Below are positions 1 through 64,000 of a DNA stretch of 64,000 nucleotides, piece by piece. The notes beneath the pieces are model-generated. The model searched no databases. It saw only the letters and a program-made list of their open reading frames with translations, and was not told where the DNA came from. A program made the position numbers and the translations under genes. Position 1 is the stretch's first letter, and every line of letters begins with the position of its first letter. Location of the stretch: the IMG/VR virus record IMGVR_UViG_3300030098_004828, positions 62,001-126,000 of that record. One strand, given 5' to 3'.

Positions 1-2
1 CT

Positions 3-3000
3 GAAGCTTTTGCAGAATATCATAAACTTCTAGGTCCTGGACAAGAATTTACTTGGCAAGGAAAAATATATAGCACAGATATGGCAGATGATGGTTCAGA
101 ACCTTCAGAAAATAATAATGCTATTAATAATGCAGATTCTAATGCTAATGCTGATAATTCAAATATGAATGATAACAGCGACTCAGAAGAAATTCTTAAT
201 AATGAAGAAGTAGATGAGTTTAATGAACAACCTCAATTTAAAAACAAAAAAATAAAAGATACTTTTAGAATGGATAATTCTTCTTCATTAGCATTTTTAG
301 AAAGTAAATCATCTCCTCTTTTTTCTCTTATAGCTGCTATTGGAGATACTGTTGATTCATATAAATCAGAAAATTTTATAGATCCAGGATCTAAAGAAGA
401 TTATGAAAAATGGTCAATAAAAAACACTACAGATAAAGCCGGTTATATAGATGAGGATGGTAATGTAATATCAGAAAAAGACTATGTAGAAGGAGAAGTT
501 CTTAAAGGAATGCAAGAAAGAACTAATTTAGCTCCAGATGTATTTGGGCAAGCAGTGGGTTATGATGCTAATGCAAAAACAGTGGATTATAAAGGAGGTT
601 CAAAACAAGGAAACTATTTAGAGTCAATGAATCCGGATGCAAATTATTTTGGATTTTCACAAGACACAGAAGGTAATTATATGTTTGAAAACAAATTAGT
701 TACAGATAACCAAGAAGGTACAGTATATAGTCCTACAAGTCAAACAAGATATAGAAGTGATAAACTTATAACAGGATATGAAGGAGATTATTCAGATGAT
801 TTTATTCAATATGATGCAGATGCACAAGAGTATATAGATTATTCTAATCCTGATCATGTAATTCCTGATCAAGCAGGATGGCTTACTCCTATAGCTAATC
901 AACAGCAAAATACAAATAATCCTAATCAACCAACAGGTTCTGATGATATATTTGCTAGATATGGAGGAGGTTTACCTTTGTTTCAAGATAAAGGAGAATT
1001 TAGTATTAATGAACATGGTATAATAGATACATCTGAAATGGAAGGATATGATCCAGATGATCTATATGATTTCCTAGCAGAAAATTATGGTAAAGTAGAT
1101 ACATCTAAACAGCAACAAGCTCTTCTTACAAAATTACAATCTCCAACTTTTAGAGATAGATATGCCGCTAATATATATAATATTACAGGAGAACAATTAT
1201 CTGAAGATGAATTAACAGAAAGAATAAATGCTCAGTATGATTTTACTGCAGCAGGTGCACCATTTCATACTGTATATCCACCAGTTTCACATAGTCCAGG
1301 AGGATTTCCTTATTGGAGTACTACAAATATAAATCCATATCAGCCTAAAGATATTGCAACGATGGACTACTTCGGAACGGGTAATATGATGGATAGAATG
1401 AGGGGTAATAAGGGAATGTTTTTTACTAATAAAGAAGGATATGATATTTCTGAACTACCTATACCAGAACTTGCCCAGTATAGTTTTGTACCTGGTTTAA
1501 ATAAAACAAGACAGGTAGGATGGATGGGTGATAATCCTTGGACTTTTCGTGATGATGCTGATGATACAATTATACATGAGTATGCACATTCATATAATAC
1601 TGATGTATCTCCATTATTTGCACCTGCAGGTAAACAATATATTAATCCAGGAGTTTATTATAATGATAAAGCTGGTGAACGTTATCAAGAATGGTTAACT
1701 AATTTATTTGGTGAAGATTATTTTGATGAAACTAAAACAGATTTTATTTCACAGTGGTCTATGCAACCTCAAGAAATAAGTTCTATGAGATCAGAAAATG
1801 AAGCAGCATTATTATCCTCAGGAATTTGGGATCATAATAAAGAAAAATTTGGTGAGCAACATTTAAATGAATTGTTAGAATCAGATTTTTTATTTCCTAG
1901 AGGTCATTCAATGAAGCATTTACAAGCACTGGGATATGGTGAACTTCGTGGTATGAATAAAGATTTGAGTAAACAACAAAAAGAATATGATCTTCAATTA
2001 ACTAGACTTAACCGTGGTGATTTAACTGATTATATAGATAGCTTTATTATAAATAATGAGGATGATGAATTTGATAGAGACTATGTTAAAGGTGCTATAA
2101 GTACAGATAAATTTAATGAGTTATTTAATCAAAGTCAAAGTCATTTAAAAGAAAAGAAAAGATATTCTAGTTATGATGAATTATTAAGTGACTATAATTC
2201 AGGTAAAAAACGTAAAAAAGAAAAAGCTTCAGAAATATTAGATTTACTTCAAGGTAATTTAAAAGGTGAAATAGATAATATATATCAACCTAATATTGAT
2301 GAACAAGAAGAAAAATTTAATAAACAAAAGGACAAAGTATTACCTAAAATGGAAATGTACTTTAATGAAATAGTAATGGATGATAGTGATGATTTAACAA
2401 GAGCAAAATACGGGGGATCATTACCAAAAGCTCAAGATGGTATATTTGGTATAATGCAAGATGCGCAAAATATGCAAATATTAGATGATCATTATGAGGG
2501 TAATGAAAATAAAACTTATTTTACAGGTAATCCTGTTATTGAGGGTTTAGGTGATCTTAGTAGTTTTTTCGGTACTCCAAGTTATATGCAAGGTATATAT
2601 CATGATCCAAAATATAATCCTCAAAATATAAATTATAATCCATTAGCAACTATAGATGCATTAAATGAAGACATGATTAATAGATTTGAAGGTCCTACTT
2701 TTAATAGGTCTGGTTATCCTCAAATTTGGGATCCAAAATTAATATATAATGATCTAATTAGAGAAGGTGGTTTGAGAGGAGAGCATGGATATATTCCACA
2801 AACAGTACGAGGTACAAAAAATGATCCAATACATAATTCTATACTTGAAGGTGATTTAAATATGCTTGAATATACAAACAATATGCTTCTTGCACCAAAG
2901 TATAGACAAACATTAAAAATAGAAGTAAGAGAAAGTTTAAAAGGTGATAAATCTTTTAATAGATTAAGTGAAAATGAAAAAACACAAATAGTTGAACAAT

Positions 3001-5312
3001 ATGTTCAAAAAATATTAGATGATAGATTTACATCAATAAGAAATACTATATGGGGAACTAGAAAAGAAAATGATATAGGAACTGCAGGAAGTTATTATTA
3101 TAGTTATGATAATGATAATCCATACCATGTAATTTCTAATAATCCAAATGCAAGTGTTTATACAGATATACATGAGAATCAACATGCAATGACTATGGGT
3201 AACCGTGGTTTAACAACTCATGCTTTTGATACTTATAAGGATGCTAAGTGGATGAATCCACAAGAATTTATGAAACTACAATATGAAGGTATAATACCAG
3301 AAGATCTTAAGTATCAAGAAGCTTTTGGTACAGGTAATTATTTAGCAGATCCAACTGAAATGGCTGCTAGAAGAGATGAAGTTATGTATTGGCTTGCATC
3401 TAAAGGAATTTATGATCATCACGGAAGAATAGAAGGTGTACCTAGTAAATATACTCCAGAAATAGATGCACAAATAAGATCAATAATAGATAGTGGTGAG
3501 GCTCCTCACTTCTTAGAAGAGTTCTATGGTACTGACAAAATGATTAATATGGGTCCCAAAATGGGAGATCAATGGAATAAAAAAGTTTCTCCAGAAGATA
3601 TGCTTCAAATTTGGAATACTATAGCAATGGAAGAAGAGATTGGTGATGATTTAGGTATTGAATATGGAATGGGTAAATATGGTAAAGAAATCCCATTACC
3701 TAAAGCTCAGATGTGGAATTCTGAAGTAGATGATATAACAACGGAAGATCTTTATAATTCTAATGCACAAACTTATGATGCTAATACAGATGTAACAGGA
3801 GGGGTATATGGTAATCAAGGTCATAGTTCTTATAATGATGGAACTGGATCTAATGCAGGTAATCAAGTATTTGTTCCTGAGCCTTATATAGGAAATGTAA
3901 ATGGAACATGGGGTGTAGATACATCTGCAACAGCAATTACAGATGCTATATCTAATCAAGCTCTTCCTAGCGGTACACCATATGATCCTGATTGGGAAGG
4001 TGATGATTTAACAAGAGATTTCCAAATGTTTGAAGATGCTTATGGAACAGATAATTTAGAAATATTAAAAAGAAATCTTACAGGTGCAGCTAATTTTGTA
4101 CCAGATGATACAACAGTTACAACAGAAACAACAGATACATCACCTACAGATGATGAATTATTTAATAGAGAACTTACAGATTTTACTGAAGAAGAAGAAG
4201 AACAATTAGAAAAAGAAAATAAAAGAAGTTTTAAAGATAGAATTGAGGCAGGATACAATAAGATGAGGAGATTTATGGATAGTAAAGGAATGCAGGTTGC
4301 AACTAAAACTGCTAAAAACATTGTAAATATTGCATCTCCTATTAATGCTGCATTAGAAGCAAGAGAAGAAAAAAGACAAAGAGAACAAAGAATGGATCAG
4401 ATTAGATATGCTGATAATGCATATCAAATAAAGGATGCTGATTTAACTGGCTCTCAAGGTAATTATGATCAATTTGGAAATTTTAGACCGTCTTCACAAA
4501 CTATAGTTATGAATAAAGGAAAGTATGGTACAGAATTAACAAACGCATTATATGGTGGTTTACCAAAAGCACAAATAGGTGCAAATGATAATGTTGCAAT
4601 AGAAGGTGATACTTCAGGTAATGTAAGATTGGAGGGTAATATAGATGTGTTTAATACTTGGGCAGATAGAAGTGCTAGCTGTAGCGGTGGTAGTTGTGAT
4701 TGGTCAAAGCAAGATAAATCAGGAGAAGTATTTGGAGGAATACAATTAGAAACGGGTGTTCAAGGAAGTCCCTCTATAACATCTACAACTACTCCTGCAA
4801 CAACAACAACTAATACTACAACTACAGTTGATGTAGGTGAATCAAATAATTTTGTACCAGAAGAAGTTACTACAACTACAACAACACCAGCTTCAACTAC
4901 TAAGCATTATAATCTTAATGATTTTGTATTTAATATAGGACCTAGAGCATATGCAGGATATGTAGGAGATTCTGGAATTGGATTTGGACTTGAAGCAAGT
5001 GCAGGATTTAAATCAAGAGATTTTAAAAACTTTGATCCATATGCTACAACTAGAGGTTCAATAGGATATTTGGGAGACGGTTGGGGAGTGTCAGGTTTTG
5101 GTGATGTTGATCTTTTAAATAAAACAATAAATCCAGGTGCAAGAGTTAATTATGGACCTGGATATATAGAAGGTACATATGATATAAATACAGGTAATCC
5201 AAATATAATGGCAGGACTTTCTTTTAGCTTTAAAGAAGGTGGTGAAATGGATTTAGATGAAGAAACAATTAATCAATTAATAGCTGCAGGTGCAGAAATA
5301 GAAATATTATAA
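3..5312 (+). CDS. Large modular virion (cargo/ejection-type) protein, 5'-partial, with two HExxH zincin-like modules and a C-terminal beta-rich module
   Basis: The frame is open from base 3 (EAFAEYHKLLGPGQEFTWQGKIYSTD) into the ORF-track Met at 81, so the gene starts upstream of the window. Contains IHEYAH (1572-1589) and IHENQH (3168-3185), each followed by a PxE..R motif, plus repeated YGG..LPKAQ motifs. Confidence 0.75.
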   Translation, partial: EAFAEYHKLLGPGQEFTWQGKIYSTDMADDGSEPSENNNAINNADSNANADNSNMNDNSDSEEILNNEEVDEFNEQPQFKNKKIKDTFRMDNSSSLAFLESKSSPLFSLIAAIGDTVDSYKSENFIDPGSKEDYEKWSIKNTTDKAGYIDEDGNVISEKDYVEGEVLKGMQERTNLAPDVFGQAVGYDANAKTVDYKGGSKQGNYLESMNPDANYFGFSQDTEGNYMFENKLVTDNQEGTVYSPTSQTRYRSDKLITGYEGDYSDDFIQYDADAQEYIDYSNPDHVIPDQAGWLTPIANQQQNTNNPNQPTGSDDIFARYGGGLPLFQDKGEFSINEHGIIDTSEMEGYDPDDLYDFLAENYGKVDTSKQQQALLTKLQSPTFRDRYAANIYNITGEQLSEDELTERINAQYDFTAAGAPFHTVYPPVSHSPGGFPYWSTTNINPYQPKDIATMDYFGTGNMMDRMRGNKGMFFTNKEGYDISELPIPELAQYSFVPGLNKTRQVGWMGDNPWTFRDDADDTIIHEYAHSYNTDVSPLFAPAGKQYINPGVYYNDKAGERYQEWLTNLFGEDYFDETKTDFISQWSMQPQEISSMRSENEAALLSSGIWDHNKEKFGEQHLNELLESDFLFPRGHSMKHLQALGYGELRGMNKDLSKQQKEYDLQLTRLNRGDLTDYIDSFIINNEDDEFDRDYVKGAISTDKFNELFNQSQSHLKEKKRYSSYDELLSDYNSGKKRKKEKASEILDLLQGNLKGEIDNIYQPNIDEQEEKFNKQKDKVLPKMEMYFNEIVMDDSDDLTRAKYGGSLPKAQDGIFGIMQDAQNMQILDDHYEGNENKTYFTGNPVIEGLGDLSSFFGTPSYMQGIYHDPKYNPQNINYNPLATIDALNEDMINRFEGPTFNRSGYPQIWDPKLIYNDLIREGGLRGEHGYIPQTVRGTKNDPIHNSILEGDLNMLEYTNNMLLAPKYRQTLKIEVRESLKGDKSFNRLSENEKTQIVEQYVQKILDDRFTSIRNTIWGTRKENDIGTAGSYYYSYDNDNPYHVISNNPNASVYTDIHENQHAMTMGNRGLTTHAFDTYKDAKWMNPQEFMKLQYEGIIPEDLKYQEAFGTGNYLADPTEMAARRDEVMYWLASKGIYDHHGRIEGVPSKYTPEIDAQIRSIIDSGEAPHFLEEFYGTDKMINMGPKMGDQWNKKVSPEDMLQIWNTIAMEEEIGDDLGIEYGMGKYGKEIPLPKAQMWNSEVDDITTEDLYNSNAQTYDANTDVTGGVYGNQGHSSYNDGTGSNAGNQVFVPEPYIGNVNGTWGVDTSATAITDAISNQALPSGTPYDPDWEGDDLTRDFQMFEDAYGTDNLEILKRNLTGAANFVPDDTTVTTETTDTSPTDDELFNRELTDFTEEEEEQLEKENKRSFKDRIEAGYNKMRRFMDSKGMQVATKTAKNIVNIASPINAALEAREEKRQREQRMDQIRYADNAYQIKDADLTGSQGNYDQFGNFRPSSQTIVMNKGKYGTELTNALYGGLPKAQIGANDNVAIEGDTSGNVRLEGNIDVFNTWADRSASCSGGSCDWSKQDKSGEVFGGIQLETGVQGSPSITSTTTPATTTTNTTTTVDVGESNNFVPEEVTTTTTTPASTTKHYNLNDFVFNIGPRAYAGYVGDSGIGFGLEASAGFKSRDFKNFDPYATTRGSIGYLGDGWGVSGFGDVDLLNKTINPGARVNYGPGYIEGTYDINTGNPNIMAGLSFSFKEGGEMDLDEETINQLIAAGAEIEIL

Positions 5313-5314
5313 CT

Positions 5315-7942
5315 ATGGCAAGAGTAAAAATAAAAAAGCTTCCGCAAGGAATGGAACTTAAAGATGGTAAACTAGTTAGAGTTATGGCTTCAGGAGGAGC
5401 TACTAGAACTGGAGATCAAAGAAATTATGGTTTAGTTAAATTGCCTGAGTTAATTGATGAAAAAGATGATAGCGGACAAAAAGCATATAGTGAAGTTAAT
5501 AAAACTTTAGGACCTGTACCAAGAGATGAAGCTAATCTTGAGGCAGAAAAAGGAGAAACTGTTTTAACTGATATGAATAATGATGGTGATTTTGAGTTAT
5601 ATGAAATTACTGGTAATAGACATTCTAGTGGAGGAACTCCTTTAAGATTGCCACCTCAATCTTTTGTATATTCTGATACTCAAAAAATGAAATTTAATAA
5701 AGATGAGTTAGCTGAATTAGGACTAGATCAAAAAAAGAAAATTACACCAGCAGATGCATCTAAAAAATTTGGATTAAATGAATTTATAGAAAAATTGGAT
5801 AATGAATATGATGATCCAATTTCAAAAGAAACAGCTCATTATATGTTAGATAAAAACAAAATGAAGTTATCTCACATAGCGTTTTTACAAGAACATAAAA
5901 AAGAATTTAAAGAAGGTGTACCTTTAGCATCTTATCCTTATATACAAAAACAAGGTATAGATCCAATACAATTTTCTTCACAAGTTCAAGGTATAACTGA
6001 ACAAGAAGCTCAAGCAGAAGCATTACTACAAATGCCTGTAGATATGCAAGCAAAAATAATGGAGTTAAAAAACTTCATGCAACAAGTAAGTCAAAAAGAT
6101 GCACAAGAAACTCAGGCAGTTAATCATCAATTAGCAATGGGTGAACCTCCTGTTGCTCCAATGCCTCAAGGGCAACAACCTATGATGCCACCTCAAGGAC
6201 AACCAATGGCTCCTCCTCCAGGAATGCCTCAAGGAGATCCTATGCAAGCGCCTATGCCACCACAACAACCAATGGCACCACCTCAAGACATGGCTCAACA
6301 ACCTATGCCACCAATGGGACAACCAATGGTTAAAGAAGGAGGAGATCCTTTTATGAATAATGACTTATATAATTTCATGTATGGTGGAGATTTACCTAAA
6401 GCACAAAATGGAAGAAATGTATATTACAGTCCAAATGCTACAGCTAGTATGGATGCATTAACTCCGTATTATTCAATAACTATGGCTGAAGATATAGGAG
6501 AAGGGGGATATGCATATACACAAAAGGGACCAGAAGGAGGATATTATGGTGATGTAGATTCTGATCATATGGAAGTTTTCTATAATAGAAATAAAGATAT
6601 CATGTTAGATATGGGTATTGAAAGCTATGATCAGTTTAATCCTGAAACTCATACTCAAGATTATCAAAATAAATATAATGAAAGACTGAAAAATGCATGG
6701 GATAATAATCCAGATTTACAACAACAATTTAGAAATAAACTTAATAATCAAGATGCAGGATGGGATGAATTCTCAGAATTAGGATTTTATGGTCCAGAAG
6801 GTAGTTCTACACATGCTGATAATCAATTTGGAGAATATACTTGGAGTAGACCTGGTTTAAATGCACTTGAAGTAGAAGAAGATCCTTGTCCTAATAGAGA
6901 TAGTGTTAAAGCACAATGTGATGCTCAAGGATTACCATTTATTGAAGCAGAATGTAGATGTGGAGAAGGAGAAAAAGATGATCCTATACAAAAGGTAACC
7001 GAAGAAGTAGATCCAGAATTTTGGTTGCAGGATAAAATGAAAGTTGCTGGAGCTATAGCTAATAAATTTAATATTAAAAAAAGATATCCGTGGGCTCCTA
7101 CATATGATGAACAGCAGATAGATCCTGTATTTACAAGTCCAGATAGAGAGATAGCAGCTTTAAGTGAAAATGCTAATCAAGCATTAACTGCTGCATCTAA
7201 ATTTTCAGGACCTCAAAGAACCGCTGCTTTTGCTTCTCAAATACAAGGAAAATTAGCTGATCAAATAAATGATACAATAAATAAAAATGCTGCTGCTAAT
7301 ATTAAAGTTGCAAATGATTCATTAAAAACAAATGCTCTTTTAGCACATGAAGCTGATAAATTAAATAAAGCTTCTAAGCAGAATCTATATGACAAGACAA
7401 TATTAACAGATGAAAATTATGATATTGCTGTAGCTAAAGCAAATGAGCAAATATTAAAACATACAGCAAATGCATATACTAATAGAGCATATACTCATAA
7501 TTTAAATGAATTATATCCTCAATTCAATATTAATCCAGAAACAGGTGGAATAGCAGAGTTTGATCCTAAATATACACAGGAACCTCAACCTAAAACTCCA
7601 GCTGAAAAAGATGCTGCTTTAAAAGAGTATATAAGAAAAAATAATGAATTGAAAAAACAGAACATGGAGATAGGGGATATGCCTGAAGAATTAAGAAATC
7701 AAATATTTTTAGATGGAAATAATCCAGGAGGTGATGATCAGTGGAAAAATTTATTTACAGATCCTTCATCTAGTCCTTATCCTACAGGGCCTGAGGCTAC
7801 TGGACCAAGTCCTTTAATTGATCCAAGTATGTTAGGTTACCCTGGTGCTAAATGGGGAAAAGAAACGAGAAAGCAAAGAATAGCAAGAAAAGGAGCGGAA
7901 TTAAGACAATGGTTTTCACCATTAAGAAAAAGATGGGTATAA
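5315..7942 (+). CDS. Putative virion structural/cargo protein (875 aa) with a Pro/Gln/Met-rich linker
   Basis: Long ORF starting 2 nt after the upstream stop. N-terminal ANLEAEKGE...GNRHSSGG motif of a kind recurrent in crAss-like virion proteins; MYGGDLPKAQ motif shared with the upstream gene. Confidence 0.6.
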   Translation: MARVKIKKLPQGMELKDGKLVRVMASGGATRTGDQRNYGLVKLPELIDEKDDSGQKAYSEVNKTLGPVPRDEANLEAEKGETVLTDMNNDGDFELYEITGNRHSSGGTPLRLPPQSFVYSDTQKMKFNKDELAELGLDQKKKITPADASKKFGLNEFIEKLDNEYDDPISKETAHYMLDKNKMKLSHIAFLQEHKKEFKEGVPLASYPYIQKQGIDPIQFSSQVQGITEQEAQAEALLQMPVDMQAKIMELKNFMQQVSQKDAQETQAVNHQLAMGEPPVAPMPQGQQPMMPPQGQPMAPPPGMPQGDPMQAPMPPQQPMAPPQDMAQQPMPPMGQPMVKEGGDPFMNNDLYNFMYGGDLPKAQNGRNVYYSPNATASMDALTPYYSITMAEDIGEGGYAYTQKGPEGGYYGDVDSDHMEVFYNRNKDIMLDMGIESYDQFNPETHTQDYQNKYNERLKNAWDNNPDLQQQFRNKLNNQDAGWDEFSELGFYGPEGSSTHADNQFGEYTWSRPGLNALEVEEDPCPNRDSVKAQCDAQGLPFIEAECRCGEGEKDDPIQKVTEEVDPEFWLQDKMKVAGAIANKFNIKKRYPWAPTYDEQQIDPVFTSPDREIAALSENANQALTAASKFSGPQRTAAFASQIQGKLADQINDTINKNAAANIKVANDSLKTNALLAHEADKLNKASKQNLYDKTILTDENYDIAVAKANEQILKHTANAYTNRAYTHNLNELYPQFNINPETGGIAEFDPKYTQEPQPKTPAEKDAALKEYIRKNNELKKQNMEIGDMPEELRNQIFLDGNNPGGDDQWKNLFTDPSSSPYPTGPEATGPSPLIDPSMLGYPGAKWGKETRKQRIARKGAELRQWFSPLRKRWV

Positions 7943-8006
7943 TTTAAACTTTAAAAGTGTAGAATGAAAAGAAGAAAAACTTATAAAATTTTAGTATCTT
8001 AGTATT

Positions 8007-11000
8007 ATGGCAAGTTATATAGAAGGTGTACAAGATTATATACCAAATTTAGAAGTATTTACTCCAGATTATCAGTTTTTAAATAATGTTTTAAAGACTA
8101 GACAAGATAGGTATGATGCAGGTTTTGAGCAAGTTAATCAGCTTTATGGTCAAATTGTACATGCTCCTTTAACAAATCCTCATAACATTGAAAAGAGACA
8201 ACAATATGTTGATGGTTTAAGTGAAAAAATTAAACAAGTTAGTGGGTTAGATCTTTCTTTAAATCAGAATATTACTACAGCACGTTCTTTATTTAAACCT
8301 TTCTATGAAGATAAAAATATGCTTTTTGATATGGCTTGGTCACAAATGTATAAAGATGGAATGACTCAAGCTAAAATGTATAAGGAATCTGCAGATGAAG
8401 AAGTCCGTAAAAAATATTGGGACTATGGAATTAGATGGATGGATATACAAAAAGAAAAAATGGTAAATTCACCTTTAGAAAATATAATGAGTGTCCCTAT
8501 GCCAGAATATCATGAAGATCCAAATCTTTATGCTAGAGCTGTAAAGTCTTTATCAACTTTTGGACCTGAAGGTAAAGGTATGGTTATACAAAAACCTAGT
8601 ACATCTCCTGATGATTTTTGGTTATATGATCAAATAAATGGATCATTAATTTATGCAGAACCTGTTGGTGAAAGAATAAATGATGAAACTGGAAAAAAGG
8701 AAACTATATATCATAATCCAGCAATGCCTTATTTAGCTAGAACCTTATTAAATGATCCTGAAGTTATAGATGGTTATAGAATAAGAGCAGAAGTTGATGC
8801 TTATGATTATGGTAAAGCACACGCACAACAATTTGGTGGAGATGAAAAGCTTGCTAGATTAAACTTTATGAAAACATTTATAGATGATACAACTAATACA
8901 GCTATTCAGCAATTAGCAGAATTTAATACTATTCATGAACGTGATAAAAATATTGCTTTAAATTGGGAAGCATATCAAAAACAATTTGGAATTGTACCAG
9001 GAAGTCAAGATGAAAAACTTTTAAAAGAATTTGAAACAAAATATTTCCTTAATGAGCAGAGCATGTTATCATTAAGAAAAGATATACAAAGAATTCAGCA
9101 ACCAACAGAAGAATATAATTCAATGTTTAATACAATGATTTATGCATATGCGATGTCTATGATAGATCATGATTTAACAAGTGCAACACAATTTTATGGT
9201 GATGCTACAGCAAAGATTACAAGAAAACATAATCCATATAAAATGGAAGCTATACAAGCTGAGAATAGAAGAAATCAAGCAATATTAGAATCTTGGTTAA
9301 GAACGCAAGAAGCAATAGCAAAAGGAGAAATGGCAAATCCTGGATTATTATTTCCAGAAGCAAATCCTATGACGGGAGATGCTAGTAAACATGGTTATAC
9401 ATATGACGATATTTCAGAAGTTCTTGGTGAAGATTTTACAGTGTTTGATGACGGTTTCAACGCTTTACAAAAATCAATGAAGACAGACGTGTATACACCT
9501 ATGATGAATGATATAACTAAATTATATTTAGGAGTAGATGGTATTAGAAATACATTGAGAGGAGATGGTCCTATAGGAACAATTGAATTTGTAGATTCAG
9601 ATGGTGTAACAAAAAATGTAACATTAAATGAAGCTGTTCCATTATTATTAGAGGATCCAGATGCTTTAAATGAAGTCTATGATAAAGCTATGTCTTACTG
9701 GAATAATGAAGTATACATAGATGGAGTGCTGACAAATACAAATGTTCCTCAAAAAAAATTCTATCAAGAATTATCAAACTACCTTAATGAAAGTGAAGCA
9801 GATAGACTTTTAGCTCAAAATTATATTAATACAGGTTTAAATGAATGGATGCAAACTGTTGATGCAACATTAACTATGATGAATACTGCAGATGGAGCAT
9901 ATGGTGATTTAAATAATTCAGAATTTCCTCCTATGGTTATAACAGAACTTGATAAATATTTAATGAAAGAACAAAAAATACCATGGGAAATAGTAAATAA
10001 AGAAGGAGGTGCTAGAGATCAGCACTTAGCAGAACATCCTAATGATGTTAGAAAAGATCAAAGAACTTTTCTTTTTAAAGATGAATATGAACATATAGTG
10101 TTAAATAGTTATAATGCTGTTAATAATGATAATAAACATTTAAAAAGTGTTTTAGAAACAGCTCTTAATGATTATAAGATACAAAATAATTTACCAGCAG
10201 GTTGGCCAGGCCCAACTTATGAACAAGTAACTATACAACCAACTAATACTTATGGTGTTAGTGGAGCAAATACTGGAGGTACTGAATTACGAATAGTTGA
10301 TCCTGGAATTAGTAGTCAAGAGGCAACTAAAATTATGCAACAAATTATGTCTCAAAATCCATTGTTTCAAGGTAAAGAAGATTACTGGAGATGGGAAGTT
10401 CCTTTTACACAAGGTACAACATCACAAGGACAGACTCAAGATGTAGGAGCATATTCTAATTATCTTAATATGGGTAAATCTGATCAACAAATAGCTGATA
10501 GTAAAAAGGCTAACATTGTATACTCTGGTCCAACTTTAGATGGAGATGTTGCTGAATATTATGATTTAATGGAAAAGAATGTTAATAATATTATGACAGA
10601 TGCTAATGCAAGAGGAGAATATGGTTTACCTTCTTATAATTTAAGAGCATATCTTGAAGGTGCAGATCCTAATTTAGGTGTAGCTGGTATATTATCAACA
10701 CCTGTTCAAGTTAATTTTGATGTTAAAAATATGCATCCAAATAGTGATGGATATAAAACATGGGTTGATATAATGAATGCTATGAATTCAGATGCAGGAG
10801 GAAATGTAATTATTAAATTAGGAGATTGGAGTGGTACATTTGATCCTAATGACACAGAAGATGATCCTTTAGCTGTAAAACTATTACAAGAATATAGTAA
10901 TATGGTAAGAAAAGATGCTGGTAATGCAAAAGCTGGAGAAACAAGAGCTACAGGTACAGTTATTTATTCAGAAATAGGAGGAGGTCCAGGAGCTGCAGGA

Positions 11001-11657
11001 CAATATGGAATGATGGTTATTACTATGGATCAAAAAGCTTTAAATGATCTTATGCATAAAGATGATGGAAGTTATGTAACAAAAGCAGGTGATGACGGAT
11101 TTGGAGATGCAGCGACTGATCATGGTACTATAACAATGTTTTTTGATAGAGATATGGATTTAGGAATATTTGATCAACAGAATCAACCAGTTAGTTGGAT
11201 AGAAAGAGAAGTTAAAAATAATGGATCTTTCACTAAAAGTATTGATGGAGCAGGAGAAATAGTATTTATGTTTGATCAAAATGGTAACTTAGTTATGGAT
11301 ACTAAAAATTATGTAATGGGTGATGATGGTAATATGTATGCTGATCCATCACTTATTACAACAATTAATGATCCAAGTCAAGCAGATGCAATTTATAAAG
11401 ATTTATTAAAAGCATTTCAAAATAATGGCGGAGCTAATACAAACATGCATCAGACTGTATTAGAACAATATAAAACAGATCTTCAGCTTTATAATATGAA
11501 AAATAAAACTAAAATAAAAGCACTTGATTATGATTATGTTAGTAATTATTCTACAAACAATACTCCAAGTGATGTTTATAAAAATAATGCAAGCTCTTCA
11601 AATAATCAAGGAGGAGGTTCATATAATATAAATCCGAATTTTAAAGCATGGCCTTAA
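8007..11657 (+). CDS. Putative virion ejection/cargo protein (1216 aa)
   Basis: Long ORF directly upstream of the RNAP-bearing gene, as in the crAss-like three-gene ejection cassette. No catalytic motif recognised. Confidence 0.55.
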   Translation: MASYIEGVQDYIPNLEVFTPDYQFLNNVLKTRQDRYDAGFEQVNQLYGQIVHAPLTNPHNIEKRQQYVDGLSEKIKQVSGLDLSLNQNITTARSLFKPFYEDKNMLFDMAWSQMYKDGMTQAKMYKESADEEVRKKYWDYGIRWMDIQKEKMVNSPLENIMSVPMPEYHEDPNLYARAVKSLSTFGPEGKGMVIQKPSTSPDDFWLYDQINGSLIYAEPVGERINDETGKKETIYHNPAMPYLARTLLNDPEVIDGYRIRAEVDAYDYGKAHAQQFGGDEKLARLNFMKTFIDDTTNTAIQQLAEFNTIHERDKNIALNWEAYQKQFGIVPGSQDEKLLKEFETKYFLNEQSMLSLRKDIQRIQQPTEEYNSMFNTMIYAYAMSMIDHDLTSATQFYGDATAKITRKHNPYKMEAIQAENRRNQAILESWLRTQEAIAKGEMANPGLLFPEANPMTGDASKHGYTYDDISEVLGEDFTVFDDGFNALQKSMKTDVYTPMMNDITKLYLGVDGIRNTLRGDGPIGTIEFVDSDGVTKNVTLNEAVPLLLEDPDALNEVYDKAMSYWNNEVYIDGVLTNTNVPQKKFYQELSNYLNESEADRLLAQNYINTGLNEWMQTVDATLTMMNTADGAYGDLNNSEFPPMVITELDKYLMKEQKIPWEIVNKEGGARDQHLAEHPNDVRKDQRTFLFKDEYEHIVLNSYNAVNNDNKHLKSVLETALNDYKIQNNLPAGWPGPTYEQVTIQPTNTYGVSGANTGGTELRIVDPGISSQEATKIMQQIMSQNPLFQGKEDYWRWEVPFTQGTTSQGQTQDVGAYSNYLNMGKSDQQIADSKKANIVYSGPTLDGDVAEYYDLMEKNVNNIMTDANARGEYGLPSYNLRAYLEGADPNLGVAGILSTPVQVNFDVKNMHPNSDGYKTWVDIMNAMNSDAGGNVIIKLGDWSGTFDPNDTEDDPLAVKLLQEYSNMVRKDAGNAKAGETRATGTVIYSEIGGGPGAAGQYGMMVITMDQKALNDLMHKDDGSYVTKAGDDGFGDAATDHGTITMFFDRDMDLGIFDQQNQPVSWIEREVKNNGSFTKSIDGAGEIVFMFDQNGNLVMDTKNYVMGDDGNMYADPSLITTINDPSQADAIYKDLLKAFQNNGGANTNMHQTVLEQYKTDLQLYNMKNKTKIKALDYDYVSNYSTNNTPSDVYKNNASSSNNQGGGSYNINPNFKAWP

Positions 11658-11673
11658 AATAAAACTAAAATAA

Positions 11674-14600
11674 ATGGCAGAAGAAACACAAATAATTCCA
11701 GAAGGTTCAGGAAAAACAGGTAATGTTTTTGAAGAAGGGTTAAATGTTAATAGCACTCCTAATGATGCTAATTTAGATTTAACATCATCTTCTGTTGTAG
11801 ATAATTTACCTTATGATAATACACCTTTACATACACCCGGATGGAAAAATATATCAGATGTTGTAGCTGAACAAGGTGAATATTTTGCAGGACCTCCTGG
11901 AATGAATATAGATCCTTCTATATGGGCAGATGTTGGTAGAATGGATAAGATGTTAGCTGAACATGGTCTTGGTAATAATAATAACTTTTATAATCCTCTT
12001 CCTGGACAATCTGCAGGATCATTTAATCCTTTTGCAGAAAGCTCAGGAATTCTTGATCCTAATACTCTTGAAGGAAGAAGAGCTAAATTAACTCAAGTAA
12101 TTAATAATGCTCAACAAAATACACCTGGAAGAAATCCCGCATATAGAGATCCTATTTATTATGGAGCTAAGGCTTTTAATTTAGATAGATATACTAGTCA
12201 TCCAGCTTTTGATAGATTAGGTTTTCATCCTTTTGCAGATAATGATGCTTACTATAATGCAAATTCTAGTAAATGGGAAAACTTTCAAAGAACTTGGGGA
12301 GCTTTTGGTAGTATGTTTCATGAAGCATTTACAAGCCCTTGGAGATCTATAGGAGACTTTTTAGAAGGTGATTGGAATAGGGCTGATTATATAGGAGCTT
12401 CAGCAATGGAAGATGCTATGAGAATAGGTAGATCTACAAAAGGTGGAGTAGGAGGATTTTTTAATGATTTATTTTTAAATTTTTCATATACTTTAGGTAT
12501 TATTTCAAATGTTGTTTTAGAAGAAATGGCTCTTGCTGGAATAACATATTTATCAGGAGGTACAGCTGCTCCTGCTGCTGGTGCTAGAACAGTTTATAAT
12601 GTTGGAAGAATAATGAGGACTGGTGATAAAATAAATGATGCAAGAAAAGCTTCTCAAAGAACATTAGAAGCTATGAAAAATTATAACAATGTTAATAATT
12701 TTTGGAAGTTTACAAGAGGTGTAGGTAGATGGACTATGCCACAAACAGCTCAATTCTATAGAAGATTGCGTACTGCAGGTAGTACTGTAGATAACATGAA
12801 CAATCTAGGGAAATTAAGATTGGGTGCTGGTGCTCTATATAGAGATCTTAGAATGGCAAATTTAGCTTGGTCAGAAGCTAAAATGGAAGCAGGTCTTGTT
12901 GAAATGCAATTGCGTAATAAAAAATATCAAGAATATAGAAGAGCTAATAATGGAGCTCATCCAGATGAAGAATGGTTAAACGCATTAAATGTAGATGCAT
13001 TAAATGCAGCACAAACTACAATATTTTGGAATGCTCCTTTTATTCATTTAACTAATCAATTTGTTTTTCCTGGCTTAGGACGTGGTTTTAGAGGTGTAGG
13101 TAGACAATTTGATGACTCATTAGATGCAGTACCAGATGCAATACAAAGAGAATTAAAGAAACAAAAACCAAGTGGTATGCCTGGAAAATTTTATGATGCA
13201 GGTAAAGGTGTTTCTAGAATTAAATCAGAAGGTCTTAAAGGAGGATTAACTAAAGGTGCAAATTATGCATTAAGATATTTTGGAGCTAATGTTGGTGAGG
13301 GTGCGCAAGAGCTATATCAAGAAGCTGTTGCTGTAGGTGTAGAACACTATTATGGAAGTCTTTTTGATATGAGATTATCTACAGGATTAGATCTTCAAAG
13401 AGCTGATATGGAATTGTCTGCACAACAAGGTAGTAAATTATTTTGGGATTCTTTTCAAGAAGGTGCAAACTCTCAAATGGGATGGAATGGTTTTAAAGTT
13501 TTTATGTCTGGATTTATGATGGGGGGATTAGCAAGAATGGTTCAAACTCCAGTTTTAGATTGGGCTCCCAATTATGTTAATAAAAAATGGAATCAAGCTA
13601 AGTATGATAAATACGAAAAGCAAAAAGAAAAATTTAAAGCAAATGCTTTAGAGTATTTAGAAAACGGTAGAAAAGATCCTTTACATGTATTTGATAAAAC
13701 AAAAATAAATGTATTAAATCAAAGAGAAGCAAATCAACAAATGTATGCTGCATCTTTTTCTGGACAAGCTATGGAACATTATGATGCAAAAGATTGGGCT
13801 AAATTTGAACACTTTGAAACATATGTATCTATGGGTAAAACTCATCATTTTATTGATATAATAGATGATTACTTAGCATTAGATAATAAATCTTTTAGAG
13901 AAGCTTTTCCAGTAGAAACATATCCTGATTCAGTTGCAAAAATTAGATCTAGATTAGAGCAAAACAAAAAGGAAATAAATGAAATGAAAAGGAAGTATGA
14001 GGAAAGAAAAGAATTATACTCCAATCCTTTTAGTGAAGACAGATTTGAAGAAGGAACTGTATTATATCAACAAGAAAAATTACGAAGACTATCCTATGAC
14101 CATGCTAGAAAATTAGCTATGTATGTAGATTCATCTTTTGAAAGAGCTGTAGAAAGAATAAACAATATGTATAAAGCTTTATCTAGTGGGGATCTTAAAG
14201 TTTTAAAAAATATACAAGCTAATGAATTAGATCCTTTAATGGGTAAAAGACAATTAGAAGCAGAATTAGAATTATTAAATGTTGAACTAACAGGAACACT
14301 TAGTCAAAAAGATATAAAATTTAAAACTAAAAAGAAAGAACTTCTTACAGAGTTTTCTAATATAATTCATAATCCTAAATATCAAACTCCAAAAACAAAA
14401 GTATTTAGTAAAACTCATATGCCTAAATTAAGAAAAGCTTTTACAGATTATCTTAATTTTTTAGCTAAAGCAAAAAATGAATTTGTTGAAAGTAAAAATA
14501 TTGACAAAGCTCTTAATGCAATAGTTGATACACAATGGTTAGAAAAAAGATCAGGAGATCTTCATGATGCTGCAAGAATTTTGATGAATCCTAAAAAACT

Positions 14601-17600
14601 AGAACAAGTAGCAGATAGAATAAACTTTTCTATGAGAAGAGTTTGGAATACTATGCGTGATAAAAATCATCAAATAAAAGAAATAGATAAGTATATTAGA
14701 GAGACAGAAAGAATGGCTGTATTACAAAAGCTTTCAGAAGAAGATATATATCCACATCCAATTCAAACAATGATATACTTAGAGCAAGGTATAAAACCTA
14801 CTCTATTTTATAATAAGAAAGGTATTATAGATCAATTAAATCAACCAGAAGAACATAAAAAAATACTTAGTATTTTTAATTTAAGTGATGATACATCAGA
14901 AGATGGAAAAGATGCTAAAAAAGAAAATGCAGAAGAAATAGAAAAACAAGCTAAAGAAAGTAAAGAAAAAGATGAGGTAGAAAAAGAAGAAACAGATTTA
15001 ACAGTGGGTGGAACAGGGGAAGTTCCTGATGAAAAAAAGAAAGAAAAAGAAGAAGAAGTAGAGTATGAAGTTCCAAAAAATACTGATAGTGATAGTACTA
15101 TAGTAGATTTAGTACCAAAAAATAATGATAAACCTCCAGCATCTTTAGGTAAAGTGTTAAGTTCTGTAAACAATGATACAAAAATTCAAAATGTTCTTAA
15201 TAATAAATATGAACAATGGGCAGCTAATCAAGCACTAGAAGATCCTAATAGAAGTATAATGACTCAAGAATTATGGGAACAAGATGAAACATTAGGAGGT
15301 GCAATAAAATCTGCAAGAAAAGAACTTTTTAAATTATATGCTAAAAAGGTAAGTCTTAAAGATAGACAATCAACTCCTTTTGATACTTGGTTAAAATCTA
15401 ATGCCGCAAATTTAGAAGTTGATGATATTATTGAAAAATATCCTTTAGCTACTAGCAGTGTGCAAGATATTATGATAGGTGATGTTACAGCAGTACAACC
15501 TATGCCTGAAGAAAAATTAAATCCTAGTTTAGAATCTATAGTATCTGATGGTAAAAAAGATAAAACAGGAATATGGATTCTTAAATCATCAATAGAATTA
15601 GATCCTGATGCAGATCCTAAAGAACTTTATACAGTTACTGATAATAATAAAATTGATTTGTCTGAGAAGTTTTTTCATTTAGATCCTGCATCTTTAGATC
15701 CAGATGGTTATGATACATTAGATGAAGCACAAAGAGCTAAAGATAAAATACTTAAATGGTTAGGTAAACCAGAAGATAGAGATTTTGTTTTTGATGGAAT
15801 ACAGTTTAGAAGAGGAATGAGTATTGTTAAAGGAGAAGATCTTAATGATTGGAAAAATGCTGAACAAGAAGATAAAGGAAATTATGAATGGACAGTAATG
15901 GCCAATAAAAAAACTGTAGAAAATAATAATAATGTATGGATTCAAAAAAAGGTTGGAAATACTATAGAAAAAGGAGACAAGCCTATAGTATTAGAAGAAG
16001 GTGATTGGGCAGCTGATGGATGGGTTATTGAGTTTGATGCAAAAGAATTATCACAAAAAGAAAAACAAAAAACAAAAACTAAATTACAAAAGACAGAACC
16101 TTTACAATTTTTTGCTATTACAGAAAGTAAAGGTGAAACCACTTATACTAAAATAAAAAGACACGAGAAGCTTTTAAAATCAATGACTCCTGAAAAACAA
16201 AAGAATCTTGTATTACGTATAATGAGAATGGAAGACTTTGAAGAAAAAATGAAGATTCCAGTAAAAAAATTAACACCTTTAGAATTTGAAACTAAGCAGC
16301 CAAATAAGAGAATTAGAAAAGGATATGTTAAACATAGAGTCTTTTTAGAATATGATGGTTATGATATTGCAGAACTTCAAGGTATACATTCTTCAGTAAT
16401 ACTAGATGAAAACAATAAGGAATTAAATCCTATGACAATGTCTAACAAACAAATCCTTGAAACATTTGTTATGGGTGAGCATGATAAAGCTAGAGGTGTA
16501 ACAGAACAAGAATTTGCAGATACTGTTAGAAATAACTATAAGCAAGGATATCTTATAATGAAAAAGATAGATGAATATATGGGAGAAAACTTAGCAACTG
16601 AGATTCCTTTCTATATAGAGGGTAAAAAGAATCCTGTCTTAGAAGATATAGGTATTACTATACAAGCTGGTAATATAGCATATTCAACTTCAGTAGCTAA
16701 TAGAAGTACATTTGATCAATTAGAATATAAATCTGCAGATAGTAAAATAAATAAAGATGGTTCTAAAGGTAGTCAAGTTATTTATAGTTTATATAAAGAT
16801 AAAAATGGAGATTGGAGAGAAGCTCCTTTTGATAATTTTGATCAAGCTACTACAGAGAATGAAGATTATAGAGATTCACAATTAGAATTAATTGAGAATG
16901 ATAGAAAGATGGTAGATTTAGATATTAAGTCTTTAGGAAGATATGTAATGGTTATTAGAGATGATAGAGGGGTTTATACTTATGCAGCTTTACAACCTAG
17001 AGAAAAAACTTCTGTAGAGTTAGAAGAAATGTTTACTCAATTAAAAGAAAGACATATAGAAACTTTAAAAGAAAACTATGTATCTGTAGAGGGAACAAAT
17101 AAAAGAATGATTAAAAAGGGTAAAAAATATACAGATCAAGGTTTTGGAATGCAATACAATAATGAATTTAATTCAAACTTTTCAGAGACCCATTTCATTG
17201 CTAGTAAAACAAAAGGAGATGTTATTGTACTAGGAGTAGATCCTTATGGAAATATTAATCTAGAGTATTTTAATAGGATAACAAAGCATGAAACACGTGT
17301 GTCACTTAATGAAGAAGAAGTGGCCACTGCATCAAACTTTTTAGAATTATTAAATTTACTTAATGAAAAATGGAAAAAAACAGAATGGGCTAAAGCTTAT
17401 AAAAAAGTAGAGGGAACAAAAAAAGCAGTTAAAGATGTTAATAGACCTAACTTTAAAATACAACCTATAGACTTTAGAATTTCATTACCAAGAACTATAA
17501 CTACAGAACAATTATCAGATGTTAAAATATTAATACAACCTGAAATAAGAAAAAATATACGTACAGTATTAAGTTATACAAAACAATCTGAAATAGATAT

Positions 17601-20600
17601 GCTAACTGCAAATGCAAGTTCTATACAATATAGACATTCATTTCTTAAAACGTCTTCAGAAAAGAAAATAGAATCAGATGAAAGAGAGGCAATAAATGAA
17701 CCAGAAGCTAATAAGATAGGAACTACAGACAGTGTAACTACAATGTTTACCAATTATCTAAAAAACGGTAAAGCTTCAAATGAATTATTAGATTCTTTAT
17801 CAGATGCTTTAGTTGCAGCTCAACAAGACATGTCTGTTTATGCAGCACAAGCTCTTGATATAGTTAAGAAAGCAGGACTAACACACCATGATGTTAAAAA
17901 TGCTCTTGATTTTGTTTACTCTTTTAAATTTGATAGTGATTTTGTTAATCCTATTACACAAAAAGTAATAGGAACAAAACAAGATCTAATGGAATATGTT
18001 CATACAATAGCATTAGGAAAGAAAAAAGTTACTGAATATACTCAAGAAGAATTAGATAATATGGATTCTGTATTTGAAAGTATAGATAATTTACACGATG
18101 TTGTACAAGCTGTAAATAAACCTATACTTCAAAGAGCTAATCAACTTTTAAAAGATGACAACTATAAGGTAGAGCTTCAAGCTATGGTTGATAATAAACT
18201 TTACAAATCTATGCCGGGTGGAACTAGTACACAAAAAGCTAAACAGAAAGGTCCTGCTGTAAGTATAGTTAATAAAGAAAAACAATTTAATTTAAAAGCA
18301 TATCAAAAAGCTCAAGAAGAACTTGAACAGTTAAATAATGCTTTAGAAGATGCAGCTTTTGATGAGGCAGTAGTACGTCAAGAATATATTAATTTAAAAA
18401 CTAATAAAGCTAAAAATGACTTTATACAAACATTAGAAGATACAGGTGATTTTAGAATTTTAGAAAATAAAAATAAATGGAATAGAAGAAATGTACTTTT
18501 AGAATTAATGAATCAATATGAAGCTGATATTAAAGGTATAGATCCTAATTTAGCAGGAAAATTTTTACCAGAAGTATTAAAATCTATAGATGAACATGAT
18601 ATAGCTAGACGTCAAGAGTTTATTGAATTTATGAGAGAGAATCTTCCACAATTTATGGTGGATAGAATAGATAATTTAGAATGGAATTCTGAAAAAATGG
18701 GAGCTTTGATGGGAGCTTTTGTAATAGATTTAAAATCAGTTGGTCAAGGTTTAACATTAGATAATCTAGTTGGTAAAGTTTATTTGAGCAAAACTTCTAA
18801 ATTTGATTATCATGAGGCAGGTCATGCTACTATGAGAATGCTTATGACAGATGAAGAAATTGCTACATGGATGGCAACTGCTAGAAAAAATGTTAGAGCA
18901 CAAATGAGATCTAAAGAGGGTTACAAAATAGGTGAAAATGCTGATGGTAGTTCTATAATAGTTAAAAATGTAAAACAAGCTTTAGAGCATTTAAGATTAC
19001 AGTCCTATATGTATTCTCAAATGTCTGATAATCTATTAGAGAAAAGACTTTATGAAGAAGATATCTGGGATAATTTTCAATTATATAAAGAGAATCCTAA
19101 AAATAAAAAAGTAAGAAAAGAATATAAAGGATTCTTTAGCTGGTTAGTTGAAATGATTAAAAAAGTATTTAAGTTTTTTACAACTAGTTATTGGAATAGT
19201 ACAAGGTCAAGTGGATTGGGAGGTCCTTATGATTCTTTATTTGAAAAAATAGATAATGGAAAATATAGAACAAGAGCTATTCAAAAAAATCAATTTACAG
19301 AAGGATTTTTAGAAGGAGGTTTATCTTTTAAATATGCTTTAAAACCTATTCCTACAGGAAGACCTAAAGTATTAGCAACAAGTAAATTAATTGAAGGGCA
19401 AGAGCAAGAAGTTCTTAAACAAGTTACAGAGTATTTTCCGCCAGAAGAGGAAGCAAGATATGTAGCTAATATAGTTAAGATATATTTAGAGCTGTTAGAT
19501 AAGATGGAGGGTAAATACATACCCAATAAAGTTCTATTAGATGCTGTTAATATTGTTACAGAGAGTCTTAATCCTAAAAGACAAATATTCCAAGATATGG
19601 ATCCTGGTGATTATAGAAAAATAAAATCACAATTAAAAAAAGACTATGCAGCATTAAGTAGTCCAGAAGCAAAAAGAGCTTTAATGAAATCTGCAAGAGT
19701 TGCTTTAACTAGACATGATCAATTTCAAGATGCATTTGATGAAATGATAATGGATAAAGATCATGAATTAGAAGGAAGAACTAATGAAACAAGTTGGGAC
19801 GAACAGTTACAAGAAATAGGACCAGAAAAAACAGCTTCAAGATTTGTAAGAGATCTTATTGCCACAACAGTTCTTACTGATCAAGCAGGACAACCTTTAG
19901 GAGATAAAAAATATGGTTTTAAATGGTTAGATGATGCTAAAACAATACCTGCTGTTCAACCTGTAGATTATATGAAAGCTTTTAATGCACTTCTTTTAGC
20001 AGGAGAAGGTATTGAAAATCATTATGAAAGATTTAGAACTATATGGAATCAAACTCACTATAAGCCTGATCTTAAAGCAGTTATGGTAAATATACTTAAT
20101 TTATTGGGTGTAAAACCTGCCCAATTAAGAGGTAACAGTTGGATGCAAAATGTAGAAAAAAATGGGACTGCAAAACAACAATGGTATTTGGGTAGAATAA
20201 TTAAAGCTTTTGATACAGTAAGAGTTGATTATTATAATTTAATTCAAAGTGATTCAGGAAATACAAAAGGTTATGTCAATATAATTAATGCAGCTCATAA
20301 AGATGATGCATCTAATCAATTAAGAAGTGCAACTAATGTATATTTAGGTCTTGATTCAAAATGGCAAGGAGAAGGAAAAGAATCAAGAAAACTTCACAGG
20401 CGTGCAACAGGTGTTTTAAATGATTGGAATAATATATTGTCTGAAGGAAAACCTATGACTGATGCAAAATTAGCAAGAAAGTCTAAAGAAATAAGTACAA
20501 GACTAAGAGAAAGATTGGGTATTGAACTTCATCCTGCAACTATAGAAAATAGTATAATTAATTTTATAGAACTTAGTACTGAATATCAAAAACAATTATT

Positions 20601-23600
20601 CAAACAACAAAATAAATTACAAGATTCTAAACAATTTAAATGGCAAAAAGATGATGTCTTTTTCTCATTAGAAACTATTTCTACTTTAAGAGATGCTAAT
20701 GTTCCTCATCAATATCTTAGTTTATTAGCTCATAGTCAATATCTTGAGTTTGATGAAATGAGTGATAAAGAATTTAAATCTGTAATGAATGAAAGAGAAT
20801 CAGGTGCTTTAGGTAGATGGAGAAGAATTTTTAGAATTAATGCTTTATATGATCCTAATGTTGGTCATACTGTATTTAGAGATATGAAAGGTAATTGGAT
20901 ATATGCACATCAAATTCCTACATATACTATAAGAGCAATGCAGAAATGGAATGATTTAAATCATCTTGATAACTTAAAAGCAAAAAATTGGTTTAATAAA
21001 AATCATAGTTATTTTTTACAGTCTCCAGATTTTAGAGCGATGAGTAAAAAAGGTATGCATAGAACAACTAGACTTTTAGGAGGAAAGATGACTTCTATGA
21101 AAGTTAAAGATAATAAGTTAATAGAAATGAGAATGAAAGATGAAGCTCCTGCAAAAGGTGTTTCAACAGGTGAAATGTCTCCTGCTCAAATATATTCTTC
21201 ATTAGCTAATATGATGTTGAAATTCTATAATGCTGAAAATCAAGAAGTTACTACTGTAGTAGACGAAGATAGAAACGGTTATGAATTTGCCTTAATGACA
21301 AGTCTTTTAAGAACTAGATCAACATCTAATACATTTGATTTTGGAGATTTTCCTGTGTTAGATGCTGTAATTAAAAATAAATCAGGACAAAGTATTATAA
21401 ATCCTGAGTTTGTTGAAATGGTTATAAGATGGATGATTCAACCTCAATATGAAAGAATAAGATTAGAGAATGCAAGATTTAATAATGTTAATGAAGGTAT
21501 TCCATTAACAAAAGAAATAATAATAAACTATAATGATTTTGCAGATCCTACAAGTGATCTTACTTCTATATATCTTCAAACTGATTTATTAGATATTGTA
21601 AATATAGCAAGTGGTATAAAGAAAATAAAATTACCAAAATTTGTTACAGAAGCTGAAACAAAAGATATACTTAGTGGAAAGCAAACAGCATTCTTAAGAA
21701 CAGCTGAAGGACAAGGTAAGATAGGTTTATTTGGTGAAGGGAAAAGAGCTGTTGTAGAAAGTGAAGAGGGTACATTTGTTCTTACTTATCATGGTTTTAA
21801 AAACTCAGATGCTTTTGATGATATAAATGAAATAAAAGAAATGTTTGGTGCTAGAATTTTAGATAAGAAAACTCTTACTCATACTGAAGCTATAAAAGTT
21901 GGTAATGAGTTTTGGTGGACAGATATGAAAGTAATTAAAAATTTCTTTAGTCAGAATCAAGCTAAAAAAGAATCATACAAAAGACATTTATATACTATAA
22001 AACCTTTAGATGCATATACAGGAATGTCAGGAAGTTTGGCAGAAGAACTTTTACAAAGACAAGCTTTAGAGGTAAATAAATGGTTTGGAAGTCATAAAGA
22101 TGAAAATTTTGCAGAAAAAGTTGCAGAAGAAGATGTTGTAGTTGTATTTGGTGCAAATAGCCTAGGACTTCATGGAAGAGGAGGTGCTGGATTTGCAATG
22201 GGAAAACAAAGAAGTTTAAAACAAATAGAAGAAGTAGAAGATGGTACTGTAGGAGATTATGCAATTAAAGGTAAGACAGGTATTATGCAAGGATCTAAAG
22301 GTCTTGGATATGGATTAATTACTGTTTCTGGAAAGCCAAAAGGAAGATATGGTGGAGCAAGCATGACAACAATAGAAATAGTAAATGAAATAAAAAATTT
22401 ATATTCTTTAGCTGAAAATAATCCTGAAACAACATTTAAAGTTCTTTATGAATTAGAAGAAAATGAAAAGAGTTTAAATGGATATACAGGTCAAGAATTA
22501 GCAGATATGTTTGTATCGGCAGGTGCTATTCCAGAAAATATACAATTTAATGAAACGTTTGCTGACTTATTATATGTATCAAAAGATACAGGATCAAGAA
22601 GCAGATTAATGGCAGATGTTAATACTAAACTTACTGAAGATGCACAAACATTAGCACAAGATGGTGTGACATTCAAAAAATTTAGAGAAGAATTTCAAGG
22701 ACCTAATGGTGAATCATTAGTTGAAATTGTTACAAATAGATTACAGGCAGATTTTGATGCTTGGCATATTTCTTTAAGAGACACAGGTGCATTAGATTTA
22801 ATTAATCCTATGCTTAAAAAAGATGGATTAACAAGTAATTCAGGTAAGAAAAATAAGAAAACTAAATTAGCAAATAAATCTTTAGGTTTAATACCAGGTA
22901 ATGCTACACATAACTTAATGCAAATATTTCTTAATGATTATTTTAATACAAAAGCAGCAATGGCTTTATTATTTGGAGATGAAGCAAAAGTTTTAGGAGG
23001 TTCTCAAGATAAAACTAAAAGAGGCCCTGCTCTTAATTATGGAGGAGATAATGTATCTTCACAAGTTGCTTCTCCAGAAAATGGAATTCCTACTCCTGTT
23101 AATAAATTTAAAATTTGGGTTTATGATGATACTGTAGCACAAGATATGTTTATGGGAACTGAGATAAAAACAAATGACGCTTATGTTCTTGCAACTACTT
23201 TTGGACGTAGAGCTATAGCATGGGGATTAGGTATAGGGCAATTAGCAATGTATCCTATGATAGATGAGATTGAATCTAATCAAGAAGGTGGTATGTCTGC
23301 CACAAGATATTTAGGCAATAAAGAAACTGGAGAAGAAGGTTATAAAAAGTTTGGAGCAAATTTAGCATCATTAAAACTTGCTTATATGGATGGGAGCAGT
23401 ATGCTTAAAATGACTGTAGGATCTGCTACTCCTGAAATGATTAGTCATTATGATGGTACACCTATGGAATCATCCATACCATTGTGGAATATGATGGAAA
23501 AAATGAGACAATGGGAATCTAAAAATCCAGGTCAATTTGTATTAGCGGTTCCAAGATCTGCAGCTAAAATGTTAAAAGTAAATCCAGCAAATATTAATGA

Positions 23601-26600
23601 TGCATTTGGTGAACCTAATCAATTTCCTATAAGTGAACAAAGTTTAACTGAAGCAACTGCTGAAAATCTTTATCTACAAGTTGTAAATCCAACAAATAAA
23701 ATGGAAGGTCCTGATCCAAGACAAAAGAAAACAGGTATAACACAAGAACAAGATTTTGTTAATATACATGGAGAAGATATAGAAATTCCTGGATGGGAAG
23801 TTATTAAGGATGGTAAAAAACAACCTATTACAATTAAAGAAGTAAAAGAATTTTATAAGGATAATACCAAAGCACGTGTAACCTTACAGTTTACAGGAAG
23901 AAGAAATTTAATGTTTGACTTAGGAACAGGTAGAGATAAAAATATAATTGAAACAGATATTGATCCTATAAATATAACAGTAAATTGGCGTGCTTTCTTA
24001 GAGTATGCACGTACTTCATTGATGTCTGGTAAAACTCCAGAACAATTTTTAGAATTTTTTGAAACAACTATAAGAGGTCAAAATGCATATGAGTTAAATA
24101 ATCCTTTAACACTTCCTAAATTTGATGAATTGTTTAGAAGCTTCTTTGCTAAAGGAGTATTAGGTGAAAGAGTTCCTGGTCATGGTTTAACTCTTATAGG
24201 AAATGGTAGAAAAGTTGTAAAGCAAGTAGTTGCTCTTGATAAAAATGATCAACCTGTTCACGGTAAGTCTAGAGTTATTAGAGATAAACATTGGAAACTA
24301 CTATATAAAAAAGGAGAAAAAATAGCAGTAGCAGGTATGAATTATGCTAGAGAAAATAAAGTAATAGATGGTAAAAGTGTTTTTGTTGGTGAATTTGATG
24401 GGTTAAAGGTTGGTGATTATTATATAGATGTGTTAAGAACAGACGTTCCTCAGTATATAAAACATAACTCTAATGGTGAATTTATTTCAGATCATAATAA
24501 GTGGGAATTAAGTGGTGAAGTTAGAACAGAAATTATGGTTCCTTTTCATAATCCACATGCTGAAACCATACCTATAGATCAAGAAATTCCAGAGTCTCTT
24601 TCTACAATGTATATGACACGTATTCCTACAGATGATAAAAAATCTCAAGATGTAGGTAAAGTTGTTAATGAACTTCCTGTATATATGGGATCTGTAGTTA
24701 TGGCATCAAATGAGCATATATTTAGATCAGGTGCCGATATGGATAATGATAAAGATTATACTCAAATTTTTGATACATATGTAGATGACAAAGGTGTTAT
24801 ACAAATTTATGGAGATCAATTTCATAGTAAAAAAAGAAAGAGTATAGATAAAAAATATGAAGAATATATTAGAAAAGTTGTAAGTGAAGCAAAGAAAAAG
24901 AATTCTAATATGAGTTATGCTGTTAAAGTATTTAAAGAAAGACTTTCTCAATTTAAACAAGAATCAGGTGTAATATTAAAAACATCAGAAAAATTAGAAC
25001 AAGAATTTGTAGAATGGCTTTCTAATCTTGATAAAGATAGAAAAGTAAAAGGTAAAAGTTTATTTGCTCAACAGCTTTATAATGCAATGAAAAGATTAGA
25101 TGGGGATAATTTAGATATGCTATCAGCAAAACTTAGATTTGCGTCTATGAGAGGATATGAATATGATATAGTTACTGGTAAATTTATAGATTTATTTGAA
25201 GAAGACATACATATTGATAGTGACTCAAGATATAGTGTTATACAAAAGTTTTATAATAATAATAAAATCCTACAAGGTGCTATGACTTTATTGGGTTTAC
25301 CTTTAACAATGGAACAGTTTATTGAATTTGAACTTAATCATGGATCTCCTAATTTAGGAGCATTAAATAATAATATTTTACAAGCTTCTATAGCTCTTTT
25401 ACAACATGAAGGAATGCGTAAATCACAAGAAAATGGTTTACCAGGAATTAAAAATGAACCTACAACAACTAGTCCTTATGATACAGCTTGGAAATATTAT
25501 GAAGATAATTTGCCAGGTTTATTTAAAAGAAGAGATACATCTAATATTAATGTAGATAATATGGATGGAAAAAGTAAAGCTTTTATGACTAATAAAATTG
25601 CAGAAAAAAATGTTGGAGCTGTTGTAACTCCAAAACAAATATTAGATTTATTAGGAGAACATAATGTTGAATTATTTGTAGAAGATTGGCAAGGAAAACC
25701 TTTACCATATATATCTTTTCAAGGTCATACTTTTAATAAACTTAATACTCAGTATATTATAAGAAATGGTAAGGAAGATAAAATAGATGGTGTTAGAACT
25801 GGAACAAATCTAGCTGCAATGATAAATGCAATGACGGATAATGGAACTCATATGCATGCAGGTAAATTTAATATAACTGCTAATCAAGCAGCATTACAAA
25901 CTTTACAAGCTAAGTTAGGAATGGATATGACTACAATACTTACACTTAGTGATAATCCTATACTTGAAAAATATATTATAATGGGAGCTTTCAAACAACC
26001 TGGTGAACCAGGAACAAGAAAATTAGTGGAAGGTCATATGAGTAATTTAGTTAAGAAGTATGGACAAGATATGTTAGATATAGTTGCTGTAACTGTATTA
26101 GATCAGGAAATAATTAATTCACATATTAATAGTCATCCGGATAATAATCCTGCTGAATATGGTTTTGAAATTATTGATCCTTCTAAAAGCTATGGAGAAC
26201 TATTTAAAAAAGATCCTCAATTAGCTTTAACAAGAGCTGCAGAAGAATATTTAATTCTTCAACTTTGGTTAAATACAAATAGAGTTTCAGACAGTGTATC
26301 TAGAACTCAAAAACCATTAAGACTTCTTAAAGGTCCAGGTAGAAATAGTGAAGAAACTTCTTTTATAATGGAAAATATAAAAGAAATGGGTCTAGATCTA
26401 GATACTTCTAAAAAAGGAAATGATAAGTTTAATAAATTAATAGATCCTATAGATAATATGGCATTACCTTTTGATGCTAGAAAAGCTTTTAGAGATTCTA
26501 TTATGAAAACATATTTAGATATATTCTTTCAAATGGAAAAAAGTTTAGCACCTGCTCTTTTAATAACAGAAACTCCATTCTTTAAAAAAGCTACTGATAT

Positions 26601-29049
26601 AATATTAACTCAACTTAAAAATAAAGCAAAGACGAATGAAAGAAAACATAAGATTAAAAAAGATATATTAAGCTATCTTACAGCACGTGCAGTTAGACAA
26701 CATTATTTAAATAATGGAATGATAAAAGAAGCTCAAGATATGACTAATGGAACATTATATGAAACTTTAAAAATATCTGAAACTCAATTAACAGCATCAG
26801 AAGCTTTAGCAAAACTTAGTGAGTATTATAATGGACAAGAAGAATATAACTTTTTTGCTCAAGGTTTTTTAAGTAGTATTGGTGAAAGATCTCCTATGAA
26901 TGCTTCAGGTATGAGTAAAGTCACATCTAATACTTGGACAAAATTAGAAGATAAGACAGTTAGACATATAAGATCTGCATTTATGAAAGCTTATGATAAT
27001 CCAGTTACACATGATTGGATAATGACTTTGTTACATTATGAACTTGTTAAGAATGGGCTTCAATATACTGCTGATACTTTTATTACTGCAATTCCACCAC
27101 AAGCTTTAGAAGAAGTAATTTCAACAATTACTCCTGTACATAATTTCTTTAAACAACTTCAGTTGTCTGATACAAGAGCAGAAAATTTATTAGGAATGAC
27201 TGTACACCAACTATTACAAGATATGACTCTTGGTTATTTAGGAGCAGAAAAAAACAATAGTATACTTAAAGAGTTGTATGGAAAACCTGTAACAGATTTA
27301 GGATCTCCAGATATGGTTGATGTATATGATGATCAAATAACAGAAGAAATGGCAGATGCAAATCCTAATATATTATTTGTATATGAAGATGTACTTAGAG
27401 GTGGAAAACCTTTAAATGCAAGAATAAGATCTAAAGAAAATGTAATGGGTCTTAGAATGAGAAAGCATTATAAAAAAGATGAAAAAAGTCCTTTCTTAGA
27501 TGCTAATGAACAAACATTAATGAAAGATAATTTTGATAAAGATTTAGCTGCTATTAGAGAATTAATGAATGAAACAAAAGAAGATGGATCACCTCTCTAT
27601 GAAAGTATAGTATTCCCAAGTTTTTATTTAATGGGAGATGTGTATTTAGAAAAACAAGAAGTTCAAGAAGAAACAGAAGAAAAAGAAAAGAAGAAAAAAG
27701 AAAAAGCTCCATATAAAGGTAAGTCAGAGAAGGTTTATAAACATATGCGTGAACAAATAAAAAAACAATTTGGTTTTAATATACAATCAGGTAGAGTTGC
27801 TGCCTCTGAAAGTATTAAAGCTAAACGAGCTAAACAATTAAAAGAAGCTGCAATAGCAAAATATCCTAATGAAGGTCTTCTTGTTTTAAGTATGAAAAGT
27901 GGATTAATTCCTGCACAAGATATTAGATCATTAAAAAGAAAAGCAAAAGGAAAAGGTAATAAGAAAGAGGAAAAGAAATTTAAAGCAATGTTGGGTGAAG
28001 CTGTTAAAAAGAATAAAGAACAATGGAAAACTAATTTAACAACATTAAGAGAGGGTGGTGTTAGGATAATAGAAATAGAAGATCCGAATGATGCAAATGC
28101 AACAATCTTAGTTATGGAAGCTCCTCTTTATTATAGAGAATTGGAATATACCTATACAAAAGATGCTAACACAGGTAAGAAGGTTAGAAATCTTTCAGGT
28201 ATTACAACTTATAGATTATTGCAATTTAATGATCCTACAAGACAAGAAGAAGAAATAGAAAACTTTTTTGAATTTGATGCTAGATTAGAAAAGAAAGGTA
28301 TAACAACTCCAAATATTGTCTATGCTACAGAAGCAATATATGAAGCTGTTAAAACTACATTTTCAAATTTACAAAACCCAATGGTAGGAAACGCTTTATT
28401 ATTACCTACTCAAGAGCCTATATACTATGAAACAATAAGAGAAAGACAAGAAGAAATTAAAGAAAGATATGATAGTTTGTTTAATAAAAAGAAAGGTTTT
28501 ATGGGTATTGATATATCAGCACAAGTAGCTAATTTACTTGCAAGTAGAATGGCAGCTATAACTGGAGGAAAAAAACCAGATATTAATAAAGTTCTTACAT
28601 CATCATTACCTCAATCAGCTTTTAAAAATGAAGTAAAAGATGTTCAATACACACAAGAAATAAAAGCTACAAATGAATCTGTAGAAGTAGGTGGTAAAGA
28701 AATTACAAGTCAAACTCCTGCAGAAAAATTATTAATGATGATGGCAAAAGGAGCTATAAAACAACAAGAAATTAAAAAACAATTGCCAAGCTCTACTAAA
28801 AAAAGTGTTACTAAAAAAATTGATCAATCAACTCCTGAAACAAGTAAATATGAAGGAAGATTAAGAGGTATTTGGAAGAGTTTAAGTCAAGATAAAAAAG
28901 AAGCAATTGCTAATGTTTTTGGAGAAGGAGATATAGCAATGACTGAAGTTAGTGAGCAAGAGTTTGTAAATTATTATTTTAGATATAAAAAGTATAACCC
29001 AACCTTTACGTTAAAGGAATTCATTAAAAAAATCAATGAGTGTTACTAG
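11674..29049 (+). CDS. Giant virion-associated RNA polymerase polyprotein (5791 aa)
   Basis: YMTRIPT (about 24610-24630) followed about 35 aa later by GADMDNDK (24730-24753), matching the R.P...DxDxD two-barrel RNAP catalytic loop (DFDID in crAss-like virion RNAPs). Also HEAGH zincin motif, two macro-like segments and N-terminal hydrophobic stretches. Confidence 0.85.
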   Translation: MAEETQIIPEGSGKTGNVFEEGLNVNSTPNDANLDLTSSSVVDNLPYDNTPLHTPGWKNISDVVAEQGEYFAGPPGMNIDPSIWADVGRMDKMLAEHGLGNNNNFYNPLPGQSAGSFNPFAESSGILDPNTLEGRRAKLTQVINNAQQNTPGRNPAYRDPIYYGAKAFNLDRYTSHPAFDRLGFHPFADNDAYYNANSSKWENFQRTWGAFGSMFHEAFTSPWRSIGDFLEGDWNRADYIGASAMEDAMRIGRSTKGGVGGFFNDLFLNFSYTLGIISNVVLEEMALAGITYLSGGTAAPAAGARTVYNVGRIMRTGDKINDARKASQRTLEAMKNYNNVNNFWKFTRGVGRWTMPQTAQFYRRLRTAGSTVDNMNNLGKLRLGAGALYRDLRMANLAWSEAKMEAGLVEMQLRNKKYQEYRRANNGAHPDEEWLNALNVDALNAAQTTIFWNAPFIHLTNQFVFPGLGRGFRGVGRQFDDSLDAVPDAIQRELKKQKPSGMPGKFYDAGKGVSRIKSEGLKGGLTKGANYALRYFGANVGEGAQELYQEAVAVGVEHYYGSLFDMRLSTGLDLQRADMELSAQQGSKLFWDSFQEGANSQMGWNGFKVFMSGFMMGGLARMVQTPVLDWAPNYVNKKWNQAKYDKYEKQKEKFKANALEYLENGRKDPLHVFDKTKINVLNQREANQQMYAASFSGQAMEHYDAKDWAKFEHFETYVSMGKTHHFIDIIDDYLALDNKSFREAFPVETYPDSVAKIRSRLEQNKKEINEMKRKYEERKELYSNPFSEDRFEEGTVLYQQEKLRRLSYDHARKLAMYVDSSFERAVERINNMYKALSSGDLKVLKNIQANELDPLMGKRQLEAELELLNVELTGTLSQKDIKFKTKKKELLTEFSNIIHNPKYQTPKTKVFSKTHMPKLRKAFTDYLNFLAKAKNEFVESKNIDKALNAIVDTQWLEKRSGDLHDAARILMNPKKLEQVADRINFSMRRVWNTMRDKNHQIKEIDKYIRETERMAVLQKLSEEDIYPHPIQTMIYLEQGIKPTLFYNKKGIIDQLNQPEEHKKILSIFNLSDDTSEDGKDAKKENAEEIEKQAKESKEKDEVEKEETDLTVGGTGEVPDEKKKEKEEEVEYEVPKNTDSDSTIVDLVPKNNDKPPASLGKVLSSVNNDTKIQNVLNNKYEQWAANQALEDPNRSIMTQELWEQDETLGGAIKSARKELFKLYAKKVSLKDRQSTPFDTWLKSNAANLEVDDIIEKYPLATSSVQDIMIGDVTAVQPMPEEKLNPSLESIVSDGKKDKTGIWILKSSIELDPDADPKELYTVTDNNKIDLSEKFFHLDPASLDPDGYDTLDEAQRAKDKILKWLGKPEDRDFVFDGIQFRRGMSIVKGEDLNDWKNAEQEDKGNYEWTVMANKKTVENNNNVWIQKKVGNTIEKGDKPIVLEEGDWAADGWVIEFDAKELSQKEKQKTKTKLQKTEPLQFFAITESKGETTYTKIKRHEKLLKSMTPEKQKNLVLRIMRMEDFEEKMKIPVKKLTPLEFETKQPNKRIRKGYVKHRVFLEYDGYDIAELQGIHSSVILDENNKELNPMTMSNKQILETFVMGEHDKARGVTEQEFADTVRNNYKQGYLIMKKIDEYMGENLATEIPFYIEGKKNPVLEDIGITIQAGNIAYSTSVANRSTFDQLEYKSADSKINKDGSKGSQVIYSLYKDKNGDWREAPFDNFDQATTENEDYRDSQLELIENDRKMVDLDIKSLGRYVMVIRDDRGVYTYAALQPREKTSVELEEMFTQLKERHIETLKENYVSVEGTNKRMIKKGKKYTDQGFGMQYNNEFNSNFSETHFIASKTKGDVIVLGVDPYGNINLEYFNRITKHETRVSLNEEEVATASNFLELLNLLNEKWKKTEWAKAYKKVEGTKKAVKDVNRPNFKIQPIDFRISLPRTITTEQLSDVKILIQPEIRKNIRTVLSYTKQSEIDMLTANASSIQYRHSFLKTSSEKKIESDEREAINEPEANKIGTTDSVTTMFTNYLKNGKASNELLDSLSDALVAAQQDMSVYAAQALDIVKKAGLTHHDVKNALDFVYSFKFDSDFVNPITQKVIGTKQDLMEYVHTIALGKKKVTEYTQEELDNMDSVFESIDNLHDVVQAVNKPILQRANQLLKDDNYKVELQAMVDNKLYKSMPGGTSTQKAKQKGPAVSIVNKEKQFNLKAYQKAQEELEQLNNALEDAAFDEAVVRQEYINLKTNKAKNDFIQTLEDTGDFRILENKNKWNRRNVLLELMNQYEADIKGIDPNLAGKFLPEVLKSIDEHDIARRQEFIEFMRENLPQFMVDRIDNLEWNSEKMGALMGAFVIDLKSVGQGLTLDNLVGKVYLSKTSKFDYHEAGHATMRMLMTDEEIATWMATARKNVRAQMRSKEGYKIGENADGSSIIVKNVKQALEHLRLQSYMYSQMSDNLLEKRLYEEDIWDNFQLYKENPKNKKVRKEYKGFFSWLVEMIKKVFKFFTTSYWNSTRSSGLGGPYDSLFEKIDNGKYRTRAIQKNQFTEGFLEGGLSFKYALKPIPTGRPKVLATSKLIEGQEQEVLKQVTEYFPPEEEARYVANIVKIYLELLDKMEGKYIPNKVLLDAVNIVTESLNPKRQIFQDMDPGDYRKIKSQLKKDYAALSSPEAKRALMKSARVALTRHDQFQDAFDEMIMDKDHELEGRTNETSWDEQLQEIGPEKTASRFVRDLIATTVLTDQAGQPLGDKKYGFKWLDDAKTIPAVQPVDYMKAFNALLLAGEGIENHYERFRTIWNQTHYKPDLKAVMVNILNLLGVKPAQLRGNSWMQNVEKNGTAKQQWYLGRIIKAFDTVRVDYYNLIQSDSGNTKGYVNIINAAHKDDASNQLRSATNVYLGLDSKWQGEGKESRKLHRRATGVLNDWNNILSEGKPMTDAKLARKSKEISTRLRERLGIELHPATIENSIINFIELSTEYQKQLFKQQNKLQDSKQFKWQKDDVFFSLETISTLRDANVPHQYLSLLAHSQYLEFDEMSDKEFKSVMNERESGALGRWRRIFRINALYDPNVGHTVFRDMKGNWIYAHQIPTYTIRAMQKWNDLNHLDNLKAKNWFNKNHSYFLQSPDFRAMSKKGMHRTTRLLGGKMTSMKVKDNKLIEMRMKDEAPAKGVSTGEMSPAQIYSSLANMMLKFYNAENQEVTTVVDEDRNGYEFALMTSLLRTRSTSNTFDFGDFPVLDAVIKNKSGQSIINPEFVEMVIRWMIQPQYERIRLENARFNNVNEGIPLTKEIIINYNDFADPTSDLTSIYLQTDLLDIVNIASGIKKIKLPKFVTEAETKDILSGKQTAFLRTAEGQGKIGLFGEGKRAVVESEEGTFVLTYHGFKNSDAFDDINEIKEMFGARILDKKTLTHTEAIKVGNEFWWTDMKVIKNFFSQNQAKKESYKRHLYTIKPLDAYTGMSGSLAEELLQRQALEVNKWFGSHKDENFAEKVAEEDVVVVFGANSLGLHGRGGAGFAMGKQRSLKQIEEVEDGTVGDYAIKGKTGIMQGSKGLGYGLITVSGKPKGRYGGASMTTIEIVNEIKNLYSLAENNPETTFKVLYELEENEKSLNGYTGQELADMFVSAGAIPENIQFNETFADLLYVSKDTGSRSRLMADVNTKLTEDAQTLAQDGVTFKKFREEFQGPNGESLVEIVTNRLQADFDAWHISLRDTGALDLINPMLKKDGLTSNSGKKNKKTKLANKSLGLIPGNATHNLMQIFLNDYFNTKAAMALLFGDEAKVLGGSQDKTKRGPALNYGGDNVSSQVASPENGIPTPVNKFKIWVYDDTVAQDMFMGTEIKTNDAYVLATTFGRRAIAWGLGIGQLAMYPMIDEIESNQEGGMSATRYLGNKETGEEGYKKFGANLASLKLAYMDGSSMLKMTVGSATPEMISHYDGTPMESSIPLWNMMEKMRQWESKNPGQFVLAVPRSAAKMLKVNPANINDAFGEPNQFPISEQSLTEATAENLYLQVVNPTNKMEGPDPRQKKTGITQEQDFVNIHGEDIEIPGWEVIKDGKKQPITIKEVKEFYKDNTKARVTLQFTGRRNLMFDLGTGRDKNIIETDIDPINITVNWRAFLEYARTSLMSGKTPEQFLEFFETTIRGQNAYELNNPLTLPKFDELFRSFFAKGVLGERVPGHGLTLIGNGRKVVKQVVALDKNDQPVHGKSRVIRDKHWKLLYKKGEKIAVAGMNYARENKVIDGKSVFVGEFDGLKVGDYYIDVLRTDVPQYIKHNSNGEFISDHNKWELSGEVRTEIMVPFHNPHAETIPIDQEIPESLSTMYMTRIPTDDKKSQDVGKVVNELPVYMGSVVMASNEHIFRSGADMDNDKDYTQIFDTYVDDKGVIQIYGDQFHSKKRKSIDKKYEEYIRKVVSEAKKKNSNMSYAVKVFKERLSQFKQESGVILKTSEKLEQEFVEWLSNLDKDRKVKGKSLFAQQLYNAMKRLDGDNLDMLSAKLRFASMRGYEYDIVTGKFIDLFEEDIHIDSDSRYSVIQKFYNNNKILQGAMTLLGLPLTMEQFIEFELNHGSPNLGALNNNILQASIALLQHEGMRKSQENGLPGIKNEPTTTSPYDTAWKYYEDNLPGLFKRRDTSNINVDNMDGKSKAFMTNKIAEKNVGAVVTPKQILDLLGEHNVELFVEDWQGKPLPYISFQGHTFNKLNTQYIIRNGKEDKIDGVRTGTNLAAMINAMTDNGTHMHAGKFNITANQAALQTLQAKLGMDMTTILTLSDNPILEKYIIMGAFKQPGEPGTRKLVEGHMSNLVKKYGQDMLDIVAVTVLDQEIINSHINSHPDNNPAEYGFEIIDPSKSYGELFKKDPQLALTRAAEEYLILQLWLNTNRVSDSVSRTQKPLRLLKGPGRNSEETSFIMENIKEMGLDLDTSKKGNDKFNKLIDPIDNMALPFDARKAFRDSIMKTYLDIFFQMEKSLAPALLITETPFFKKATDIILTQLKNKAKTNERKHKIKKDILSYLTARAVRQHYLNNGMIKEAQDMTNGTLYETLKISETQLTASEALAKLSEYYNGQEEYNFFAQGFLSSIGERSPMNASGMSKVTSNTWTKLEDKTVRHIRSAFMKAYDNPVTHDWIMTLLHYELVKNGLQYTADTFITAIPPQALEEVISTITPVHNFFKQLQLSDTRAENLLGMTVHQLLQDMTLGYLGAEKNNSILKELYGKPVTDLGSPDMVDVYDDQITEEMADANPNILFVYEDVLRGGKPLNARIRSKENVMGLRMRKHYKKDEKSPFLDANEQTLMKDNFDKDLAAIRELMNETKEDGSPLYESIVFPSFYLMGDVYLEKQEVQEETEEKEKKKKEKAPYKGKSEKVYKHMREQIKKQFGFNIQSGRVAASESIKAKRAKQLKEAAIAKYPNEGLLVLSMKSGLIPAQDIRSLKRKAKGKGNKKEEKKFKAMLGEAVKKNKEQWKTNLTTLREGGVRIIEIEDPNDANATILVMEAPLYYRELEYTYTKDANTGKKVRNLSGITTYRLLQFNDPTRQEEEIENFFEFDARLEKKGITTPNIVYATEAIYEAVKTTFSNLQNPMVGNALLLPTQEPIYYETIRERQEEIKERYDSLFNKKKGFMGIDISAQVANLLASRMAAITGGKKPDINKVLTSSLPQSAFKNEVKDVQYTQEIKATNESVEVGGKEITSQTPAEKLLMMMAKGAIKQQEIKKQLPSSTKKSVTKKIDQSTPETSKYEGRLRGIWKSLSQDKKEAIANVFGEGDIAMTEVSEQEFVNYYFRYKKYNPTFTLKEFIKKINECY
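24610..24753 (+). other. RNA polymerase catalytic motif region (RIP...GADMDND)
   Basis: Asp triad D4355/D4357/D4359 with the conserved upstream Arg-x-Pro. Confidence 0.85.
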
Positions 29050-29069
29050 ATAATTAGTATATTAGTATT

Positions 29070-32000
29070 ATGGCATGTGTAAATAGAAATACAACAGAAT
29101 ATAAAGTTTTATTAGAGGAATTTAAGAGTCCTATAGCAGTTGACTTATTAGTTGATAATTGGCAAAAGTTTAATAAAAAAAATACAATGCCTACAGTAAG
29201 TGAACTTAAAGATTACAATAATCAAAGAAAGAAACTCTTTAGTTTACAAAAAAGACAGTTTACAGAATCAATTGTTGTAAAGCTATCTGATTTAGGAATT
29301 ATAAAAAAAGATTATAATATTTCAAGGAATGGTGATTTTTCAGGATCAATTGAAGATGGTGGAATGTGGCATGAAGAACTTGATGAAGAATATGTAACAA
29401 TACTAGAAGATCAATTAAGAAATGAAGAGATAGAACCTATGGATTATGATATAGCCTTGGAGCAGGCATATGTTTATAAGTATAGAGGAGCATCTTTAGA
29501 AACTTTAGAGCAAAATAGAAACAGATTAATGTCTTTTTTAGATGCATTTAATCTTCCTTCAGATTTTATAAATGTTAGAGTTAGAAGTTTGGAAGAAAGC
29601 ATGTTTATAGAAAACGAACCTTTAATAAGATATGCTGATGAGATTGCAACAAAAGAAAATAAAAAGATATATAGAAAAAAATTACCTATAAAACTTACAC
29701 GTCCAGCAATTAATATTATTAGGGAGTTAAATAAAAAAGGAAATAAAGCTTTAATTGTAGGTGGTGCTGTAAGAGATTCATTAAGAGGAGTTGAAAATAA
29801 AGATATTGATATTGAAGTATATGGAATTAGTTATGGTAATCTAGAAAACTTGTTATCAAAATATGGTAGAGTTAGTGTGGTTGGAAAATCTTTTGGTGTT
29901 ATTAAATTTGAAGATGAGTCAGGAGTAGAATATGATTTTTCTGTACCAAGAAGAGAAAGCACTAAGGGTGTTGGTCATAAAGATTTTAAAATAGATGTAG
30001 ACCCTAATATGTCACCTGAAGAAGCTGCTAAAAGAAGAGACTTTACATGGAATGCTTTAGCTTATGATCCTATTAAAGAAGAAATACATGATTATTTTGG
30101 TGGTATAAAAGCTATACAAAGAGGTACAATGGAAATTACTTCTGAACAATTTATAGAAGACCCCTTAAGAGTTCTTAGAGCAATGCAGTTTCAATCCAGA
30201 TCCGGAGATAAAATTTCTGCAAAAGATTATGGAATAATGAAACAAATGGTAAGACAGGGAGCATGGGATAACTTACCTAAAGAAAGAATATCTGAAGAGT
30301 TTATGAAGTGGGCATTAAAGGGAAAAAATCCTTCAATGATATTTAACTTCTTAAGAAAAACAAATTTAATGCAAGAGCTTCCTTATATTGGTCTACTAAA
30401 AGGTGTTAAGCAGGATAAAGAATGGCATCCAGAAGGAGATGTAGAAGTTCATACAGGTTATGTTATGGACGCTGCAGTAAAAATAGCTGACAGAGAAGGA
30501 TTAAAAGGAGATGATAGAGCGGTATTAATATTTGCAGCTTTAACACATGATTTTGCTAAACCTCAAACTACAGAAAAAAATTTAATAGAGTATCAAGAAA
30601 AAGAAACAGGGAAGACACAAACAAGAATGGCAATTACTTCTAGGGGTCATGAAAAAGCAGGTGGGCCTTTAGCAAAAGAATTTTTAGAATCAATAGGAAT
30701 TAAAAAATCTATTATAGATAGAGTTGTACCACTTGTTGTAGAACACTTACAACATGTTAGTATAGCAGCATTACCTGAAGAAAAAGGAAAAGTAACTGCA
30801 GTAAAAACATTGGCTAGAAAATTAGAGCCTTCTAATATACAGGAGCTTTTATATTTAATAGAAGCAGATAATTCTGGTAGACCTCCATTACCTAAAGGTC
30901 TTGGTCAAGCTGGTGTTGAATTAAAAAGATTAGCTAAAAATGTAAAAGTTACTACTAAACCTAAAAAAGATTTATTACAAGGAAGAGATCTTATTAGTTT
31001 AGGTATGAAACCAGGTGAACAGTTTTCAGAAGTTTTAAATAAAGCAAGGCGTGCAGAAGATGAAGGTATATTTAATACAGTTGAAGGTGGAAAACTTTGG
31101 GTTAGAAAAAACATATTAAAAGAAGATGTAGAACTTGAAGAAGTTAAACCTATGAATGTTAAAGTTGAAAGCAAAGATGATTCAATGGAAACGGACATGG
31201 AGCCTTTAGCTAATGATAATTATGAATATCTTCCTGAATATGAATTTAATACAAATAGAAATACTTTAGAAGTAGATGATATTATAACAGAAGATATTTC
31301 TAAAGATCTTACCTTTACAAGAACTATAATAAATCATTTAGAAAGAATATTTCCTGATATAAATGTACAATATATAACAGAGTTGGAATATAAAGCAATG
31401 AGACTTGTAGAACAAGATGTTACAAGAGAGTTGTTAGAAGCAGAAGGAATGGAGACAATAAAAGAGGATGAAGTTAAAAGCTTTTTTTATGATGGAACTG
31501 CTTATATAATAAAAGATAGAATTACTGCAGAAACAGCTATAGAAGAAGTATTACATCCATTTGTAAATGCATTAGAGAGTGACAATAAAGCACTATTCAA
31601 TTCTTTATTAAAAGAAGCAAAATTAAATTTTCCTACTTTAAGAGCTCAAATAGAAGGTGTATATACAGATGAAAAAGGTTTTTCTCCTTTAGAAAGAAAC
31701 TTAGAGCTTGTTACACAAGCTTTAACAAGACACTTTAAAAAAGAATATGAAGATACACCAACTACAAATTGGAGATCTAAAATTAAAGATTTAATAACAT
31801 GGTTAGCAGAAACTGTTAAAAACATTTATACTTATATTACAAGTGGTTTTTTAAGTGTAAGCCCAGAACAAATAAGTTCTGCAAATAACTTAACAGATGT
31901 TGCTAAACTTCTTAATACAGAAGGTTTATTAATTAGATTTAAAGGAGGTAAAAAAGATAAAGGTGCCTTTAGATCATTTAAACAATATAGTCTTACTGAG

Positions 32001-35000
32001 TCAAGAAAAGAACAGTATAATAAAGCTTTAGCTTTAGCTAAAACAGATCTTCAAAAAGCTACTATAGAATTCTTTTTTAATAGACAGATAACAAATCCTA
32101 AACAATTTAGTCAACTTGTTGCAAGTCATACTATAGAAGGTATAGCAGGACCATTAGTTACATTAAATAAAAAAGATCATATTTATTATGAAATTCCAAA
32201 TCTATTAGAATATACTAGTGTTACAACAGCTATTAAAGGTTATATGACATCTAAAAATCCTCATGTAGTTAAAAAGGGAGAAACTATAAATGACATAATT
32301 AAAGAATTTGAAGTTAGTAGAAAAATTTTAGACAGAATGAATCCTGAAATTAATCTTGATACTATTAAAACTGGTGATTCTGTAAACATACCTGATCAAG
32401 ATTTTGTTCTTAATAGAAAAATAGGAGATGATTTTGATTCTATTGTAGATGGATTAGCTGCTTTTAAATCTTTTAACGAACTTCCTGCAATGAAAGTTTT
32501 AAATAAAGAAGTAGCAGAAGAAGCTTATAAAGAAGCATCACTTGTACTTACAGGTATAAGAGCAGCTGGTGCAGTTCTTATACCTCAAGTTATAGTTGCA
32601 GATCCTATAAATAAAATAGCAGGTAGTATTGATATATTAGCAATATATCCTGATGGTACTTATCAGGTTATAGACTTAAAAACAAGTAGAAATAGTGTTG
32701 TAGGATTAAAAAGTAAATACAAAACTGTAGCATATCCTGTTAACGTTGGTAGTATATTTACAAAAGGAAAGGTTGAAAGACAACACAAAATAGTAGATGG
32801 AAAAAAGAAATATACAGAAGAATATAATCCTACTATTCATTGGCCAGAATTTACTACAGAACAACAACACAATATGCAGGTTAATCTTTATAATAGAATG
32901 TTACATAATATGGGTTATGTTCAAAATACTGCTCCATCTATAACATTACATATTAAAGTTGAAGTTGAAGGTTATGGTAAAGATCAAAAGTTTTTAGATG
33001 AATTTAATTTTGAAGAATCTAATTTTCATCCTATGTCACAAAATCAAGATAAGGTTGATAAAGTTATTCCTGTCAAAGTTAATCAAGAAATGAGAAAAGT
33101 ATTACACGAGGTGTATAAAAATTCTCCTGAATTTAATCCAGTAAGAGGTGATAACTTTTTAACTGATGATCAAGCTCAACCTGAATCAACAACTAATATA
33201 GATTCTGCTAAAGGTAAAGAAGAGTATAAAGCTGTAATGAAAATTACAAAAGATTATGTTGGACATCTTACAAACAGAGAAGAATCAATTAAACAACTAA
33301 CTAAGCATATTAAAAATATTGACAAGTATGCTAAAATGGAATTAGAAAGAATTCAAGTACACACAGATATGATAACTTTAGCATTTAAAAAAGGTAAAGT
33401 TAGACAGGTTTACACTAGACTTCTTAAAGAAAGTATTGATCAATTAACAGAAGTTAAAAATTATTTTTTAGATCCAAAAAACTTTAATAAGAATGAATAC
33501 TTAAAAAGAATAAATCACTATGAAACTTTTATAGATTCTTTTGAAGGTCTTACTACAATAGATAAAGAATCTTTAAAACAATTAAATTCTGAGCAACGTG
33601 CATTAAAAGATGAATTGGTGTCTTTAATACAAGATCTAAAAGGTAGAATAAATACGAAAGGACAAATAGTTGAAGTTGGTATTTTACAAACTGCACAAGA
33701 AAATTGGATGAAAGCTTTTGTAAAACAAAGAAGTTCCGGGAAAATGATTCAAGGAACTGAATATGGTTTTGGTACTGCACAAGAAAGTCAAGTAATTAGA
33801 GACTGGTCAGATGAAGATTTAAATGAATTATTACAATGGGCATATGAGATACAAGGAGGAGAGGCAAATCTTGGAGATATGTCAACATCTAGTGATACCT
33901 TAATGGCATTGGCTGATCAGTTTTATTCAGAAAAAGTTCAAGAGGTTATTGATATAAGAGAAAAATTTGATTCAATGATTAGTGTTTTAGAACGTAGACT
34001 TGAAAGATTAGGATCAAAAAATCCTCAAACTAGATATGAGTTTATGTTAAATGAAGATGGTTCTATTGTTAAAGAATTAGGAGGTGAATATTCTAAACTA
34101 AAAAGAGAGCTTATGGATCTCATGATGAATCATGATGGTAGTAAAAGAGAATATATTATAAAAGGTTTTGATGGAGAATACACTAAACAAGAAATAGAAC
34201 ATAATGAAAAATTGTTTAAGGATAAAAAAAGAGCAGGTGATTTTTGGAGACCAGAAATTATTGTAGAAGGTGTTGTTGACCATGGAGAATATCATCAATA
34301 CTCTCCAGAATATATAAAAGAAAGGAAAAAGTTTATGCGTTATAAGTATTGGAAGAAAAAAGGTTGGGGAGAATGGCAACAAAAACCTGGTGTTTCTGAT
34401 AAGGCTTTTAGAGAATTTTGGAGCAAATGGCATGAAACAAGAACATATAATAAACCTCAAATAATAAAAGGAAGATTTACTGGTAAAATGGAAACAGCAA
34501 CTAAGGACTTTATAAAATGGACAGTTGATGGTAAACCAACCAAGATACCAAGATTAATTACAGGTTCTGGTAAAAGCATGCGTAGTAAAAGATATGATAA
34601 AATAATGAATCCTAAAACAGAATTGGGTAGAGCTGAAAAAGAGTTTTATGAATTTTGGATAAAACATTGGGAGGGACCTAAAGGTATGTTAAGTAGAATG
34701 CCAGAAGGGGTTAGAAAAATGATGACAGATAGATCTCCTTTAGTAGTTAGTAGATTAGCTAAAGAATTAAAAGGTAAACCTAGTTTTATTAGAAAATTAT
34801 GGGCAAAAACTATTGGTGGAAGTTTAAAAGATGGTGTAAAAAGTTTATTTGGTGATAATACATTTGATGGTAAAAAAGTTCTTGTAGATGAATATGGATA
34901 TGTTGTAGACAGCATTCCTATGTATTTTATAGGTAAACCAAAATTAAAAGAAGATTTAGAAAAAATAGAAAAAGCACTTAATAAGCTTGATTCTCAACTT

Positions 35001-36851
35001 GAAAAAAATATAATAGGTAAACAAGCTTATATAAAAAAGAAAGCAGAATTAGATAGGGTTAGAACTAGAATTATGAATGCTCCATCTGTGGAAGAAGTTA
35101 GTAGAGATTTAGGAGATAGTCTTAAGAAATTTAATTTAATGTCAGCTCATTATAATATTATGAGTGAATCAGAAGATGTATTTTCAACTATACTTAAAGT
35201 CATGGAGCGTAGAGAATATTTCCCTAAGGATAAAAGACATAGACAATATAAAATAGGAAAAAAAGGAGAGCAAATAGAAGTAGGAACAAAGAAAGGGGGA
35301 CAGTCTTTAAAAGAAGCAAAAAATGTAACCAGATTTAAAAAATGGTTGCACATGGTGTTCTATGATAAAGATGCTTTAGATCAACCTAGATATCAAAAAA
35401 TGGTTAACGCTTTAAAAAATTATACATCTGTTGCTTATGTTGCTTTTAATACATTTGGTAACATAAATAACTATATGATTGGTAGAATGAACAACTGGAT
35501 TGAAACTGCCGGTGCTCAATTTTATACAAGGAAAGCTTATGCTCAAGCTGAACTTGAGTTTAATACGAAAGTTATGCCAGATATGATGGAGCAATTAGGT
35601 AAGAAAAATGCAGTAGGAGACTTAATAGGACTTAGTAAAAGTGATTATGATCCTGTAGTTCCTAGAACTAAAGCATTAGCAGCCATAGGTTATTTCAGAA
35701 TGATGGATGATAAACAAGAAATAGCAGAGACAGGATTAGGTTATGATCAATCTTACTTAGGAAAAATTATAACATGGGCCTATGGTATTAACTATTCTTT
35801 TGAGTTTAATGTGCAAAGTAAAGTTGGTAGAGCAATACTTGGAAGTTTAATGTTAGAGAAATCTACAGTTAATGAACAAGGAGAATATATTGAAAAACCT
35901 GTTGGTGAACCAGAAACTCTTTCTATTTTTGATGCAATGCAATATAACAATCAAACAGGAGAGGTAACATTTAAAGAAGGATTTAATACATTTATAGATC
36001 AACACGGTAGAAAAATGCCTTGGACTGGAGAAGGTGGAAGAGCTCATAAGCTAGTAAGAAATTATATAAGAGAAGTAAATAAACAAATTCACGGTAACTA
36101 TGCTCATAAAGATAGAGCAGCTTTTCAACAAGGAGCAATAGGTCAACTATTATTTCAATTTCATAAATGGACTTATCCAGCATTAAAGGCTAGATTTAGA
36201 CCAGAATATTATGATGAAAATTTAGGATACCTACAAGGTAGATACAGAACTTGGATTAGTTTCTTTGGTTATTTATCTAAATATGTATATGATAGTAAGA
36301 ACAAAGGTAATCAACCAGGGTTTTTTACAGATCCTATAAAAGGAAAAGTAAGAAGAGCAAATATGATAAAAAATGGAACAGAGCTTACATTTTTTGTAAC
36401 ATCATATATATTAACAATATTATTAAGCAATCTTTTTGAAGATGATGATGATGAAGTTGGTACAAGTAGTAGAAGATTAAAGAATGCTCTTATATATCAA
36501 ATAAATAGATTACGTAGAGAAACTGGTCAATTTATACCTGTATTAGGATGGCCAGAATTATTTCAAATGGTTCAAAGCCCAATGGCATCTACAAGAACTC
36601 TTGGAGAATTAGGAGGGGCAATTGAAAAATCTTTTGCTACAGGATTAGCGTTTATGTATTATCCTTTATTTGTTGGTGGAAACTGGCAAAAAGAAATGAA
36701 GAAAAATAAAGATTTCTATTATCAAAGAGGAGCAAGAAAAGGATCTTTAAAATTAGGTAAAGAATGGTCAGATGTTATCCCTCTGTGGTACTTAAGAAAT
36801 AGATGGATAGGATATGACACAGTTAGGGATATGCATATACCAGGATTATAA
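29070..36851 (+). CDS. Giant virion ejection-type polyprotein (2593 aa) with CCA-adding/HD, PD-(D/E)xK nuclease, LysM and membrane segments
   Basis: CCA motifs GGAVRD..DIDIE, RRDFTWNA, EDPLRVLR, HPEGDVEVH, HDFAKP; TAIEEVLHPF; LysM HVVKKGET...NIP; nuclease IAGSIDIL..IDLKT..QVNLY; hydrophobic C-terminal helices. Confidence 0.85.
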   Translation: MACVNRNTTEYKVLLEEFKSPIAVDLLVDNWQKFNKKNTMPTVSELKDYNNQRKKLFSLQKRQFTESIVVKLSDLGIIKKDYNISRNGDFSGSIEDGGMWHEELDEEYVTILEDQLRNEEIEPMDYDIALEQAYVYKYRGASLETLEQNRNRLMSFLDAFNLPSDFINVRVRSLEESMFIENEPLIRYADEIATKENKKIYRKKLPIKLTRPAINIIRELNKKGNKALIVGGAVRDSLRGVENKDIDIEVYGISYGNLENLLSKYGRVSVVGKSFGVIKFEDESGVEYDFSVPRRESTKGVGHKDFKIDVDPNMSPEEAAKRRDFTWNALAYDPIKEEIHDYFGGIKAIQRGTMEITSEQFIEDPLRVLRAMQFQSRSGDKISAKDYGIMKQMVRQGAWDNLPKERISEEFMKWALKGKNPSMIFNFLRKTNLMQELPYIGLLKGVKQDKEWHPEGDVEVHTGYVMDAAVKIADREGLKGDDRAVLIFAALTHDFAKPQTTEKNLIEYQEKETGKTQTRMAITSRGHEKAGGPLAKEFLESIGIKKSIIDRVVPLVVEHLQHVSIAALPEEKGKVTAVKTLARKLEPSNIQELLYLIEADNSGRPPLPKGLGQAGVELKRLAKNVKVTTKPKKDLLQGRDLISLGMKPGEQFSEVLNKARRAEDEGIFNTVEGGKLWVRKNILKEDVELEEVKPMNVKVESKDDSMETDMEPLANDNYEYLPEYEFNTNRNTLEVDDIITEDISKDLTFTRTIINHLERIFPDINVQYITELEYKAMRLVEQDVTRELLEAEGMETIKEDEVKSFFYDGTAYIIKDRITAETAIEEVLHPFVNALESDNKALFNSLLKEAKLNFPTLRAQIEGVYTDEKGFSPLERNLELVTQALTRHFKKEYEDTPTTNWRSKIKDLITWLAETVKNIYTYITSGFLSVSPEQISSANNLTDVAKLLNTEGLLIRFKGGKKDKGAFRSFKQYSLTESRKEQYNKALALAKTDLQKATIEFFFNRQITNPKQFSQLVASHTIEGIAGPLVTLNKKDHIYYEIPNLLEYTSVTTAIKGYMTSKNPHVVKKGETINDIIKEFEVSRKILDRMNPEINLDTIKTGDSVNIPDQDFVLNRKIGDDFDSIVDGLAAFKSFNELPAMKVLNKEVAEEAYKEASLVLTGIRAAGAVLIPQVIVADPINKIAGSIDILAIYPDGTYQVIDLKTSRNSVVGLKSKYKTVAYPVNVGSIFTKGKVERQHKIVDGKKKYTEEYNPTIHWPEFTTEQQHNMQVNLYNRMLHNMGYVQNTAPSITLHIKVEVEGYGKDQKFLDEFNFEESNFHPMSQNQDKVDKVIPVKVNQEMRKVLHEVYKNSPEFNPVRGDNFLTDDQAQPESTTNIDSAKGKEEYKAVMKITKDYVGHLTNREESIKQLTKHIKNIDKYAKMELERIQVHTDMITLAFKKGKVRQVYTRLLKESIDQLTEVKNYFLDPKNFNKNEYLKRINHYETFIDSFEGLTTIDKESLKQLNSEQRALKDELVSLIQDLKGRINTKGQIVEVGILQTAQENWMKAFVKQRSSGKMIQGTEYGFGTAQESQVIRDWSDEDLNELLQWAYEIQGGEANLGDMSTSSDTLMALADQFYSEKVQEVIDIREKFDSMISVLERRLERLGSKNPQTRYEFMLNEDGSIVKELGGEYSKLKRELMDLMMNHDGSKREYIIKGFDGEYTKQEIEHNEKLFKDKKRAGDFWRPEIIVEGVVDHGEYHQYSPEYIKERKKFMRYKYWKKKGWGEWQQKPGVSDKAFREFWSKWHETRTYNKPQIIKGRFTGKMETATKDFIKWTVDGKPTKIPRLITGSGKSMRSKRYDKIMNPKTELGRAEKEFYEFWIKHWEGPKGMLSRMPEGVRKMMTDRSPLVVSRLAKELKGKPSFIRKLWAKTIGGSLKDGVKSLFGDNTFDGKKVLVDEYGYVVDSIPMYFIGKPKLKEDLEKIEKALNKLDSQLEKNIIGKQAYIKKKAELDRVRTRIMNAPSVEEVSRDLGDSLKKFNLMSAHYNIMSESEDVFSTILKVMERREYFPKDKRHRQYKIGKKGEQIEVGTKKGGQSLKEAKNVTRFKKWLHMVFYDKDALDQPRYQKMVNALKNYTSVAYVAFNTFGNINNYMIGRMNNWIETAGAQFYTRKAYAQAELEFNTKVMPDMMEQLGKKNAVGDLIGLSKSDYDPVVPRTKALAAIGYFRMMDDKQEIAETGLGYDQSYLGKIITWAYGINYSFEFNVQSKVGRAILGSLMLEKSTVNEQGEYIEKPVGEPETLSIFDAMQYNNQTGEVTFKEGFNTFIDQHGRKMPWTGEGGRAHKLVRNYIREVNKQIHGNYAHKDRAAFQQGAIGQLLFQFHKWTYPALKARFRPEYYDENLGYLQGRYRTWISFFGYLSKYVYDSKNKGNQPGFFTDPIKGKVRRANMIKNGTELTFFVTSYILTILLSNLFEDDDDEVGTSSRRLKNALIYQINRLRRETGQFIPVLGWPELFQMVQSPMASTRTLGELGGAIEKSFATGLAFMYYPLFVGGNWQKEMKKNKDFYYQRGARKGSLKLGKEWSDVIPLWYLRNRWIGYDTVRDMHIPGL
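29680..31110 (+). other. cca: Class II CCA-adding tRNA nucleotidyltransferase domain with HD phosphohydrolase (within the 2593-aa protein)
   Basis: Motif A GGAVRD-x7-DIDIE, motif B RRDFTWNAL, motif D EDPLRVLRAMQF, LPKERISEE, HD-domain entry HPEGDVEVHT, HD dyad in THDFAKP, GHEK, EHLQH, ADNSGR, and tail LLQGRDLISLGMKPGEQFSEVL. Confidence 0.9.
32262..32393 (+). other. LysM domain (within the 2593-aa protein)
   Basis: HVVKKGETINDIIKEFEVSRKILDRMNPEINLDTIKTGDSVNIP fits the LysM consensus (h.V..GDTL..IA......l...N......l..Gq.l.iP). Confidence 0.85.
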
Positions 36852-37021
36852 TGCCAGTAAACAAAAAAATAATAAGAATAGATAAAGATAAGTACGAAGA
36901 ACTTAAAAGTAACTTCAGTACTATCTTTGATCTATATATATCTGATAATGACTATTACGTTATTGGAACCTTTGAAGATCTTAAGTCTGTTGGTGTTGAT
37001 CCGGGCGTTCCTTTTGTTTAA
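36851..37021 (+). CDS. Small hypothetical protein (56 aa), not in ORF track
   Basis: ATG overlaps the upstream TAA (TAATG coupling). Translation: MPVNKKIIRIDKDKYEELKSNFSTIFDLYISDNDYYVIGTFEDLKSVGVDPGVPFV. Confidence 0.55.
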   Translation: MPVNKKIIRIDKDKYEELKSNFSTIFDLYISDNDYYVIGTFEDLKSVGVDPGVPFV

Positions 37022-37142
37022 AAGGACAATGCTTACAACCATTCCCGCAGCAATATCCTCTTTTAAGATGATATGCTGCAGTCATGACTGTATTACCGTC
37101 TCTATCTTTATAGAAATATGGAGTAAATTTACTTAACTTCAC
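36981..37142 (-). CDS. Small Cys-rich DUF5522-like protein (53 aa), not in ORF track
   Basis: GTG start overlapping the last RNR codons. Translation MKLSKFTPYFYKDRDGNTVMTAAYHLKRGYCCGNGCKHCPF...; HLKRGYCCGNGCKHCP matches the DUF5522 signature as I recall it. Confidence 0.75.
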   Translation of the reverse strand: MKLSKFTPYFYKDRDGNTVMTAAYHLKRGYCCGNGCKHCPFKQKERPDQHQQT

Positions 37143-38988
37143 AAGCTCCACCAGCACACGCTAGCTCTCCAGTTAAATTAGTTTCATCATTCTCTTCAGT
37201 GATCTTAGATAGATCAATATCCATTAATGATTTAACCATTTCATTATACTTCTTTTTAGTAATGTCTTCAAATGGAGCCTGAGTATAAGTACCACCATCA
37301 TATGGAAGCACAGCAAGACCATTATAATGATCTCTGTTTTTCCACATCCAGTCACCAGCTAATTCCCAGTCTTCATCCTTTAAGCTAATTGTAGCAGAAA
37401 CATTATGAGTATTAGATCCAGATCTATGCCCAGTCTTTACCCATTCTGTAGCTACCTTCTTTACTCTTTCAAGTAATTGGAAAGCAGATTCAGTTCTTAA
37501 GATAGAGCCTTCCGGAGCCTTTTGGGGTATACTTATAACTGCTGTATCATGGCCACGGAAGACACAATCTTCTACTAGATCAGGATGATTCTTAGCAAGA
37601 TACCCATATATAGCCTCATTCTTACCTACACGTATTCTTCTTATATAGTAATCATTATGCCATGCATGAATACCAGAACTAGTTCCTAATGTTAATGATG
37701 TTGTACCAGCAGGTTTTACTGTTGTTGTTCTAGCAGCCTTTTTGATACCAATTAATTTAGCAATTCTAGCATTCTCTTTTTTTACTACTTTAGCAGCTGC
37801 TTCCATATCATAACCAAGTATTTTACCAGATCCTATACCAGTCATAGATACACCAATCAATGCATCTTTTTCTGTAGTCTCTTGCCATACTGGTCTGAGA
37901 TAGTGGAAGTTAGTGTATCCTGCTTGAAGTGTTCCTATAAATGTAGCAGCTTTGACTCTTAGCTCAAGATCTTCTTGAGAATCAATATTACTTACATTAA
38001 CTTCACATAAATTGCAGAATTGAAAAGGACGTAGAGCAATCTCACAACATGGATTAGTTCCCCAGTCTTTATCATTATTAAAATATATACCAGGTTCACC
38101 GGCTTTACTTAACTCTACTCTTTTCCATAGATCCATAAAGAAAGACTTAGTTATCTTATGTCTCATAAGAACAGCAGAATTGTTAGCTCTACCACGTTGT
38201 GGATTTAATTCCCACCAAGCACCAGCTTTACAAGCAATCATTTCATCATCATCAGCACTAAATAGACTGATAAGAGCAGCACGTCTAATACCACCAGCTA
38301 ATACAGCATCTGCTATGTAACATATAATATCATGTGCTTCAAGTGTACTAAGTGAATCACCATCTTCTTTATTCTCAAGAATACCAGTGATTTTAAGTAT
38401 ACATTCTTTTAATGGTTGTGGTCCAGGAGCTTTACCACCAGAAGTTACTAATCTTGCTCCTTTAGGTCTAATATCTGAATAGTCAAATACTATACGTGAA
38501 CTCTTACCATTTAAATATGATTTCATTAACATCTTAATAGCATCTGCCCATCCTTCTATAGAGTCACCAATTAAGTAACGTCTTGTTCTTTTTTTATATG
38601 GTTTATTAATCAATGGTAATTTATCTACATGATGTTGTTGTACTGAATATCCCACACCTGTTCCACCAAGTAATAAGAACATGGTTTCACTAAAAGCATC
38701 TATATGATCTATAGGAAGGTATGCACAATTATATATTCTATTAGGACTAATTTCAATTGGTTTACCACCAAACTGCATAGATCTCATAGATGGCAAAACC
38801 TTTTTGTCAAATACATATTCATATGTACCTCTTATATCATCCTCAAGTTCAGGATATGTTTTAATATGCATATTCATATTTCTAGTGACCAATTCTTTCC
38901 AGGTCTCTCTTCTTTTTAATTCAGGATTATACCGTGCATATTTCATATGGACAGTAATATCACTAAGAATTTTGTTATTCAATTCCAT
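37129..38988 (-). CDS. nrdJ: Class II (adenosylcobalamin-dependent) ribonucleotide reductase
   Basis: PSMRSMQFGG, NCAY, TNPCCEI, CNLCEVN, TVKPAGT, C-terminal CAGGAC. No small-subunit gene adjacent. Confidence 0.92.
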   Translation of the reverse strand: MELNNKILSDITVHMKYARYNPELKRRETWKELVTRNMNMHIKTYPELEDDIRGTYEYVFDKKVLPSMRSMQFGGKPIEISPNRIYNCAYLPIDHIDAFSETMFLLLGGTGVGYSVQQHHVDKLPLINKPYKKRTRRYLIGDSIEGWADAIKMLMKSYLNGKSSRIVFDYSDIRPKGARLVTSGGKAPGPQPLKECILKITGILENKEDGDSLSTLEAHDIICYIADAVLAGGIRRAALISLFSADDDEMIACKAGAWWELNPQRGRANNSAVLMRHKITKSFFMDLWKRVELSKAGEPGIYFNNDKDWGTNPCCEIALRPFQFCNLCEVNVSNIDSQEDLELRVKAATFIGTLQAGYTNFHYLRPVWQETTEKDALIGVSMTGIGSGKILGYDMEAAAKVVKKENARIAKLIGIKKAARTTTVKPAGTTSLTLGTSSGIHAWHNDYYIRRIRVGKNEAIYGYLAKNHPDLVEDCVFRGHDTAVISIPQKAPEGSILRTESAFQLLERVKKVATEWVKTGHRSGSNTHNVSATISLKDEDWELAGDWMWKNRDHYNGLAVLPYDGGTYTQAPFEDITKKKYNEMVKSLMDIDLSKITEENDETNLTGELACAGGACEVK

Positions 38989-39020
38989 TATTTTAGTATT
39001 TAATAGTTAATAAATGTAGA

Positions 39021-39039
39021 TACCTGAGATAATCAGGTA
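39021..39039. promoter_or_regulatory. Perfect 7-bp hairpin upstream of nrdJ
   Basis: TACCTGA-gataa-TCAGGTA in the divergent intergenic region. Confidence 0.4.
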
Positions 39040-39100
39040 ATAATAATATACTCAATTTCTTGAAAATAATCTGTATGAATTCCATTTTTAGTTGTTAAAG

Positions 39101-39118
39101 TTTTTTTGTATATTATAA
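39101..39118 (+). promoter_or_regulatory. Putative late-promoter motif TTTGTATATTA
   Basis: The same core recurs upstream of + strand genes at about 40423 and 46350, with variants at 7989 and 29054. Confidence 0.5.
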
Positions 39119-39159
39119 TATAGAGTAAAGTGAATACAAATATATAAAAATAATATAAT

Positions 39160-39498
39160 ATGACAACATGGAATAATTTAAATCCTGTAGAAGCTGCAAA
39201 AACTCAAAAACAATTAGAGTATCAAGAGAATTTAAACAAAATGACAGGTGTTACAGGTGCTGTTCTGTTACATACTTCAGGTGCAAATTTAACAGCTACT
39301 GGTAATTTTTTTGCAATCCAAGGAATAAAAGCAGCTAATGTAGATTTTACATCAGGCGCAGGTACTCAAACATTAGTAACTGGTAGTAATATGGATCAGT
39401 TTACTATTGATTTTATGATTCCTGATGGTGCAACAATTTATGGAAATTTTAGCAAGGTTACATTAGCAAGTGGATATGCTATTGCTTATAAAAAATAA
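39160..39498 (+). CDS. Small beta-rich putative structural protein (112 aa)
   Basis: First gene after the candidate promoter; Gly/Thr/Ala-rich, ending GATIYGNFSKVTLASGYAIAYKK. Confidence 0.5.
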   Translation: MTTWNNLNPVEAAKTQKQLEYQENLNKMTGVTGAVLLHTSGANLTATGNFFAIQGIKAANVDFTSGAGTQTLVTGSNMDQFTIDFMIPDGATIYGNFSKVTLASGYAIAYKK

Positions 39499-39500
39499 AT

Positions 39501-40418
39501 ATGTTTAGTTCTATAGGAAATACAAATACAAGTGTACATAGAAGACAACTTGATCCTCAAACAATTACAGATTATCATGCAGAACTTAATCAAAGGCTTG
39601 TAGGGTGGTTTGATTTTAGTGACGCATCTACAGTTTTTGAAGATATAGGAGGAACAGATCCTGCAGAAAATGCTGATAGAATAGCACGAATAAATAATAA
39701 AGCATATGATGGTAATGGAGCAAGTTCAGCATCACTAAATCTATTTGCAGGTCAAACATCTGTTCCTGAACAACCTACATGGACTGCTCCTGTTGGTTTT
39801 ACTCCTGGATATGGAACATTTCATGATATGGTTTTAGAATCTGATACAACACAAGGAAATGTATCTACTGGTAAAATGGGTGGGTATGCGTTTACTCCTC
39901 AAAAGTTTACATATATGGTGGTTGTAAAAGGTAATCCATCAGGTATAACCAGTCCTTCTGAACCTATATTTTCATTTACTGACCAAACTAGATCTGATAC
40001 AGGACTTGTGTATGCAGGTGCTGCACTTGGAAGTAATGTTAATTTTATATTTAATTTAAAAATGAATACTCCTAGATCAGATAGTACCTATAGGCCTGAT
40101 ACTGCTATAACATGCTACACATTAACAGGAGGTACACCAACTGCTCCAGCTAATAGTCTAAAGTGGTATGTGAATGGTGCATTGGGAGCTACTGATACAA
40201 CAGATTATAGTGCACAAACACGTGATTTAACTGTAAATGATCCTTCTATTCACTTTCATATGGGGTGGTGTTTTAGTCTTAATAGAGGTATGACTAAAGG
40301 TTTTGATGGAAGAATTTATGAAGTTGTTATGTATGATAATTGTTTAAATGAATATCAATTACGTCAATTACATAGATATGTAGGTTCAAAGTATGGAATT
40401 AGTATGGCAATAATCTAA
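39501..40418 (+). CDS. Concanavalin A/LamG-like domain protein, putative tail/receptor-binding or decoration protein
   Basis: LVGWFDFSD...WYVNG...FDGRIYEVVMYDNCL pattern typical of LamG-like folds. Confidence 0.6.
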   Translation: MFSSIGNTNTSVHRRQLDPQTITDYHAELNQRLVGWFDFSDASTVFEDIGGTDPAENADRIARINNKAYDGNGASSASLNLFAGQTSVPEQPTWTAPVGFTPGYGTFHDMVLESDTTQGNVSTGKMGGYAFTPQKFTYMVVVKGNPSGITSPSEPIFSFTDQTRSDTGLVYAGAALGSNVNFIFNLKMNTPRSDSTYRPDTAITCYTLTGGTPTAPANSLKWYVNGALGATDTTDYSAQTRDLTVNDPSIHFHMGWCFSLNRGMTKGFDGRIYEVVMYDNCLNEYQLRQLHRYVGSKYGISMAII

Positions 40419-40437
40419 AATATTTGTATATTATATT

Positions 40438-40746
40438 ATGGAGGAATACATCTTTACAATCATAATTACAGCACTAACAGTATTGTTTAGTGCAGAAGCG
40501 TGGAGATACTATAGGTCTAGAATGAATATTAAATACAACAAAGAATCTATGGCAGAAAAAAGAGAAACAGCATATGTTGACAGTTTAGAACAAAGAGTTT
40601 GTAAATTAGAAGATCTTCTAGGTGCAAGTGCAGCAGAAAAAGATGATCTTAGAGATAAGGTAGTAGAATTAACTGCTGAAGTTGCTACTCTACGTGAAAG
40701 AGTTAAGTTTCTTGAGGCAGATAATGAACGTTTAAAATTATTATAA
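40438..40746 (+). CDS. N-terminal TM helix plus coiled-coil protein (possible lysis accessory)
   Basis: Hydrophobic IFTIIITALTVLFSA followed by a heptad-rich coil. Confidence 0.5.
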   Translation: MEEYIFTIIITALTVLFSAEAWRYYRSRMNIKYNKESMAEKRETAYVDSLEQRVCKLEDLLGASAAEKDDLRDKVVELTAEVATLRERVKFLEADNERLKLL

Positions 40747-40747
40747 T

Positions 40748-40972
40748 ATGAATAAATTGAATCCAAAAGCATCTAGAGGAGAGCAATTACTTGTTGGTTT
40801 GATGGGTAGTGTAGAAAAATTAGGACAAGAAAATGAACTTCTTAAGATTAAATTACAAAAAAAAGAATTAATAGATGGTCCAAGAAAAAAATTAATAGTT
40901 GCACACAAAGATAGACCTGTTAAAAGAAAAGGAGGTTCTTGTGGAACTCCTAGAGGTTTAAAACGTAGATAA
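40748..40972 (+). CDS. Hypothetical basic protein (74 aa)
   Basis: Tightly packed ORF with 1-nt gaps on both sides. Confidence 0.5.
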   Translation: MNKLNPKASRGEQLLVGLMGSVEKLGQENELLKIKLQKKELIDGPRKKLIVAHKDRPVKRKGGSCGTPRGLKRR

Positions 40973-40973
40973 A

Positions 40974-41258
40974 ATGGCAAAAGAATTAAACGAGGACACA
41001 GGTTTTAAGGTTAGTATTAAAACATTAATAGGTATAGGAGTTGCAATGGCTACTGTTATTGGTATGTGGTTTGCTCTTCAAGCAGATATTGAAGAAGCTA
41101 AAATGCTTCCAGAACCTCCTGCACCAGATGTAACACGAATGGAGTTTGATATGAAGGATAAAAATATACGTCTCACTATTGAGAATACTCAGGATGATGT
41201 GACAGAGATCAAAGAAGATCTAAGACGTATAGAGGACAAAATTGATGATTTAAAATGA
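40974..41258 (+). CDS. Single-TM plus coiled-coil protein (94 aa)
   Basis: LIGIGVAMATVIGMWFAL followed by an acidic coil; ATGA overlap with the next gene. Confidence 0.55.
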   Translation: MAKELNEDTGFKVSIKTLIGIGVAMATVIGMWFALQADIEEAKMLPEPPAPDVTRMEFDMKDKNIRLTIENTQDDVTEIKEDLRRIEDKIDDLK

Positions 41259-41578
41259 AAAACTTAATAATTACCTTTTTTCTATTTGTAGGTATAACAA
41301 ATGCACAAATAGAAGTTATTCAATATAATGCGGGATGGAACGCTTCTAATGATGTAGAATGGTGTGAAGATCTTAATGATTGTGATACAGACTATGTTGA
41401 TATAATGGAAAAACCTAAACAACAAGAAAAATATAATATAGCAGTTGTACCAACTATCATTATATTTGATGATGGAGAGGAAATTAAAAGATATCAAGCA
41501 GATATTTCTTTTAGCATCAAAGCAACAAGAGAAGAGGTACAAGAATTTATAGATGAACAAATTGCAAATAAATTTTAA
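41255..41578 (+). CDS. Secreted thioredoxin-like protein lacking CxxC
   Basis: Signal peptide MKNLIITFFLFVGITNA|Q; YNAGWN...YNIAVVPTIIIFDDGEEIKRYQ matches the Trx fold; WCxxC replaced by WNASN. Confidence 0.7.
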   Translation: MKNLIITFFLFVGITNAQIEVIQYNAGWNASNDVEWCEDLNDCDTDYVDIMEKPKQQEKYNIAVVPTIIIFDDGEEIKRYQADISFSIKATREEVQEFIDEQIANKF

Positions 41579-41579
41579 A

Positions 41580-41675
41580 ATGAAAAAAATTTTATGTAAA
41601 TTATTATGTATAGTTAGTTTTAACTCTATATGTATGAAATGGTGTGGTAAATCATGCTGTAAGACCAAGAAATAG
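41580..41675 (+). CDS. Tiny Cys/Lys-rich peptide (31 aa), not in ORF track
   Basis: MKKILCKLLCIVSFNSICMKWCGKSCCKTKK fills the gap, starting 1 nt after the upstream stop. Confidence 0.4.
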   Translation: MKKILCKLLCIVSFNSICMKWCGKSCCKTKK

Positions 41676-41698
41676 TAATAACTTTTAATTAATTAATT

Positions 41699-42073
41699 AT
41701 GGCAAACTCATTAACTCCAACATTAACGTTGAACAGTAATACTGCCCCAACTAATTCACCTCCATTGGTTTTTACAGAGACTGATGTACTTGCTACAGCT
41801 GTCCCAATTGTTGAAACATCACAGGTAAGTGTTGGCACTGTTACTGCTCATCAAATTTTGGACTCAACAACACAAACTTCTGCTACATATGTGTATCTTA
41901 AAAACGAAGATACTGTTAATTCAGTGCTTGTTAAAACAGATGCTGGGGTCACTTTTGGAAAATTACATCCTGGTGAATTTATGTTCTATTGTGCAAATGT
42001 ACAAGAAGGACTAGAAGTGATAGCATTGACTGCTGATTGCGTTGTAGAAATTGGATACTGGACTAAAGCTTAG
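41699..42073 (+). CDS. Small beta-rich protein, paralog of 46534-46908
   Basis: TYVYLKNED..N.VLVKTD.G....L.PGEFMF aligns with TYVYVKNTD..N.VVLKTD.G.....GPDEFAF. Confidence 0.6.
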   Translation: MANSLTPTLTLNSNTAPTNSPPLVFTETDVLATAVPIVETSQVSVGTVTAHQILDSTTQTSATYVYLKNEDTVNSVLVKTDAGVTFGKLHPGEFMFYCANVQEGLEVIALTADCVVEIGYWTKA

Positions 42074-42077
42074 TAAT

Positions 42078-45000
42078 ATGCTTTTTAGGTATAGTCTTAT
42101 ATGGGTTGTGTTATTCCTGTGTTCCGCAGTGAATGCACAATCTACAGACTCTTGGATAAATATTCAATTACAAACAGATAATTATCCAGAGGAAACATCA
42201 TGGCAATTATATAATATTAGCGGTGGTGCAATTGCTGTTAGTGATTCTGTTTTAACAGAACTTACATTACATGACACTGTAGTAAATGTATTATCTGGAG
42301 ATTATATAATTTCTTTAGAAGATTCATGGGGTGATGGATTAGGTGGTTCTCAATGGGGAGGTTCTGATGGATCTTTTCTTATACAAAATGATTGTCAAGA
42401 TACTTTATTTTATGCAGAAGGTGACTTTGGTTTACAATTAATAGATACATTAACTATAGCTCCTTGTGCTCCTCCTATTTCAGGATGTATAGATGAACTT
42501 GCAACAAACTTTAATCCAGATGCTACTGTCTCAGATAATTCTTGCACTTATCCTCCTTGTGAAGGATGGGGAGAACCTTTTGTAGATCAAATATGTGATG
42601 GCGGTCAAGCACTTCTTTATTTTAATTGGGAAGCTTCAGATAATCCTAATTGTAATGTAATTCAAATAACTTATAGTGGTGAAAATACTAACTCTTATAA
42701 CTTTGATGTTAATATAGATAATGGTATATGGGGTGTTTATACCGGTAATGGTCAGATGCCTCCTAACTGGGAAGAGGAATATTCATTCCAAGTAATGTAT
42801 GCTGATAGTACTATGTCAGATACATTTGTACATACTCCATATCCATGTACACAAGGATGTACAGATAATGATGCTCCTAATTATAATCCATGGGCTACAG
42901 TAGATGATGGATCATGTGGAGGTCAAGCATGTGATGCGGGATACACTTCTATAACAATAGATATAACTTTAGATAATTGGCCAGGTGAAACAGGATGGTC
43001 ATTAATTAGTGGTGGTGTAATAGATGAACATATTGATGGGGACTATGACTATCAAGATATAGGTCAAACATTTTCATACTCTTATTGTGTAATGGAAGCT
43101 GGATTTGAATTTATTGTATCTGATACATATGGTGATGGTTTAGCTGGTTCAACTACAGGTGGAAGTTTAGATGGAGATATTCTTATTAGAGGTTGTAATG
43201 GAGATACAATAACTCAATTATCTTCTGGAACTTGGTTAAATGCAGCACAAGAAAATGTTGGTGTTGGTTTTGGTAGTGTAGCTTATTCAGGATGGCAAGA
43301 ACCTATTATATGTGAGACAGATGATGTTGCAGGATGTACTGATCCAACATATCAAGAATTTAATCCAGAAGCTGTTATAGATGATGGTTCATGTGTTATA
43401 GAGCATATATATGGTTGTATAAATGAAAATGCTTTTAACTATGATGAGAACGCAACAGCAATGGATATATATCCTAATTGTAATTATGAACTATGGATAG
43501 GAGATGCAGCTGCTGATGGTTGGGGTAATTCATTCTTAGGAGTTGTACAAGGAGATAATCAATGGTCATTCACAATGGGTCCAGGAGAATATGAACAAAC
43601 TTTTCCTATTTGGTTAGAAACAGATGAACCTGTGAAAATATTTTACTTTGAAGTAGGTGGAGCACAAACTCCTCCAGAAGAAGTGGCTTTTCAAACATTA
43701 CATAATTCATTTAAATTAACAAATGATAACGGAACTGTATTATTATATGAAGGATGGAATCCTTTTGCAGACAATGGTCAAGGTGCACTTCAGCCTTTTG
43801 AGCCTCCATTCTTTCAAACATATAATGCAATGCCTTTCTGTGGTACTCTTTGTATTCCTACAGTAGAAGGTTGTTTAGATTCTACAGCACTGAACTATAA
43901 TGAAGAGGCTAATACAGATGACGGTAGTTGTATAGAGATTATAGAAGGTTGTACTAATGAATTAGCTTTCAATTATGATGAAGAAGCTAACTATGATGAT
44001 GGGTCATGTGAAGCCGTAATTGTTGGTTGTATGGATTCAATAGCATGGAATTATAATGAGGATGCTAACACAGATGGTGGTGATTGTATATATTTAGGTT
44101 GCACTGATTCTTCAGCATGCAACTTCAATCCAAATGCTAATGCAGACAGTGGAGGATGCACTTATCCTGATCAATACTATAATTGTAATGATGTATGTAT
44201 AAATGATGCTGACTCAGATGGAGTATGTGATGAGCTTGAAATACTAGGATGTACTAGTATAGCTGCCATTAACTATAACCCGGAAGCAACTGATGATGAT
44301 GGTAGTTGTGTTGGTGTAGTATACGGTTGTACAGATCCCACTGCTTTTAATTATGACGCTACAGCTAATACAGACAATGGTTCATGTGTACCTGTAATAT
44401 ACGGATGTATAGATGACACAGCATATAATTATGACCCAGCTGCCAATACAGACAATGGAACTTGTATAGAATATGTATATGGTTGTACTGATACAACAGC
44501 TCTTAACTTTGATCCTTTAGCAAATACATTAGACAATTCATGTTGTTATCTTGGAGGATGTACTGATACCACTGCACTAAATTATGATTCAGATGCTTGT
44601 TTTGATGATGGCAGTTGTGTAGTTATAATAGAAGGATGTGCTGATCCTAATGCATATAACTATGATCCGCTAGTTAACTTACCAGATAACAGTACATGTC
44701 TTTATGATGCTGGTTGTTATGGTGGACCAGGTCAACCTTATTGGTTAAATGATCCTTGTTATGCTTGGGTTATAGATGTAGACAGTTATTGTTGTACTTC
44801 TATATGGGATGAAACCTGTCAGGCCATGTATAACTATTGTGAAGATGGTTGGCCTGTAGATCTAAATGAACTATCAGGTAGTGATATAGTTGTTTATCCT
44901 AATCCTACAGCAAACATTTTTAATATAGAAACAAGATTAGATGTTAATGTAGAACTATATAACATGATAGGTGAACTTATAAATACAGATAATATTAAAA

Positions 45001-45092
45001 GAATAGATTTATCAGATAAACCGGATGGTGTTTATAATCTCATTATTACATATGATAAAATAAGAATAACTAAGAAAATAATTAAATTATGA
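42078..45092 (+). CDS. Type IX secretion system (T9SS) cargo protein with 14 Cys-rich GCxD...NY...A..D.GSC repeats
   Basis: Probable start at Met 42078 gives Sec signal MLFRYSLIWVVLFLCSAVNA|Q. C-terminal IVVYPNPTANIFNIE...VELYNMIG...IDLSDKPDGVYNLII...KKIIKL is a type A T9SS sorting domain. Confidence 0.85.
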   Translation: MLFRYSLIWVVLFLCSAVNAQSTDSWINIQLQTDNYPEETSWQLYNISGGAIAVSDSVLTELTLHDTVVNVLSGDYIISLEDSWGDGLGGSQWGGSDGSFLIQNDCQDTLFYAEGDFGLQLIDTLTIAPCAPPISGCIDELATNFNPDATVSDNSCTYPPCEGWGEPFVDQICDGGQALLYFNWEASDNPNCNVIQITYSGENTNSYNFDVNIDNGIWGVYTGNGQMPPNWEEEYSFQVMYADSTMSDTFVHTPYPCTQGCTDNDAPNYNPWATVDDGSCGGQACDAGYTSITIDITLDNWPGETGWSLISGGVIDEHIDGDYDYQDIGQTFSYSYCVMEAGFEFIVSDTYGDGLAGSTTGGSLDGDILIRGCNGDTITQLSSGTWLNAAQENVGVGFGSVAYSGWQEPIICETDDVAGCTDPTYQEFNPEAVIDDGSCVIEHIYGCINENAFNYDENATAMDIYPNCNYELWIGDAAADGWGNSFLGVVQGDNQWSFTMGPGEYEQTFPIWLETDEPVKIFYFEVGGAQTPPEEVAFQTLHNSFKLTNDNGTVLLYEGWNPFADNGQGALQPFEPPFFQTYNAMPFCGTLCIPTVEGCLDSTALNYNEEANTDDGSCIEIIEGCTNELAFNYDEEANYDDGSCEAVIVGCMDSIAWNYNEDANTDGGDCIYLGCTDSSACNFNPNANADSGGCTYPDQYYNCNDVCINDADSDGVCDELEILGCTSIAAINYNPEATDDDGSCVGVVYGCTDPTAFNYDATANTDNGSCVPVIYGCIDDTAYNYDPAANTDNGTCIEYVYGCTDTTALNFDPLANTLDNSCCYLGGCTDTTALNYDSDACFDDGSCVVIIEGCADPNAYNYDPLVNLPDNSTCLYDAGCYGGPGQPYWLNDPCYAWVIDVDSYCCTSIWDETCQAMYNYCEDGWPVDLNELSGSDIVVYPNPTANIFNIETRLDVNVELYNMIGELINTDNIKRIDLSDKPDGVYNLIITYDKIRITKKIIKL
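43868..44700 (+). repeat. Tandem protein-level repeats (GCxDxxAxNYxxxAxxDDGSC), 10 units in this stretch
   Basis: Counted by eye in the translation; four further dispersed units lie between about 42480 and 43470. Confidence 0.85.
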
Positions 45093-45280
45093 AATATTTA
45101 GCAGCATTATGGGTTTTAGTTATTGTAGGTTGTGGATTATTTAATCCTGCAAAATACAATCCTAATCCCACACCAGTAGTAAAAGACTGTTGTCCTAAAG
45201 ATTCAATTAGAGTTGATACAATAAGATTAACAAACGGAGTAGATCATATTATAATGTTAGATACAGTTAAAGTAAAATGA
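45089..45280 (+). CDS. Small lipoprotein (63 aa)
   Basis: MKYLAALWVLVIVG|C lipobox-like signal; ATGA overlaps on both sides. Confidence 0.6.
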   Translation: MKYLAALWVLVIVGCGLFNPAKYNPNPTPVVKDCCPKDSIRVDTIRLTNGVDHIIMLDTVKVK

Positions 45281-46335
45281 GAATAATTTTGTCCATATTA
45301 TTACTTTTATCATTTACGATAAATGCACAAGAAGAAAGTAAGTTTAAAAAAGAACTTAAAAAGACTTTCAAGTTTTCTACATTCTATGCTGCAGTAAATG
45401 GTGGTACTTCTATTTCAGATCAGAATACATATTCTATATTAGATGGACTTCAAACCGATGTAATAGAAACCCCATTTGACTATGCCTTAACCCTAGGTAT
45501 AAGAAAGATACAAAGATTTGGTTACGAAAATAAAGCTAAAAGCTTTAAAGATGGTACAGAATCTTCTTATTCTGATGCCGCTACTATTGGACGAACTAAA
45601 GGTTTTGAGTTTTTATTTGAGATGGACTACCAAAGAAAGTTTGGTGATACATACATAGACCAGAACCACTTTCTACGATACCTAGCAGATAAATGGGTTG
45701 TTAAGGTAGAGTATCTACAGGATGGCTTTGCTGATGTAGAGTACATGGAAGCATCACAACGATATAGACAAAAGATAGGTAAGAGACTTTCCCTTACTGC
45801 AGGGACAGCACAGAGGATCTCCGAGCCTTATGGTTTTGATCCATTAGCACAATGGGTGTTATCCAACGGAAACCTACACTACACAAACCTTGCTTTAGAA
45901 GAAGGGTACACAATTGGCTTTGCACCAACAGGAATAGAGTATATAGACCCTAATGGAGCAGTCGTGGCTACAAGTACTGAAGTTTGGGAAGAGGTGGTGA
46001 TTCCACAAATGCTTGATGACTATGTTAAATCTAGTAAAGACGCATTACCTGTGCAATGGTGTCACTCTTTGGTAATTGGGTTTGACTACTATTATTATAA
46101 AAAGGATATTTGGTTACACTCCTGGGGCAACATCCTTCCTTATCATTTAAATACAGGAGGAGACTATTCATATCATAATTTTAATGGAGGTAATTGGATA
46201 GACTATTCAGCCGGTTTAATATTTGGATATAAGATCAATAAGAACCTTGGTGTCTTTATTGAAGGTAAATATAACAAATACTGGAATAGGGACTGGCATG
46301 ATTTCAAGTTTGGAATAAACTACATCATACTTTAA
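45277..46335 (+). CDS. Predicted outer-membrane beta-barrel protein (352 aa)
   Basis: Signal MRIILSILLLLSFTINA|Q; alternating aromatic/hydrophobic strands; C-terminal FKFGINYIIL resembles a beta-signal. Confidence 0.65.
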   Translation: MRIILSILLLLSFTINAQEESKFKKELKKTFKFSTFYAAVNGGTSISDQNTYSILDGLQTDVIETPFDYALTLGIRKIQRFGYENKAKSFKDGTESSYSDAATIGRTKGFEFLFEMDYQRKFGDTYIDQNHFLRYLADKWVVKVEYLQDGFADVEYMEASQRYRQKIGKRLSLTAGTAQRISEPYGFDPLAQWVLSNGNLHYTNLALEEGYTIGFAPTGIEYIDPNGAVVATSTEVWEEVVIPQMLDDYVKSSKDALPVQWCHSLVIGFDYYYYKKDIWLHSWGNILPYHLNTGGDYSYHNFNGGNWIDYSAGLIFGYKINKNLGVFIEGKYNKYWNRDWHDFKFGINYIIL

Positions 46336-46384
46336 TTTCTAGTATTTTTTTTGTATATTATTATATAACCAAAAATGTAAAACT

Positions 46385-46534
46385 ATGAACTGGATAAACA
46401 GTTGGCGTGAAGGTAACAAGAAAAATATTGTAGACTTCACATTTAGATTTGGGTATTTTACCCTATTAGAATTAAATTGGAACCCTGGCAAAAGCTTTAG
46501 GTTTATAATATTAAATTTTGGATTTGAAATATAA
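46385..46534 (+). CDS. Small hypothetical protein (49 aa), not in ORF track
   Basis: MNWINSWREGNKKNIVDFTFRFGYFTLLELNWNPGKSFRFIILNFGFEI; stop overlaps the next ATG (TAATG); preceded by the TTTGTATATTA motif. Confidence 0.6.
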   Translation: MNWINSWREGNKKNIVDFTFRFGYFTLLELNWNPGKSFRFIILNFGFEI

Positions 46535-46908
46535 TGGCAACAAAAGTACTAAATCTGAGTCTTAAATTATCTATAGATGGTAATTTTAATGGTTTATTTA
46601 ACCTAAATACTACAGAGGATAGTACTGTTGGTTTTGATGACACAACTGCCGCAAGTCAAACTACCACAATAACAACAGGTGGAGCAACAGTAATTGTAGC
46701 TTCTGGAGTTAGTGATATAACGTATGTATATGTAAAAAACACTGATCCTACTAATATTGTAGTATTAAAAACTGATTCTGGTACAGCTTATGCAGATGTT
46801 GGACCAGATGAATTTGCGTTTATACCTGTAAAAGGTGGTGTAGGAATAGAAGCTCAAGCAGCAGGTGGTGACTGTGTAGTTGAATATGCAACATTTAAAA
46901 AAGTTTAA
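46534..46908 (+). CDS. Small beta-rich protein, paralog of 41699-42073
   Basis: Shared TYVYxKNxD motif and C-terminal A..(G/A)DCVVE. Confidence 0.6.
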   Translation: MATKVLNLSLKLSIDGNFNGLFNLNTTEDSTVGFDDTTAASQTTTITTGGATVIVASGVSDITYVYVKNTDPTNIVVLKTDSGTAYADVGPDEFAFIPVKGGVGIEAQAAGGDCVVEYATFKKV

Positions 46909-46912
46909 ACTA

Positions 46913-47245
46913 ATGAATATTGACGGATTAAAAAACGTAAAAATTACTGCTCAGAGAACTCAAATGACTTTCTGTGCAAGCTGTAAGAGTTGTCCAGCTA
47001 TTGACATCTCAAAAGAATCTGATAAAGTAGTAGTAGGAGGAGAAGATGAAGGTTACACTGAATTTACAAAAGAACAGTTTGCTCTTTTTGTAAAGACTGT
47101 TAAAGAAGGTGCTTATGATAGATTTTTAGATAAAGAATGTATATGCGGAGGGACCTCTAACGAAGATGGTTCTTGTGATGAATCTCATGCTAATGTATGT
47201 GCTGAACCACAAGATCAGAACGAAGATGTTCCCTTTGGAGATTAA
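46913..47245 (+). CDS. Small Cys-containing protein with a C-terminal CDGSH-like Fe-S motif
   Basis: Probable start at Met 46913. CASCKSCP...FTKEQFALFVKTVKEG (DUF397-like), then CICGGTSNEDGSCDESH (CDGSH-like). Confidence 0.55.
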   Translation: MNIDGLKNVKITAQRTQMTFCASCKSCPAIDISKESDKVVVGGEDEGYTEFTKEQFALFVKTVKEGAYDRFLDKECICGGTSNEDGSCDESHANVCAEPQDQNEDVPFGD

Positions 47246-47267
47246 TAATAATTAAAATTTTAAAGTT

Positions 47268-47708
47268 ATGCCAAGAAATATAAAAGGAAAATATCCTACT
47301 TACAAAAGTGCTGCTACAGGCAGAGAAATGCGTGTACCAGGAATGAAAATGGCTCAAGATGGTGATCCTGGACAAGCATTTATTGAAAAAGCAAATACAA
47401 ATAATGTTGGTGAAGAAACTAAGTACATGGGAAATGTTGGTCAAGATACTCAACTATCAGATGCAGAAATCAAAATGATTCAAATGAAGAATACTGAAGA
47501 TGCTATGGCTAAGATGAATTATGGACCTGCAGGTGGACCACAAACAGTGGTAGGTTCTCCTGGTGGTTTTGTTCCAGCTACTCAACAAGGTGTAAATGTA
47601 ACCGCACCAGCTCATGAAGGGGTTCATACTACAGATCCTAATATGTTGAGATCTGGTGGAACTCCAAAGAAAAAATTTGGAGGAGCAGGACGTAATGGTA
47701 TTTTATAA
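47268..47708 (+). CDS. Hypothetical protein with GG-motifs (putative virion cargo)
   Basis: KMAQDG, RSGG and C-terminal FGGAGRNGIL. Confidence 0.5.
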   Translation: MPRNIKGKYPTYKSAATGREMRVPGMKMAQDGDPGQAFIEKANTNNVGEETKYMGNVGQDTQLSDAEIKMIQMKNTEDAMAKMNYGPAGGPQTVVGSPGGFVPATQQGVNVTAPAHEGVHTTDPNMLRSGGTPKKKFGGAGRNGIL

Positions 47709-47720
47709 AAATGAAGTGTT

Positions 47721-47990
47721 ATGAGTATATTTAATAAAATATTTAGAAAAAGAAAAAAAGAATTTGGAACAAGAAATGAACCAATGTCTTTTAGCGAAGA
47801 TAAAGTTGTTAAAGTAACAGATTCCCGTGGTAAAACAAGAAAAACAAAAGTGAAGAATGAACACGGAAAGTTTAAAGATAAGATGGATAAATATGGGAAT
47901 GTTAAAAAACAAGTAACTTGGATAGACGGTAAAAGAACTGTTGAAAAATTTAATACTGGAGGGGCAGTAGGGCCCAATAACATTTTATAA
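47721..47990 (+). CDS. Small basic protein with C-terminal GG motif
   Basis: Lys-rich; ends FNTGGAVGPNNIL. Confidence 0.5.
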   Translation: MSIFNKIFRKRKKEFGTRNEPMSFSEDKVVKVTDSRGKTRKTKVKNEHGKFKDKMDKYGNVKKQVTWIDGKRTVEKFNTGGAVGPNNIL

Positions 47991-48005
47991 ACTAAAATAT
48001 AAAAT

Positions 48006-48401
48006 ATGAGTATACTAAAAAAGATTTTTTCAGGCGCAGGAAGTCAGCTTGTAGAATCAGTTGGTGGTGTAATAGATAATTTAGTAACAACAGATGATGA
48101 AAAGAAAGAAGCTAAGAGGAAGCTCAAGGAACTTATCTTAAATCATGAAGCTCAAATGGAAAAGAACATTACTGACCGTTGGACGGCAGATATGAATTCT
48201 GATTCCTGGTTAAGTAAGAATGTAAGACCTATGGTTCTTATATTTTTAATTGTATGCACCATGCTTTTAATATTTATTGATGCAGGCGCATTAAGTTTTG
48301 AAGTAGAAGAAAAATGGACAGATTTACTTCAGTTAGTACTAATTACAGTAATTGGTGCTTATTTTGGTGGAAGAACTGCAGAAAAATTTAAAAAGAAATA
48401 G
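48006..48401 (+). CDS. Holin-like protein (GTA-type 3TM holin family)
   Basis: DRWTADMNSDSWLSKNVRPMVLIFL...LLQLVLITVIGAYFGGRTAEK pattern with hydrophobic helices. Confidence 0.7.
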   Translation: MSILKKIFSGAGSQLVESVGGVIDNLVTTDDEKKEAKRKLKELILNHEAQMEKNITDRWTADMNSDSWLSKNVRPMVLIFLIVCTMLLIFIDAGALSFEVEEKWTDLLQLVLITVIGAYFGGRTAEKFKKK

Positions 48402-48403
48402 TA

Positions 48404-48532
48404 ATGGCAAAAATAGCAGCTTTTGTATATAGGGGTAGTAATAGCAAGAAAAAAAGACCAGGTGTACATAGCAAAAATGCTAGTAGATCTCAAAATGCTT
48501 ATAAAAAGCCTTATAGAGGACAAGGAAATTAA
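48404..48532 (+). CDS. Small basic peptide (42 aa), not in ORF track
   Basis: MAKIAAFVYRGSNSKKKRPGVHSKNASRSQNAYKKPYRGQGN fills the gap with 2-nt spacing on both sides; basic, with a YRGQG tail of the kind I recall from phage DNA-binding/core peptides. Confidence 0.6.
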   Translation: MAKIAAFVYRGSNSKKKRPGVHSKNASRSQNAYKKPYRGQGN

Positions 48533-48534
48533 TT

Positions 48535-49263
48535 ATGTATGTATATAATACACATCCTATGTATAATACTGGAGGTACTACACCACCCCCACCTTCCCCT
48601 AATGACGCCTATAATAAGTTTTTACAAGAACTAGAAGCGTTAAAATTTAGATATGATATAAAATCTAATCATATACCTTCAGCAGCTGATTATGGTTTAC
48701 CTGAGAATTACGATGAAATAATGGATAAAAAATATAAAGAAGCAGGTACAAATGCTAAAGATCCATTAAGAAACAGAAGAATTTATCAACATCAACAATT
48801 TAAAAAAGAATTAGAATTATTATTAAAAAGAAATAGTATCACAACTGGTACTGATGATGCAATTACAGGTGTAAATAAACTTATTCAAAAGTATGGTAAA
48901 GTTGCATCTAATTTGAATGAAACCGTTATTCCTAGAAATTGGTGGAAATCATCAGAAATTTTAGATAATATTAAAGATGCTAAAGCTAATAAATTATTAG
49001 AACAAGCAAATGAAGCTACTAAATGGCAAAAAGCAAAGAATTTTTTTGGTAAAGTTGGAAAATTTGGTGGTAAATTTTTAAGAGCAATAGATCCGTTTCC
49101 ATGGATGATAGTACCAACAACTATGGATCCTAATTATTTTGGTAATCCATATGGTGAACAACAAGCATTTAGAAAAGGAGGAAATGTACCTCCAGATTGG
49201 GCTACTTATAAAAATCCTTATTTAAAAAAGAATGCCCAAACTAAAAGCAATAATCATCATTAG
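48535..49263 (+). CDS. Hypothetical protein (242 aa) bracketed by GG motifs
   Basis: MYNTGG near the N-terminus, FRKGG near the C-terminus. Confidence 0.55.
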   Translation: MYVYNTHPMYNTGGTTPPPPSPNDAYNKFLQELEALKFRYDIKSNHIPSAADYGLPENYDEIMDKKYKEAGTNAKDPLRNRRIYQHQQFKKELELLLKRNSITTGTDDAITGVNKLIQKYGKVASNLNETVIPRNWWKSSEILDNIKDAKANKLLEQANEATKWQKAKNFFGKVGKFGGKFLRAIDPFPWMIVPTTMDPNYFGNPYGEQQAFRKGGNVPPDWATYKNPYLKKNAQTKSNNHH

Positions 49264-49354
49264 TATATAACATATATTTGTAACATTTACCTTCATATAA
49301 ATAATATACAAAACAGATATGAACTGTATGTTATAGGAAAGTTAAGTTAATGTT

Positions 49355-49386
49355 AAAAAAAAGGGACCATTACAGTCCCTTTTTTG
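49355..49386. terminator. Bidirectional intrinsic terminator between the convergent late and early blocks
   Basis: AAAAAAAAGGGAC-cattaca-GTCCCTTTTTT: inverted repeat with an A-tract on the left and a T-tract on the right. Confidence 0.8.
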
Positions 49387-49417
49387 AATTAATAACAATT
49401 AAAAATATGTTGGGTTT

Positions 49418-49543
49418 TTAAGAGTTTCCCCTCTCTTTTTTGTTTAAGTATTCTTTAACAGGATTTGTATTTGTCATCCTATTCACAAGTGCCTTTAATT
49501 TAGCAGGCATTCCTTGATTAGTGTCTAATTTGGTTTTTTTCAT
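49418..49543 (-). CDS. Possible small protein (41 aa)
   Basis: MKKTKLDTNQGMPAKLKALVNRMTNTNPVKEYLNKKERGNS, AT-rich leader, ends just before the terminator. Confidence 0.35.
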   Translation of the reverse strand: MKKTKLDTNQGMPAKLKALVNRMTNTNPVKEYLNKKERGNS

Positions 49544-49629
49544 AATTAATTAATTTAATATTAAACAAATGTGAAAGGATGAAACCGAAAGGAAAATGGA
49601 AAGTAAACCAAACGGTATCACCCGTTCAC

Positions 49630-50070
49630 TTAAACTCCAGTACTTCCTAAACCTCCAGATCCTCTATCAGTATCTTCAAGAAATTCAACGCTTTTAAATT
49701 TCATTTGCTCACATGGAGCAAATACAATTTGTGCAATTCTATCTCCTTTTAATACACTATAATGAGATTTTCCAAGATTTATTAGTATAATTTTTATTTC
49801 TCCTCTATAATCTGAATCAATTGTTCCAGGAGAGTTTAAAACTATAATCTGTTTTTTGGCAGCAAGACCACTGCGTGATCTTATTTGCCCTTCATACCCT
49901 TTAGGTATTTCCATAAATAATCCTGTACCAACAACAACACTGCTTCCTTTTTTAATTACAGCATCTTCATTAGCCCTAAGATCCATACCTGCTGAATTTG
50001 CAGTTTCATACCTAGGATCAGGATTATTGGATTTATTTATTAATTTTATTTTAGATTTAAATATATTCAT
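49630..50070 (-). CDS. dut: dUTP diphosphatase (trimeric dUTPase)
   Basis: All five motifs present: AGMDL, RSGL, GTIDSDYRGEI, GDRIAQ, RGSGGLGSTG. Start at 50070 gives an ATGA overlap with the upstream gene. Confidence 0.95.
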   Translation of the reverse strand: MNIFKSKIKLINKSNNPDPRYETANSAGMDLRANEDAVIKKGSSVVVGTGLFMEIPKGYEGQIRSRSGLAAKKQIIVLNSPGTIDSDYRGEIKIILINLGKSHYSVLKGDRIAQIVFAPCEQMKFKSVEFLEDTDRGSGGLGSTGV

Positions 50071-50249
50071 AGTTCTTCGCCTATACATTTTTTCATTAGG
50101 TTTGCTAGCTTGCTTTCAATAAGTTCAACTATACTTACTAATGAGGTTAAAACAAATAATGTTGCCCAGAACATTATAACTAGTATAAGTAGTATAATAC
50201 CACATAAAGTTCTACCGCAATTTAATAATAATTTTGATATTTTTTTCAT
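50067..50249 (-). CDS. Small membrane protein (60 aa)
   Basis: Long hydrophobic core; coupled by ATGA overlaps on both sides. Confidence 0.55.
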   Translation of the reverse strand: MKKISKLLLNCGRTLCGIILLILVIMFWATLFVLTSLVSIVELIESKLANLMKKCIGEEL

Positions 50250-51112
50250 TTAAAGTATTTTATTTTGTTCCAAGGTATGGAATTTTTGTGACATTTTACA
50301 AAATCTTCCATCCATTGTCTTTTATATTCTGTTCTATATACTATATTGTTTTTATCATACTCTTCATAATCTTCTTCTTGTAATTCTGGCACCCAAAGTT
50401 CTGTTTCTGCGTCAAAATTATTTAATAAATTATGATGATGTCTTCTATTATTATGTGTTAAAAACTCACAACCTGCATGAAGACTTTTTTCTGATATTAC
50501 ATGATCATTAATTAAAGCAAATAATTCTTCATAATCATCTAACCATCCATCATAAATTATAATAGGACTATAGTTTATACGAACATCATAATCTGCTTTT
50601 ATAAATTTTTCTAAAGATTGTATTCTTTCTAATATTGTTGATGTTTCTGGTTCATGTATTATTCTTTTTGATTCAGGCATTAAGTTGAATGTTATTCTGA
50701 TTTTTTGGTCTGGTTTATAGTCTAAAAGCTTTTCATTTACATATCTTGTTGAAAATGAAGCCATTATATCATTGTGATTTTTAAAAAAATTAAATATTCT
50801 TTTCCATTCATGATGTTCAAGATGAAACGCAAAGTCTTCATAATGTCCAATATCATATACTATATACTTATCATGAGCAGAATTTGGTTTTATTATTTTA
50901 GATTTTTCAAATATTACGTGATTGTTTATTTCTGTTAAAATCTGGTTAGTGTTTTTTGCAAGAGATAAACCTGTTGGTTTATTTCTTTTTGCACTCATAT
51001 AAGTACAATTATATAAACACCCTAAACCAAAAGAGGGAGATATATAATCTGAAGAACTACCATCTGGTAATATCTTCAGATTATTTCTAATATCTCTTGT
51101 GATTAATGTCAT
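50246..51112 (-). CDS. Spore photoproduct lyase (radical SAM)-like protein with a degenerate cluster motif
   Basis: SPSFGLGCLYNCTYM (CxxxCxxM), YDIG..EDF..H, FST.YVN, LMPE, ERI, SPII, FLTHN follow the SPL-family pattern. Confidence 0.7.
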   Translation of the reverse strand: MTLITRDIRNNLKILPDGSSSDYISPSFGLGCLYNCTYMSAKRNKPTGLSLAKNTNQILTEINNHVIFEKSKIIKPNSAHDKYIVYDIGHYEDFAFHLEHHEWKRIFNFFKNHNDIMASFSTRYVNEKLLDYKPDQKIRITFNLMPESKRIIHEPETSTILERIQSLEKFIKADYDVRINYSPIIIYDGWLDDYEELFALINDHVISEKSLHAGCEFLTHNNRRHHHNLLNNFDAETELWVPELQEEDYEEYDKNNIVYRTEYKRQWMEDFVKCHKNSIPWNKIKYFK

Positions 51113-52005
51113 ATTTTGAATTCCTCAAATGTATCATACTCTTGAGCTTCCATATCAGCATCAAAATCTGATCCTTTAATAGCATGACTCCATACTCCTG
51201 CAGATCCAGATCCATATATTCCATCAGTTACATGCCCGTTGCCATTTTTATCTATCCAATTTTTATCCATTTGATGTAAACCAGATTGACTTAATAGTTC
51301 TGCAGTCATAAACTCATGAAATTTAACTTGATCACTCATCCATGTTCTTGGGTGAGATTTCTTAAAAGCGTGTGTAACATGATTATAAAATGTCCAAGCA
51401 TTATTAAGATCAGCATTATAATTATATGATGGATCTTTCATTTCTGCTTTAATAATAGAAACTTGTGATGCATCAATAATTTCTTCATCTAAAAATAGTC
51501 TGCCCACTAATTCAGCTTGACTTTTCTTAGGTAAGAATAGTTTTCTCATTTGATTTTTATCCTGAATTAATTTGGTATAATACTTATTAGCTGACTTAAT
51601 TTGTGAACTTATCTGAGTATGAATATCATGATCTGCTTTACCTGTATGTTTTCTAGCATAGTTTGCCATGTCTCCACATAACATACCGTTACTGCATACA
51701 TTTACGAAAGCTCCTACAGCACACTGAAAACGTGTACTTTTATCATAAGAGTTAGTCCAAGCAAACATCATACCCATTTCTTCATCTTCATTTGAAGCAA
51801 GGTGATATACTCCTTGTGCAACTTTAGCATTCATATTTGCTCTGTAAAGTTCTTTTGTGATTATAAAACCACTTTTGTTTAATAGAGTTTTAGTTTTCTC
51901 TATAACATCTTTATGAGGAATAACTGTGTAAGTTTTTCCATGATTAGGTAGTGGAGCTGCCACTAAAAAATCTTTTGTAGTAGTTGTTGGTCTTGTGTAT
52001 CCCAT
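51109..52005 (-). CDS. DUF932/DUF945-like protein
   Basis: WTNSYDKSTRF..AVGA...VCSNGM...RKHTG pattern. Confidence 0.65.
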   Translation of the reverse strand: MGYTRPTTTTKDFLVAAPLPNHGKTYTVIPHKDVIEKTKTLLNKSGFIITKELYRANMNAKVAQGVYHLASNEDEEMGMMFAWTNSYDKSTRFQCAVGAFVNVCSNGMLCGDMANYARKHTGKADHDIHTQISSQIKSANKYYTKLIQDKNQMRKLFLPKKSQAELVGRLFLDEEIIDASQVSIIKAEMKDPSYNYNADLNNAWTFYNHVTHAFKKSHPRTWMSDQVKFHEFMTAELLSQSGLHQMDKNWIDKNGNGHVTDGIYGSGSAGVWSHAIKGSDFDADMEAQEYDTFEEFKI

Positions 52006-52075
52006 TTTTAATTAGTTTTAATTTGCCAGAGGGGAGCCATGCACGAACGAAATCCTTGACTCCCTTGGACTTATG

Positions 52076-52105
52076 CAAATATAATAATAAAACTTATTCA
52101 AACAA
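52076..52105 (-). promoter_or_regulatory. Bacteroidota sigma-A-type promoter (TTG-N19-TATATTTG)
   Basis: Minus strand: TTG at 52105-52103, 19-nt spacer, TATATTTG at 52083-52076, upstream of the DUF932 gene. Confidence 0.6.
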
Positions 52106-53998
52106 TAATAATTGATTGTTTTTTACACCAATTATATTATTTATTTCTTTCTCAATTGCATTTAAATAATATTTCTCATTAATGTCATAGTCTGACCATT
52201 TTTTATTTTCTATCTTATTCATTACAGTTTGCACCCATTGGCCTGCTTCTAGTTGTATTTCTCTTTTATCATTTTTATTAATTTTTACTATTTTACAACC
52301 TTTGTTTGAAATGTAATATCTATTTATTTTTTGTAATTTATCTTTTGTTGCTATTCCTTTATTAATACATAATCCATATTGTTCCCATGCACCTTTAGAT
52401 TTACCTCCTATACAATAATCAAGAATATTTCTATTATGTTTTATTGTATGTTCTGGTAAAGTTCCATCAACAAAATAAGCGTACAGTGCTTTTGGAATGA
52501 TCAGTTTAGACTTGTTCTTATGAAGAGCTAATCCTTCAAATTCAAATCTACCTTTACATTTAGCTTTACCATTGGTATCAACAGCTATATAGTTATTGAC
52601 ATCAGCTAATACCAGTTTACTATACTGATCATGTTCAAGATTAAGACCGGTTATTTCCTCCCATTCTTTACATACTTCCATATATTGAGATATGTATTCT
52701 TTAGGGATTATAGTCTCAACACCATCAGTATTTTGCAATAAAGCAACAGCTTCTGGTATTCTAGTCATAATCATTTCATATAGCATCATTAATGTAAGTT
52801 GACCATTAACAGTAATAAACATAGTAAACTGCGGATCATATAGAAAAGAGTTTTTATCATTACTCAACCCGTAAGTTGAATTTAAGATAATTTTATACAC
52901 ATAGTTCATTGGATCACTTTTTGGTATCTTCTTTCTTTCATCAAAGAACCATTGATATAATTCACAAAACTTTTCTTTAGGTATATGAGCCGGTGCATAT
53001 TTATTAACAATAGCTAAATTAGGATAGAAGCTAGTAACATCTGATGACATTATAACCTTTTCATCATTAGATTCATAAACTCCAGCTTTAGTAGCACCAT
53101 GGGCACCACCTAATCCAAAATGAGTTTTAACTCCTTTATATGTAACAAAAGATTTAAACCCTCCTTTAGTATAATTAGGATTTACTTCAACCGTTTTAAA
53201 CTTTTCTAATAAAGTTATAAATTCAGGTGTCTCAAACTTAATATAATCTAATATAAGATCTTTAACTTTAATTACATTTCTAAAAGTCCTTAACTTCTTA
53301 ATTTCATATTTTGGCATATCTAGTTCTTTACTAAGATAATAAGCAAATAATTCTTTACTTATCCTTGGTTCAGATGCACTAAATAAATTAATATTATATT
53401 TCTCAGTTAAGTTCTTTCTCAATGCAATCAAAGGTTTACATCTATTAAAAATCTCTTTAGTTGCTTCTACATCATTAATACAGTATTCAATAACTAGATT
53501 TAACTGATCTTGTGTATTTATTTCTGTTTCATGATGTATGGGCATATCTAAGATGTTATCCCAATCCATAGTGTATTCTATCCACTTAAGACTAGATCTC
53601 TTAGCCATGTTATCCCAATGGTTTAATTTAAATACATCTATTTGTTTAATAGACATATGCCATTCGGGAAACTCTTGAAACTCATGTTTATTGCTTTTAT
53701 CTATACATGATTGGGCATAATGATATATTTCTTCAGCTATTTCTTCACCAGACATTAACTTTAAATTCTCATAGTCTTTTATTATATAGTGAGTGATCTG
53801 TGCATCAAATGCTAATCCATTATAGGATATATGCCACTCTTTATTTTCAATATTTTCTTTTAGAAACTCTATAAATGACTCAAAATCATTACGCTGTTCA
53901 CATACCGCAAAGATTTTAGTTTCCTCAGTTTTGTAATGTTTAAATACACCTACAAAACAATTCACTAGAGTTTCATAATCCATTATCCAGTGATTCAT
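52094..53998 (-). CDS. polB: Family B DNA polymerase with 3'-5' exonuclease
   Basis: Exo motifs DYET, YNGLAFD, YCINDV; polymerase motifs SSDVTSFYPN, KIILNSTYG, QNTDG. True start is likely MNHW at 53998, since the ORF-track extension runs through a hairpin. Confidence 0.9.
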   Translation of the reverse strand: MNHWIMDYETLVNCFVGVFKHYKTEETKIFAVCEQRNDFESFIEFLKENIENKEWHISYNGLAFDAQITHYIIKDYENLKLMSGEEIAEEIYHYAQSCIDKSNKHEFQEFPEWHMSIKQIDVFKLNHWDNMAKRSSLKWIEYTMDWDNILDMPIHHETEINTQDQLNLVIEYCINDVEATKEIFNRCKPLIALRKNLTEKYNINLFSASEPRISKELFAYYLSKELDMPKYEIKKLRTFRNVIKVKDLILDYIKFETPEFITLLEKFKTVEVNPNYTKGGFKSFVTYKGVKTHFGLGGAHGATKAGVYESNDEKVIMSSDVTSFYPNLAIVNKYAPAHIPKEKFCELYQWFFDERKKIPKSDPMNYVYKIILNSTYGLSNDKNSFLYDPQFTMFITVNGQLTLMMLYEMIMTRIPEAVALLQNTDGVETIIPKEYISQYMEVCKEWEEITGLNLEHDQYSKLVLADVNNYIAVDTNGKAKCKGRFEFEGLALHKNKSKLIIPKALYAYFVDGTLPEHTIKHNRNILDYCIGGKSKGAWEQYGLCINKGIATKDKLQKINRYYISNKGCKIVKINKNDKREIQLEAGQWVQTVMNKIENKKWSDYDINEKYYLNAIEKEINNIIGVKNNQLLLFE

Positions 53999-54015
53999 AT
54001 TATTAAATTTTATGT

Positions 54016-54054
54016 AAAAAAATAGGGAGCCGTCACACAAACCGGCTCCCTATT
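54016..54054 (-). terminator. Intrinsic terminator-like hairpin
   Basis: AATAGGGAGCCG / CGGCTCCCTATT 12-bp perfect inverted repeat followed by a T-tract on the minus strand. Confidence 0.7.
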
Positions 54055-54108
54055 AGAATTAAGTATTAACTTAATTCATCATGAAAACAATAGTCATTTA
54101 ATGGCTGA

Positions 54109-54612
54109 CTAAACCTTATCTATTGGTTTAATAATAGGAACAGGTTCTGATACTATATCAGGTTGTGTAAATATTTTCTTATTATTTTCAGGAGTAATCT
54201 CCTCACCAGTTTCATTATCACAGTCTTCACAACCGTTATAATTTTGGTCTATATATTGCATATAGTCAAAAATTTCTGCGTTTATAGCAAATAATTCAAC
54301 TAATTGCTGAATGTCTTTTATATCACCTATATAAACTTCTCCATATGTATCAACCAATCTTCTTTCTTCTTTGATTGATTCACCACCTGGACGAGGTTTT
54401 TTAGTTGGTACATGATCTCCATTATCATCTAATTTAGGAACCATATGGTAACTTTGCTTTACTTTATCTAAGATAACTGCAAGCATTTGAGATTCTGGAT
54501 CAAATATACACTCAACATAAGGACATTCCCTTCCTATTGGTATAAGCTTAAATGTTTTTTTCATTCTCCATACTGTTGATATTAACAGCATGTTTTTAAA
54601 GTCTTTCTTCAT
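54109..54612 (-). CDS. Hypothetical protein (167 aa)
   Basis: ORF with a TATATTTG element 25 nt upstream. Confidence 0.6.
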   Translation of the reverse strand: MKKDFKNMLLISTVWRMKKTFKLIPIGRECPYVECIFDPESQMLAVILDKVKQSYHMVPKLDDNGDHVPTKKPRPGGESIKEERRLVDTYGEVYIGDIKDIQQLVELFAINAEIFDYMQYIDQNYNGCEDCDNETGEEITPENNKKIFTQPDIVSEPVPIIKPIDKV

Positions 54613-54636
54613 GATTAAAATATTTTAAAATATTAG

Positions 54637-54644
54637 CAAATATA
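54637..54644 (-). promoter_or_regulatory. Bacteroidota -7 element (TATATTTG)
   Basis: Matches TAnnTTTG in an intergenic gap; no clear -33 TTG found. Confidence 0.4.
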
Positions 54645-54653
54645 CTATTTTTT

Positions 54654-55256
54654 TTAATATATAAACATTTTTTCATGAATATATTCTCTTTTAAATTCTT
54701 CAAGTCTTTTATTAGGTTTATCACAAAGCTCACCTACTTCTTCTAATAACTCTATTGGTATGTTTAATAATTCTGAATATTCCTCATAAAAATGATGGGG
54801 ATATAAATAACTTTCTACATATTGAGATATAGTTCCTATAGGTCCAAAAAAATTCATTATTCTTTTTTTTGCAAGTTCAGACATTTTAGAATAGTGTCCC
54901 TTTCTAAAATGTATCATGTCTAATTCAAATGCAGGCATATCAAATAATACTAAATCAAATTCAATACTATTATGAATAAAAGGAAATGATTTATAATAAA
55001 ACTTATTATCTTTAATTATTTCATCAAGAAATGAAAGATACATTGATTTACTTTTTTGATCATCAGGACGTAAATATAAGCAACAAAATTTGCTCCCATT
55101 TTCACCATCACATTTTTCTTCTGGAAGTATAGTATCTTTATACGTCCAAGATGTGTATGTTTGAATAGGAACAAATCTCATTCCTTTTTTAATTCCTAAG
55201 AGTGGATATAAGAAAACTTTACTTTTCTGAAAATATTCTTTATAAATTTCTTTCAT
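54654..55256 (-). CDS. Hypothetical protein (200 aa)
   Basis: ORF coupled by ATGA overlap; no motif assigned. Confidence 0.6.
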   Translation of the reverse strand: MKEIYKEYFQKSKVFLYPLLGIKKGMRFVPIQTYTSWTYKDTILPEEKCDGENGSKFCCLYLRPDDQKSKSMYLSFLDEIIKDNKFYYKSFPFIHNSIEFDLVLFDMPAFELDMIHFRKGHYSKMSELAKKRIMNFFGPIGTISQYVESYLYPHHFYEEYSELLNIPIELLEEVGELCDKPNKRLEEFKREYIHEKMFIY

Positions 55257-56260
55257 AATGTAACATTACCGTTAGCAAAATCATATGGCAGATCATATTT
55301 TCTTTCACTGTAATGATAATTTGCTTCTTGTAATGTATCCATTAATCCTTGTATCCATTTTAATTGTGTTTCTTCTGACACAGGAAAGACATAGACCTGA
55401 TCATATTTGTCTATAACCACAAATTTAAAAATAATTTTGTAATCTTGTTGATTTTCATCAACATTTTTCATTACAAGTAGTGAATATACAGCTGCTTGCA
55501 GCCAATAATTATAAAAATCCACTGTTTCAGCAAAATTTTCTAATGGTTTTGCAGTTGTTTTTAAATCTATTATGGTTATTGTCTTTGTTTTATCATCAAT
55601 TATATATTTATCAATGATACCTTTTAGTCCGAATTTAAACTTACTTAATCCACATTCTAATTTCTTTTCATTATATACTTTAATATTATCTAAATCCCAA
55701 TCAGTGCCTTCTTGCATTAATAGAGACATAACATCTTTATTAGCTTTTATTAATTCAACTCTTTCAGTTGCTTTAAGCAACATTTCATTATCTATAATAT
55801 CTTTTTTCTGATCTTGACACAAAAAATACAGATATTCTGCATTTTCAGGTGTATTAATCTTATCTATTCTTTTTTGATCATCTTTAAACGATTGATATAA
55901 ATTATTTTCTTTTAATGCTTCTAATATTTGTTCATCTAATTCATCTAATTTAATAGTAGTACCTATAGCTTGATGTGGATCAAAAAACATATTACTAATG
56001 CTTTTTAATACTTTACGAACATTGTCTGATGGTACTTTATTTGGAACAATAGAAAACTCATCATGGAGTTTCTCAGGCTGTAATAACATTAAATGAAGTA
56101 ATTTACCTTCAATTAAATGTTTATCAGTCTTAAGTTCCCTTTCTTTAAGAATATAATCTCTATAAAAGAGTTTTGGTGAAAATAACAATCTGTTTAAGGA
56201 GGAGTAGCTAAACTTAAACTCCTCCTTATAAAACAGATCTTCTTTGACTTTATCTATCAT
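55253..56260 (-). CDS. PD-(D/E)xK exonuclease (RecE/ExoVIII-like)
   Basis: FSYSSL..L..SP, GKLLH, LKGIIDK..IIDLKT, YWLQAAVY. Confidence 0.8.
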   Translation of the reverse strand: MIDKVKEDLFYKEEFKFSYSSLNRLLFSPKLFYRDYILKERELKTDKHLIEGKLLHLMLLQPEKLHDEFSIVPNKVPSDNVRKVLKSISNMFFDPHQAIGTTIKLDELDEQILEALKENNLYQSFKDDQKRIDKINTPENAEYLYFLCQDQKKDIIDNEMLLKATERVELIKANKDVMSLLMQEGTDWDLDNIKVYNEKKLECGLSKFKFGLKGIIDKYIIDDKTKTITIIDLKTTAKPLENFAETVDFYNYWLQAAVYSLLVMKNVDENQQDYKIIFKFVVIDKYDQVYVFPVSEETQLKWIQGLMDTLQEANYHYSERKYDLPYDFANGNVTL

Positions 56261-57519
56261 AATCTATGTGATTCAGTGTGCATATCAACCATTGCTTCTA
56301 GGTTATCAAGTACAACTTGTTCAGTTTTAACCCTTGCTTGAAGTTCCGCTTTTAATTGGATACTATCAGGACTAATACTAAATACATTTTTACTATCAAC
56401 ACCCATCTGAGATGATAATACATCATCATACATCTTTTGAGCAACTTCTTTCCAAGCAACTTCAGTTAATGCATCATCTTTAATTAGTTGCTCAATTAAG
56501 TAATTATAACTATGACACCAGTTCCAACCAGATAATTGTATGTACCTATCAAACTTCTTCCTTACGGATTTAAAGTTAACAGTATTCCATACAGATGAAT
56601 CTTTCATAGAATCACTTAAGAATGAAAATAATAGTGCTAAATATGTATGAGACTTTTGAATATTACAATTAGCAATGATGCTCAAAGCTAAGTTCATATT
56701 CTCTTTGTCCCTAGTACCTTCCCAACCACAACCACTTTCAGTCTTTTCCCAACCAAGCATAGTTTTAAGTTGTATATACATTTCTTCATTTAATACTTCA
56801 GAATCTTCTGTAGCAAGTTCATTCATATTAGTGTCCCAAACAAGTTTAGACATATTAACTTGTATATCATTCCACTGATTTAATGATTCAATATAATAAT
56901 GATACTTACTATTACCTCCTACACTTCTTATTGATTCACACATTTTAGAATATCTATCAAGATTATTAACACCATCATAATAATATGTACTAAACCATTC
57001 ACATTCATATACAATATGAGCATCTGCAGGTATTTTACTTAGCATGTTTACAATTTCATCATAAAGATCATCTTCAAACTGATCTTTATAAACTCCTGCC
57101 CAAGAAAGCACATCTGCAGGATCTGTTTCTGCAAGCCATCTAGTACAAAATAATCCATCAAAGTACTTTTCAGATACAATACCATAGTCTGCCTGGTGAA
57201 AATCTCTTTTCAATTTAAGATCAAACTTTTCTTGTAGTATCTTTACCTTATCTCTTGATAAACTAAGTCTAGGAAATCTATATAGTGAATTAGCATTCTT
57301 AAGATCATCAGATGTAATAGTTTCAATACCACTCATTATTTTTTTAATTTCTGCATTATTAACTCTATTAGAATATCTACCACTATTATCACCTGATTCT
57401 ATATGATGACCTAATTGTCTTACTTTAAAACTACCATTTTGCAATTTTAAAGTATTATTTATTTTGTCACATTTACCCGGGTCAATATCAATTAACCATA
57501 ATTGTTTTAAATCTGTCAT
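56257..57519 (-). CDS. Hypothetical protein (420 aa), probable paralog of 57516-58574, possible BRCT-like segment
   Basis: LYRFPRLSLSRDKVKILQEKFDLKLKRDFHQADYGIV and VLNEEMYIQLKTML align loosely with the neighbouring gene. Confidence 0.5.
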   Translation of the reverse strand: MTDLKQLWLIDIDPGKCDKINNTLKLQNGSFKVRQLGHHIESGDNSGRYSNRVNNAEIKKIMSGIETITSDDLKNANSLYRFPRLSLSRDKVKILQEKFDLKLKRDFHQADYGIVSEKYFDGLFCTRWLAETDPADVLSWAGVYKDQFEDDLYDEIVNMLSKIPADAHIVYECEWFSTYYYDGVNNLDRYSKMCESIRSVGGNSKYHYYIESLNQWNDIQVNMSKLVWDTNMNELATEDSEVLNEEMYIQLKTMLGWEKTESGCGWEGTRDKENMNLALSIIANCNIQKSHTYLALLFSFLSDSMKDSSVWNTVNFKSVRKKFDRYIQLSGWNWCHSYNYLIEQLIKDDALTEVAWKEVAQKMYDDVLSSQMGVDSKNVFSISPDSIQLKAELQARVKTEQVVLDNLEAMVDMHTESHRL

Positions 57520-58574
57520 TTTTTAACTTTTAAATATTTCCTATACTCTTCTTTAACTGCCACTTTAAAGGTATATAGTTCTCTATTATTAATACTAATT
57601 TCTTTACGAACAATAGGTTCAAGGTATCTAAATGATTCTGAATCAAGACATTCTTGTTCTTCTAGTTCTTTAATCATGGATTCAGCATTATGATGAGAAT
57701 AACTATTAAAATTAGATTTATCCATCCAATAATTCATATCTTTATCTCTATTAAACCTATACATATAACCACTAACTTCAGTTGCTAACTTCCATATAAG
57801 ATGTTTCTTCTTTCTGTAATCAATAGCAGGCATCATCTTTTTAACTAATTCTTTTTCTTCATGACTACCATCCCTAATCATTCTAACAAGATCATCTAGT
57901 AGTTGTTCATCAAGAACTGTTTTATTAGCTGACTCATTTAAACATGTCTCAGCATATATAACAGGTATTTGTTCATGTCTAATACGATATGCAATTTGTA
58001 TCGCTAATGGTGTAAACACATAAGCTTCATATAGATCTTCATCATAATCAATACTATTTCTACTATATGTCTCTGCCATCTTATCATCAAATACAATTTG
58101 AATATTAGGATCTACATTTGGTTCACTTTGTTTATCAGCTAAGTCTACACTTACACTAATATCCATAGCTTCATAGTTCATAGTTTTAAATAACATACTA
58201 TTAGTTCTAATTGACTCACCATCACTATGATATTGACCATATTCATTATGAGTTACAAAAAAATCAGCTTTATTAAAATCATTTGTTACAGTAATACTAT
58301 GCTCTCTTAATGCTTCCTTTAGTCTAGGTAATGATACTGGACATCCTGGAAGTATAAAAGCTTTTTTATATTGAGATAGATCTACTATATCTATCTCATC
58401 ATTAAAATATTTTTGAAATACTCTATAAGTGTTATTTAGATCACAAAATACGGCTTGACCCATATCCCAACTTTGTCTAGATAAAGCAACCTGATATACA
58501 GGCTGCCCATCTAAACCAAAGTCTTCTAATTGTTCCTTAATAGCACCCAAAGTACAATTATAAACTTTACTCAT
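57516..58574 (-). CDS. Hypothetical protein (352 aa), probable paralog of 56257-57519
   Basis: AFILPGCPVSLPRLKEALREHSITVTNDFNKADFFV and VLDEQLLDDLVRMI. Confidence 0.5.
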   Translation of the reverse strand: MSKVYNCTLGAIKEQLEDFGLDGQPVYQVALSRQSWDMGQAVFCDLNNTYRVFQKYFNDEIDIVDLSQYKKAFILPGCPVSLPRLKEALREHSITVTNDFNKADFFVTHNEYGQYHSDGESIRTNSMLFKTMNYEAMDISVSVDLADKQSEPNVDPNIQIVFDDKMAETYSRNSIDYDEDLYEAYVFTPLAIQIAYRIRHEQIPVIYAETCLNESANKTVLDEQLLDDLVRMIRDGSHEEKELVKKMMPAIDYRKKKHLIWKLATEVSGYMYRFNRDKDMNYWMDKSNFNSYSHHNAESMIKELEEQECLDSESFRYLEPIVRKEISINNRELYTFKVAVKEEYRKYLKVKK

Positions 58575-58575
58575 C

Positions 58576-59838
58576 TTATTTCATTGTCATTTTGATGATT
58601 TCTGGATTCATCATCATTTTATTAAACTTAGTTTTATTACCATTGAAAATAGTTCTAACAATAAGATACTTCAGATCATTAGCGAATACATCTTTAGTGC
58701 ATAATGCTATCAATCTTTCATTTATCTTTGGTGTTACAGTATTTTCATTAGCATAAACAACAGAATAATTAGCCAACCTTGTTGCAAGAGTAGATGCAAT
58801 ATCTGCTCTATATGTGTCACCTTTTCCTAGAACACTATTTAATTCTCCAATAATGTAATCTTGGTTTTCATGTGTCAACATATCTTTAGGTGTGACCAGC
58901 TTGTCCAGCTTGTTGTTAATAAACGTAGTAAACATAGAAGCAAATGTGTCCCCAACTGAACCTTCACCAATCATTTGGATCATACTCAAGTCATCTTCAA
59001 ACTTTTCAAAACTTGAAATAGAATTGAAGAATGCCGTAATGGATCTTGCATTTGTTTCTTTATTTACTAATTCAGGATGCAGTAACATGAAGTTAATACA
59101 ACGAGTGTCAATATGCTGCTCTTCAGCCCATCTTGCCCAAACGTTTACATCAAACTTTAAGTTAGCAGTAATATATCTAGTCTTTTGTGCTGAATCAACA
59201 CTATTAACCATATAATCACCATTATCTGGATTACTAGTTAATATTATATGCCAATCAGCAGGTAAAGACCATGATATATATTGCTGTCTGTCAACTAACT
59301 CCATTACAGCTTGAATAAATCTTACATCTGCACGGTTCCAGTCATCAAGAAGTAATATACCTCCTTTCTTTTTATCAGCAATCCATTCTGGTGCACAATA
59401 AGACATTCTATTCTTACCTGTCATCTTCCATCCTTTTCTCAAATACTCTTCAACTGCAAGTTCATCTACCCATTGACCAACTTTCTTAGTCATAGTAGAG
59501 TCTGCAACTTGTGCAGATGCTGCAGCTCTTTGAGCTACTGTATAAGAAAGATCATCAATTTTTTTAGTAATTTGTTTCTCTTTATACATTTGAAATTGTC
59601 TTACAGGAAATCCTACTAAATCTCCTAATTCTTCTATCTGAGCTAAATTTAACTTAACAAAATCTAAATCATTTTGTTTAGCTAAATCCAATACAGCTGA
59701 AGTTTTACCAATTCCTGATTCACCAACTACTTCCACAGCAACTGGATTTTTTCCTTGTTCTTGTAAGAATCTATTATTCTTAATTATATGGTTTACAAAA
59801 CCGTTTAGTTCATCTATATTTAAATTTACTTGTGCCAT
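58576..59838 (-). CDS. MoxR-like AAA+ ATPase
   Basis: Walker A GESGIGKTS, Walker B ILLLDD, LTSNP, DSAQKTR arginine finger. Confidence 0.8.
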   Translation of the reverse strand: MAQVNLNIDELNGFVNHIIKNNRFLQEQGKNPVAVEVVGESGIGKTSAVLDLAKQNDLDFVKLNLAQIEELGDLVGFPVRQFQMYKEKQITKKIDDLSYTVAQRAAASAQVADSTMTKKVGQWVDELAVEEYLRKGWKMTGKNRMSYCAPEWIADKKKGGILLLDDWNRADVRFIQAVMELVDRQQYISWSLPADWHIILTSNPDNGDYMVNSVDSAQKTRYITANLKFDVNVWARWAEEQHIDTRCINFMLLHPELVNKETNARSITAFFNSISSFEKFEDDLSMIQMIGEGSVGDTFASMFTTFINNKLDKLVTPKDMLTHENQDYIIGELNSVLGKGDTYRADIASTLATRLANYSVVYANENTVTPKINERLIALCTKDVFANDLKYLIVRTIFNGNKTKFNKMMMNPEIIKMTMK

Positions 59839-59839
59839 T

Positions 59840-61009
59840 TTATTGTGCGTTTAATTGTATTGTTAATCCCGGTAAATGATCAGTCCAATTAGATCTTGCA
59901 CTAAGAACCCATAATGTGTTCTTTGGACAATCTTCTGGAGCTGGTGCTTCACCATCTGTTAAATATATAAGGGCAGTATATCTACCTCTCATTTCATTAA
60001 AATGGTCAATAACCGGTTGGAAGCATGTACCTCCTCTACCTCTTATTTCCCAATCCTTTCTTTTGTTAAAAGGGGATATATCAGTTATATTTGTATCACA
60101 TTGTGCTACAGTTATTTGATGTCCCGTTTTTTGAACATGATGCATTTCACTCATGAAATGTTTTAGTTCTTCCGTGTTTACAGATCCTGAAGTATCAACA
60201 CCAATCAAAATATGATTTTTGTGTTTTATTTTAAGACCTGGATTATCTGTATATCTTTTGTTGAATTTTCTTCTCAACTTTTTTGTAAAGGTAAACACAG
60301 AATTACCTACAAATCTCCTTAAATAACCTTTCCAATCAAATGATGGAGGAATTATAGTTTGAAGTCTTTTAATCAACTCTGCTAACTCACCTGGTATAGT
60401 ACCACGTCTTTTAACAGTTTGATCTGCAGTTTCTTTAAGTTGATGCTCAATTTGTTTTTGCACTAGCTTTTTCTCTGCTTCTGTAAGTTCTTCAAACTCT
60501 TTCCAAGTTTTATGACAATATTGACTATCACCATCCATTTGGTTAAGTATAGATTCAAGTGAAGGACAAGGATTATTCTTACACTCTTGCTCTAATAAAT
60601 CATAATACTTTTTAGTACCGGCTTTCTTTGGTAATTTTAACTCAGGAAAACTATCTAAAGTTAATCCACCATCAGGAAGCATACTTCTATCTATATATTG
60701 ATTTATTTCCAAATCTGCTGCTATATTAAATAGTTTATGATTTGCATATAGATCTCTCATCATAAGATGTCCAAATGAAACGTGCAGTAGTTCATGTTTA
60801 AGTAGACCTATCTGGTGTTCATCTGGTAACTTCATAAAGAAATCCGGATTAATAGATAATTGTATACCTATACCATTTTTACTGACACCCGCTGTTGGGA
60901 CATCATTTCTTATTTTCTTGTTTAGTCCAATAAGAAAGAGCCCATAAAAGGGCTCTCTTAATATTAGTGACTTACAAGCTCTTGCTAATTTGTCTTGTAT
61001 ATCATTCAT
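59840..61009 (-). CDS. vWA domain protein with N-terminal metallopeptidase (DUF2201-like)
   Basis: LKHELLH (HExxH), MIDAS DTSGS, GRGGT, LIYLTDG. Confidence 0.85.
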   Translation of the reverse strand: MNDIQDKLARACKSLILREPFYGLFLIGLNKKIRNDVPTAGVSKNGIGIQLSINPDFFMKLPDEHQIGLLKHELLHVSFGHLMMRDLYANHKLFNIAADLEINQYIDRSMLPDGGLTLDSFPELKLPKKAGTKKYYDLLEQECKNNPCPSLESILNQMDGDSQYCHKTWKEFEELTEAEKKLVQKQIEHQLKETADQTVKRRGTIPGELAELIKRLQTIIPPSFDWKGYLRRFVGNSVFTFTKKLRRKFNKRYTDNPGLKIKHKNHILIGVDTSGSVNTEELKHFMSEMHHVQKTGHQITVAQCDTNITDISPFNKRKDWEIRGRGGTCFQPVIDHFNEMRGRYTALIYLTDGEAPAPEDCPKNTLWVLSARSNWTDHLPGLTIQLNAQ

Positions 61010-61011
61010 TA

Positions 61012-61437
61012 TTATAATTTTTCATTCATTATATTATCTATTTCACGTTGCTCTTCTGGACTAACTGGATCTATTGGTTTTGTATGTTCCCAATCAAGTT
61101 CAATTTTAACATTTTTAATAAACTTCCAAGTATCTTTAAAAACAGGAAGCATTTGCTCATGTACTTCAAACTCTATAATTTCCTGTTCATGTCCTATACC
61201 TAAAGTAGAATCAAGATCTTTAAACATTTCACCCCATTCTTTAATAGCGTAGTAATCTAACTTAAATTTTTCACAAAAAGCCTGTCTTTTACCAAACATT
61301 AAAGATTTAGCAAACATTATTTTTGTAATTGAAGTTATTTCCTTCATATTTTTTATATTCTCACAAGCCACTTCATAATCTTCTTCAGATCCGTGGAGGA
61401 GTTCTCTTAATTTTTTATATTCTTCTAAACTAATCAT
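61012..61437 (-). CDS. Hypothetical protein (141 aa)
   Basis: ORF packed between its neighbours. Confidence 0.55.
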   Translation of the reverse strand: MISLEEYKKLRELLHGSEEDYEVACENIKNMKEITSITKIMFAKSLMFGKRQAFCEKFKLDYYAIKEWGEMFKDLDSTLGIGHEQEIIEFEVHEQMLPVFKDTWKFIKNVKIELDWEHTKPIDPVSPEEQREIDNIMNEKL

Positions 61438-61777
61438 TGATTTTCATTGTTTTAATCATCCACAAGGGTAGTTTTTTCTTGTGCATATTATCTAACCATT
61501 CTTTTGCAGAGGGAATGTAATTATTACAATCCTCTCTTACATGCTGCTCTGCAACATATCTTGTATAAACAGGTTTATCATCTGAATTTGTAAATACTGG
61601 CCCGAATTTTCTTTCACATTCAAATATACCTTCACTGTGATGACGAAACATTCTGTGTAAGTGATTGCCCACCCAACTTTTTGTTGCATCTAACCAATTA
61701 TGTATATGTATGTAATCATCAGGACACCCACCAAACTTCTTTACAGAAGACTTGGCATGAATATTTGGATGTGCCAT
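61430..61777 (-). CDS. His-rich DUF6915-like protein
   Basis: HPNIHAKSSVKKFGG..DY..IHNWLD.TK...HR..RHH.EG...EQHV.ED pattern (family name from recall). Confidence 0.6.
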   Translation of the reverse strand: MAHPNIHAKSSVKKFGGCPDDYIHIHNWLDATKSWVGNHLHRMFRHHSEGIFECERKFGPVFTNSDDKPVYTRYVAEQHVREDCNNYIPSAKEWLDNMHKKKLPLWMIKTMKIND

Positions 61778-62145
61778 TAAATAAATTTATCTTCGGTATT
61801 AAAGTCACAATCATAATAATAATCTTCTGTAATACGTTGTGTGTGATGAATTTTAACATCCCATGGATCTTTTGTACAATCAATTATCATTTGACCATGA
61901 CCACCATCATTATTAATCCAATCCCATTCTACATTATCACTGACCATATTATATAGTAAATCATCCCATGCATGCTCTACTTCACCGGTCATATTTACAT
62001 TAATCTTTTTTCCATCAATATCTTCAAATCTAACTTCATCTATACATCCATCATCACCACCACCATTATATTCTACTTCTATATTTGCTATATTGTGATC
62101 TTTAATCACTTGAACTGCTACATTTCTTTTTAGTTTTTTTTCCAT
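61777..62145 (-). CDS. DUF6878-like protein
   Basis: VEYNGGGDDGCI...WINNDGGHG pattern (family name from recall). Confidence 0.5.
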   Translation of the reverse strand: MEKKLKRNVAVQVIKDHNIANIEVEYNGGGDDGCIDEVRFEDIDGKKINVNMTGEVEHAWDDLLYNMVSDNVEWDWINNDGGHGQMIIDCTKDPWDVKIHHTQRITEDYYYDCDFNTEDKFI

Positions 62146-62509
62146 TTTTTATTAATTTAATTTCTACACCTGGATTTTCCTTATCATATTCATAAGGTTC
62201 AAATACAGGTATAATGTTTTCACAATTATCATCATCAATCCAATTATGTTTAACCATATCATCTTGCACTGTCTGTGCAGGATTAATATAGTCAAACTTA
62301 TGTTTGGATCCTCTGATGAATTTAAATGATATTTTTACCGGTAATTCTAGTTTAGCCAATTGCTTCCTAAAGCCCTTTCTAAACTGATCATAGTATTTAG
62401 CTGTTTCTTTTCTATACTTAGTTGTTGCTTTACTGGACACGAAATATCTTCCTGTCCATCTTCTTCCATTTTTACTACTTGGTACGTTACCTGGTATAAA
62501 CCATTTCAT
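62102..62509 (-). CDS. RusA-like Holliday junction resolvase
   Basis: IPGNVPSSKN...FDYIN..Q.VQD.MV....IDDDN...DKENPGVEI acidic-residue pattern. Confidence 0.65.
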   Translation of the reverse strand: MKWFIPGNVPSSKNGRRWTGRYFVSSKATTKYRKETAKYYDQFRKGFRKQLAKLELPVKISFKFIRGSKHKFDYINPAQTVQDDMVKHNWIDDDNCENIIPVFEPYEYDKENPGVEIKLIKNGKKTKKKCSSSSD

Positions 62510-63486
62510 AGAATACTTTTAAGTTTAACTTTAATTTCTTTATGAGCATCAGCAAAACCTTTCTCTTTTACAAGATCAGCAATGTCTTTGCTACTATCTA
62601 ACCATGTGCCTTTTATGTCATATAACTGTTCATATTTATTAACAGCATTATGTCCAGCAACATCATTATCAAATAAAGTTACAACTTTTTTATACTTTTT
62701 CTTAAGATTTTCAATAATATACGGTTTTATTACAGTATTTTCTGAGTCAGGTGCAATAACTTCTAAATTGTATCCAAATTGTTTTAGACACATTGCATCT
62801 TTCAAAGAAGAACATATAACAAGATAAGGTTGATTATACTCTAATTGATCTATACCTTGAAGATGAGGTTTAACTTTTATGAATTTAAACTTCTTATTTT
62901 TTGGTTGATAAATCTTATAGATGTTACCATCTTTATCAAAATAACCATATATATAAGTTTTAGCTAATAATGCACCAATAGTTCTTTGATCTATTGATTC
63001 TTCACTTTCTTTTACCATACGGTAAAAATTAAGTGGTTGAACATTATATTTATTAAGAATATCTTCACCAATATTAAAACTTAACCAAAATTCTCTGTCC
63101 CAATCAGACCATCTTCTTGGATTTACAGATTCTACTTTAAATTTTGCTTCTGGTTTTATAGTTGATTGTTTATATTCTCCTTTTTCTGTAATAAACTTGT
63201 TATAATCTTGACCTATTTTAAATACAGCTTTAGAAAAGTCTATTTTAAATAGTTCTTTAACTAAATCAATTTTATTACCACCTTTACCTGTTGAAAAATC
63301 TTTAAACTTATATTGACCTTTATCCGCAAATATCCACATGCTTGGAGTTCTTTCTGTAGGATGAAATACAGATTTAATCTGCACATTCTGTCCATTTAGT
63401 CTTTCTGGTAGATCCAGATAGAACTCAAACACCCATGTACTTGGAACTTTAGATCCATCTAATATGAGATTCTTTGTACTTATCAT
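62506..63486 (-). CDS. DNA primase (Toprim), crAss-like
   Basis: FHP.ERTPS..F, FKDFSTG.GG, SSLKD, APDSE, LFDND.AG, KDIAD. Confidence 0.8.
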   Translation of the reverse strand: MISTKNLILDGSKVPSTWVFEFYLDLPERLNGQNVQIKSVFHPTERTPSMWIFADKGQYKFKDFSTGKGGNKIDLVKELFKIDFSKAVFKIGQDYNKFITEKGEYKQSTIKPEAKFKVESVNPRRWSDWDREFWLSFNIGEDILNKYNVQPLNFYRMVKESEESIDQRTIGALLAKTYIYGYFDKDGNIYKIYQPKNKKFKFIKVKPHLQGIDQLEYNQPYLVICSSLKDAMCLKQFGYNLEVIAPDSENTVIKPYIIENLKKKYKKVVTLFDNDVAGHNAVNKYEQLYDIKGTWLDSSKDIADLVKEKGFADAHKEIKVKLKSIL

Positions 63487-63492
63487 AATCTT

Positions 63493-63525
63493 AAAAAATA
63501 TAGGGACAAGTAAGTGCCCCTATAT
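63493..63525 (-). terminator. Terminator-like hairpin immediately upstream of primase
   Basis: Minus strand ATATAGGGGCA-cttact-TGTCCCTATAT then TTTTT: 11-bp stem with one G.U pair. Confidence 0.6.
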
Positions 63526-63622
63526 ATTAAAAACTATCTATTAACTGCTATTATGCGGTCCGTATTAAAAACCGTTGCAGGACAGTTAATAGTCCTCTTA
63601 CTAGGTATATTATCCTGCAAAA

Positions 63623-64000
63623 TTATAATTCAAAATCAGAACCTGATCCTGAATCTGCTTTAAATGGTATTTCTTCAGTAGTAGATGAAGAATCTTTCTT
63701 AACTAAAGCTTTAACATGTACTCCACGGTCAAACTTAAGTAATCTAGAATTTTCTTTATCTAATGCTTCCATAGCAATACCATCTTTAGATATACGTGGT
63801 AAATAAAGATCATTATTTATATAACCTTCTTTATTTTCCCACTCACGACCGCCAATACACATGTTAATAAGTTTAGAACCACCCATTAATCTATTACATT
63901 CAGTCATAAATTCTTCTATAGTTTGTGCTTCAATAGAATCTAATCCATCTCTCATATCTAATGTTTCAGCTAAAGTAATCATATGCTTTAAGATTTCTTG
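63623..64000 (-). CDS. 5'-partial protein with acidic C-terminal tail (possible ssDNA-binding protein)
   Basis: Frame is open to the window edge (QEILKHMITLAET...); ends SGSGSDFEL; lies upstream of primase. Confidence 0.45.
   Translation of the reverse strand, partial: QEILKHMITLAETLDMRDGLDSIEAQTIEEFMTECNRLMGGSKLINMCIGGREWENKEGYINNDLYLPRISKDGIAMEALDKENSRLLKFDRGVHVKALVKKDSSSTTEEIPFKADSGSGSDFEL

What the first reader, a model, noticed from the sequence alone, without database searches (positions are those of the whole stretch)
11674..29049. 5791-aa virion RNA polymerase polyprotein with a DMDND active-site variant
Seen: a single 17.4-kb ORF with the catalytic loop GADMDND at aa about 4353-4359. 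Established: the characterised crAss-like virion RNAP (phi14:2 gp66) is about 2200 aa with DFDID. This protein is more than 2.5 times as long, and both aliphatic/aromatic loop positions differ (F to M, I to N). Most of the remaining sequence is unassigned and may hide further domains.
Basis: partly seen in the sequence, partly recalled or inferred. Interest (0 to 1): 0.68.

Follow-up and report, generated by a model that had tools for sequence, protein, structure and literature searches.

The report
Giant crAss-like virion RNA polymerase fusion
The 17.4-kb gene is a real, intact member of the known family of giant injected RNA polymerases of crAss-like phages; its length is normal for its marine clade, and only its catalytic loop (DMDND instead of DFDID) is unusual.

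Summary
Window 11674-29049 (+) is one open 5791-codon frame, and GADMDND sits at aa 4353-4359.

A family profile that includes this protein hits phi14:2 gp66 (PDB 6VR4) at E 1e-39. AlphaFold models of aa 3720-4900 and 2260-3300 align to gp66 825-1762 (Z 18.0) and 99-707 (Z 10.9), then to QDE-1/RDR2 (Z about 13).

The novelty claims mostly do not hold:
- **Length.** Of the 156 best relatives, 110 have 3400 aa or more (median 4427, maximum 6249). Nearly all carry the same upstream HExxH module. Fused polyproteins are already described in the literature.
- **Loop.** The combination is unique among 157 sequences. But positions 2 and 4 vary in about 14% of family members, with at least 10 independent origins, and the Asp triad is intact.

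The variant is real. Contigs from four independent marine studies carry identical codons, and pN/pS in the core is about 0.2. The lineage has the longest branch in the family tree and has also changed H4323K, D4332N and K4725T near the active centre.

Context: the 245.6-kb "genome" is a two-lap assembly chimera of two sibling phages of about 121-125 kb. The sibling's 5461-aa ortholog has canonical DFDID.

Verdict: a new, divergent member of a known kind, of modest interest.

The parts
11674..29049 (+). Giant ORF, 5791 aa (P0001): injected-protein/RNA polymerase fusion
   Evidence: Colinear over aa ~100-5400 with metagenomic giants of 4.6-6.2 kaa at 23-33% identity.
11851..14973 (+). N-terminal conserved region (aa ~60-1100), function unknown
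   Evidence: Shared with 51 of 156 relatives, all giants. No Pfam/PHROG/NCBIfam hit. No phage-database tblastn hit. Atlas gives only weak 'LPD' polyvalent-protein leads.
18676..19503 (+). HExxH module (aa 2335-2610; HEAGH at aa 2380-2384 = nt 18811-18825), putative zincin-like metalloprotease
   Evidence: H, E, H and a downstream EE pair are invariant in 61 sequences. YHE[AS]xH occurs in 101 of 110 giants. Only marginal matches to a Pro-Pro endopeptidase (E 0.087) and a metal hydrolase (Z 4.4).
19426..21447 (+). gp66 N-terminal-like part (aa 2585-3258)
   Evidence: AlphaFold model (pLDDT 72.6). Foldseek 6VR4 E 4e-11. VIA-align Z 10.9, 498 aa aligned to gp66 99-707, next hit Z 5.8.
22120..22572 (+). 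A1S_2505 / phrog_2072-like small domain (aa 3483-3633) inside a lineage-specific insertion (aa ~3290-3720)
   Evidence: phrog_2072 E 2.4e-10. NF049995 34 bits, below the cut-off of 45. tblastn hits to other crAss 'putative RNA polymerase' genes and Vibrio phages. Present in only 6 of 156 relatives.
22831..26373 (+). Two-barrel RNA polymerase core (aa 3720-4900)
   Evidence: Profile vs 6VR4 E 1.2e-39. Model pLDDT 82.9, pTM 0.84. 6VR4 Foldseek E 2e-21. VIA Z 18.0 over 784 aa to gp66 825-1762; QDE-1 Z 13.5-13.9; RDR2 ~13; Rpb1/beta' ~6.
24619..24645 (+). RIPTDDKKS (aa 4316-4324), counterpart of family RIPSQDKHS
   Evidence: R, P, D and S are kept in 119-125 of 126 relatives and in this protein. 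H4323K departs (H in 112/126).
24730..24750 (+). Catalytic loop GADMDND (aa 4353-4359)
   Evidence: Aligned with SGADFDID of relatives and TGSDFDID of gp66. Asp triad kept; F->M and I->N. Codons identical in four independent studies.
25834..25848 (+). TDNGT (aa 4721-4725), counterpart of family TDNAK, which aligns to gp66 residues within its published trigger-loop range
   Evidence: T, D, N kept; K4725T (K in 122/126). Alignment to gp66 ~1603-1654. Trigger loop 1598-1636 as published.
27325..27576 (+). DUF7831-like small domain (aa 5218-5301)
   Evidence: PF25176 E 1e-5, 25.8 bits against a cut-off of 27. Atlas feature search links A1S_2505-like and DUF7831 clusters. BLASTP between the two copies finds nothing.
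29070..36851 (+). Next gene, 2593 aa, gp65-like injected protein with an inserted CCA-adding-type nucleotidyltransferase (aa ~225-666 = nt 29742-31067)
   Evidence: PolyA_pol E 7e-19, HD 1.5e-6, phrog_2244 8.5e-65. C-terminus matches phi14:2 gp65 975-1360, E 1e-7. aa ~91-728 are absent from the sibling's ortholog.

Best explanation
The ORF encodes a virion-packaged, host-injected protein of a marine crAss-like (Crassvirales-related) phage that probably infects Bacteroidota. Its modules are: a ~2280-aa N-terminal part of unknown function; a conserved HExxH (zincin-like) module; a complete homologue of phi14:2 gp66, made of the gp66 N-part and the two-barrel DNA-dependent RNA polymerase core and interrupted by a ~430-aa insertion with an A1S_2505-like domain; and a C-terminal extension with a DUF7831-like domain. 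By analogy with gp66 it is ejected with the DNA and transcribes the early genes, possibly after cleavage into pieces. The DMDND loop is a lineage-specific variant of DFDID. It keeps the three metal-binding aspartates, so the polymerase is most likely still active. Shown here: the open frame, homology, fold, motif alignment, population conservation and family-wide size distribution. Inferred: packaging, ejection, processing and activity.
For: ORF and motif. Family: 2364 cluster representatives at E<=1e-3, 538 at E<=1e-30. Giants are the norm, and 101 of 110 carry the HExxH motif. Homology to gp66: profile E 1.2e-39. Fold: Z 18.0 for the core and Z 10.9 for the N-part. Crassvirales context: crAss_MUZ (PF25731) ORF upstream in the same genome; TerL ~26% identical to crAss-like phages of Bacteroides, Flavobacterium and Cellulophaga; a relative's neighbours carry crAss_MUZ and crAss_CARG1; gene order RNAP then gp65-like, as in phi14:2. 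Activity: Asp triad, R-x-P, D4321, K4360 and T-D-N retained. pN/pS 0.21 from 16 synonymous and 13 non-synonymous variants in the core. No beta'-type RNAP domain elsewhere in the record. Literature: gp66 is a virion RNAP that needs all three Asp, and fused polyproteins are known.
Against: P0001 has the longest terminal branch of 127 cores (1.22 against a median of 0.31). It keeps only 88 of 120 columns that are >=80% conserved, the sixth most deviant. It has changed near-invariant residues around the active centre: H4323K, D4332N, F4356M and K4725T. No biochemical or proteomic data exist for this phage. The HExxH module could not be tied to a defined peptidase family. No detectable homology of the first 2280 aa to phi14:2 gp67/gp65 or to gut crAss proteins.
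Confidence: 0.75

Rival explanations
1. The polymerase core is catalytically dead or decaying. The protein would be kept only as a structural or ejection component, or as a carrier of its other domains.
For: Longest branch in the family tree. 32 of 120 conserved columns changed, including H4323K, D4332N, F4356M, I4358N and K4725T. There is a precedent in the family: P0143 (6198 aa) has lost the whole Asp triad (GFKNN) yet keeps the giant frame.
Against: All three Asp, R4316/P4318, D4321, K4360 and T-D-N are kept. pN/pS is ~0.2 in the core. Other members with canonical DFDID also lack the trigger-loop Lys (P0002). No other RNAP was detected in the genome.
Confidence: 0.17
2. The 245.6-kb record is a genuine jumbo phage that carries two diverged copies of everything. 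These would include two virion RNAPs (one DFDID, one DMDND) that divide labour.
For: One IMG/VR contig, CheckV 100%. Both giant ORFs are intact.
Against: C1:223-124,690 is colinear gene for gene with C1:125,004-245,646, with replication and structural genes at 80-95% aa identity. The longest exact repeat between the halves (111 nt) lies exactly at the contig start and the A/B junction, and a 79-nt repeat lies at both ends. That is the signature of a two-lap assembly path through two related circular or permuted genomes.
Confidence: 0.06
3. DMDND is a sequencing or assembly error in a canonical DFDID gene.
For: None beyond the rarity of the motif.
Against: F->M needs two base changes. Contigs from four independent studies (2014-2025) are identical over window 24633-24834.
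Confidence: 0.01

Closest known systems
Cellulophaga phage phi14:2 gp66, virion-packaged DNA-dependent RNA polymerase (PDB 6VR4)
   Same: Profile homology E 1e-39. Predicted fold matches gp66 99-707 and 825-1762. Same catalytic-loop position, R-x-P motif and trigger-loop TDN motif. Same gene order with a gp65-like protein downstream. Marine Bacteroidota-phage context.
   Different: gp66 is a separate 2180-aa protein with DFDID. Here the homologue is fused behind ~2500 aa (unknown region plus HExxH module). It also carries a ~430-aa insertion and a ~600-aa C-terminal extension, and it reads DMDND. In phi14:2 the HExxH lies in the downstream gp65 (aa 245), not upstream.
Metagenomic marine giants of the same clade (e.g. 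P0002 5069 aa, P0010 5722 aa, P0012 5045 aa, P0003 6249 aa) and the sibling ORF at G000 C1:194566-210942 (5461 aa)
   Same: Same colinear architecture: N region, YHEAxH module, gp66-like part and core.
   Different: All have DFD[IVL]D. Identity to P0001 is only 23-33%. Most lack the A1S_2505-like and DUF7831-like domains.
Gut crAss-like giant 'transcription block' proteins (e.g. cr110_1 4417 aa, cr107_1 4213 aa; Yutin 2021; fused polyproteins noted by Drobysheva 2020)
   Same: Giant multidomain proteins containing the DxDxD barrel. BLASTP E 4e-9 around the loop. A zincin-bearing partner protein.
   Different: There the peptidase is a separate upstream gene, the RNAP loop lies near aa 1500, and the gp65-like C-part is fused behind it. 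Here the fusion points differ.
QDE-1 / RDR2 eukaryotic RNAi polymerases and other single-chain two-barrel phage RNAPs (P23-45 gp96, P32 gp64, P74 gp62)
   Same: Two double-psi barrels in one chain. Z 13-14 (QDE-1, RDR2) and 8-10 (phage enzymes).
   Different: No sequence-level membership. Their loop is DbDGD with Gly at position 4. They have different accessory domains and different biology.

Membership tests
crAss-like virion RNA polymerase (gp66 family) | Sequence-profile homology to gp66 | tested here: met
   Profile A3 (66 sequences, P0001 first) vs PDB: 6VR4 E 1.2e-39, covering gp66 856-1053 and 1321-1789. P0001 alone vs PDB finds nothing. BLASTP gives gp66 1322-1371, E 6e-4.
crAss-like virion RNA polymerase (gp66 family) | Two double-psi beta-barrels, connector, bridge helix and trigger loop in a single chain | tested here: met
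   Model pLDDT 82.9. VIA Z 18.0, 784 aa, rmsd 4.0 to gp66 825-1762, a range that includes the published barrels, bridge helix and trigger loop. This is predicted, not solved.
crAss-like virion RNA polymerase (gp66 family) | DFDxD catalytic loop | tested here: inconclusive
   The D-x-D-x-D aspartates are present (D4355, D4357, D4359). The conserved Phe is Met (F in 112 of 126 relatives) and position 4 is Asn (I/V/L in 118 of 126).
crAss-like virion RNA polymerase (gp66 family) | gp66-type N-terminal region | tested here: met
   Foldseek E 4e-11; VIA Z 10.9, model 326-999 to gp66 99-707.
crAss-like virion RNA polymerase (gp66 family) | Crassvirales genome context (structural block, muzzle, giant-protein block) | tested here: met
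   PF25731 crAss_MUZ ORFs in the record. TerL hits 143 records, mostly crAss-like. gp65-like gene downstream.
crAss-like virion RNA polymerase (gp66 family) | Packaged in the virion, ejected into the host, transcribes early genes; Mg- and Asp-dependent RNA synthesis | not testable with these tools
   No isolate. No RNA run holds the sequence.
Zincin-like metallopeptidase | HExxH plus a third ligand on a zincin fold | tested here: inconclusive
   HExxH and a downstream EE pair are invariant in 61 sequences. There is no Pfam peptidase hit among the 61 members. PDB profile hit to Pro-Pro endopeptidase only at E 0.087. Model pLDDT in this part is 69-91 with only a Z 4.4 hit.
Eukaryotic RNAi RdRP (QDE-1/RDR) | DbDGD loop and family-level sequence homology | tested here: not met
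   Fold similarity only (Z 13-14, 12-14% identity). Position 4 is Asn, not Gly.
N4-type (T7-like, single-subunit right-hand) virion RNAP | T7-like polymerase fold or PF00940 | tested here: not met
   The fold is two-barrel, and no T7-like chain appears among the top matches. PF00940 gave no match, but its control rang nowhere, so that search alone is uninformative.
A1S_2505 family (NF049995) / phrog_2072 | Score over the curated cut-off | tested here: inconclusive
   NF049995 34 bits against a cut-off of 45. phrog_2072 E 2.4e-10. Atlas look-alikes score 0.92.
DUF7831 (PF25176) | Score over the gathering cut-off | tested here: inconclusive
   25.8 bits against a cut-off of 27, E 1e-5 on the isolated segment.

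The most novel reading that the evidence does not exclude
The giant-protein block acts as a fast-swapping delivery chassis. In two sibling phages that are 80-95% identical elsewhere, the ~49-kb block has been replaced or has hyper-diverged to ~25-35% identity. The window's version has picked up extra enzymatic cargo for injection with the DNA: two A1S_2505/DUF7831-type domains in the RNAP protein, and a CCA-adding nucleotidyltransferase in the gp65-like protein. Its polymerase has a remodelled active centre (DMDND, H4323K, D4332N, a His-rich trigger loop in place of the conserved Lys) with altered catalytic or auto-inhibition properties.
Probability: 0.2. Interest if true: 0.6.

Novelty: new member of a known kind. 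Interest (0 to 1): 0.33.

Why it matters
The result corrects the expectation set by the one characterised enzyme, the 2180-aa gp66. In marine crAss-like phages the virion RNA polymerase normally sits inside proteins of 4000-6000 aa with a conserved HExxH module upstream.

This lineage also offers a natural experiment on the catalytic loop. The phage with Met and Asn at the two non-aspartate positions has a sibling, otherwise 80-95% identical, that keeps DFDID. Swapping these residues could show what the Phe and Ile of DFDID contribute to catalysis or to the auto-inhibited loop conformation seen in gp66.

The finding itself is not a new kind of system.

Tried and rejected
- **Whole-protein family scans.** Pfam, PHROGs and NCBIfam gave only phrog_2072, a sub-threshold NF049995 and a sub-threshold DUF7831.
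- **Single-sequence PDB search.** phmmer of aa 3400-5000 found no RNAP.
- **N-terminal 2900 aa.** tblastn against 50,697 phage records found nothing.
- **Atlas search of aa 60-1080.** Only weak 'LPD' leads came back, below the recognition threshold.
- **Profiles against characterised crAss proteins.** jackhmmer profiles of aa 1-1100, 1100-2290, 2260-2600 and 4880-5460 found nothing in phi14:2 gp65/66/67 or in the cr110_1/cr107_1 proteins. Equating the N-terminal part with gp67, or the HExxH module with the gp65 or gut-crAss zincin, therefore stays unproven.
- **The two small domains.** BLASTP of the A1S_2505-like domain against the DUF7831-like domain found nothing.
- **HExxH module.** Pfam scans of 61 members found no peptidase family.
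- **Other polymerases in the record.** PF00623 gave none. PF00940 gave none, but its control was silent, so that search is uninformative. PF25725 crAss_CARG1 gave none.
- **tRNA genes in the window.** None.
Full report
**1. Observation**

The window holds one open frame at 11674-29049 (+) of 5791 codons with an ATG start. Its translation has no stop. GADMDND is at aa 4353-4359, encoded at window 24730-24750.

The region is 41% A and 29% T, so a stop is expected about every 11 codons. The chance of 5791 open codons is about 5e-247, and no other frame across the region exceeds 130 codons.

**2. What the protein is**

*Family scans and first relatives.* Curated family libraries are almost blank. 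They give phrog_2072 at aa 3483-3633, a sub-threshold NF049995 'A1S_2505' hit on the same stretch, and a sub-threshold DUF7831 hit at aa 5218-5301.

tblastn against phage genomes finds only weak hits around the loop, in giant genes of gut crAss-like phages. In cr110_1 the 4417-aa protein aligns its GSDFDVD with the window's GADMDND at E 4e-9.

A word search restricted to aa 4100-4700 returned six metagenomic giants of 3452-6249 aa. All six carry YHEA[FG]H far upstream and SGADFDID at the loop. P0002 is colinear with the query over aa 103-5413 at about 28% identity.

*Exhaustive profile search.* A profile search with the core alignment found 2364 cluster representatives at E<=1e-3 and 538 at E<=1e-30.

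*Homology to gp66.* A 66-sequence profile headed by the query hits phi14:2 gp66 (6VR4) at E 1.2e-39. The loop, the upstream R-I-P motif and the downstream T-D-N-A-K motif are all in register.

*Predicted fold of the core.* AlphaFold2 on aa 3720-4900 gave pLDDT 82.9 and pTM 0.84, with 87-94 around the loop.
- Foldseek ranks 6VR4 first at E 2e-21.
- VIA-align gives Z 18.0 over 784 residues to gp66 825-1762.
- QDE-1 follows at Z 13.5-13.9, RDR2 at about 13, phage P32 gp64 and P74 gp62 at about 9.5, P23-45 gp96 at about 8, and Rpb1/beta' active-site barrels at about 6.

That criterion is not met, so the polymerase assignment stands.

*Predicted fold upstream of the core.* A second model of aa 2260-3300 (pLDDT 72.6) also hits only 6VR4: Foldseek E 4e-11, and Z 10.9 for aa 2585-3258 against gp66 99-707, with the next hit at Z 5.8.

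**3. Architecture, and why the protein is long**

| aa | module | evidence |
|---|---|---|
| ~60-1100 | N region, function unknown | shared with 51 relatives, all giants |
| 1100-2280 | poorly conserved, partly K/E-rich | |
| 2335-2610 | HExxH module; H, E, H and a later EE pair invariant in 61 sequences | |
| 2585-3258 | gp66 N-part | |
| ~3290-3720 | insertion with the A1S_2505/phrog_2072-like domain | present in only 6 relatives |
| 3720-4900 | two-barrel core | |
| 4900-5200 | conserved C-part | shared with 127 relatives |
| 5218-5301 | DUF7831-like domain | |
| to 5791 | unique tail | |

- **Size in the family.** Among the 156 best relatives, 110 have 3400 aa or more. The median is 4427, the largest are 6249 and 6198, and 101 of the 110 giants carry YHE[AS]xH. 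So the length is normal for this clade.
- **Literature.** The gp66 paper already notes that in some crAss-like phages the RNAP and its neighbours are fused into one huge polyprotein, probably cleaved. Yutin et al. describe the block of large multidomain proteins.
- **Fusion points differ between lineages.** In phi14:2 the order is g067, g066 (RNAP), g065, and the HExxH lies in gp65 at aa 245. In gut cr110_1 and cr107_1 the peptidase is the upstream gene. Here the HExxH module is fused upstream of the RNAP. The next gene (window 29070-36851) is the gp65-like one: its C-terminus matches gp65 975-1360 at E 1e-7.
- **Limits on the HExxH assignment.** I could not tie the module to a defined peptidase family. 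There is a marginal profile hit to a Pro-Pro endopeptidase (E 0.087) and no Pfam peptidase among 61 members. I could not show homology of the first 2280 aa to anything characterised.

**4. The DMDND loop**

*How unusual it is.* Across 156 aligned loops the counts are DFDID 113, DFDVD 21, DFDLD 4, DNDID 4 and singles that include DMDGD, DFDND, DHDGD and DKDGD. One protein has no Asp triad at all (P0143, GFKNN). DMDND is unique as a combination, but Met at position 2 and Asn at position 4 each occur elsewhere.

On a maximum-likelihood tree of 127 cores, non-canonical loops need at least 10 independent changes. P0001 is unrelated to the DMDGD and DFDND lineages.

*How divergent the lineage is.* P0001 is sister to a 46-member, mostly canonical clade (SH-aLRT 99). 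It has the longest terminal branch, 1.22 against a median of 0.31. It keeps 88 of 120 columns that are at least 80% conserved, the sixth lowest of 127.

*Active-centre residues.*
- Kept: R4316, P4318, D4321, S4324, D4355, D4357, D4359, K4360 and T4721-D-N.
- Changed: H4323K, D4332N, F4356M, I4358N and K4725T. The last lies in the stretch that aligns with gp66's published trigger-loop range.

*The variant is real and under selection.* The 3.5-kb core occurs in marine metagenomes of at least seven studies. Contigs from four independent studies cover window 24633-24834 without any difference in the loop. The 29 variants seen across 3.5 kb are 16 synonymous and 13 non-synonymous, giving a crude pooled pN/pS of 0.21.

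With the triad intact and no beta'-type RNAP domain elsewhere in the record, an active polymerase is the more likely reading (about 0.75). A decaying catalytic centre remains a real rival (about 0.17). P0143 shows that such loss happens in this family.

**5. Genomic context**

*The record is a chimera of two genomes.* It is an IMG/VR contig of 245,646 bp, but it is not one genome.
- C1:223-124,690 is colinear with C1:125,004-245,646.
- Nearly every ORF has a syntenic partner. Replication and structural proteins are 80-95% identical.
- There are two crAss_MUZ ORFs and a second giant RNAP ORF at C1:194566-210942. It has 5461 aa, HEAFH at 2319 and canonical SGSDFDIDT at 4133.
- The longest exact repeat between the halves (111 nt) lies at C1:7-117 = 124,788-124,898, which is the contig start and the junction. 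A 79-nt repeat sits at both ends.

This is what a two-lap assembly path through two related circular or permuted genomes looks like. The window's phage is therefore about 125 kb, not a 245-kb jumbo.

*The giant-protein block is the divergent part.* Nucleotide similarity between the siblings vanishes from about C1:49.4 kb to 98.85 kb. The block's proteins are only 29-38% identical over partial alignments. The two RNAP giants are 23-29% identical, no closer to each other than to database relatives. Either the block was exchanged or it evolves extremely fast. The literature already remarks on the extreme divergence of crAss RNAPs.

*Affiliation and host.* TerL is about 26% identical to Crassvirales terminases from phages of Bacteroides, Flavobacterium and Cellulophaga. 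A window ORF carries a T9SS sorting domain. Both point to a Bacteroidota host.

**6. Verdict**

The two novelty arguments weaken on inspection:
- The size is the family norm, and fusion is already described.
- The loop variant is rare but within a recurrently varying pair of positions.

This is a new and unusually divergent member of a known kind, of modest interest. What is worth keeping is the natural DFDID/DMDND sibling pair, the accessory domains riding in the injected proteins, and the chimeric state of the public record.

No alternative genetic code was used.

Noticed in passing
whole record G000 (window = C1:62001-126000); junction at C1:~124,690-124,900: The 245,646-bp IMG/VR record (CheckV 100%) is a head-to-tail join of two related ~125-kb and ~121-kb phage genomes. 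The longest exact shared repeat (111 nt) sits at the contig start and at the junction. It is probably an assembly chimera, not a jumbo phage.
   Followed up: yes
G000 C1:49,400-98,850 (window up to ~36,850) versus C1:183,500-217,000: Between the two sibling genomes, the whole block of giant injected proteins (muzzle C-part to gp65-like) is ~25-38% identical in protein. Flanking genes are 80-95% identical. This is either a module swap or extreme divergence. Block sizes also differ: ~49 kb against ~33 kb.
   Followed up: partly
window 29070-36851 (+), domain at ~29742-31067: The 2593-aa gp65-like protein carries a CCA-adding / poly(A)-polymerase-type nucleotidyltransferase with an HD domain (PolyA_pol E 7e-19, phrog_2244 E 8.5e-65) and a weak LysM. 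The ~640-aa segment that holds the enzyme is absent from the sibling's ortholog. An RNA-repair enzyme may therefore be delivered with the DNA.
   Followed up: partly
protein P0143 (6198 aa, metagenomic relative), loop region: A relative keeps the giant frame and the core but has GFKNN in place of the Asp triad. It is an apparently inactivated polymerase within the family.
   Followed up: no
window 22120-22572 and 27325-27576: Two small domains of the A1S_2505 / DUF7831 type sit inside the RNAP protein. These normally occur as stand-alone ~130-150-aa phage proteins of unknown function. An Atlas feature search links the two families, but BLASTP does not.
   Followed up: partly
window 42051-45092 (+): A 1013-aa ORF (TTG start as listed) ends in a type IX secretion C-terminal sorting domain (Por_Secre_tail, E 2e-10). 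This points to a Bacteroidota host and to a phage protein routed through the host T9SS.
   Followed up: no
window 50246-51112 (-), 51109-52005 (-), 37129-38988 (-), 52094-54040 (-), 62506-63486 (-): The replication and repair module holds a spore-photoproduct-lyase-like radical SAM protein, DUF932, a ribonucleotide reductase, a family A DNA polymerase and a DnaG-type primase.
   Followed up: no
window 1-11657 (+): Three further large ORFs lie upstream (>=1743, 875 and 1216 aa) with no family hit at all. The first has two HExxH motifs, at aa 499 and 1031 of the ORF that starts at nt 81.
   Followed up: no
locus L003 28942-30090: The contig of relative P0007 carries an IS605 OrfB/TnpB-type (Cas12f-like) gene just downstream of its giant-protein block.
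   Followed up: no

What the first reader, a model, noticed from the sequence alone, without database searches (positions are those of the whole stretch)
22125..22570. Macro-domain-like insert immediately upstream of the RNAP core
Seen: VVVVFGANSLGLHGRGGAGFA...GLGYGLITV...IVNEIKNLYSLAENNPETTFKV...GYTGQELADMF...IPENIQF. This parallels the macrodomain ADP-ribose loop (N..l.hGgGvA) and the phage FVFGSN..G.HG.GAA family. Inference: an ADP-ribose binder or hydrolase delivered with the RNAP, possibly countering ADP-ribosylating defences (DarT-type on DNA, or protein/RNA ARTs).
Basis: partly seen in the sequence, partly recalled or inferred. Interest (0 to 1): 0.62.

Follow-up and report, generated by a model that had tools for sequence, protein, structure and literature searches.

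The report
Macro-fold module inside a virion RNA polymerase
A 150-residue domain with the fold of ADP-ribose-handling "macro" domains has been inserted into the giant RNA polymerase polyprotein that a 246-kb phage probably carries in its virion, so it likely enters the cell with the DNA, though what it acts on has not been tested.

Summary
Window 22123-22575 (+) encodes residues 3484-3634 of one uninterrupted 5791-aa ORF (11674-29049).

**Family.** The segment matches NCBIfam NF049995 (A1S_2505 phage family, E 1e-10) and phrog_2072 (E 1e-12). It does not match Pfam Macro. An exhaustive search found 506 relatives.

**Fold.** An AlphaFold model built on 81 relatives is confident (pLDDT 92.7). 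Its best matches in the PDB are almost all macrodomains (Z 8-9.6), including DarG, TARG1 and viral nsP3 macros.

**Insert.** The domain is a true insertion. 19 of 21 collinear giant homologues lack it, and the other two carry it elsewhere.

**Polymerase.** About 145 residues downstream begins a two-barrel polymerase core. It matches the virion RNA polymerase of crAss-like phage phi14:2 (Z 15.6) and keeps the DxDxD metal motif.

**Wider pattern.**
- 28 of 61 large proteins with this domain also carry that polymerase motif, against 0.1 expected by chance. The domain's position varies widely among them.
- In smaller proteins it is fused to NADAR, DUF4326 and YpsA-type SLOG domains, the known phage ADP-ribose-processing set.

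**Verdict.** This is most likely an ADP-ribose-derivative binding or erasing module delivered with the polymerase. Substrate and catalysis are inferred. The MacroD-type catalytic Asp appears to be replaced by an invariant Ala. It is a new member of a known kind, of moderate interest.

The parts
11674..29049 (+). Single 5791-aa ORF (P0002), a giant multi-module protein that hosts the domain
   Evidence: Open frame. It is collinear with 21 metagenomic homologues of 4500-5500 aa.
22123..22575 (+). Macro-fold domain of the A1S_2505 / phrog_2072 family (residues 3484-3634), the finding itself
   Evidence: HMM boundaries. NF049995 E 1e-10 and phrog_2072 E 1e-12. AF2 pLDDT 92.7. Macrodomains top the fold searches.
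22147..22191 (+). FGANSLGLHGRGGAG (residues 3492-3506): the end of the first core strand with near-invariant Asn, then a Gly-rich loop with His that leads into helix 1. This is the position of the macro 'NAAN..GGG' ADP-ribose loop.
   Evidence: In alignment A1, F15 and A28 are invariant and G16, N18, G21, G24 and G26 are at least 90% conserved. Model secondary structure is E11-18 followed by H26-32. The only hhalign register puts VFVFGSN..G.HG.G on VIVNAAN.SLGGGGV, but this is not significant.
22474..22491 (+). LNGYTG (residues 3601-3606): a conserved loop between a strand and a helix, at the position of the macro second phosphate loop (S-T-G-[IV]-Y-G)
   Evidence: L124 and G126 are at least 90% conserved and the consensus is LNGYTG. 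The model has E110-113, a loop, then H129-138. The equivalence to macro loop 2 is inferred from topology, not from a superposition.
22051..22824 (+). Variable linker between two blocks conserved in homologues. It is about 258 aa here and about 103 aa in P0154; the difference is the inserted domain.
   Evidence: BLASTP block coordinates.
23008..24807 (+). Two-double-psi-beta-barrel catalytic core of a crAss-type DNA-dependent RNA polymerase (residues 3779-4378)
   Evidence: The AF2 model of residues 3740-4445 has low confidence (pLDDT 58). Even so, Foldseek's top hit is 6vr4_A at E 3.7e-9 with the next hit at E 0.2. VIA-align gives Z 15.6, rmsd 3.9 over 290 aa, aligned to gp66 891-1479, followed by RDR2 and QDE-1 at Z 6.4-6.8.
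24736..24750 (+). DxDxD metal-binding motif (D-M-D-N-D, residues 4355-4359), within SGADMDNDK
   Evidence: All 21 homologues have [ST]GADFD[IV]D in the aligned position. Upstream lies R-I-P-[ST]-x-D-K, a beta-prime-like barrel signature (the comparison with beta-prime rests on my own knowledge).
18811..18825 (+). HEAGH (residues 2380-2384), a probable zincin-like HExxH peptidase motif in the upstream conserved block
   Evidence: It is the only HExxH in the protein and is conserved as [YF]HE[AVS]xH in all 21 homologues. There is no Pfam hit, so its function is inferred.
27325..27576 (+). DUF7831 (PF25176) domain near the C-terminus (residues 5218-5301), a second small accessory module that may be distantly related to the first
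   Evidence: 27.7 bits against a cut-off of 27, and 25.7 bits when scanned as a segment. Evidence for a relation to the A1 family is weak: hhalign probability 24% over 29 columns, 2 of 81 A1 members hit DUF7831 at E about 0.009, and language-model features score 0.91.

Best explanation
The segment is a folded accessory domain of about 150 residues with the Macro fold. It belongs to the phage family catalogued as A1S_2505 / phrog_2072, and it has been inserted into a linker of a giant polyprotein just upstream of a crAss-type two-barrel RNA polymerase core.

Shown here: the fold, the family membership, the insertion, the polymerase identity of the neighbouring block, and the recurrent but position-independent fusion of this domain to polymerase-bearing giant proteins.

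Inferred:
1. The polyprotein is virion cargo and is ejected into the host with or before the DNA, as for the RNA polymerase proteins of phi14:2 and PhicrAss001.
2. The cleft formed by the conserved Asn, the Gly/His-rich loop and the LNGYTG loop binds an ADP-ribose-type ligand, as the equivalent loops do in macrodomains.
3. The module erases or degrades an ADP-ribose-derived product of host immunity at time zero. Candidates are adducts on the incoming DNA or on nascent RNA, or soluble NAD-derived signals or toxins.

Because only a few copies per virion would be delivered, an enzyme or a cis-acting protector of the polymerase and its template is more plausible than a stoichiometric sponge. The chemistry probably differs from MacroD-type enzymes.
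For: - **Fold.** The AF2 model has pLDDT 92.7. Foldseek against the PDB puts macrodomains at the top (YmdB, macroH2A, PARP14, VEEV, DarG, TARG1; probability 0.96-1.0). An exhaustive VIA-align search of 48,161 chains gives macro-fold proteins for nearly all 47 hits from Z 9.6 down to 5.7, with DarG at 8.9, and the ThsA SLOG domain at only 6.1. In BFVD, after family members the next hits are alphavirus and coronavirus macros and phage 'Macro domain-containing proteins'.
- **Conservation.** Conserved residues concentrate in the two loops that correspond by topology to the macro ADP-ribose loops. The window's copy keeps all of them.
- **Context.** Among 70 mid-sized family members, fusions are to NADAR (9), DUF4326 (4), cpYpsA (4), YAcAr (2) and YpsA (2). 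Examples are domain+NADAR in P0116 and P0151, and domain+DUF4326+YAcAr in P0069. This is the architecture set described for phage ADP-ribose processing (Macro/NADAR/SLOG/DUF4326) in PMC9503650, section 3.7.4. Phage NADARs are experimentally DNA ADP-ribosylglycohydrolases that counter DarTG1 (PMC11825919).
- **Association with the polymerase.** 28 of 61 family-bearing proteins of at least 1000 aa carry [AGS]D[FY]D[IV]D, against a shuffle mean of 0.11. The domain lies upstream in 15 and downstream in 13, at -2052 to +1568 residues.
- **Insertion.**
- **Polymerase identity.**
- **Virion cargo precedent.** The RNA polymerase-associated proteins of PhicrAss001 were detected in virions by mass spectrometry (PMC10172136).
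Against: - There is no sequence-level link to Macro. Pfam Macro gives no hit at E<=1, and the family profile against PDB sequences gives nothing.
- hhalign against a narrow YmdB profile gives probability 0.6%.
- In that register the MacroD/YmdB catalytic Asp aligns with an invariant Ala.
- The adenine-contacting Asp of the 'GDIT' strand is not conserved in the family (the Y-x-G-x-I position is variable).
- Z of 8-9.6 is only moderately above the background the tool quotes for unmatched models (7-8).
- No residue-level structural superposition with an ADP-ribose complex could be made here.
- Virion packaging of this particular protein is not shown, nor is it shown that this 246-kb phage is a crassvirus.
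- No ART, NADAR or canonical Macro was found elsewhere in the genome to suggest a specific pathway. The ART control did not ring, so that absence is uninformative.
Confidence: 0.6

Rival explanations
1. It is a Macro-fold enzyme or binder for a ligand that is not ADP-ribose-derived, such as another nucleotide, an RNA end or a cofactor. The domain would serve the polymerase directly, for instance in RNA 5'-end or template processing, rather than counter-defence.
For: The MacroD catalytic Asp and the adenine-contacting Asp are not conserved. There is no sequence match to Macro. The Macro fold also occurs without ADP-ribose chemistry, as in the leucine aminopeptidase N-domains at Z 6.3-7.5. The domain is tightly associated with RNA polymerase giants.
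Against: Every identified fusion partner outside the giants belongs to the NAD/ADP-ribose processing set (PMC9503650). The variable position relative to the polymerase core, and its absence from 19 of 21 close polymerase homologues, argue against an integral polymerase function.
Confidence: 0.17
2. It is a non-catalytic sensor or adaptor. The domain would bind an ADP-ribose-type signal, or a host or virion protein, and regulate ejection, refolding or activity of the polyprotein.
For: Some macrodomains are readers rather than enzymes (macroH2A is among the top hits; PMC9503650 section 3.4.1). The classical catalytic Asp is absent.
Against: A strictly conserved polar set (Asn, His, Thr, Asn-Gly-Tyr-Thr) persists across about 500 relatives, including stand-alone proteins of about 150 aa and fusions to enzymes. 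This fits catalysis better. Position independence within the giants argues against a fixed allosteric role.
Confidence: 0.12
3. It is a SLOG/LOG-type Rossmannoid nucleotide N-glycosidase rather than a Macro domain.
For: It has a glycine-rich loop after the first strand. It co-occurs with YpsA-type SLOG domains. ThsA SLOG appears in the fold list at Z 6.1.
Against: Seventeen chains score Z>=8 and all are Macro-fold (sixteen natural macrodomains or macrodomain-fusion chains plus one designed protein that Foldseek groups with them), while the best SLOG hit is 6.1. Foldseek probability is 0.96-1.0 for macros. No Pfam SLOG family hits the domain itself. Where SLOG domains occur they are separate neighbours in the same protein.
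Confidence: 0.04
4. It is a decayed or merely structural filler with no ligand function in this particular protein.
For: It scores 41.8 bits, below the NCBIfam cut-off of 45. Ser is replaced by Ala in G-S-N and there is a roughly 25-residue hairpin insertion relative to many members.
Against: All invariant and near-invariant family positions are retained. The G-A-N variant and the hairpin are shared by a whole subgroup, including stand-alone proteins. The model is very confident and the frame is intact.
Confidence: 0.05

Closest known systems
A1S_2505 family phage non-structural protein (NCBIfam NF049995) / PHROG 2072
   Same: There is a direct profile match over the whole NF049995 model (E 1e-10) and to phrog_2072 (E 1e-12). 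The motifs are the same: VFVFGSN..G.HG.GAA, SYAL.T, LNGYTG and IP.N..F.
   Different: The window's copy is embedded in a 5791-aa protein instead of standing alone. It scores just under the curated cut-off (41.8 against 45 bits) and carries a hairpin insertion. Both libraries list the family without a known function.
Macrodomains (Pfam Macro PF01661 and clan; e.g. DarG, TARG1, YmdB/MacroD, alphavirus and coronavirus nsP3 macro)
   Same: The fold is the same three-layer alpha/beta/alpha arrangement (Z 8-9.6, 122-135 aligned residues, rmsd 3.3-3.9). There is an Asn at the end of the core strand followed by a Gly-rich loop, and a second Gly-containing loop before a helix at the equivalent topological positions. 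It is deployed by viruses inside polyproteins next to a polymerase, as in RNA viruses (PMC9503650).
   Different: Sequence similarity is not detectable. The MacroD catalytic Asp position is an invariant Ala, and there is a conserved His in loop 1 instead. The adenine-binding Asp is not conserved. No biochemical data exist.
Phage ADP-ribose-processing multidomain proteins (Macro/NADAR/SLOG/DUF4326 combinations; Iyer et al. 2022, PMC9503650) and anti-DarT factors (AdfN NADAR, PMC11825919; chimallivirus DarG2-like antitoxin, PMC13309987)
   Same: The family occupies the same architectures: fused to NADAR, DUF4326 and YpsA-type SLOG domains. It is predicted to be deployed early or packaged in the virion.
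   Different: In the window the domain is fused to none of these partners but to an RNA polymerase polyprotein. No NADAR or canonical Macro was found elsewhere in the genome. The substrate is unknown.
Polyvalent virion proteins with N4-like RNA polymerase plus zincin peptidase and ART modules (Iyer et al. 2017, PMC5512222)
   Same: It is a giant, multi-module protein that presumably is injected. It combines an RNA polymerase, a conserved HExxH motif and small conflict-type modules.
   Different: The polymerase is the crAss/phi14:2 two-barrel type, not the N4 single-subunit type. No ART was detected. The accessory module is a putative eraser or reader rather than a writer of ADP-ribose.
Virion-packaged RNA polymerase gp66 of crAss-like phage phi14:2 (PDB 6vr4)
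   Same: The neighbouring block matches gp66 891-1479 (Z 15.6) and has a DxDxD motif.
   Different: gp66 is 2166 residues long, whereas this ORF is 5791 aa with extra modules. The metal motif here reads ADMDND rather than the ADFD[IV]D of all 21 close homologues.

Membership tests
A1S_2505 / phrog_2072 phage family | Significant profile match over the whole family model | tested here: met
   NF049995 E 1e-10 covering profile positions 1-109 of 109. phrog_2072 E 9.7e-13. A profile of 81 members scores 169 bits on the window.
A1S_2505 / phrog_2072 phage family | Score above NCBIfam's curated cut-off (45 bits) | tested here: not met
   41.8 bits. The shortfall coincides with a subgroup-specific hairpin insertion.
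A1S_2505 / phrog_2072 phage family | Family-invariant residues present (F, G-x-N, G.HG.G-A, T, Y, LNG, P-x-N-x-x-F) | tested here: met
   In alignment A1, all invariant and >=90% conserved columns are retained by the window sequence.
Macro domain superfamily | Macro fold (three-layer alpha/beta/alpha with a six-stranded mixed sheet) | tested here: met
   Foldseek against the PDB puts macrodomains at the top, probability 0.96-1.0. The VIA-align wide search has 17 chains at Z>=8, all Macro-fold. The BFVD pattern is the same. Strand order was not checked explicitly.
Macro domain superfamily | Sequence-profile match to Pfam Macro or to a solved macrodomain | tested here: not met
   No Pfam hit at E<=1. 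The PDB profile search found nothing. hhalign against a YmdB profile gave probability 0.6%. The YmdB profile was shallow (>=67% identity), so this is a weak test.
Macro domain superfamily | Gly-rich (GxG) loop after the conserved core strand, lining the ligand cleft | tested here: inconclusive
   G21-x-H-G24-x-G26 follows strand E11-18 and precedes helix H26-32, and the register matches NAAN..GGGG in the only hhalign alignment. No superposition with a ligand complex could be made.
Macro domain superfamily | Binding of ADP-ribose or a derivative | not testable with these tools
   This needs ITC, DSF or a co-crystal. Only contextual support is available here.
MacroD/YmdB-type hydrolases | Catalytic Asp directly after the GGG loop (YmdB GGGGV-D-GAI) | tested here: inconclusive
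   In the N-to-N register the position is the family-invariant Ala28. The alignment is not statistically supported, so this leans 'not met'.
DarG/TARG1-type hydrolases | Catalytic Lys near the distal ribose | not tested
   A partly conserved Lys lies in the G-x-K-x-S segment after the T73 strand, but no residue-level structural alignment was available.
crAss-type (phi14:2 gp66-like) virion RNA polymerase (for the host ORF) | Two double-psi beta-barrel core with a DxDxD metal motif | tested here: met
   6vr4_A scores Foldseek E 3.7e-9 and VIA Z 15.6 over 290 residues, followed by the QDE-1 and RDR2 RNAi polymerases. The motif is at residues 4355-4359 and is conserved in 21 of 21 homologues. Model confidence is low (pLDDT 58).
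crAss-type (phi14:2 gp66-like) virion RNA polymerase (for the host ORF) | Packaged in the virion and ejected | not testable with these tools
   This rests on precedent only: the PhicrAss001 mass spectrometry (PMC10172136) and the title of entry 6vr4.
DUF7831 (PF25176), second module of the same ORF | Pfam match above the gathering score (27 bits) | tested here: met
   27.7 bits in the six-frame genome search. 25.7 and 23.2 bits when scanned as cut segments. This is borderline.

The most novel reading that the evidence does not exclude
This would be a distinct, uncharacterised catalytic clade of the Macro fold, with an invariant Asn plus loop His and no MacroD Asp. It would have been welded repeatedly, at changing positions, onto crAss-type virion RNA polymerases because it works in cis. 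As the first phage protein in the cell and tethered to the transcribing enzyme, it would strip ADP-ribose from the incoming template DNA or from nascent transcripts (DarT- or CmdT-type defences) where the polymerase meets them. That would be a 'self-cleaning' polymerase. The NADAR fusions of the same family would then be dual erasers covering different modified bases.
Probability: 0.2. Interest if true: 0.72.

Novelty: new member of a known kind. Interest (0 to 1): 0.45.

Why it matters
Giant crAss-type polymerase polyproteins are largely unannotated. Searches found no family for about 95% of this ORF.

This work shows that one recurrent module has the Macro fold, sits in the phage ADP-ribose-processing domain network, and is significantly but position-independently coupled to the polymerase. 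That gives a concrete, testable function to a family that NCBIfam and PHROGs list without one.

It also suggests that phages of this type deliver an ADP-ribose countermeasure before any phage gene is expressed. If confirmed, the set of virion-delivered anti-defence enzymes would extend to a widespread and abundant phage group, and a new biochemical clade of macrodomains would be defined. If the domain does not handle ADP-ribose, it would be a clear case where fold and context mislead.

Tried and rejected
- **Word-index protein search** with the 181-aa domain: no hit, a limit of the method.
- **Phage collection searches:** megablast of window 21000-24000 found nothing. tblastn of the polymerase region also found nothing.
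- **PDB sequence and profile searches:** residues 3400-5200, the domain profile and the polymerase-block profile gave only noise.
- **PHROG and Pfam scans** of the rest of the giant ORF: nothing except DUF7831.
- **BLASTP against the Kolpuevirus RNA polymerase protein:** only the small domain is shared (38% identity, E 6e-20). The rest is too diverged.
- **hhalign to a YmdB profile:** not significant. The profile was shallow because the word search returned only close YmdB relatives.
- **hhalign to the DUF7831-like module:** probability 24% over 29 columns, so paralogy of the two modules is left open.
- **Other ADP-ribose genes in this genome:** no canonical Macro, NADAR or ART-PolyVal was found. 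The ART control did not ring, so that absence carries no weight.
- **One protein-atlas call** failed on a length limit and was repeated correctly.
- **A first guess of ten fusion proteins** showed no NADAR. A second set did.
- **tRNA scan of the window:** none found.
- **SLOG fold and chance resemblance** were both considered and rejected.
- **Not used, because not needed:** read mapping, sequencing-run search, complex prediction and alternative genetic codes.
Full report
**1. What is at the coordinates**

The stretch is not a separate gene. It lies inside one 5791-aa open reading frame, window 11674-29049 +.

The window is bases 62001-126000 of a 245,646-bp virus record rated complete, with about 30% G+C. 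A profile built from relatives places the domain at residues 3484-3634, which is nt 22123-22575.

**2. Family**

- Pfam finds nothing, including no Macro.
- NCBIfam NF049995 ('A1S_2505 family phage non-structural protein', N-terminal domain) matches over its whole length. The match scores E 1e-10 and 41.8 bits, just under the 45-bit cut-off.
- PHROG 2072 (unknown function) matches at E 1e-12.
- The word-index search found nothing.
- The exhaustive HMMER search found 506 proteins at E<=1e-3 and 130 at E<=1e-10.
- Of the 150 best hits, 33 are under 250 aa and 61 are at least 1000 aa.
- An alignment of 81 domain segments gives the consensus VFVFGSNxxGxHGxGAA...SYALxT...LYxxAxxNPxKxFxVAY...LNGYTGxEMAxMF...IPxNVxF. 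The window's copy keeps every invariant or near-invariant position.

**3. Fold**

AlphaFold2 on this alignment gives a confident model, pLDDT 92.7 and pTM 0.87.

- Foldseek against the PDB returns macrodomains as the top hits: O. iheyensis MacroD, macroH2A, YmdB, PARP14, VEEV nsP3, TARG1 and DarG. E-values are about 1e-3 to 2e-2 with probability 0.96-1.0.
- A Foldseek-independent search of 48,161 chains gives 17 chains at Z>=8, all Macro-fold. Sixteen are natural macrodomains or fusion chains carrying one, and the top hit is a designed serine hydrolase that Foldseek ranks among the macrodomains. Examples are alphavirus P23 9.5, PARP9 9.5, DarG 8.9 and TARG1 8.4, with 122-135 aligned residues at rmsd 3.3-3.9.
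- Almost all 47 hits down to Z 5.7 have the Macro fold (PARG, Poa1p, aminopeptidase N-domains). The best SLOG domain, ThsA, scores 6.1.
- In the viral model library, the hits after family members are alphavirus and coronavirus macros and phage 'Macro domain-containing proteins'.
- The ESM Atlas shape search returns only viral clusters, among them a NADAR-containing one.

The Macro fold is supported. Z of 8-9.6 is only moderately above the tool's stated background, so consistency across four searches carries the argument.

**4. Is it a Macro family member by sequence and active site?**

Not demonstrably. The family profile does not hit any PDB sequence. hhalign against a shallow YmdB profile gives probability 0.6%.

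It also fits the model's secondary structure, strand 11-18, loop, then helix 26-32. In that register:

- the conserved Asn corresponds to the ribose-contacting Asn of macrodomains;
- the Asp that follows the GGG loop in YmdB/MacroD enzymes is an invariant Ala here;
- a His that is conserved in most members sits inside the loop.

The Y-x-G-x-I strand before it aligns with 'GDIT', but the Asp position is variable. A second conserved loop, LNGYTG, lies between a strand and a helix where macrodomains have their second phosphate loop.

These equivalences are inferred from topology. I could not superpose coordinates.

**5. It is an insertion**

The word-index search with residues 3650-4650 found 21 homologues of 4519-5518 aa. 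BLASTP shows five collinear blocks.

- Around the domain, P0002 2308-3459 and 3718-4408 align with P0154 2126-3225 and 3329-3996.
- The window's protein therefore has about 155 extra residues in that linker.
- 19 of 21 homologues have no copy of the domain.
- Two (P0172, P0173) have it about 1050 residues downstream of the polymerase motif instead.

**6. The neighbour is a crAss-type RNA polymerase**

An alignment of residues 3740-4445 with 19 homologues shows invariant ...R-I-P-S-Q-D-K-H-S...S-G-A-D-F-D-I-D-K. By my own knowledge of multisubunit polymerases, this resembles the beta-prime barrel signature.

- The AF2 model is poor (pLDDT 58).
- Foldseek's top hit is nevertheless 6vr4_A, the virion-packaged RNA polymerase of crAss-like phage phi14:2, at E 3.7e-9. 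The next hit is at E 0.2.
- VIA-align gives Z 15.6 over 290 residues, mapping model 40-639 to gp66 891-1479.
- RDR2 and QDE-1, the RNAi polymerases of the same class, follow at Z 6.4-6.8.
- The window's metal motif is D-M-D-N-D at residues 4355-4359.

The macro-fold domain ends about 145 residues before the position equivalent to gp66 residue 891. gp66 has about 890 residues before that point, so the insert may lie within the polymerase module's N-terminal half rather than strictly outside it. This last point is inference.

**7. The association is recurrent and position-independent**

- Of 61 family-bearing proteins of at least 1000 aa among the best 150, 28 contain [AGS]D[FY]D[IV]D. Residue-shuffled sequences give a mean of 0.11 and a maximum of 1.
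- The domain lies upstream of the motif in 15 and downstream in 13, at distances from -2052 to +1568 residues.
- In annotated Crassvirales genomes the domain lies in the 'putative RNA polymerase' of Kolpuevirus 'frurule' and of cr112_1, and in giant proteins of cr116_1 and cr50_1. UniProt names the cr116_1 protein 'ART-PolyVal-like domain-containing'.
- A FastTree of the 81 domains is weakly resolved. It needs at least 4 and most parsimoniously 10 changes of the 'polymerase giant' label, with clustering stronger than in all 500 shuffles.
- The window's copy falls in a group of 17 in which the domain's position ranges from residue about 130 to about 6320.

Many metagenomic proteins are truncated, so these counts are lower bounds and positions are approximate.

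**8. Functional context outside the giants**

Scanning 70 family members of 230-1300 aa against Pfam gives NADAR in 9, DUF4326 in 4, cpYpsA in 4, YAcAr in 2, YpsA in 2, and DUF488-N3a, DUF7831 and YopX in one each. Nothing else reaches E<=1e-4.

| Protein | Architecture |
|---|---|
| P0116, P0151 | domain + NADAR |
| P0029 | domain + DUF4326 |
| P0069 | domain + DUF4326 + YAcAr |
| P0038, P0078 | domain + YpsA |

Iyer et al. describe this network for phage ADP-ribose processing. In their account SLOG, Macro and NADAR domains are combined in architectures, and DUF4326 is often fused to all three (PMC9503650, section 3.7.4). They propose a division of labour on soluble ADP-ribose derivatives. 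[quoted passage not shown]

Phage NADARs have since been shown to remove ADP-ribose from DNA and defeat DarTG1 (PMC11825919). This is independent support, by association, that the family handles an ADP-ribose-type substrate. It does not show which one.

**9. Mechanism proposed**

Shown:
- a Macro-fold module;
- its insertion into a linker;
- a crAss-type polymerase core next to it;
- recurrent coupling of the two;
- fusion partners drawn from ADP-ribose processing.

Inferred:
- The polyprotein is virion cargo, as in PhicrAss001. There the polymerase-associated proteins were found in virions, and about six copies each would fit in the capsid cargo zone (PMC10172136).
- The module therefore arrives before phage gene expression.
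- The conserved cleft binds an ADP-ribose derivative.
- The module hydrolyses or removes it.

The low delivered copy number favours catalysis or cis-protection over sequestration. Candidate substrates are DarT-type adducts on the entering DNA, ADP-ribosylated transcripts, and soluble NAD-derived signals or toxic metabolites. I cannot rank these on present evidence.

A single, strictly conserved HExxH motif about 1100 residues upstream suggests a zincin-like peptidase that might process the polyprotein. This would be analogous to N4-type polyvalent proteins (PMC5512222), but it is untested.

**10. Novelty and literature**

Full-text searches gave the following.
- A1S_2505: two unrelated papers.
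- DUF7831: none.
- crAss-like with macro domain: none.
- crAss-like, ART and polyvalent terms: nothing on this module.

The kind of thing is known: virion-delivered Macro-type modules in phages, and accessory conflict modules on virion polymerases. The specific points appear undescribed in the literature I could search. These are the assignment of this family to the Macro fold, its insertion here, and its significant coupling to crAss-type polymerases. I file it as a new member of a known kind.

**11. Limits**

- No ligand or activity data.
- No coordinate-level comparison.
- A low-confidence polymerase model.
- Packaging inferred by homology.
- The phage's taxonomy and host not determined.
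- No genetic code other than table 11 was needed, and no restricted material was met.

Noticed in passing
window 27325-27576 (+), same ORF, residues 5218-5301: This is a second small accessory module, Pfam DUF7831, with a borderline score (27.7 bits against a cut-off of 27). Its N-terminal motif (NILFVYED..GG) resembles the first strand and loop of the macro-fold family. Several giant homologues carry it at the same C-terminal place. Three weak hints suggest a distant relation: hhalign probability 24%, 2 of 81 cross-hits, and language-model features at 0.91.
   Followed up: partly
window 47268-47708 (+), 146-aa ORF: There is a weak DUF7831-like match (E 0.004, 14.7 bits) in a small separate ORF.
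   Followed up: no
window 18811-18825 (+), residues 2380-2384 of the giant ORF: This is the only HExxH motif in the protein (YHEAGH). It is conserved as [YF]HE[AVS]xH in all 21 giant homologues. It is likely a zincin-like metallopeptidase module, as in N4-type polyvalent proteins, but no Pfam or PHROG model detects it.
   Followed up: partly
window 29751-30785 (+), within ORF 29070-36851 (2593 aa): The next giant ORF carries a PolyA_pol head domain (E 7e-19) followed by an HD domain (E 1.5e-6). This is a CCA-adding-enzyme-like nucleotidyltransferase embedded in a presumably virion-associated giant protein, possibly for tRNA or RNA 3'-end repair.
   Followed up: no
window 81-36851 (+): Five tandem giant ORFs (1743, 875, 1216, 5791 and 2593 aa) fill 37 kb. 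Apart from the modules named in this report they match no Pfam or PHROG family.
   Followed up: partly
window 24736-24750 (+): The polymerase metal motif reads ADMDND here, whereas all 21 homologues have ADFD[IV]D. The three Asp residues are kept.
   Followed up: no
whole record (G000, 245,646 bp; window = 62001-126000): A phi14:2/crAss-type virion polymerase sits in a genome more than twice the size of PhicrAss001 (about 103 kb, PMC10172136). The capsid, portal and terminase genes and the host were not examined.
   Followed up: no
window 37129-38988 (-) and 52094-54040 (-): Ribonucleotide reductase (phrog_367, E 9e-135) and DNA polymerase (phrog_1252, E 1e-143) lie downstream. GC skew changes sign near 49-50 kb, where the coding strand switches.
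   Followed up: no
related proteins P0047 and P0070; P0089, P0092, P0120 and P0138: Two relatives (P0047, P0070) carry two tandem copies of the macro-fold domain. In the other four the domain is split by an insertion of about 100 residues between its two halves.
   Followed up: no
L002 (uncultured phage cr50_1, MT774375.1) and cr116_1: In cr50_1 the domain sits in a 4774-aa protein annotated 'DNA helicase'. In cr116_1 it sits in a giant protein that UniProt names 'ART-PolyVal-like domain-containing'. If the domain erases ADP-ribose as proposed here, cr116_1 would carry both an ADP-ribose writer and an eraser in its giant proteins.
   Followed up: no

What the first reader, a model, noticed from the sequence alone, without database searches (positions are those of the whole stretch)
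29680..31110. Intact CCA-adding/HD tRNA-repair enzyme embedded in a giant virion ejection-type protein
Seen: residues about 205-680 of the 2593-aa ORF carry the class II CCA-enzyme motifs in order (GGAVRD/DIDIE, RRDFT, EDPLR with the nucleotide-selecting EDxxR, ERI.EE) plus an HD domain (HPEG..H, HD, GHE, EH, AD..GR), with no stop on either side. Established: the HD-containing CCA enzyme of the E. coli type both dephosphorylates damaged tRNA 3' ends (2',3'-cyclic phosphodiesterase/phosphatase) and rebuilds CCA. Free-standing cca genes occur in some large phages. Several defence or toxin systems attack the tRNA acceptor end (toxSAS such as CapRel pyrophosphorylate CCA; MenT/AbiEii-type nucleotidyltransferases extend it). 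Inference: as part of the third gene of a crAss-like ejection cassette, this enzyme would be packaged and injected with the DNA, protecting tRNA before any phage translation. I know of no description of a virion-delivered CCA enzyme.
Basis: partly seen in the sequence, partly recalled or inferred. Interest (0 to 1): 0.92.

Follow-up and report, generated by a model that had tools for sequence, protein, structure and literature searches.

The report
tRNA-end repair enzyme inside phage cargo protein
A marine crAss-like phage has a complete, apparently active tRNA CCA-adding/HD repair enzyme spliced into one of the giant proteins that such phages pack into the virion and inject with their DNA, and the same module recurs in many other giant phage proteins, which suggests an undescribed way of delivering tRNA repair at the very start of infection.

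Summary
Residues ~195-690 of the uninterrupted 2593-aa ORF (29070-36851) are a full-length class II tRNA nucleotidyltransferase plus HD domain. All catalytic residues are intact, the AlphaFold model has pLDDT 94, and its best matches are solved CCA-adding enzymes.

The carrier is the homologue of crAss001 gp49, a virion cargo protein detected by mass spectrometry. It sits directly after a 5791-aa gene with an RNA-polymerase-like DxDxD motif.

The enzyme is an accessory insert. In 75 full-length orthologues the same site holds a 42-73-aa linker; here it holds 641 aa. A sister genome joined in the same contig lacks the insert.

The module is not a one-off. Its closest relatives sit in other giant phage proteins: an orthologue of the neighbouring 5791-aa gene, MuF head proteins, a tape-measure protein, and ART-PolyVal polyvalent proteins. 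RNA ligase, kinase or 2H/Acb1-like domains are often alongside.

Best reading: a virion-delivered tRNA 3'-end repair enzyme, a new module type for polyvalent or cargo proteins. Packaging, activity and the counter-defence role are inferred, not shown. No paper in the searched library describes it.

The parts
29070..36851 (+). 2593-aa (299 kDa) ORF. It is the gp49-like giant cargo protein that carries the CCA/HD insert.
   Evidence: ORF list. There are 363 orthologues by the C-terminal region. Homology to the cr1_1 last giant gene and to crAss001-type gp49.
29070..29321 (+). Conserved N-terminal domain, aa 1-84. It is shared by orthologues and by some other giant proteins. It may be a packaging or targeting element, but that is inference.
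   Evidence: Aligns to orthologue aa 1-84. An HMM of it also hits P0030 and P0204.
29322..31244 (+). Insert of 641 aa (aa 85-725) at insertion hot spot 1. It consists of an acidic linker, the CCA/HD module and a second acidic linker.
   Evidence: The orthologues have a 42-73-aa linker at this site. Acidic composition of the flanks.
29691..31127 (+). CCA-adding/HD module. The HMM envelope is aa 208-686 and the homologous region is about aa 195-690 (56 kDa).
   Evidence: Family and sequence searches. Structure model with pLDDT 94 that matches CCA-adding enzymes.
29751..30128 (+). Pol-beta-type head domain carrying motif A (GGAVRD...DIDIE), the flexible loop, motif B (RRDFT) and motif C. Motifs D (EDPLR, 30156-30170) and E (ERISEEF, 30282-30302) follow in the neck.
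   Evidence: Pfam PF01743, E 6.7e-19. Invariant residues in alignments with 46 free-standing and 41 fused homologues. Motif positions.
30423..30881 (+). HD phosphohydrolase domain with H461, H493-D494, H527, H559 and D600.
   Evidence: Pfam PF01966, E 1.5e-6. These residues are invariant or nearly invariant in A2. Positions.
32262..32393 (+). Weak LysM-like segment of the scaffold, aa 1065-1108.
   Evidence: Pfam E 0.0024 here, below the cut-off. LysM is found in 5 of 21 orthologues, best E 6e-9.
32622..32687 (+). PD-(D/E)xK nuclease-like motif of the scaffold, aa 1185-1206. D1188, D1202 and K1204 are invariant.
   Evidence: Invariant columns. Weak PDDEXK_1 hits in 11 of 21 orthologues. The motif is also shared with cr1_1.
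35037..36848 (+). Conserved C-terminal domain, aa 1990-2593. It includes the stretch homologous to crAss001-type gp49 (36075-36602) and one hydrophobic helix (36384-36437).
   Evidence: Homology. Hydropathy scan. The structure model is poor and finds no fold match.
11674..29049 (+). Upstream 5791-aa giant ORF, the likely virion RNA polymerase homologue (SGADMDNDK at aa 4353-4361, DMDND at 24736-24750). Its orthologue P0186 carries the same CCA/HD module.
   Evidence: The DxDxD motif resembles SGSDFDVDK of the 276.8-kDa crAss001-type protein. P0186 aligns over its whole length and has the module at aa 3161-3638.

Best explanation
The 2593-aa gene encodes the gp49-type cargo protein of a marine crAss-like phage with a genome unit of about 121 kb. 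Phages of this kind pack such a protein into the capsid and eject it into the cell ahead of or with the DNA.

At a linker after its first 84 residues, this protein has acquired a complete class II tRNA nucleotidyltransferase with an HD phosphohydrolase domain, of the E. coli Cca type.

Proposed mechanism:
1. The module enters the cell as part of the cargo protein and refolds.
2. Before any phage gene is translated, its HD domain removes 2',3'-cyclic or 3'-phosphate groups from damaged tRNA 3' ends.
3. Its nucleotidyltransferase site then rebuilds the CCA end.
4. This keeps tRNA chargeable when host nucleases or tRNA-end-modifying defence toxins are active.

Shown here: domain identity, intact catalytic residues, the full-length fold, the insert status, homology of the carrier to a proven virion protein, and recurrence of the module in other delivery scaffolds.

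Inferred: packaging of this protein, its activity, its substrate, and the counter-defence purpose.
For: Enzyme:
- Pfam, PHROG and NCBIfam hits.
- All motif A-E residues and all HD residues are invariant across 47 sequences including free-standing enzymes, and are conserved in 42 fused copies.
- The model has pLDDT 94. It aligns over about 480-490 columns to T. maritima, B. stearothermophilus and psychrophilic CCA-adding enzymes (TM up to 0.78), ahead of E. coli poly(A) polymerase.
- A low-confidence loop between motifs A and B marks the flexible loop.

Carrier:
- The C-terminal domain matches the cr1_1 last giant gene (E 1e-26) and the 154.8-kDa crAss001-type protein (E 1e-15).
- gp49 (154.5 kDa) was detected in crAss001 virions (PMC10172136).
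- Gene order is the same: RNA-polymerase-motif gene, then the gp49-like gene.
- The DNA polymerase's best cultured hit is the crAss-like Cellulophaga phage phi14:2.

Selection for delivery rather than for one fusion partner:
- A module 56% identical sits in an orthologue of the neighbouring 5791-aa gene (P0186).
- It also sits in a different giant gene of a related phage (L006).
- It is found behind Phage_Mu_F head-protein domains (P0039, P0040, P0044), in a PhageMin_Tail tape-measure protein (P0041), and with ART-PolyVal or Kinase-PolyVal domains.
- On a tree, the window's module lies in a 97%-supported clade of 9 with no free-standing member, and in a 99%-supported clade of 49 that is mostly fused.

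Link to RNA repair and anti-defence:
- The same polypeptides carry RNA ligase (P0001), AAA_33 kinase (P0013, P0028, P0034) or 2H/Acb1-like phosphoesterase (P0039, P0040).

Other points:
- The module is not an artefact.
- Injected phage proteins with anti-defence roles have recent precedents (titles listed).
Against: - No experimental datum exists for this phage. Packaging is inferred from a 176-aa, 32%-identical stretch shared with crAss001 gp49, plus synteny.
- Only a few cargo copies enter per virion (about 6 each is an illustrative figure used in the capacity calculation of PMC10172136, not a measurement). The catalytic capacity against the far larger cellular tRNA pool may therefore be small.
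- The protein must pass the tail at least partly unfolded and then refold.
- The module scores below every NCBIfam equivalog cut-off. CCA versus A-adding, CC-adding or poly(A) specificity cannot be settled by sequence.
- The insert is rare in this phage group: 1 of 80 IMG/VR loci. It is dispensable, and its benefit is probably host-specific.
- No defence system is tied to it by any data here.
- A late gene product is also present in the producing cell, where it could act before packaging.
Confidence: 0.5

Rival explanations
1. The enzyme works in the producing cell, not after injection. As part of a late protein, it matures or maintains host tRNAs (and any tRNAs the phage itself encodes) during the heavy late translation. 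The fusion is only a way of expressing it, and packaging is incidental.
For: - Free-standing CCA enzymes are common in phages.
- In a Zeta crAss-like phage, a free-standing CCA enzyme lies with the tRNA genes in the replication block (PMC12386605).
- Relatives of this phage carry 1-2 tRNA genes without an encoded CCA.
- Cargo genes are late genes in crAss001 and phi14:2 (PMC10136315).
Against: - No tRNA gene was found in the ~85 kb of this genome unit that could be read.
- The module repeatedly sits in proteins whose hallmark is delivery (MuF, tape measure, polyvalent, two different crAss cargo genes) rather than in arbitrary late proteins.
- The fused copies form their own clades.
Confidence: 0.2
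2. The nucleotidyltransferase acts on RNA other than tRNA ends. For example, it could tail or cap the 3' ends of the early transcripts made by the co-injected virion RNA polymerase. Alternatively it could polyadenylate host RNA to speed its decay.
For: - The carrier and its neighbour are RNA-polymerase-associated cargo, and P0186 has the module inside the polymerase-like giant protein itself.
- Class II enzymes include poly(A) polymerase, and E. coli PAP is among the sequence and fold matches.
- pcnB models score E 7e-33.
Against: - CCA-type models and structures score better than PAP ones: 161.7 versus 114.2 bits, and Foldseek 9e-15 versus 3e-12.
- From my own knowledge, an HD domain is a feature of Cca-type enzymes and not of PcnB.
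- The nearest free-standing relatives are 450-480-aa enzymes of the phage tRNA nucleotidyltransferase family, PHROG 2244.
Confidence: 0.12
3. The HD domain is the real effector. It would degrade a nucleotide signal or a cyclic-phosphate product of host immunity, and the nucleotidyltransferase half would be a passenger.
For: - 2H/Acb1-like phosphoesterases that could act on cyclic nucleotides accompany the module in MuF proteins.
- From my own knowledge, the E. coli Cca HD domain has cyclic phosphodiesterase and phosphatase activities.
Against: - Every catalytic residue of the nucleotidyltransferase half is invariant in fused copies.
- Several fused relatives keep the head and neck but give no HD hit (P0047-P0054).
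Confidence: 0.06
4. Assembly chimera: the enzyme gene was joined in frame to the giant gene by mis-assembly.
For: The IMG/VR contig that holds the window is itself a join of two related genomes.
Against: - The join lies at the primase gene, far from this ORF.
- The same 10.4 kb is 100% identical in a Tara contig, and the 3' junction is in an ENA contig.
- Codon-position GC is uniform across the gene.
- The reading frame is open across both junctions.
- The same kind of fusion occurs in dozens of independent contigs.
Confidence: 0.02

Closest known systems
Multifunctional CCA-adding/repair enzyme of the E. coli type (class II tRNA nucleotidyltransferase with HD domain; NCBIfam PRK10885)
   Same: Same order of head, neck and HD-containing body. 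All motif A-E residues and the H...HD...H...H...D set are present. It is the best NCBIfam match, and the fold matches solved class II CCA-adding enzymes.
   Different: The score is well below the equivalog cut-off (161.7 versus 451 bits), and only profile positions 4-279 of 409 align. It is not a free protein but residues ~195-690 of a 299-kDa phage protein. Activity is untested.
Free-standing phage tRNA nucleotidyltransferases (PHROG 2244; annotated in Cronobacter phages GAP31 and CR3, Vibrio and Pectobacterium phages, Halogranum tailed virus 1, and jumbo phages, PMC7824862)
   Same: The same family over its whole length (profile 3-386 of 392; 27-36% identity to isolates, up to 54% to metagenomic free-standing forms).
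   Different: Those are separate genes of 330-590 aa, usually in nucleotide-metabolism or tRNA regions. Here the enzyme is an in-frame insert in a structural or cargo gene.
Polyvalent proteins and MuF-fused effectors of phages and conjugative elements (Iyer, Burroughs, Anand, de Souza & Aravind 2017, PMC5512222)
   Same: A giant polypeptide that combines unrelated enzymatic domains, is encoded with virion genes and is predicted to be injected. Relatives of this module sit next to the hallmark ART-PolyVal, Kinase-PolyVal, PBECR2, RadC, 2H and Phage_Mu_F domains.
   Different: The main text of that paper does not mention CCA-adding enzymes. Its Pol-beta NTases are minimal, NTox45-like, restricted to conjugative elements and predicted to modify proteins. 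Its supplementary domain list was not held, so it could not be checked. The window's carrier has no detected ART, SNF2 or zincin peptidase domain.
Crassvirales RNA-polymerase-associated cargo proteins (crAss001 gp47, gp49, gp50; PMC10172136)
   Same: The C-terminal domain is homologous to the 154.8-kDa gp49-type protein. The position directly after the DxDxD-bearing giant gene is the same. The neighbouring replication module is similar and the DNA polymerase is related to that of phi14:2.
   Different: Only about 30% identity over about 180 aa to gut crassviruses. The protein is twice as long as gp49. The gut homologues found here show no CCA/HD domain.
T4 Pnkp/Rnl1 tRNA repair and T4 Alt (functional analogues, from my own knowledge)
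   Same: Pnkp/Rnl1 is a phage-encoded healing and sealing system for tRNA cut by a host defence nuclease (PrrC). Alt is an enzyme packed in the head and injected with the DNA.
   Different: T4's repair enzymes are made after infection and act on the anticodon loop. Alt modifies proteins. Here repair of the 3' end and delivery by the virion would be combined in one protein.

Membership tests
Class II CCA-adding enzyme (tRNA nucleotidyltransferase) | Pol-beta head with motif A (GGxVRD ... DxD metal carboxylates) | tested here: met
   GGAVRD at aa 231-236 and DIDIE at aa 245-249. G, G, R, D, D, D and E are invariant in A2. PF01743 E 6.7e-19.
Class II CCA-adding enzyme (tRNA nucleotidyltransferase) | Motifs B (RRD), C, D (EDxxR nucleotide-selecting pocket) and E | tested here: met
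   RRDFT at aa 322-326, HDYFGG at 340-345, EDPLR at 363-367 and ERISEEF at 405-411. All key residues are invariant or nearly invariant.
Class II CCA-adding enzyme (tRNA nucleotidyltransferase) | Full head-neck-body-tail architecture able to hold a tRNA acceptor arm | tested here: met
   The model (pLDDT 94) aligns over 475-495 columns to full-length CCA-adding enzymes, including a tRNA complex (5hc9). Target-normalised TM is 0.62-0.78.
Class II CCA-adding enzyme (tRNA nucleotidyltransferase) | Specificity for adding C, C and A, as opposed to A-only, CC-only or poly(A) | tested here: inconclusive
   CCA-type models and structures rank first. A flexible loop between motifs A and B is present. 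A-adding, CC-adding and PAP structures also match at E 1e-10 to 1e-13. No sequence rule is decisive.
Class II CCA-adding enzyme (tRNA nucleotidyltransferase) | Template-independent CCA addition to tRNA in vitro or in vivo | not testable with these tools
   Needs an enzyme assay or complementation of a cca deletion.
E. coli-type multifunctional Cca (NCBIfam PRK10885 equivalog) | HD-domain metal ligands H...HD...H...H...D | tested here: met
   H461, H493-D494, H527, H559 and D600 are invariant or nearly invariant. PF01966 is above its cut-off.
E. coli-type multifunctional Cca (NCBIfam PRK10885 equivalog) | Score at or above the curated equivalog cut-off | tested here: not met
   161.7 bits against a cut-off of 451, and only profile positions 4-279 of 409 are matched. 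It is therefore filed as a relative that probably works like Cca, not as an equivalog.
Crassvirales gp49-type virion cargo protein | Sequence homology to gp49 and its orthologues | tested here: met
   Pairwise E 1e-15 to the 1349-aa (154.8 kDa) crAss001-type protein and E 1e-26 to cr1_1 gp_19429. The tblastn database search gave E 2e-9 to 4e-20.
Crassvirales gp49-type virion cargo protein | Position directly downstream of the giant gene with the RNA-polymerase DxDxD motif, next to an oppositely oriented replication module | tested here: met
   w5791 (SGADMDNDK) is followed by w2593. The crAss001-type 2412-aa protein (SGSDFDVDK) is followed by the 1349-aa protein. RNR, DNA polymerase, exonuclease and primase lie downstream. 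The RNA polymerase fold itself was not confirmed.
Crassvirales gp49-type virion cargo protein | Physical presence in virions and ejection into the host | not testable with these tools
   Shown only for crAss001 gp49, by mass spectrometry (PMC10172136). This phage is uncultured.
Polyvalent protein (Iyer et al. 2017) | Two or more biochemically disparate domains in one polypeptide of a phage or conjugative element | tested here: met
   Nucleotidyltransferase, HD phosphohydrolase, a PD-(D/E)xK-like motif and a weak LysM in one 2593-aa phage protein.
Polyvalent protein (Iyer et al. 2017) | Presence of the hallmark hub domains (zincin-like peptidase, ART, SNF2 helicase, methylase and others) | tested here: not met
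   None was detected in the window's protein. They are present in other carriers of the same module (P0001, P0011 and others) and in a few orthologues (ART-PolyVal in P0124 and P0167).

The most novel reading that the evidence does not exclude
Phages of several unrelated architectures pre-load their virions with a tRNA 3'-end repair enzyme and inject it with the genome. The carriers seen here are crAss-like cargo proteins, MuF head proteins, tape-measure proteins and polyvalent proteins. This would be a first-minute counter-measure against tRNA-directed host immunity. The CCA/HD module would then be a previously unrecognised, mobile component of the injected-effector repertoire, one that hops between cargo genes.
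Probability: 0.4. Interest if true: 0.85.

Novelty: new variant of a known kind. Interest (0 to 1): 0.62.

Why it matters
tRNA is a frequent target of anti-phage systems such as anticodon nucleases, toxSAS enzymes and nucleotidyltransferase toxins. The known phage answers are made only after infection starts: the phage's own tRNAs, and Pnkp with RNA ligase.

A repair enzyme that arrives with the DNA would close that time gap. It would also extend the list of injected phage enzymes from protein and DNA modifiers to RNA repair.

The finding gives a concrete, easily cloned 56-kDa module and a set of natural carriers (MuF, tape measure, crAss cargo) on which delivery and activity can be tested. 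It also shows that crAss-type cargo genes serve as insertion platforms for accessory enzymes. That helps explain their extreme size and divergence: gene-3 proteins are 32% identical between two genomes whose flanking genes are 80-91% identical.

Tried and rejected
- **Upstream giant genes.** Pfam and PHROG scans of the four upstream giant ORFs gave almost nothing: only phrog_2072 and a sub-threshold DUF7831 in w5791.
- **RNA polymerase identity.** PDB sequence searches with the rest of the 2593-aa protein, with crAss001-type gp49 and with w5791 found no solved relative, including the phi14:2 polymerase. The polymerase identity of w5791 therefore rests on a motif resemblance only.
- **C-terminal domain structure.** The prediction was poor (pLDDT 61.8) and Foldseek found nothing.
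- **Phage tRNAs as substrate.** No tRNA gene was found in the window or in the other readable parts of the contig. About 40 kb of the unit could not be read.
- **Internal promoter or terminator.** The scan found fewer promoter-like sites than in shuffled sequence, so there is no support for separate expression of the module.
- **Jumbo phage.** The 245.6-kb contig first suggested one. This was rejected because the primase recurs at the contig ends and at 124.5 kb, and a second, divergent copy of the cargo gene lies at 211 kb. The contig is two ~121-kb genomes joined.
- **Drobysheva et al. 2021.** The paper could not be read because it is not held.
Full report
**1.

Window 29070-36851 (+) is one uninterrupted ORF of 2593 aa.

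Family searches agree on what the region is:
- Pfam PolyA_pol head, aa 228-353, E 6.7e-19, and HD, aa 461-572, E 1.5e-6, both above the gathering score.
- PHROG 2244 'tRNA nucleotidyltransferase' over aa 225-666, covering 3-386 of 392 profile positions, E 8.5e-65.
- Among NCBIfam models the best is the multifunctional CCA addition/repair protein (2.2e-47, 161.7 bits). It scores ahead of pcnB (114 bits) but below every equivalog cut-off.
- By sequence, the nearest solved structures are the Aquifex A-adding enzyme, the Thermotoga and Bacillus CCA-adding enzymes and E. coli poly(A) polymerase.

In an alignment with 46 free-standing homologues, the metal carboxylates, RRD, ED..R, the motif E arginine and the HD-domain histidines and aspartates are all invariant and all present in the window's copy. 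The same residues are conserved across 42 copies embedded in giant proteins.

An AlphaFold model of aa 195-700 has mean pLDDT 94.0 and pTM 0.91. All 46 PDB matches with E <= 0.001 are class II tRNA nucleotidyltransferases. Full-length CCA-adding enzymes rank first (3h37, 1miv, 6qxn; target-normalised TM 0.67-0.78), and E. coli PAP ranks lower.

The module is therefore a complete enzyme with intact catalytic residues. Its exact product (CCA versus A, CC or poly(A)) cannot be read from sequence.

**2. It is not an assembly artefact**

- The window is part of IMG/VR contig UViG_3300030098_004828.
- A Tara Oceans contig (CEUO01039859.1, 61 kb) is 100% identical over window 25070-35469 and spans both junctions.
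- An ENA contig encodes aa 646-2593 at 99.85% identity.
- Third-position GC is 0.129 in the insert and 0.128 in the rest of the gene.

**3. What the carrier is**

The phage is crAss-like:
- Downstream, on the opposite strand, lie ribonucleotide reductase, dUTPase, DNA polymerase, exonuclease, an ATPase, an HNH endonuclease and primase.
- The best cultured match of the DNA polymerase is the crAss-like Cellulophaga phage phi14:2, at 35% identity.

The carrier is the gp49 homologue:
- The last ~600 residues of the 2593-aa protein match the C-terminus of the last giant gene of Crassvirales phage cr1_1 (E 1e-26) and of the 1349-aa 'RNA-polymerase subunit' of crAss001-type phages (E 1e-15).
- That 1349-aa protein weighs 154.8 kDa. 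This identifies it as gp49 (154.5 kDa), one of three RNA-polymerase-associated cargo proteins found in crAss001 virions by mass spectrometry (PMC10172136).
- In crAss001-type phages gp49 follows a 276.8-kDa protein with SGSDFDVDK. In the window, the 2593-aa gene follows a 5791-aa gene with SGADMDNDK.

More precisely, the gene is the gp49 homologue, the last of five consecutive large genes (1743, 875, 1216, 5791 and 2593 aa).

The scaffold itself has these features:
- An invariant PD-(D/E)xK-like motif (D1188, D1202, K1204), with weak PDDEXK_1 hits in 11 of 21 orthologues.
- A LysM in some members.
- One conserved hydrophobic helix near the C-terminus.

The fold of the C-terminal domain could not be established.

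**4. The enzyme is an accessory insert**

- A search with the C-terminal region found 363 orthologues, typically 1850-1950 aa, mostly from marine and other environmental metagenomes. None of the top 119 has a PolyA_pol domain.
- The query aligns to them at aa 1-83 and at aa ~725-2590, so aa 85-725 replace a short linker.
- In 80 IMG/VR loci, 75 full-length orthologues have 42-73 aa at this site and the window has 641 aa. No CCA/HD module occurs in any of the other 79 loci, nor within 10 kb of them.
- A second hot spot near aa 925-935 holds other inserts in some orthologues, including ART-PolyVal.
- The IMG/VR contig turned out to be two related ~121-kb genomes joined at the primase gene.
  - The second unit's gp49 orthologue (1983 aa) lacks the insert and is only 32% identical.
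  - Its flanking genes are 80-91% identical at the DNA level.
  - The cargo genes are therefore hypervariable between close relatives.

**5. The module is a recurrent passenger of delivered giant proteins**

- A length-restricted search found 54 other proteins of 1434-4071 aa with the module at N-terminal, internal or C-terminal positions. Almost nothing else in them aligns to the window's protein.
- An unrestricted search of 1.84 billion cluster representatives gave 2178 hits at E <= 1e-30. Among the 150 best, 38 have at least 500 aa of flanking sequence, 21 have 150-499 aa and 91 are free-standing. All hits above ~55% identity are embedded.
- On a tree of 165 modules, the window's copy lies in a 97%-supported clade of nine with no free-standing member, and in a 99%-supported clade of 49 of which 34 are giant. 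Free and fused states are strongly clustered.

Contexts of the other carriers:
- P0186 (5722 aa) is an orthologue of the window's neighbouring 5791-aa gene over its whole length. It carries a module 56% identical to the window's, at the site where the window's protein has a phrog_2072 domain.
- A related phage (L006) has the module, split by a nested AAA_33 kinase, in the giant gene after its w875- and w1216-like genes.
- P0039, P0040 and P0044 are Phage_Mu_F head proteins followed by 2H/Acb1-like phosphoesterase, RadC or PBECR2 plus CCA/HD. P0040 is encoded near a capsid gene.
- P0041 combines a PhageMin_Tail tape-measure domain with the module, within a run of genes that gave no Pfam hits and ahead of a >3490-aa ORF.
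- P0001, the closest module (62% identity), is DUF4314 - ART-PolyVal - WGR - RNA ligase - CCA/HD.
- P0011 joins Topoisom_I, Kinase-PolyVal, the module and ART-PolyVal, next to a methylase and an SNF2-type helicase.

The common factor is not one partner protein. It is membership in proteins that are, or are predicted to be, packed into the particle and injected.

**6. Mechanism**

The best-supported reading is that the module enters the cell as part of the cargo protein and repairs tRNA 3' ends before phage translation begins. The HD domain would clear 2',3'-cyclic or 3'-phosphate ends, and the nucleotidyltransferase would restore CCA.

What is shown: enzyme identity, intact residues and fold, insert status, homology of the carrier to a proven virion protein, hopping of the module between cargo genes, and co-occurrence with RNA-repair and anti-defence domains.

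What is inferred: packaging of this protein, refolding after ejection, substrate, and purpose.

Weak points:
- Few copies enter per virion.
- The insert is rare in this phage group.
- There is no link to any specific defence system.

Rivals:
- Action in the producing cell on tRNA maturation. Relatives carry 1-2 tRNA genes without an encoded CCA, but none was found in the ~85 kb of this genome that was readable.
- Action on non-tRNA RNA, such as the virion polymerase's early transcripts.
- The HD domain as the real effector.
- Chimeric assembly, which is essentially excluded.

**7. Comparison with what is known**

- Free-standing CCA enzymes are known in large phages (PMC7824862).
- Polyvalent and MuF-fused injected effectors are known (PMC5512222).
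- That paper's main text does not mention CCA-adding enzymes. The Pol-beta NTases it describes are minimal, protein-directed and confined to conjugative elements.
- Searches combining CCA-adding enzyme or tRNA nucleotidyltransferase with crAss, polyvalent, MuF, virion or injected found no description of this fusion.
- The nearest precedent is the SU10 proteomics table. It lists a free-standing class II CCA-type protein, grouped under early gene products, as detected by mass spectrometry (PMC4281155).
- All viral proteins with this fold in BFVD are free-standing, 330-586 aa.

I rate this as a new variant of known kinds, namely phage CCA enzymes and polyvalent or cargo proteins. It is of good but not extreme interest, because the key functional claims are still inference.

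Noticed in passing
window 62506-63486 (primase); L011, L044, L070, L101: The source contig (IMG/VR UViG_3300030098_004828, 245,646 bp) is not a jumbo genome. The primase gene recurs at both contig ends and at 124.5 kb. A second gp49 orthologue, only 32% identical, lies at contig 210,962-216,910, while the genes beside it are 80-91% identical in DNA to window 36851-45905. The contig is therefore two related ~121-kb genomes joined, with hypervariable cargo genes.
   Followed up: partly
window 11674-29049 (5791-aa ORF); motif at 24736-24750; phrog_2072 domain at 22120-22572: This giant ORF has a DxDxD motif (SGADMDNDK) that resembles SGSDFDVDK of the crAss001-type 276.8-kDa protein, so it is the likely virion RNA polymerase. 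No family or PDB sequence search confirmed this. Its orthologue P0186 carries the CCA/HD module exactly where this protein has a small domain of unknown function. That small domain is shared with crAss-like 'RNA polymerase' genes and with Vibrio phages.
   Followed up: partly
window 32622-32687 and 32262-32393: The conserved scaffold of the gp49-like family has an invariant PD-(D/E)xK nuclease-like motif (D1188, D1202, K1204) and, in some members, a LysM domain. Neither is annotated in the crassvirus records I saw.
   Followed up: partly
window 29070-29321: The N-terminal ~50-84 residues are conserved across the gp49-like family. They also occur at the N-terminus of otherwise unrelated giant proteins (P0030, P0204). 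This may be a capsid-targeting or packaging signal.
   Followed up: no
P0028, P0034 (L006), P0032, P0033, P0223 and many 600-900-aa homologues: Homologous CCA/HD modules are interrupted at a few fixed positions (profile positions ~75, ~190 and ~246) by inserts of 50-660 aa. These include an AAA_33/Zeta-type kinase nested inside the head domain and, by the precomputed Pfam list, PF00334 (NDK, name from memory). Some of the inserts may be inteins. Many homologues also duplicate the last ~50 residues of the module.
   Followed up: no
P0093, P0114, P0122, P0124, P0167, P0168, P0173 (orthologues): A second insertion hot spot in the gp49-like family, at query aa ~925-935, holds inserts of 300-1230 aa. 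These include ART-PolyVal. P0173 has a Zeta/AAA_33 kinase near its N-terminus. The family behaves as a platform for accessory enzymes.
   Followed up: partly
L053 2919-3087; L040 172-246: Related phages carry one or two tRNA genes (Leu-taa and Met; Arg-tct). None has a complete encoded CCA end.
   Followed up: partly
window 81-11657: Three further large ORFs (1743, 875 and 1216 aa) precede the 5791-aa gene and have no Pfam or PHROG match. w875 and the N-terminus of w1216 have homologues in the related locus L006.
   Followed up: partly
window 59840-61009 (-): A 389-aa HNH endonuclease (phrog_1314, E 6e-70) sits among the replication genes. It may be a homing endonuclease.
   Followed up: no
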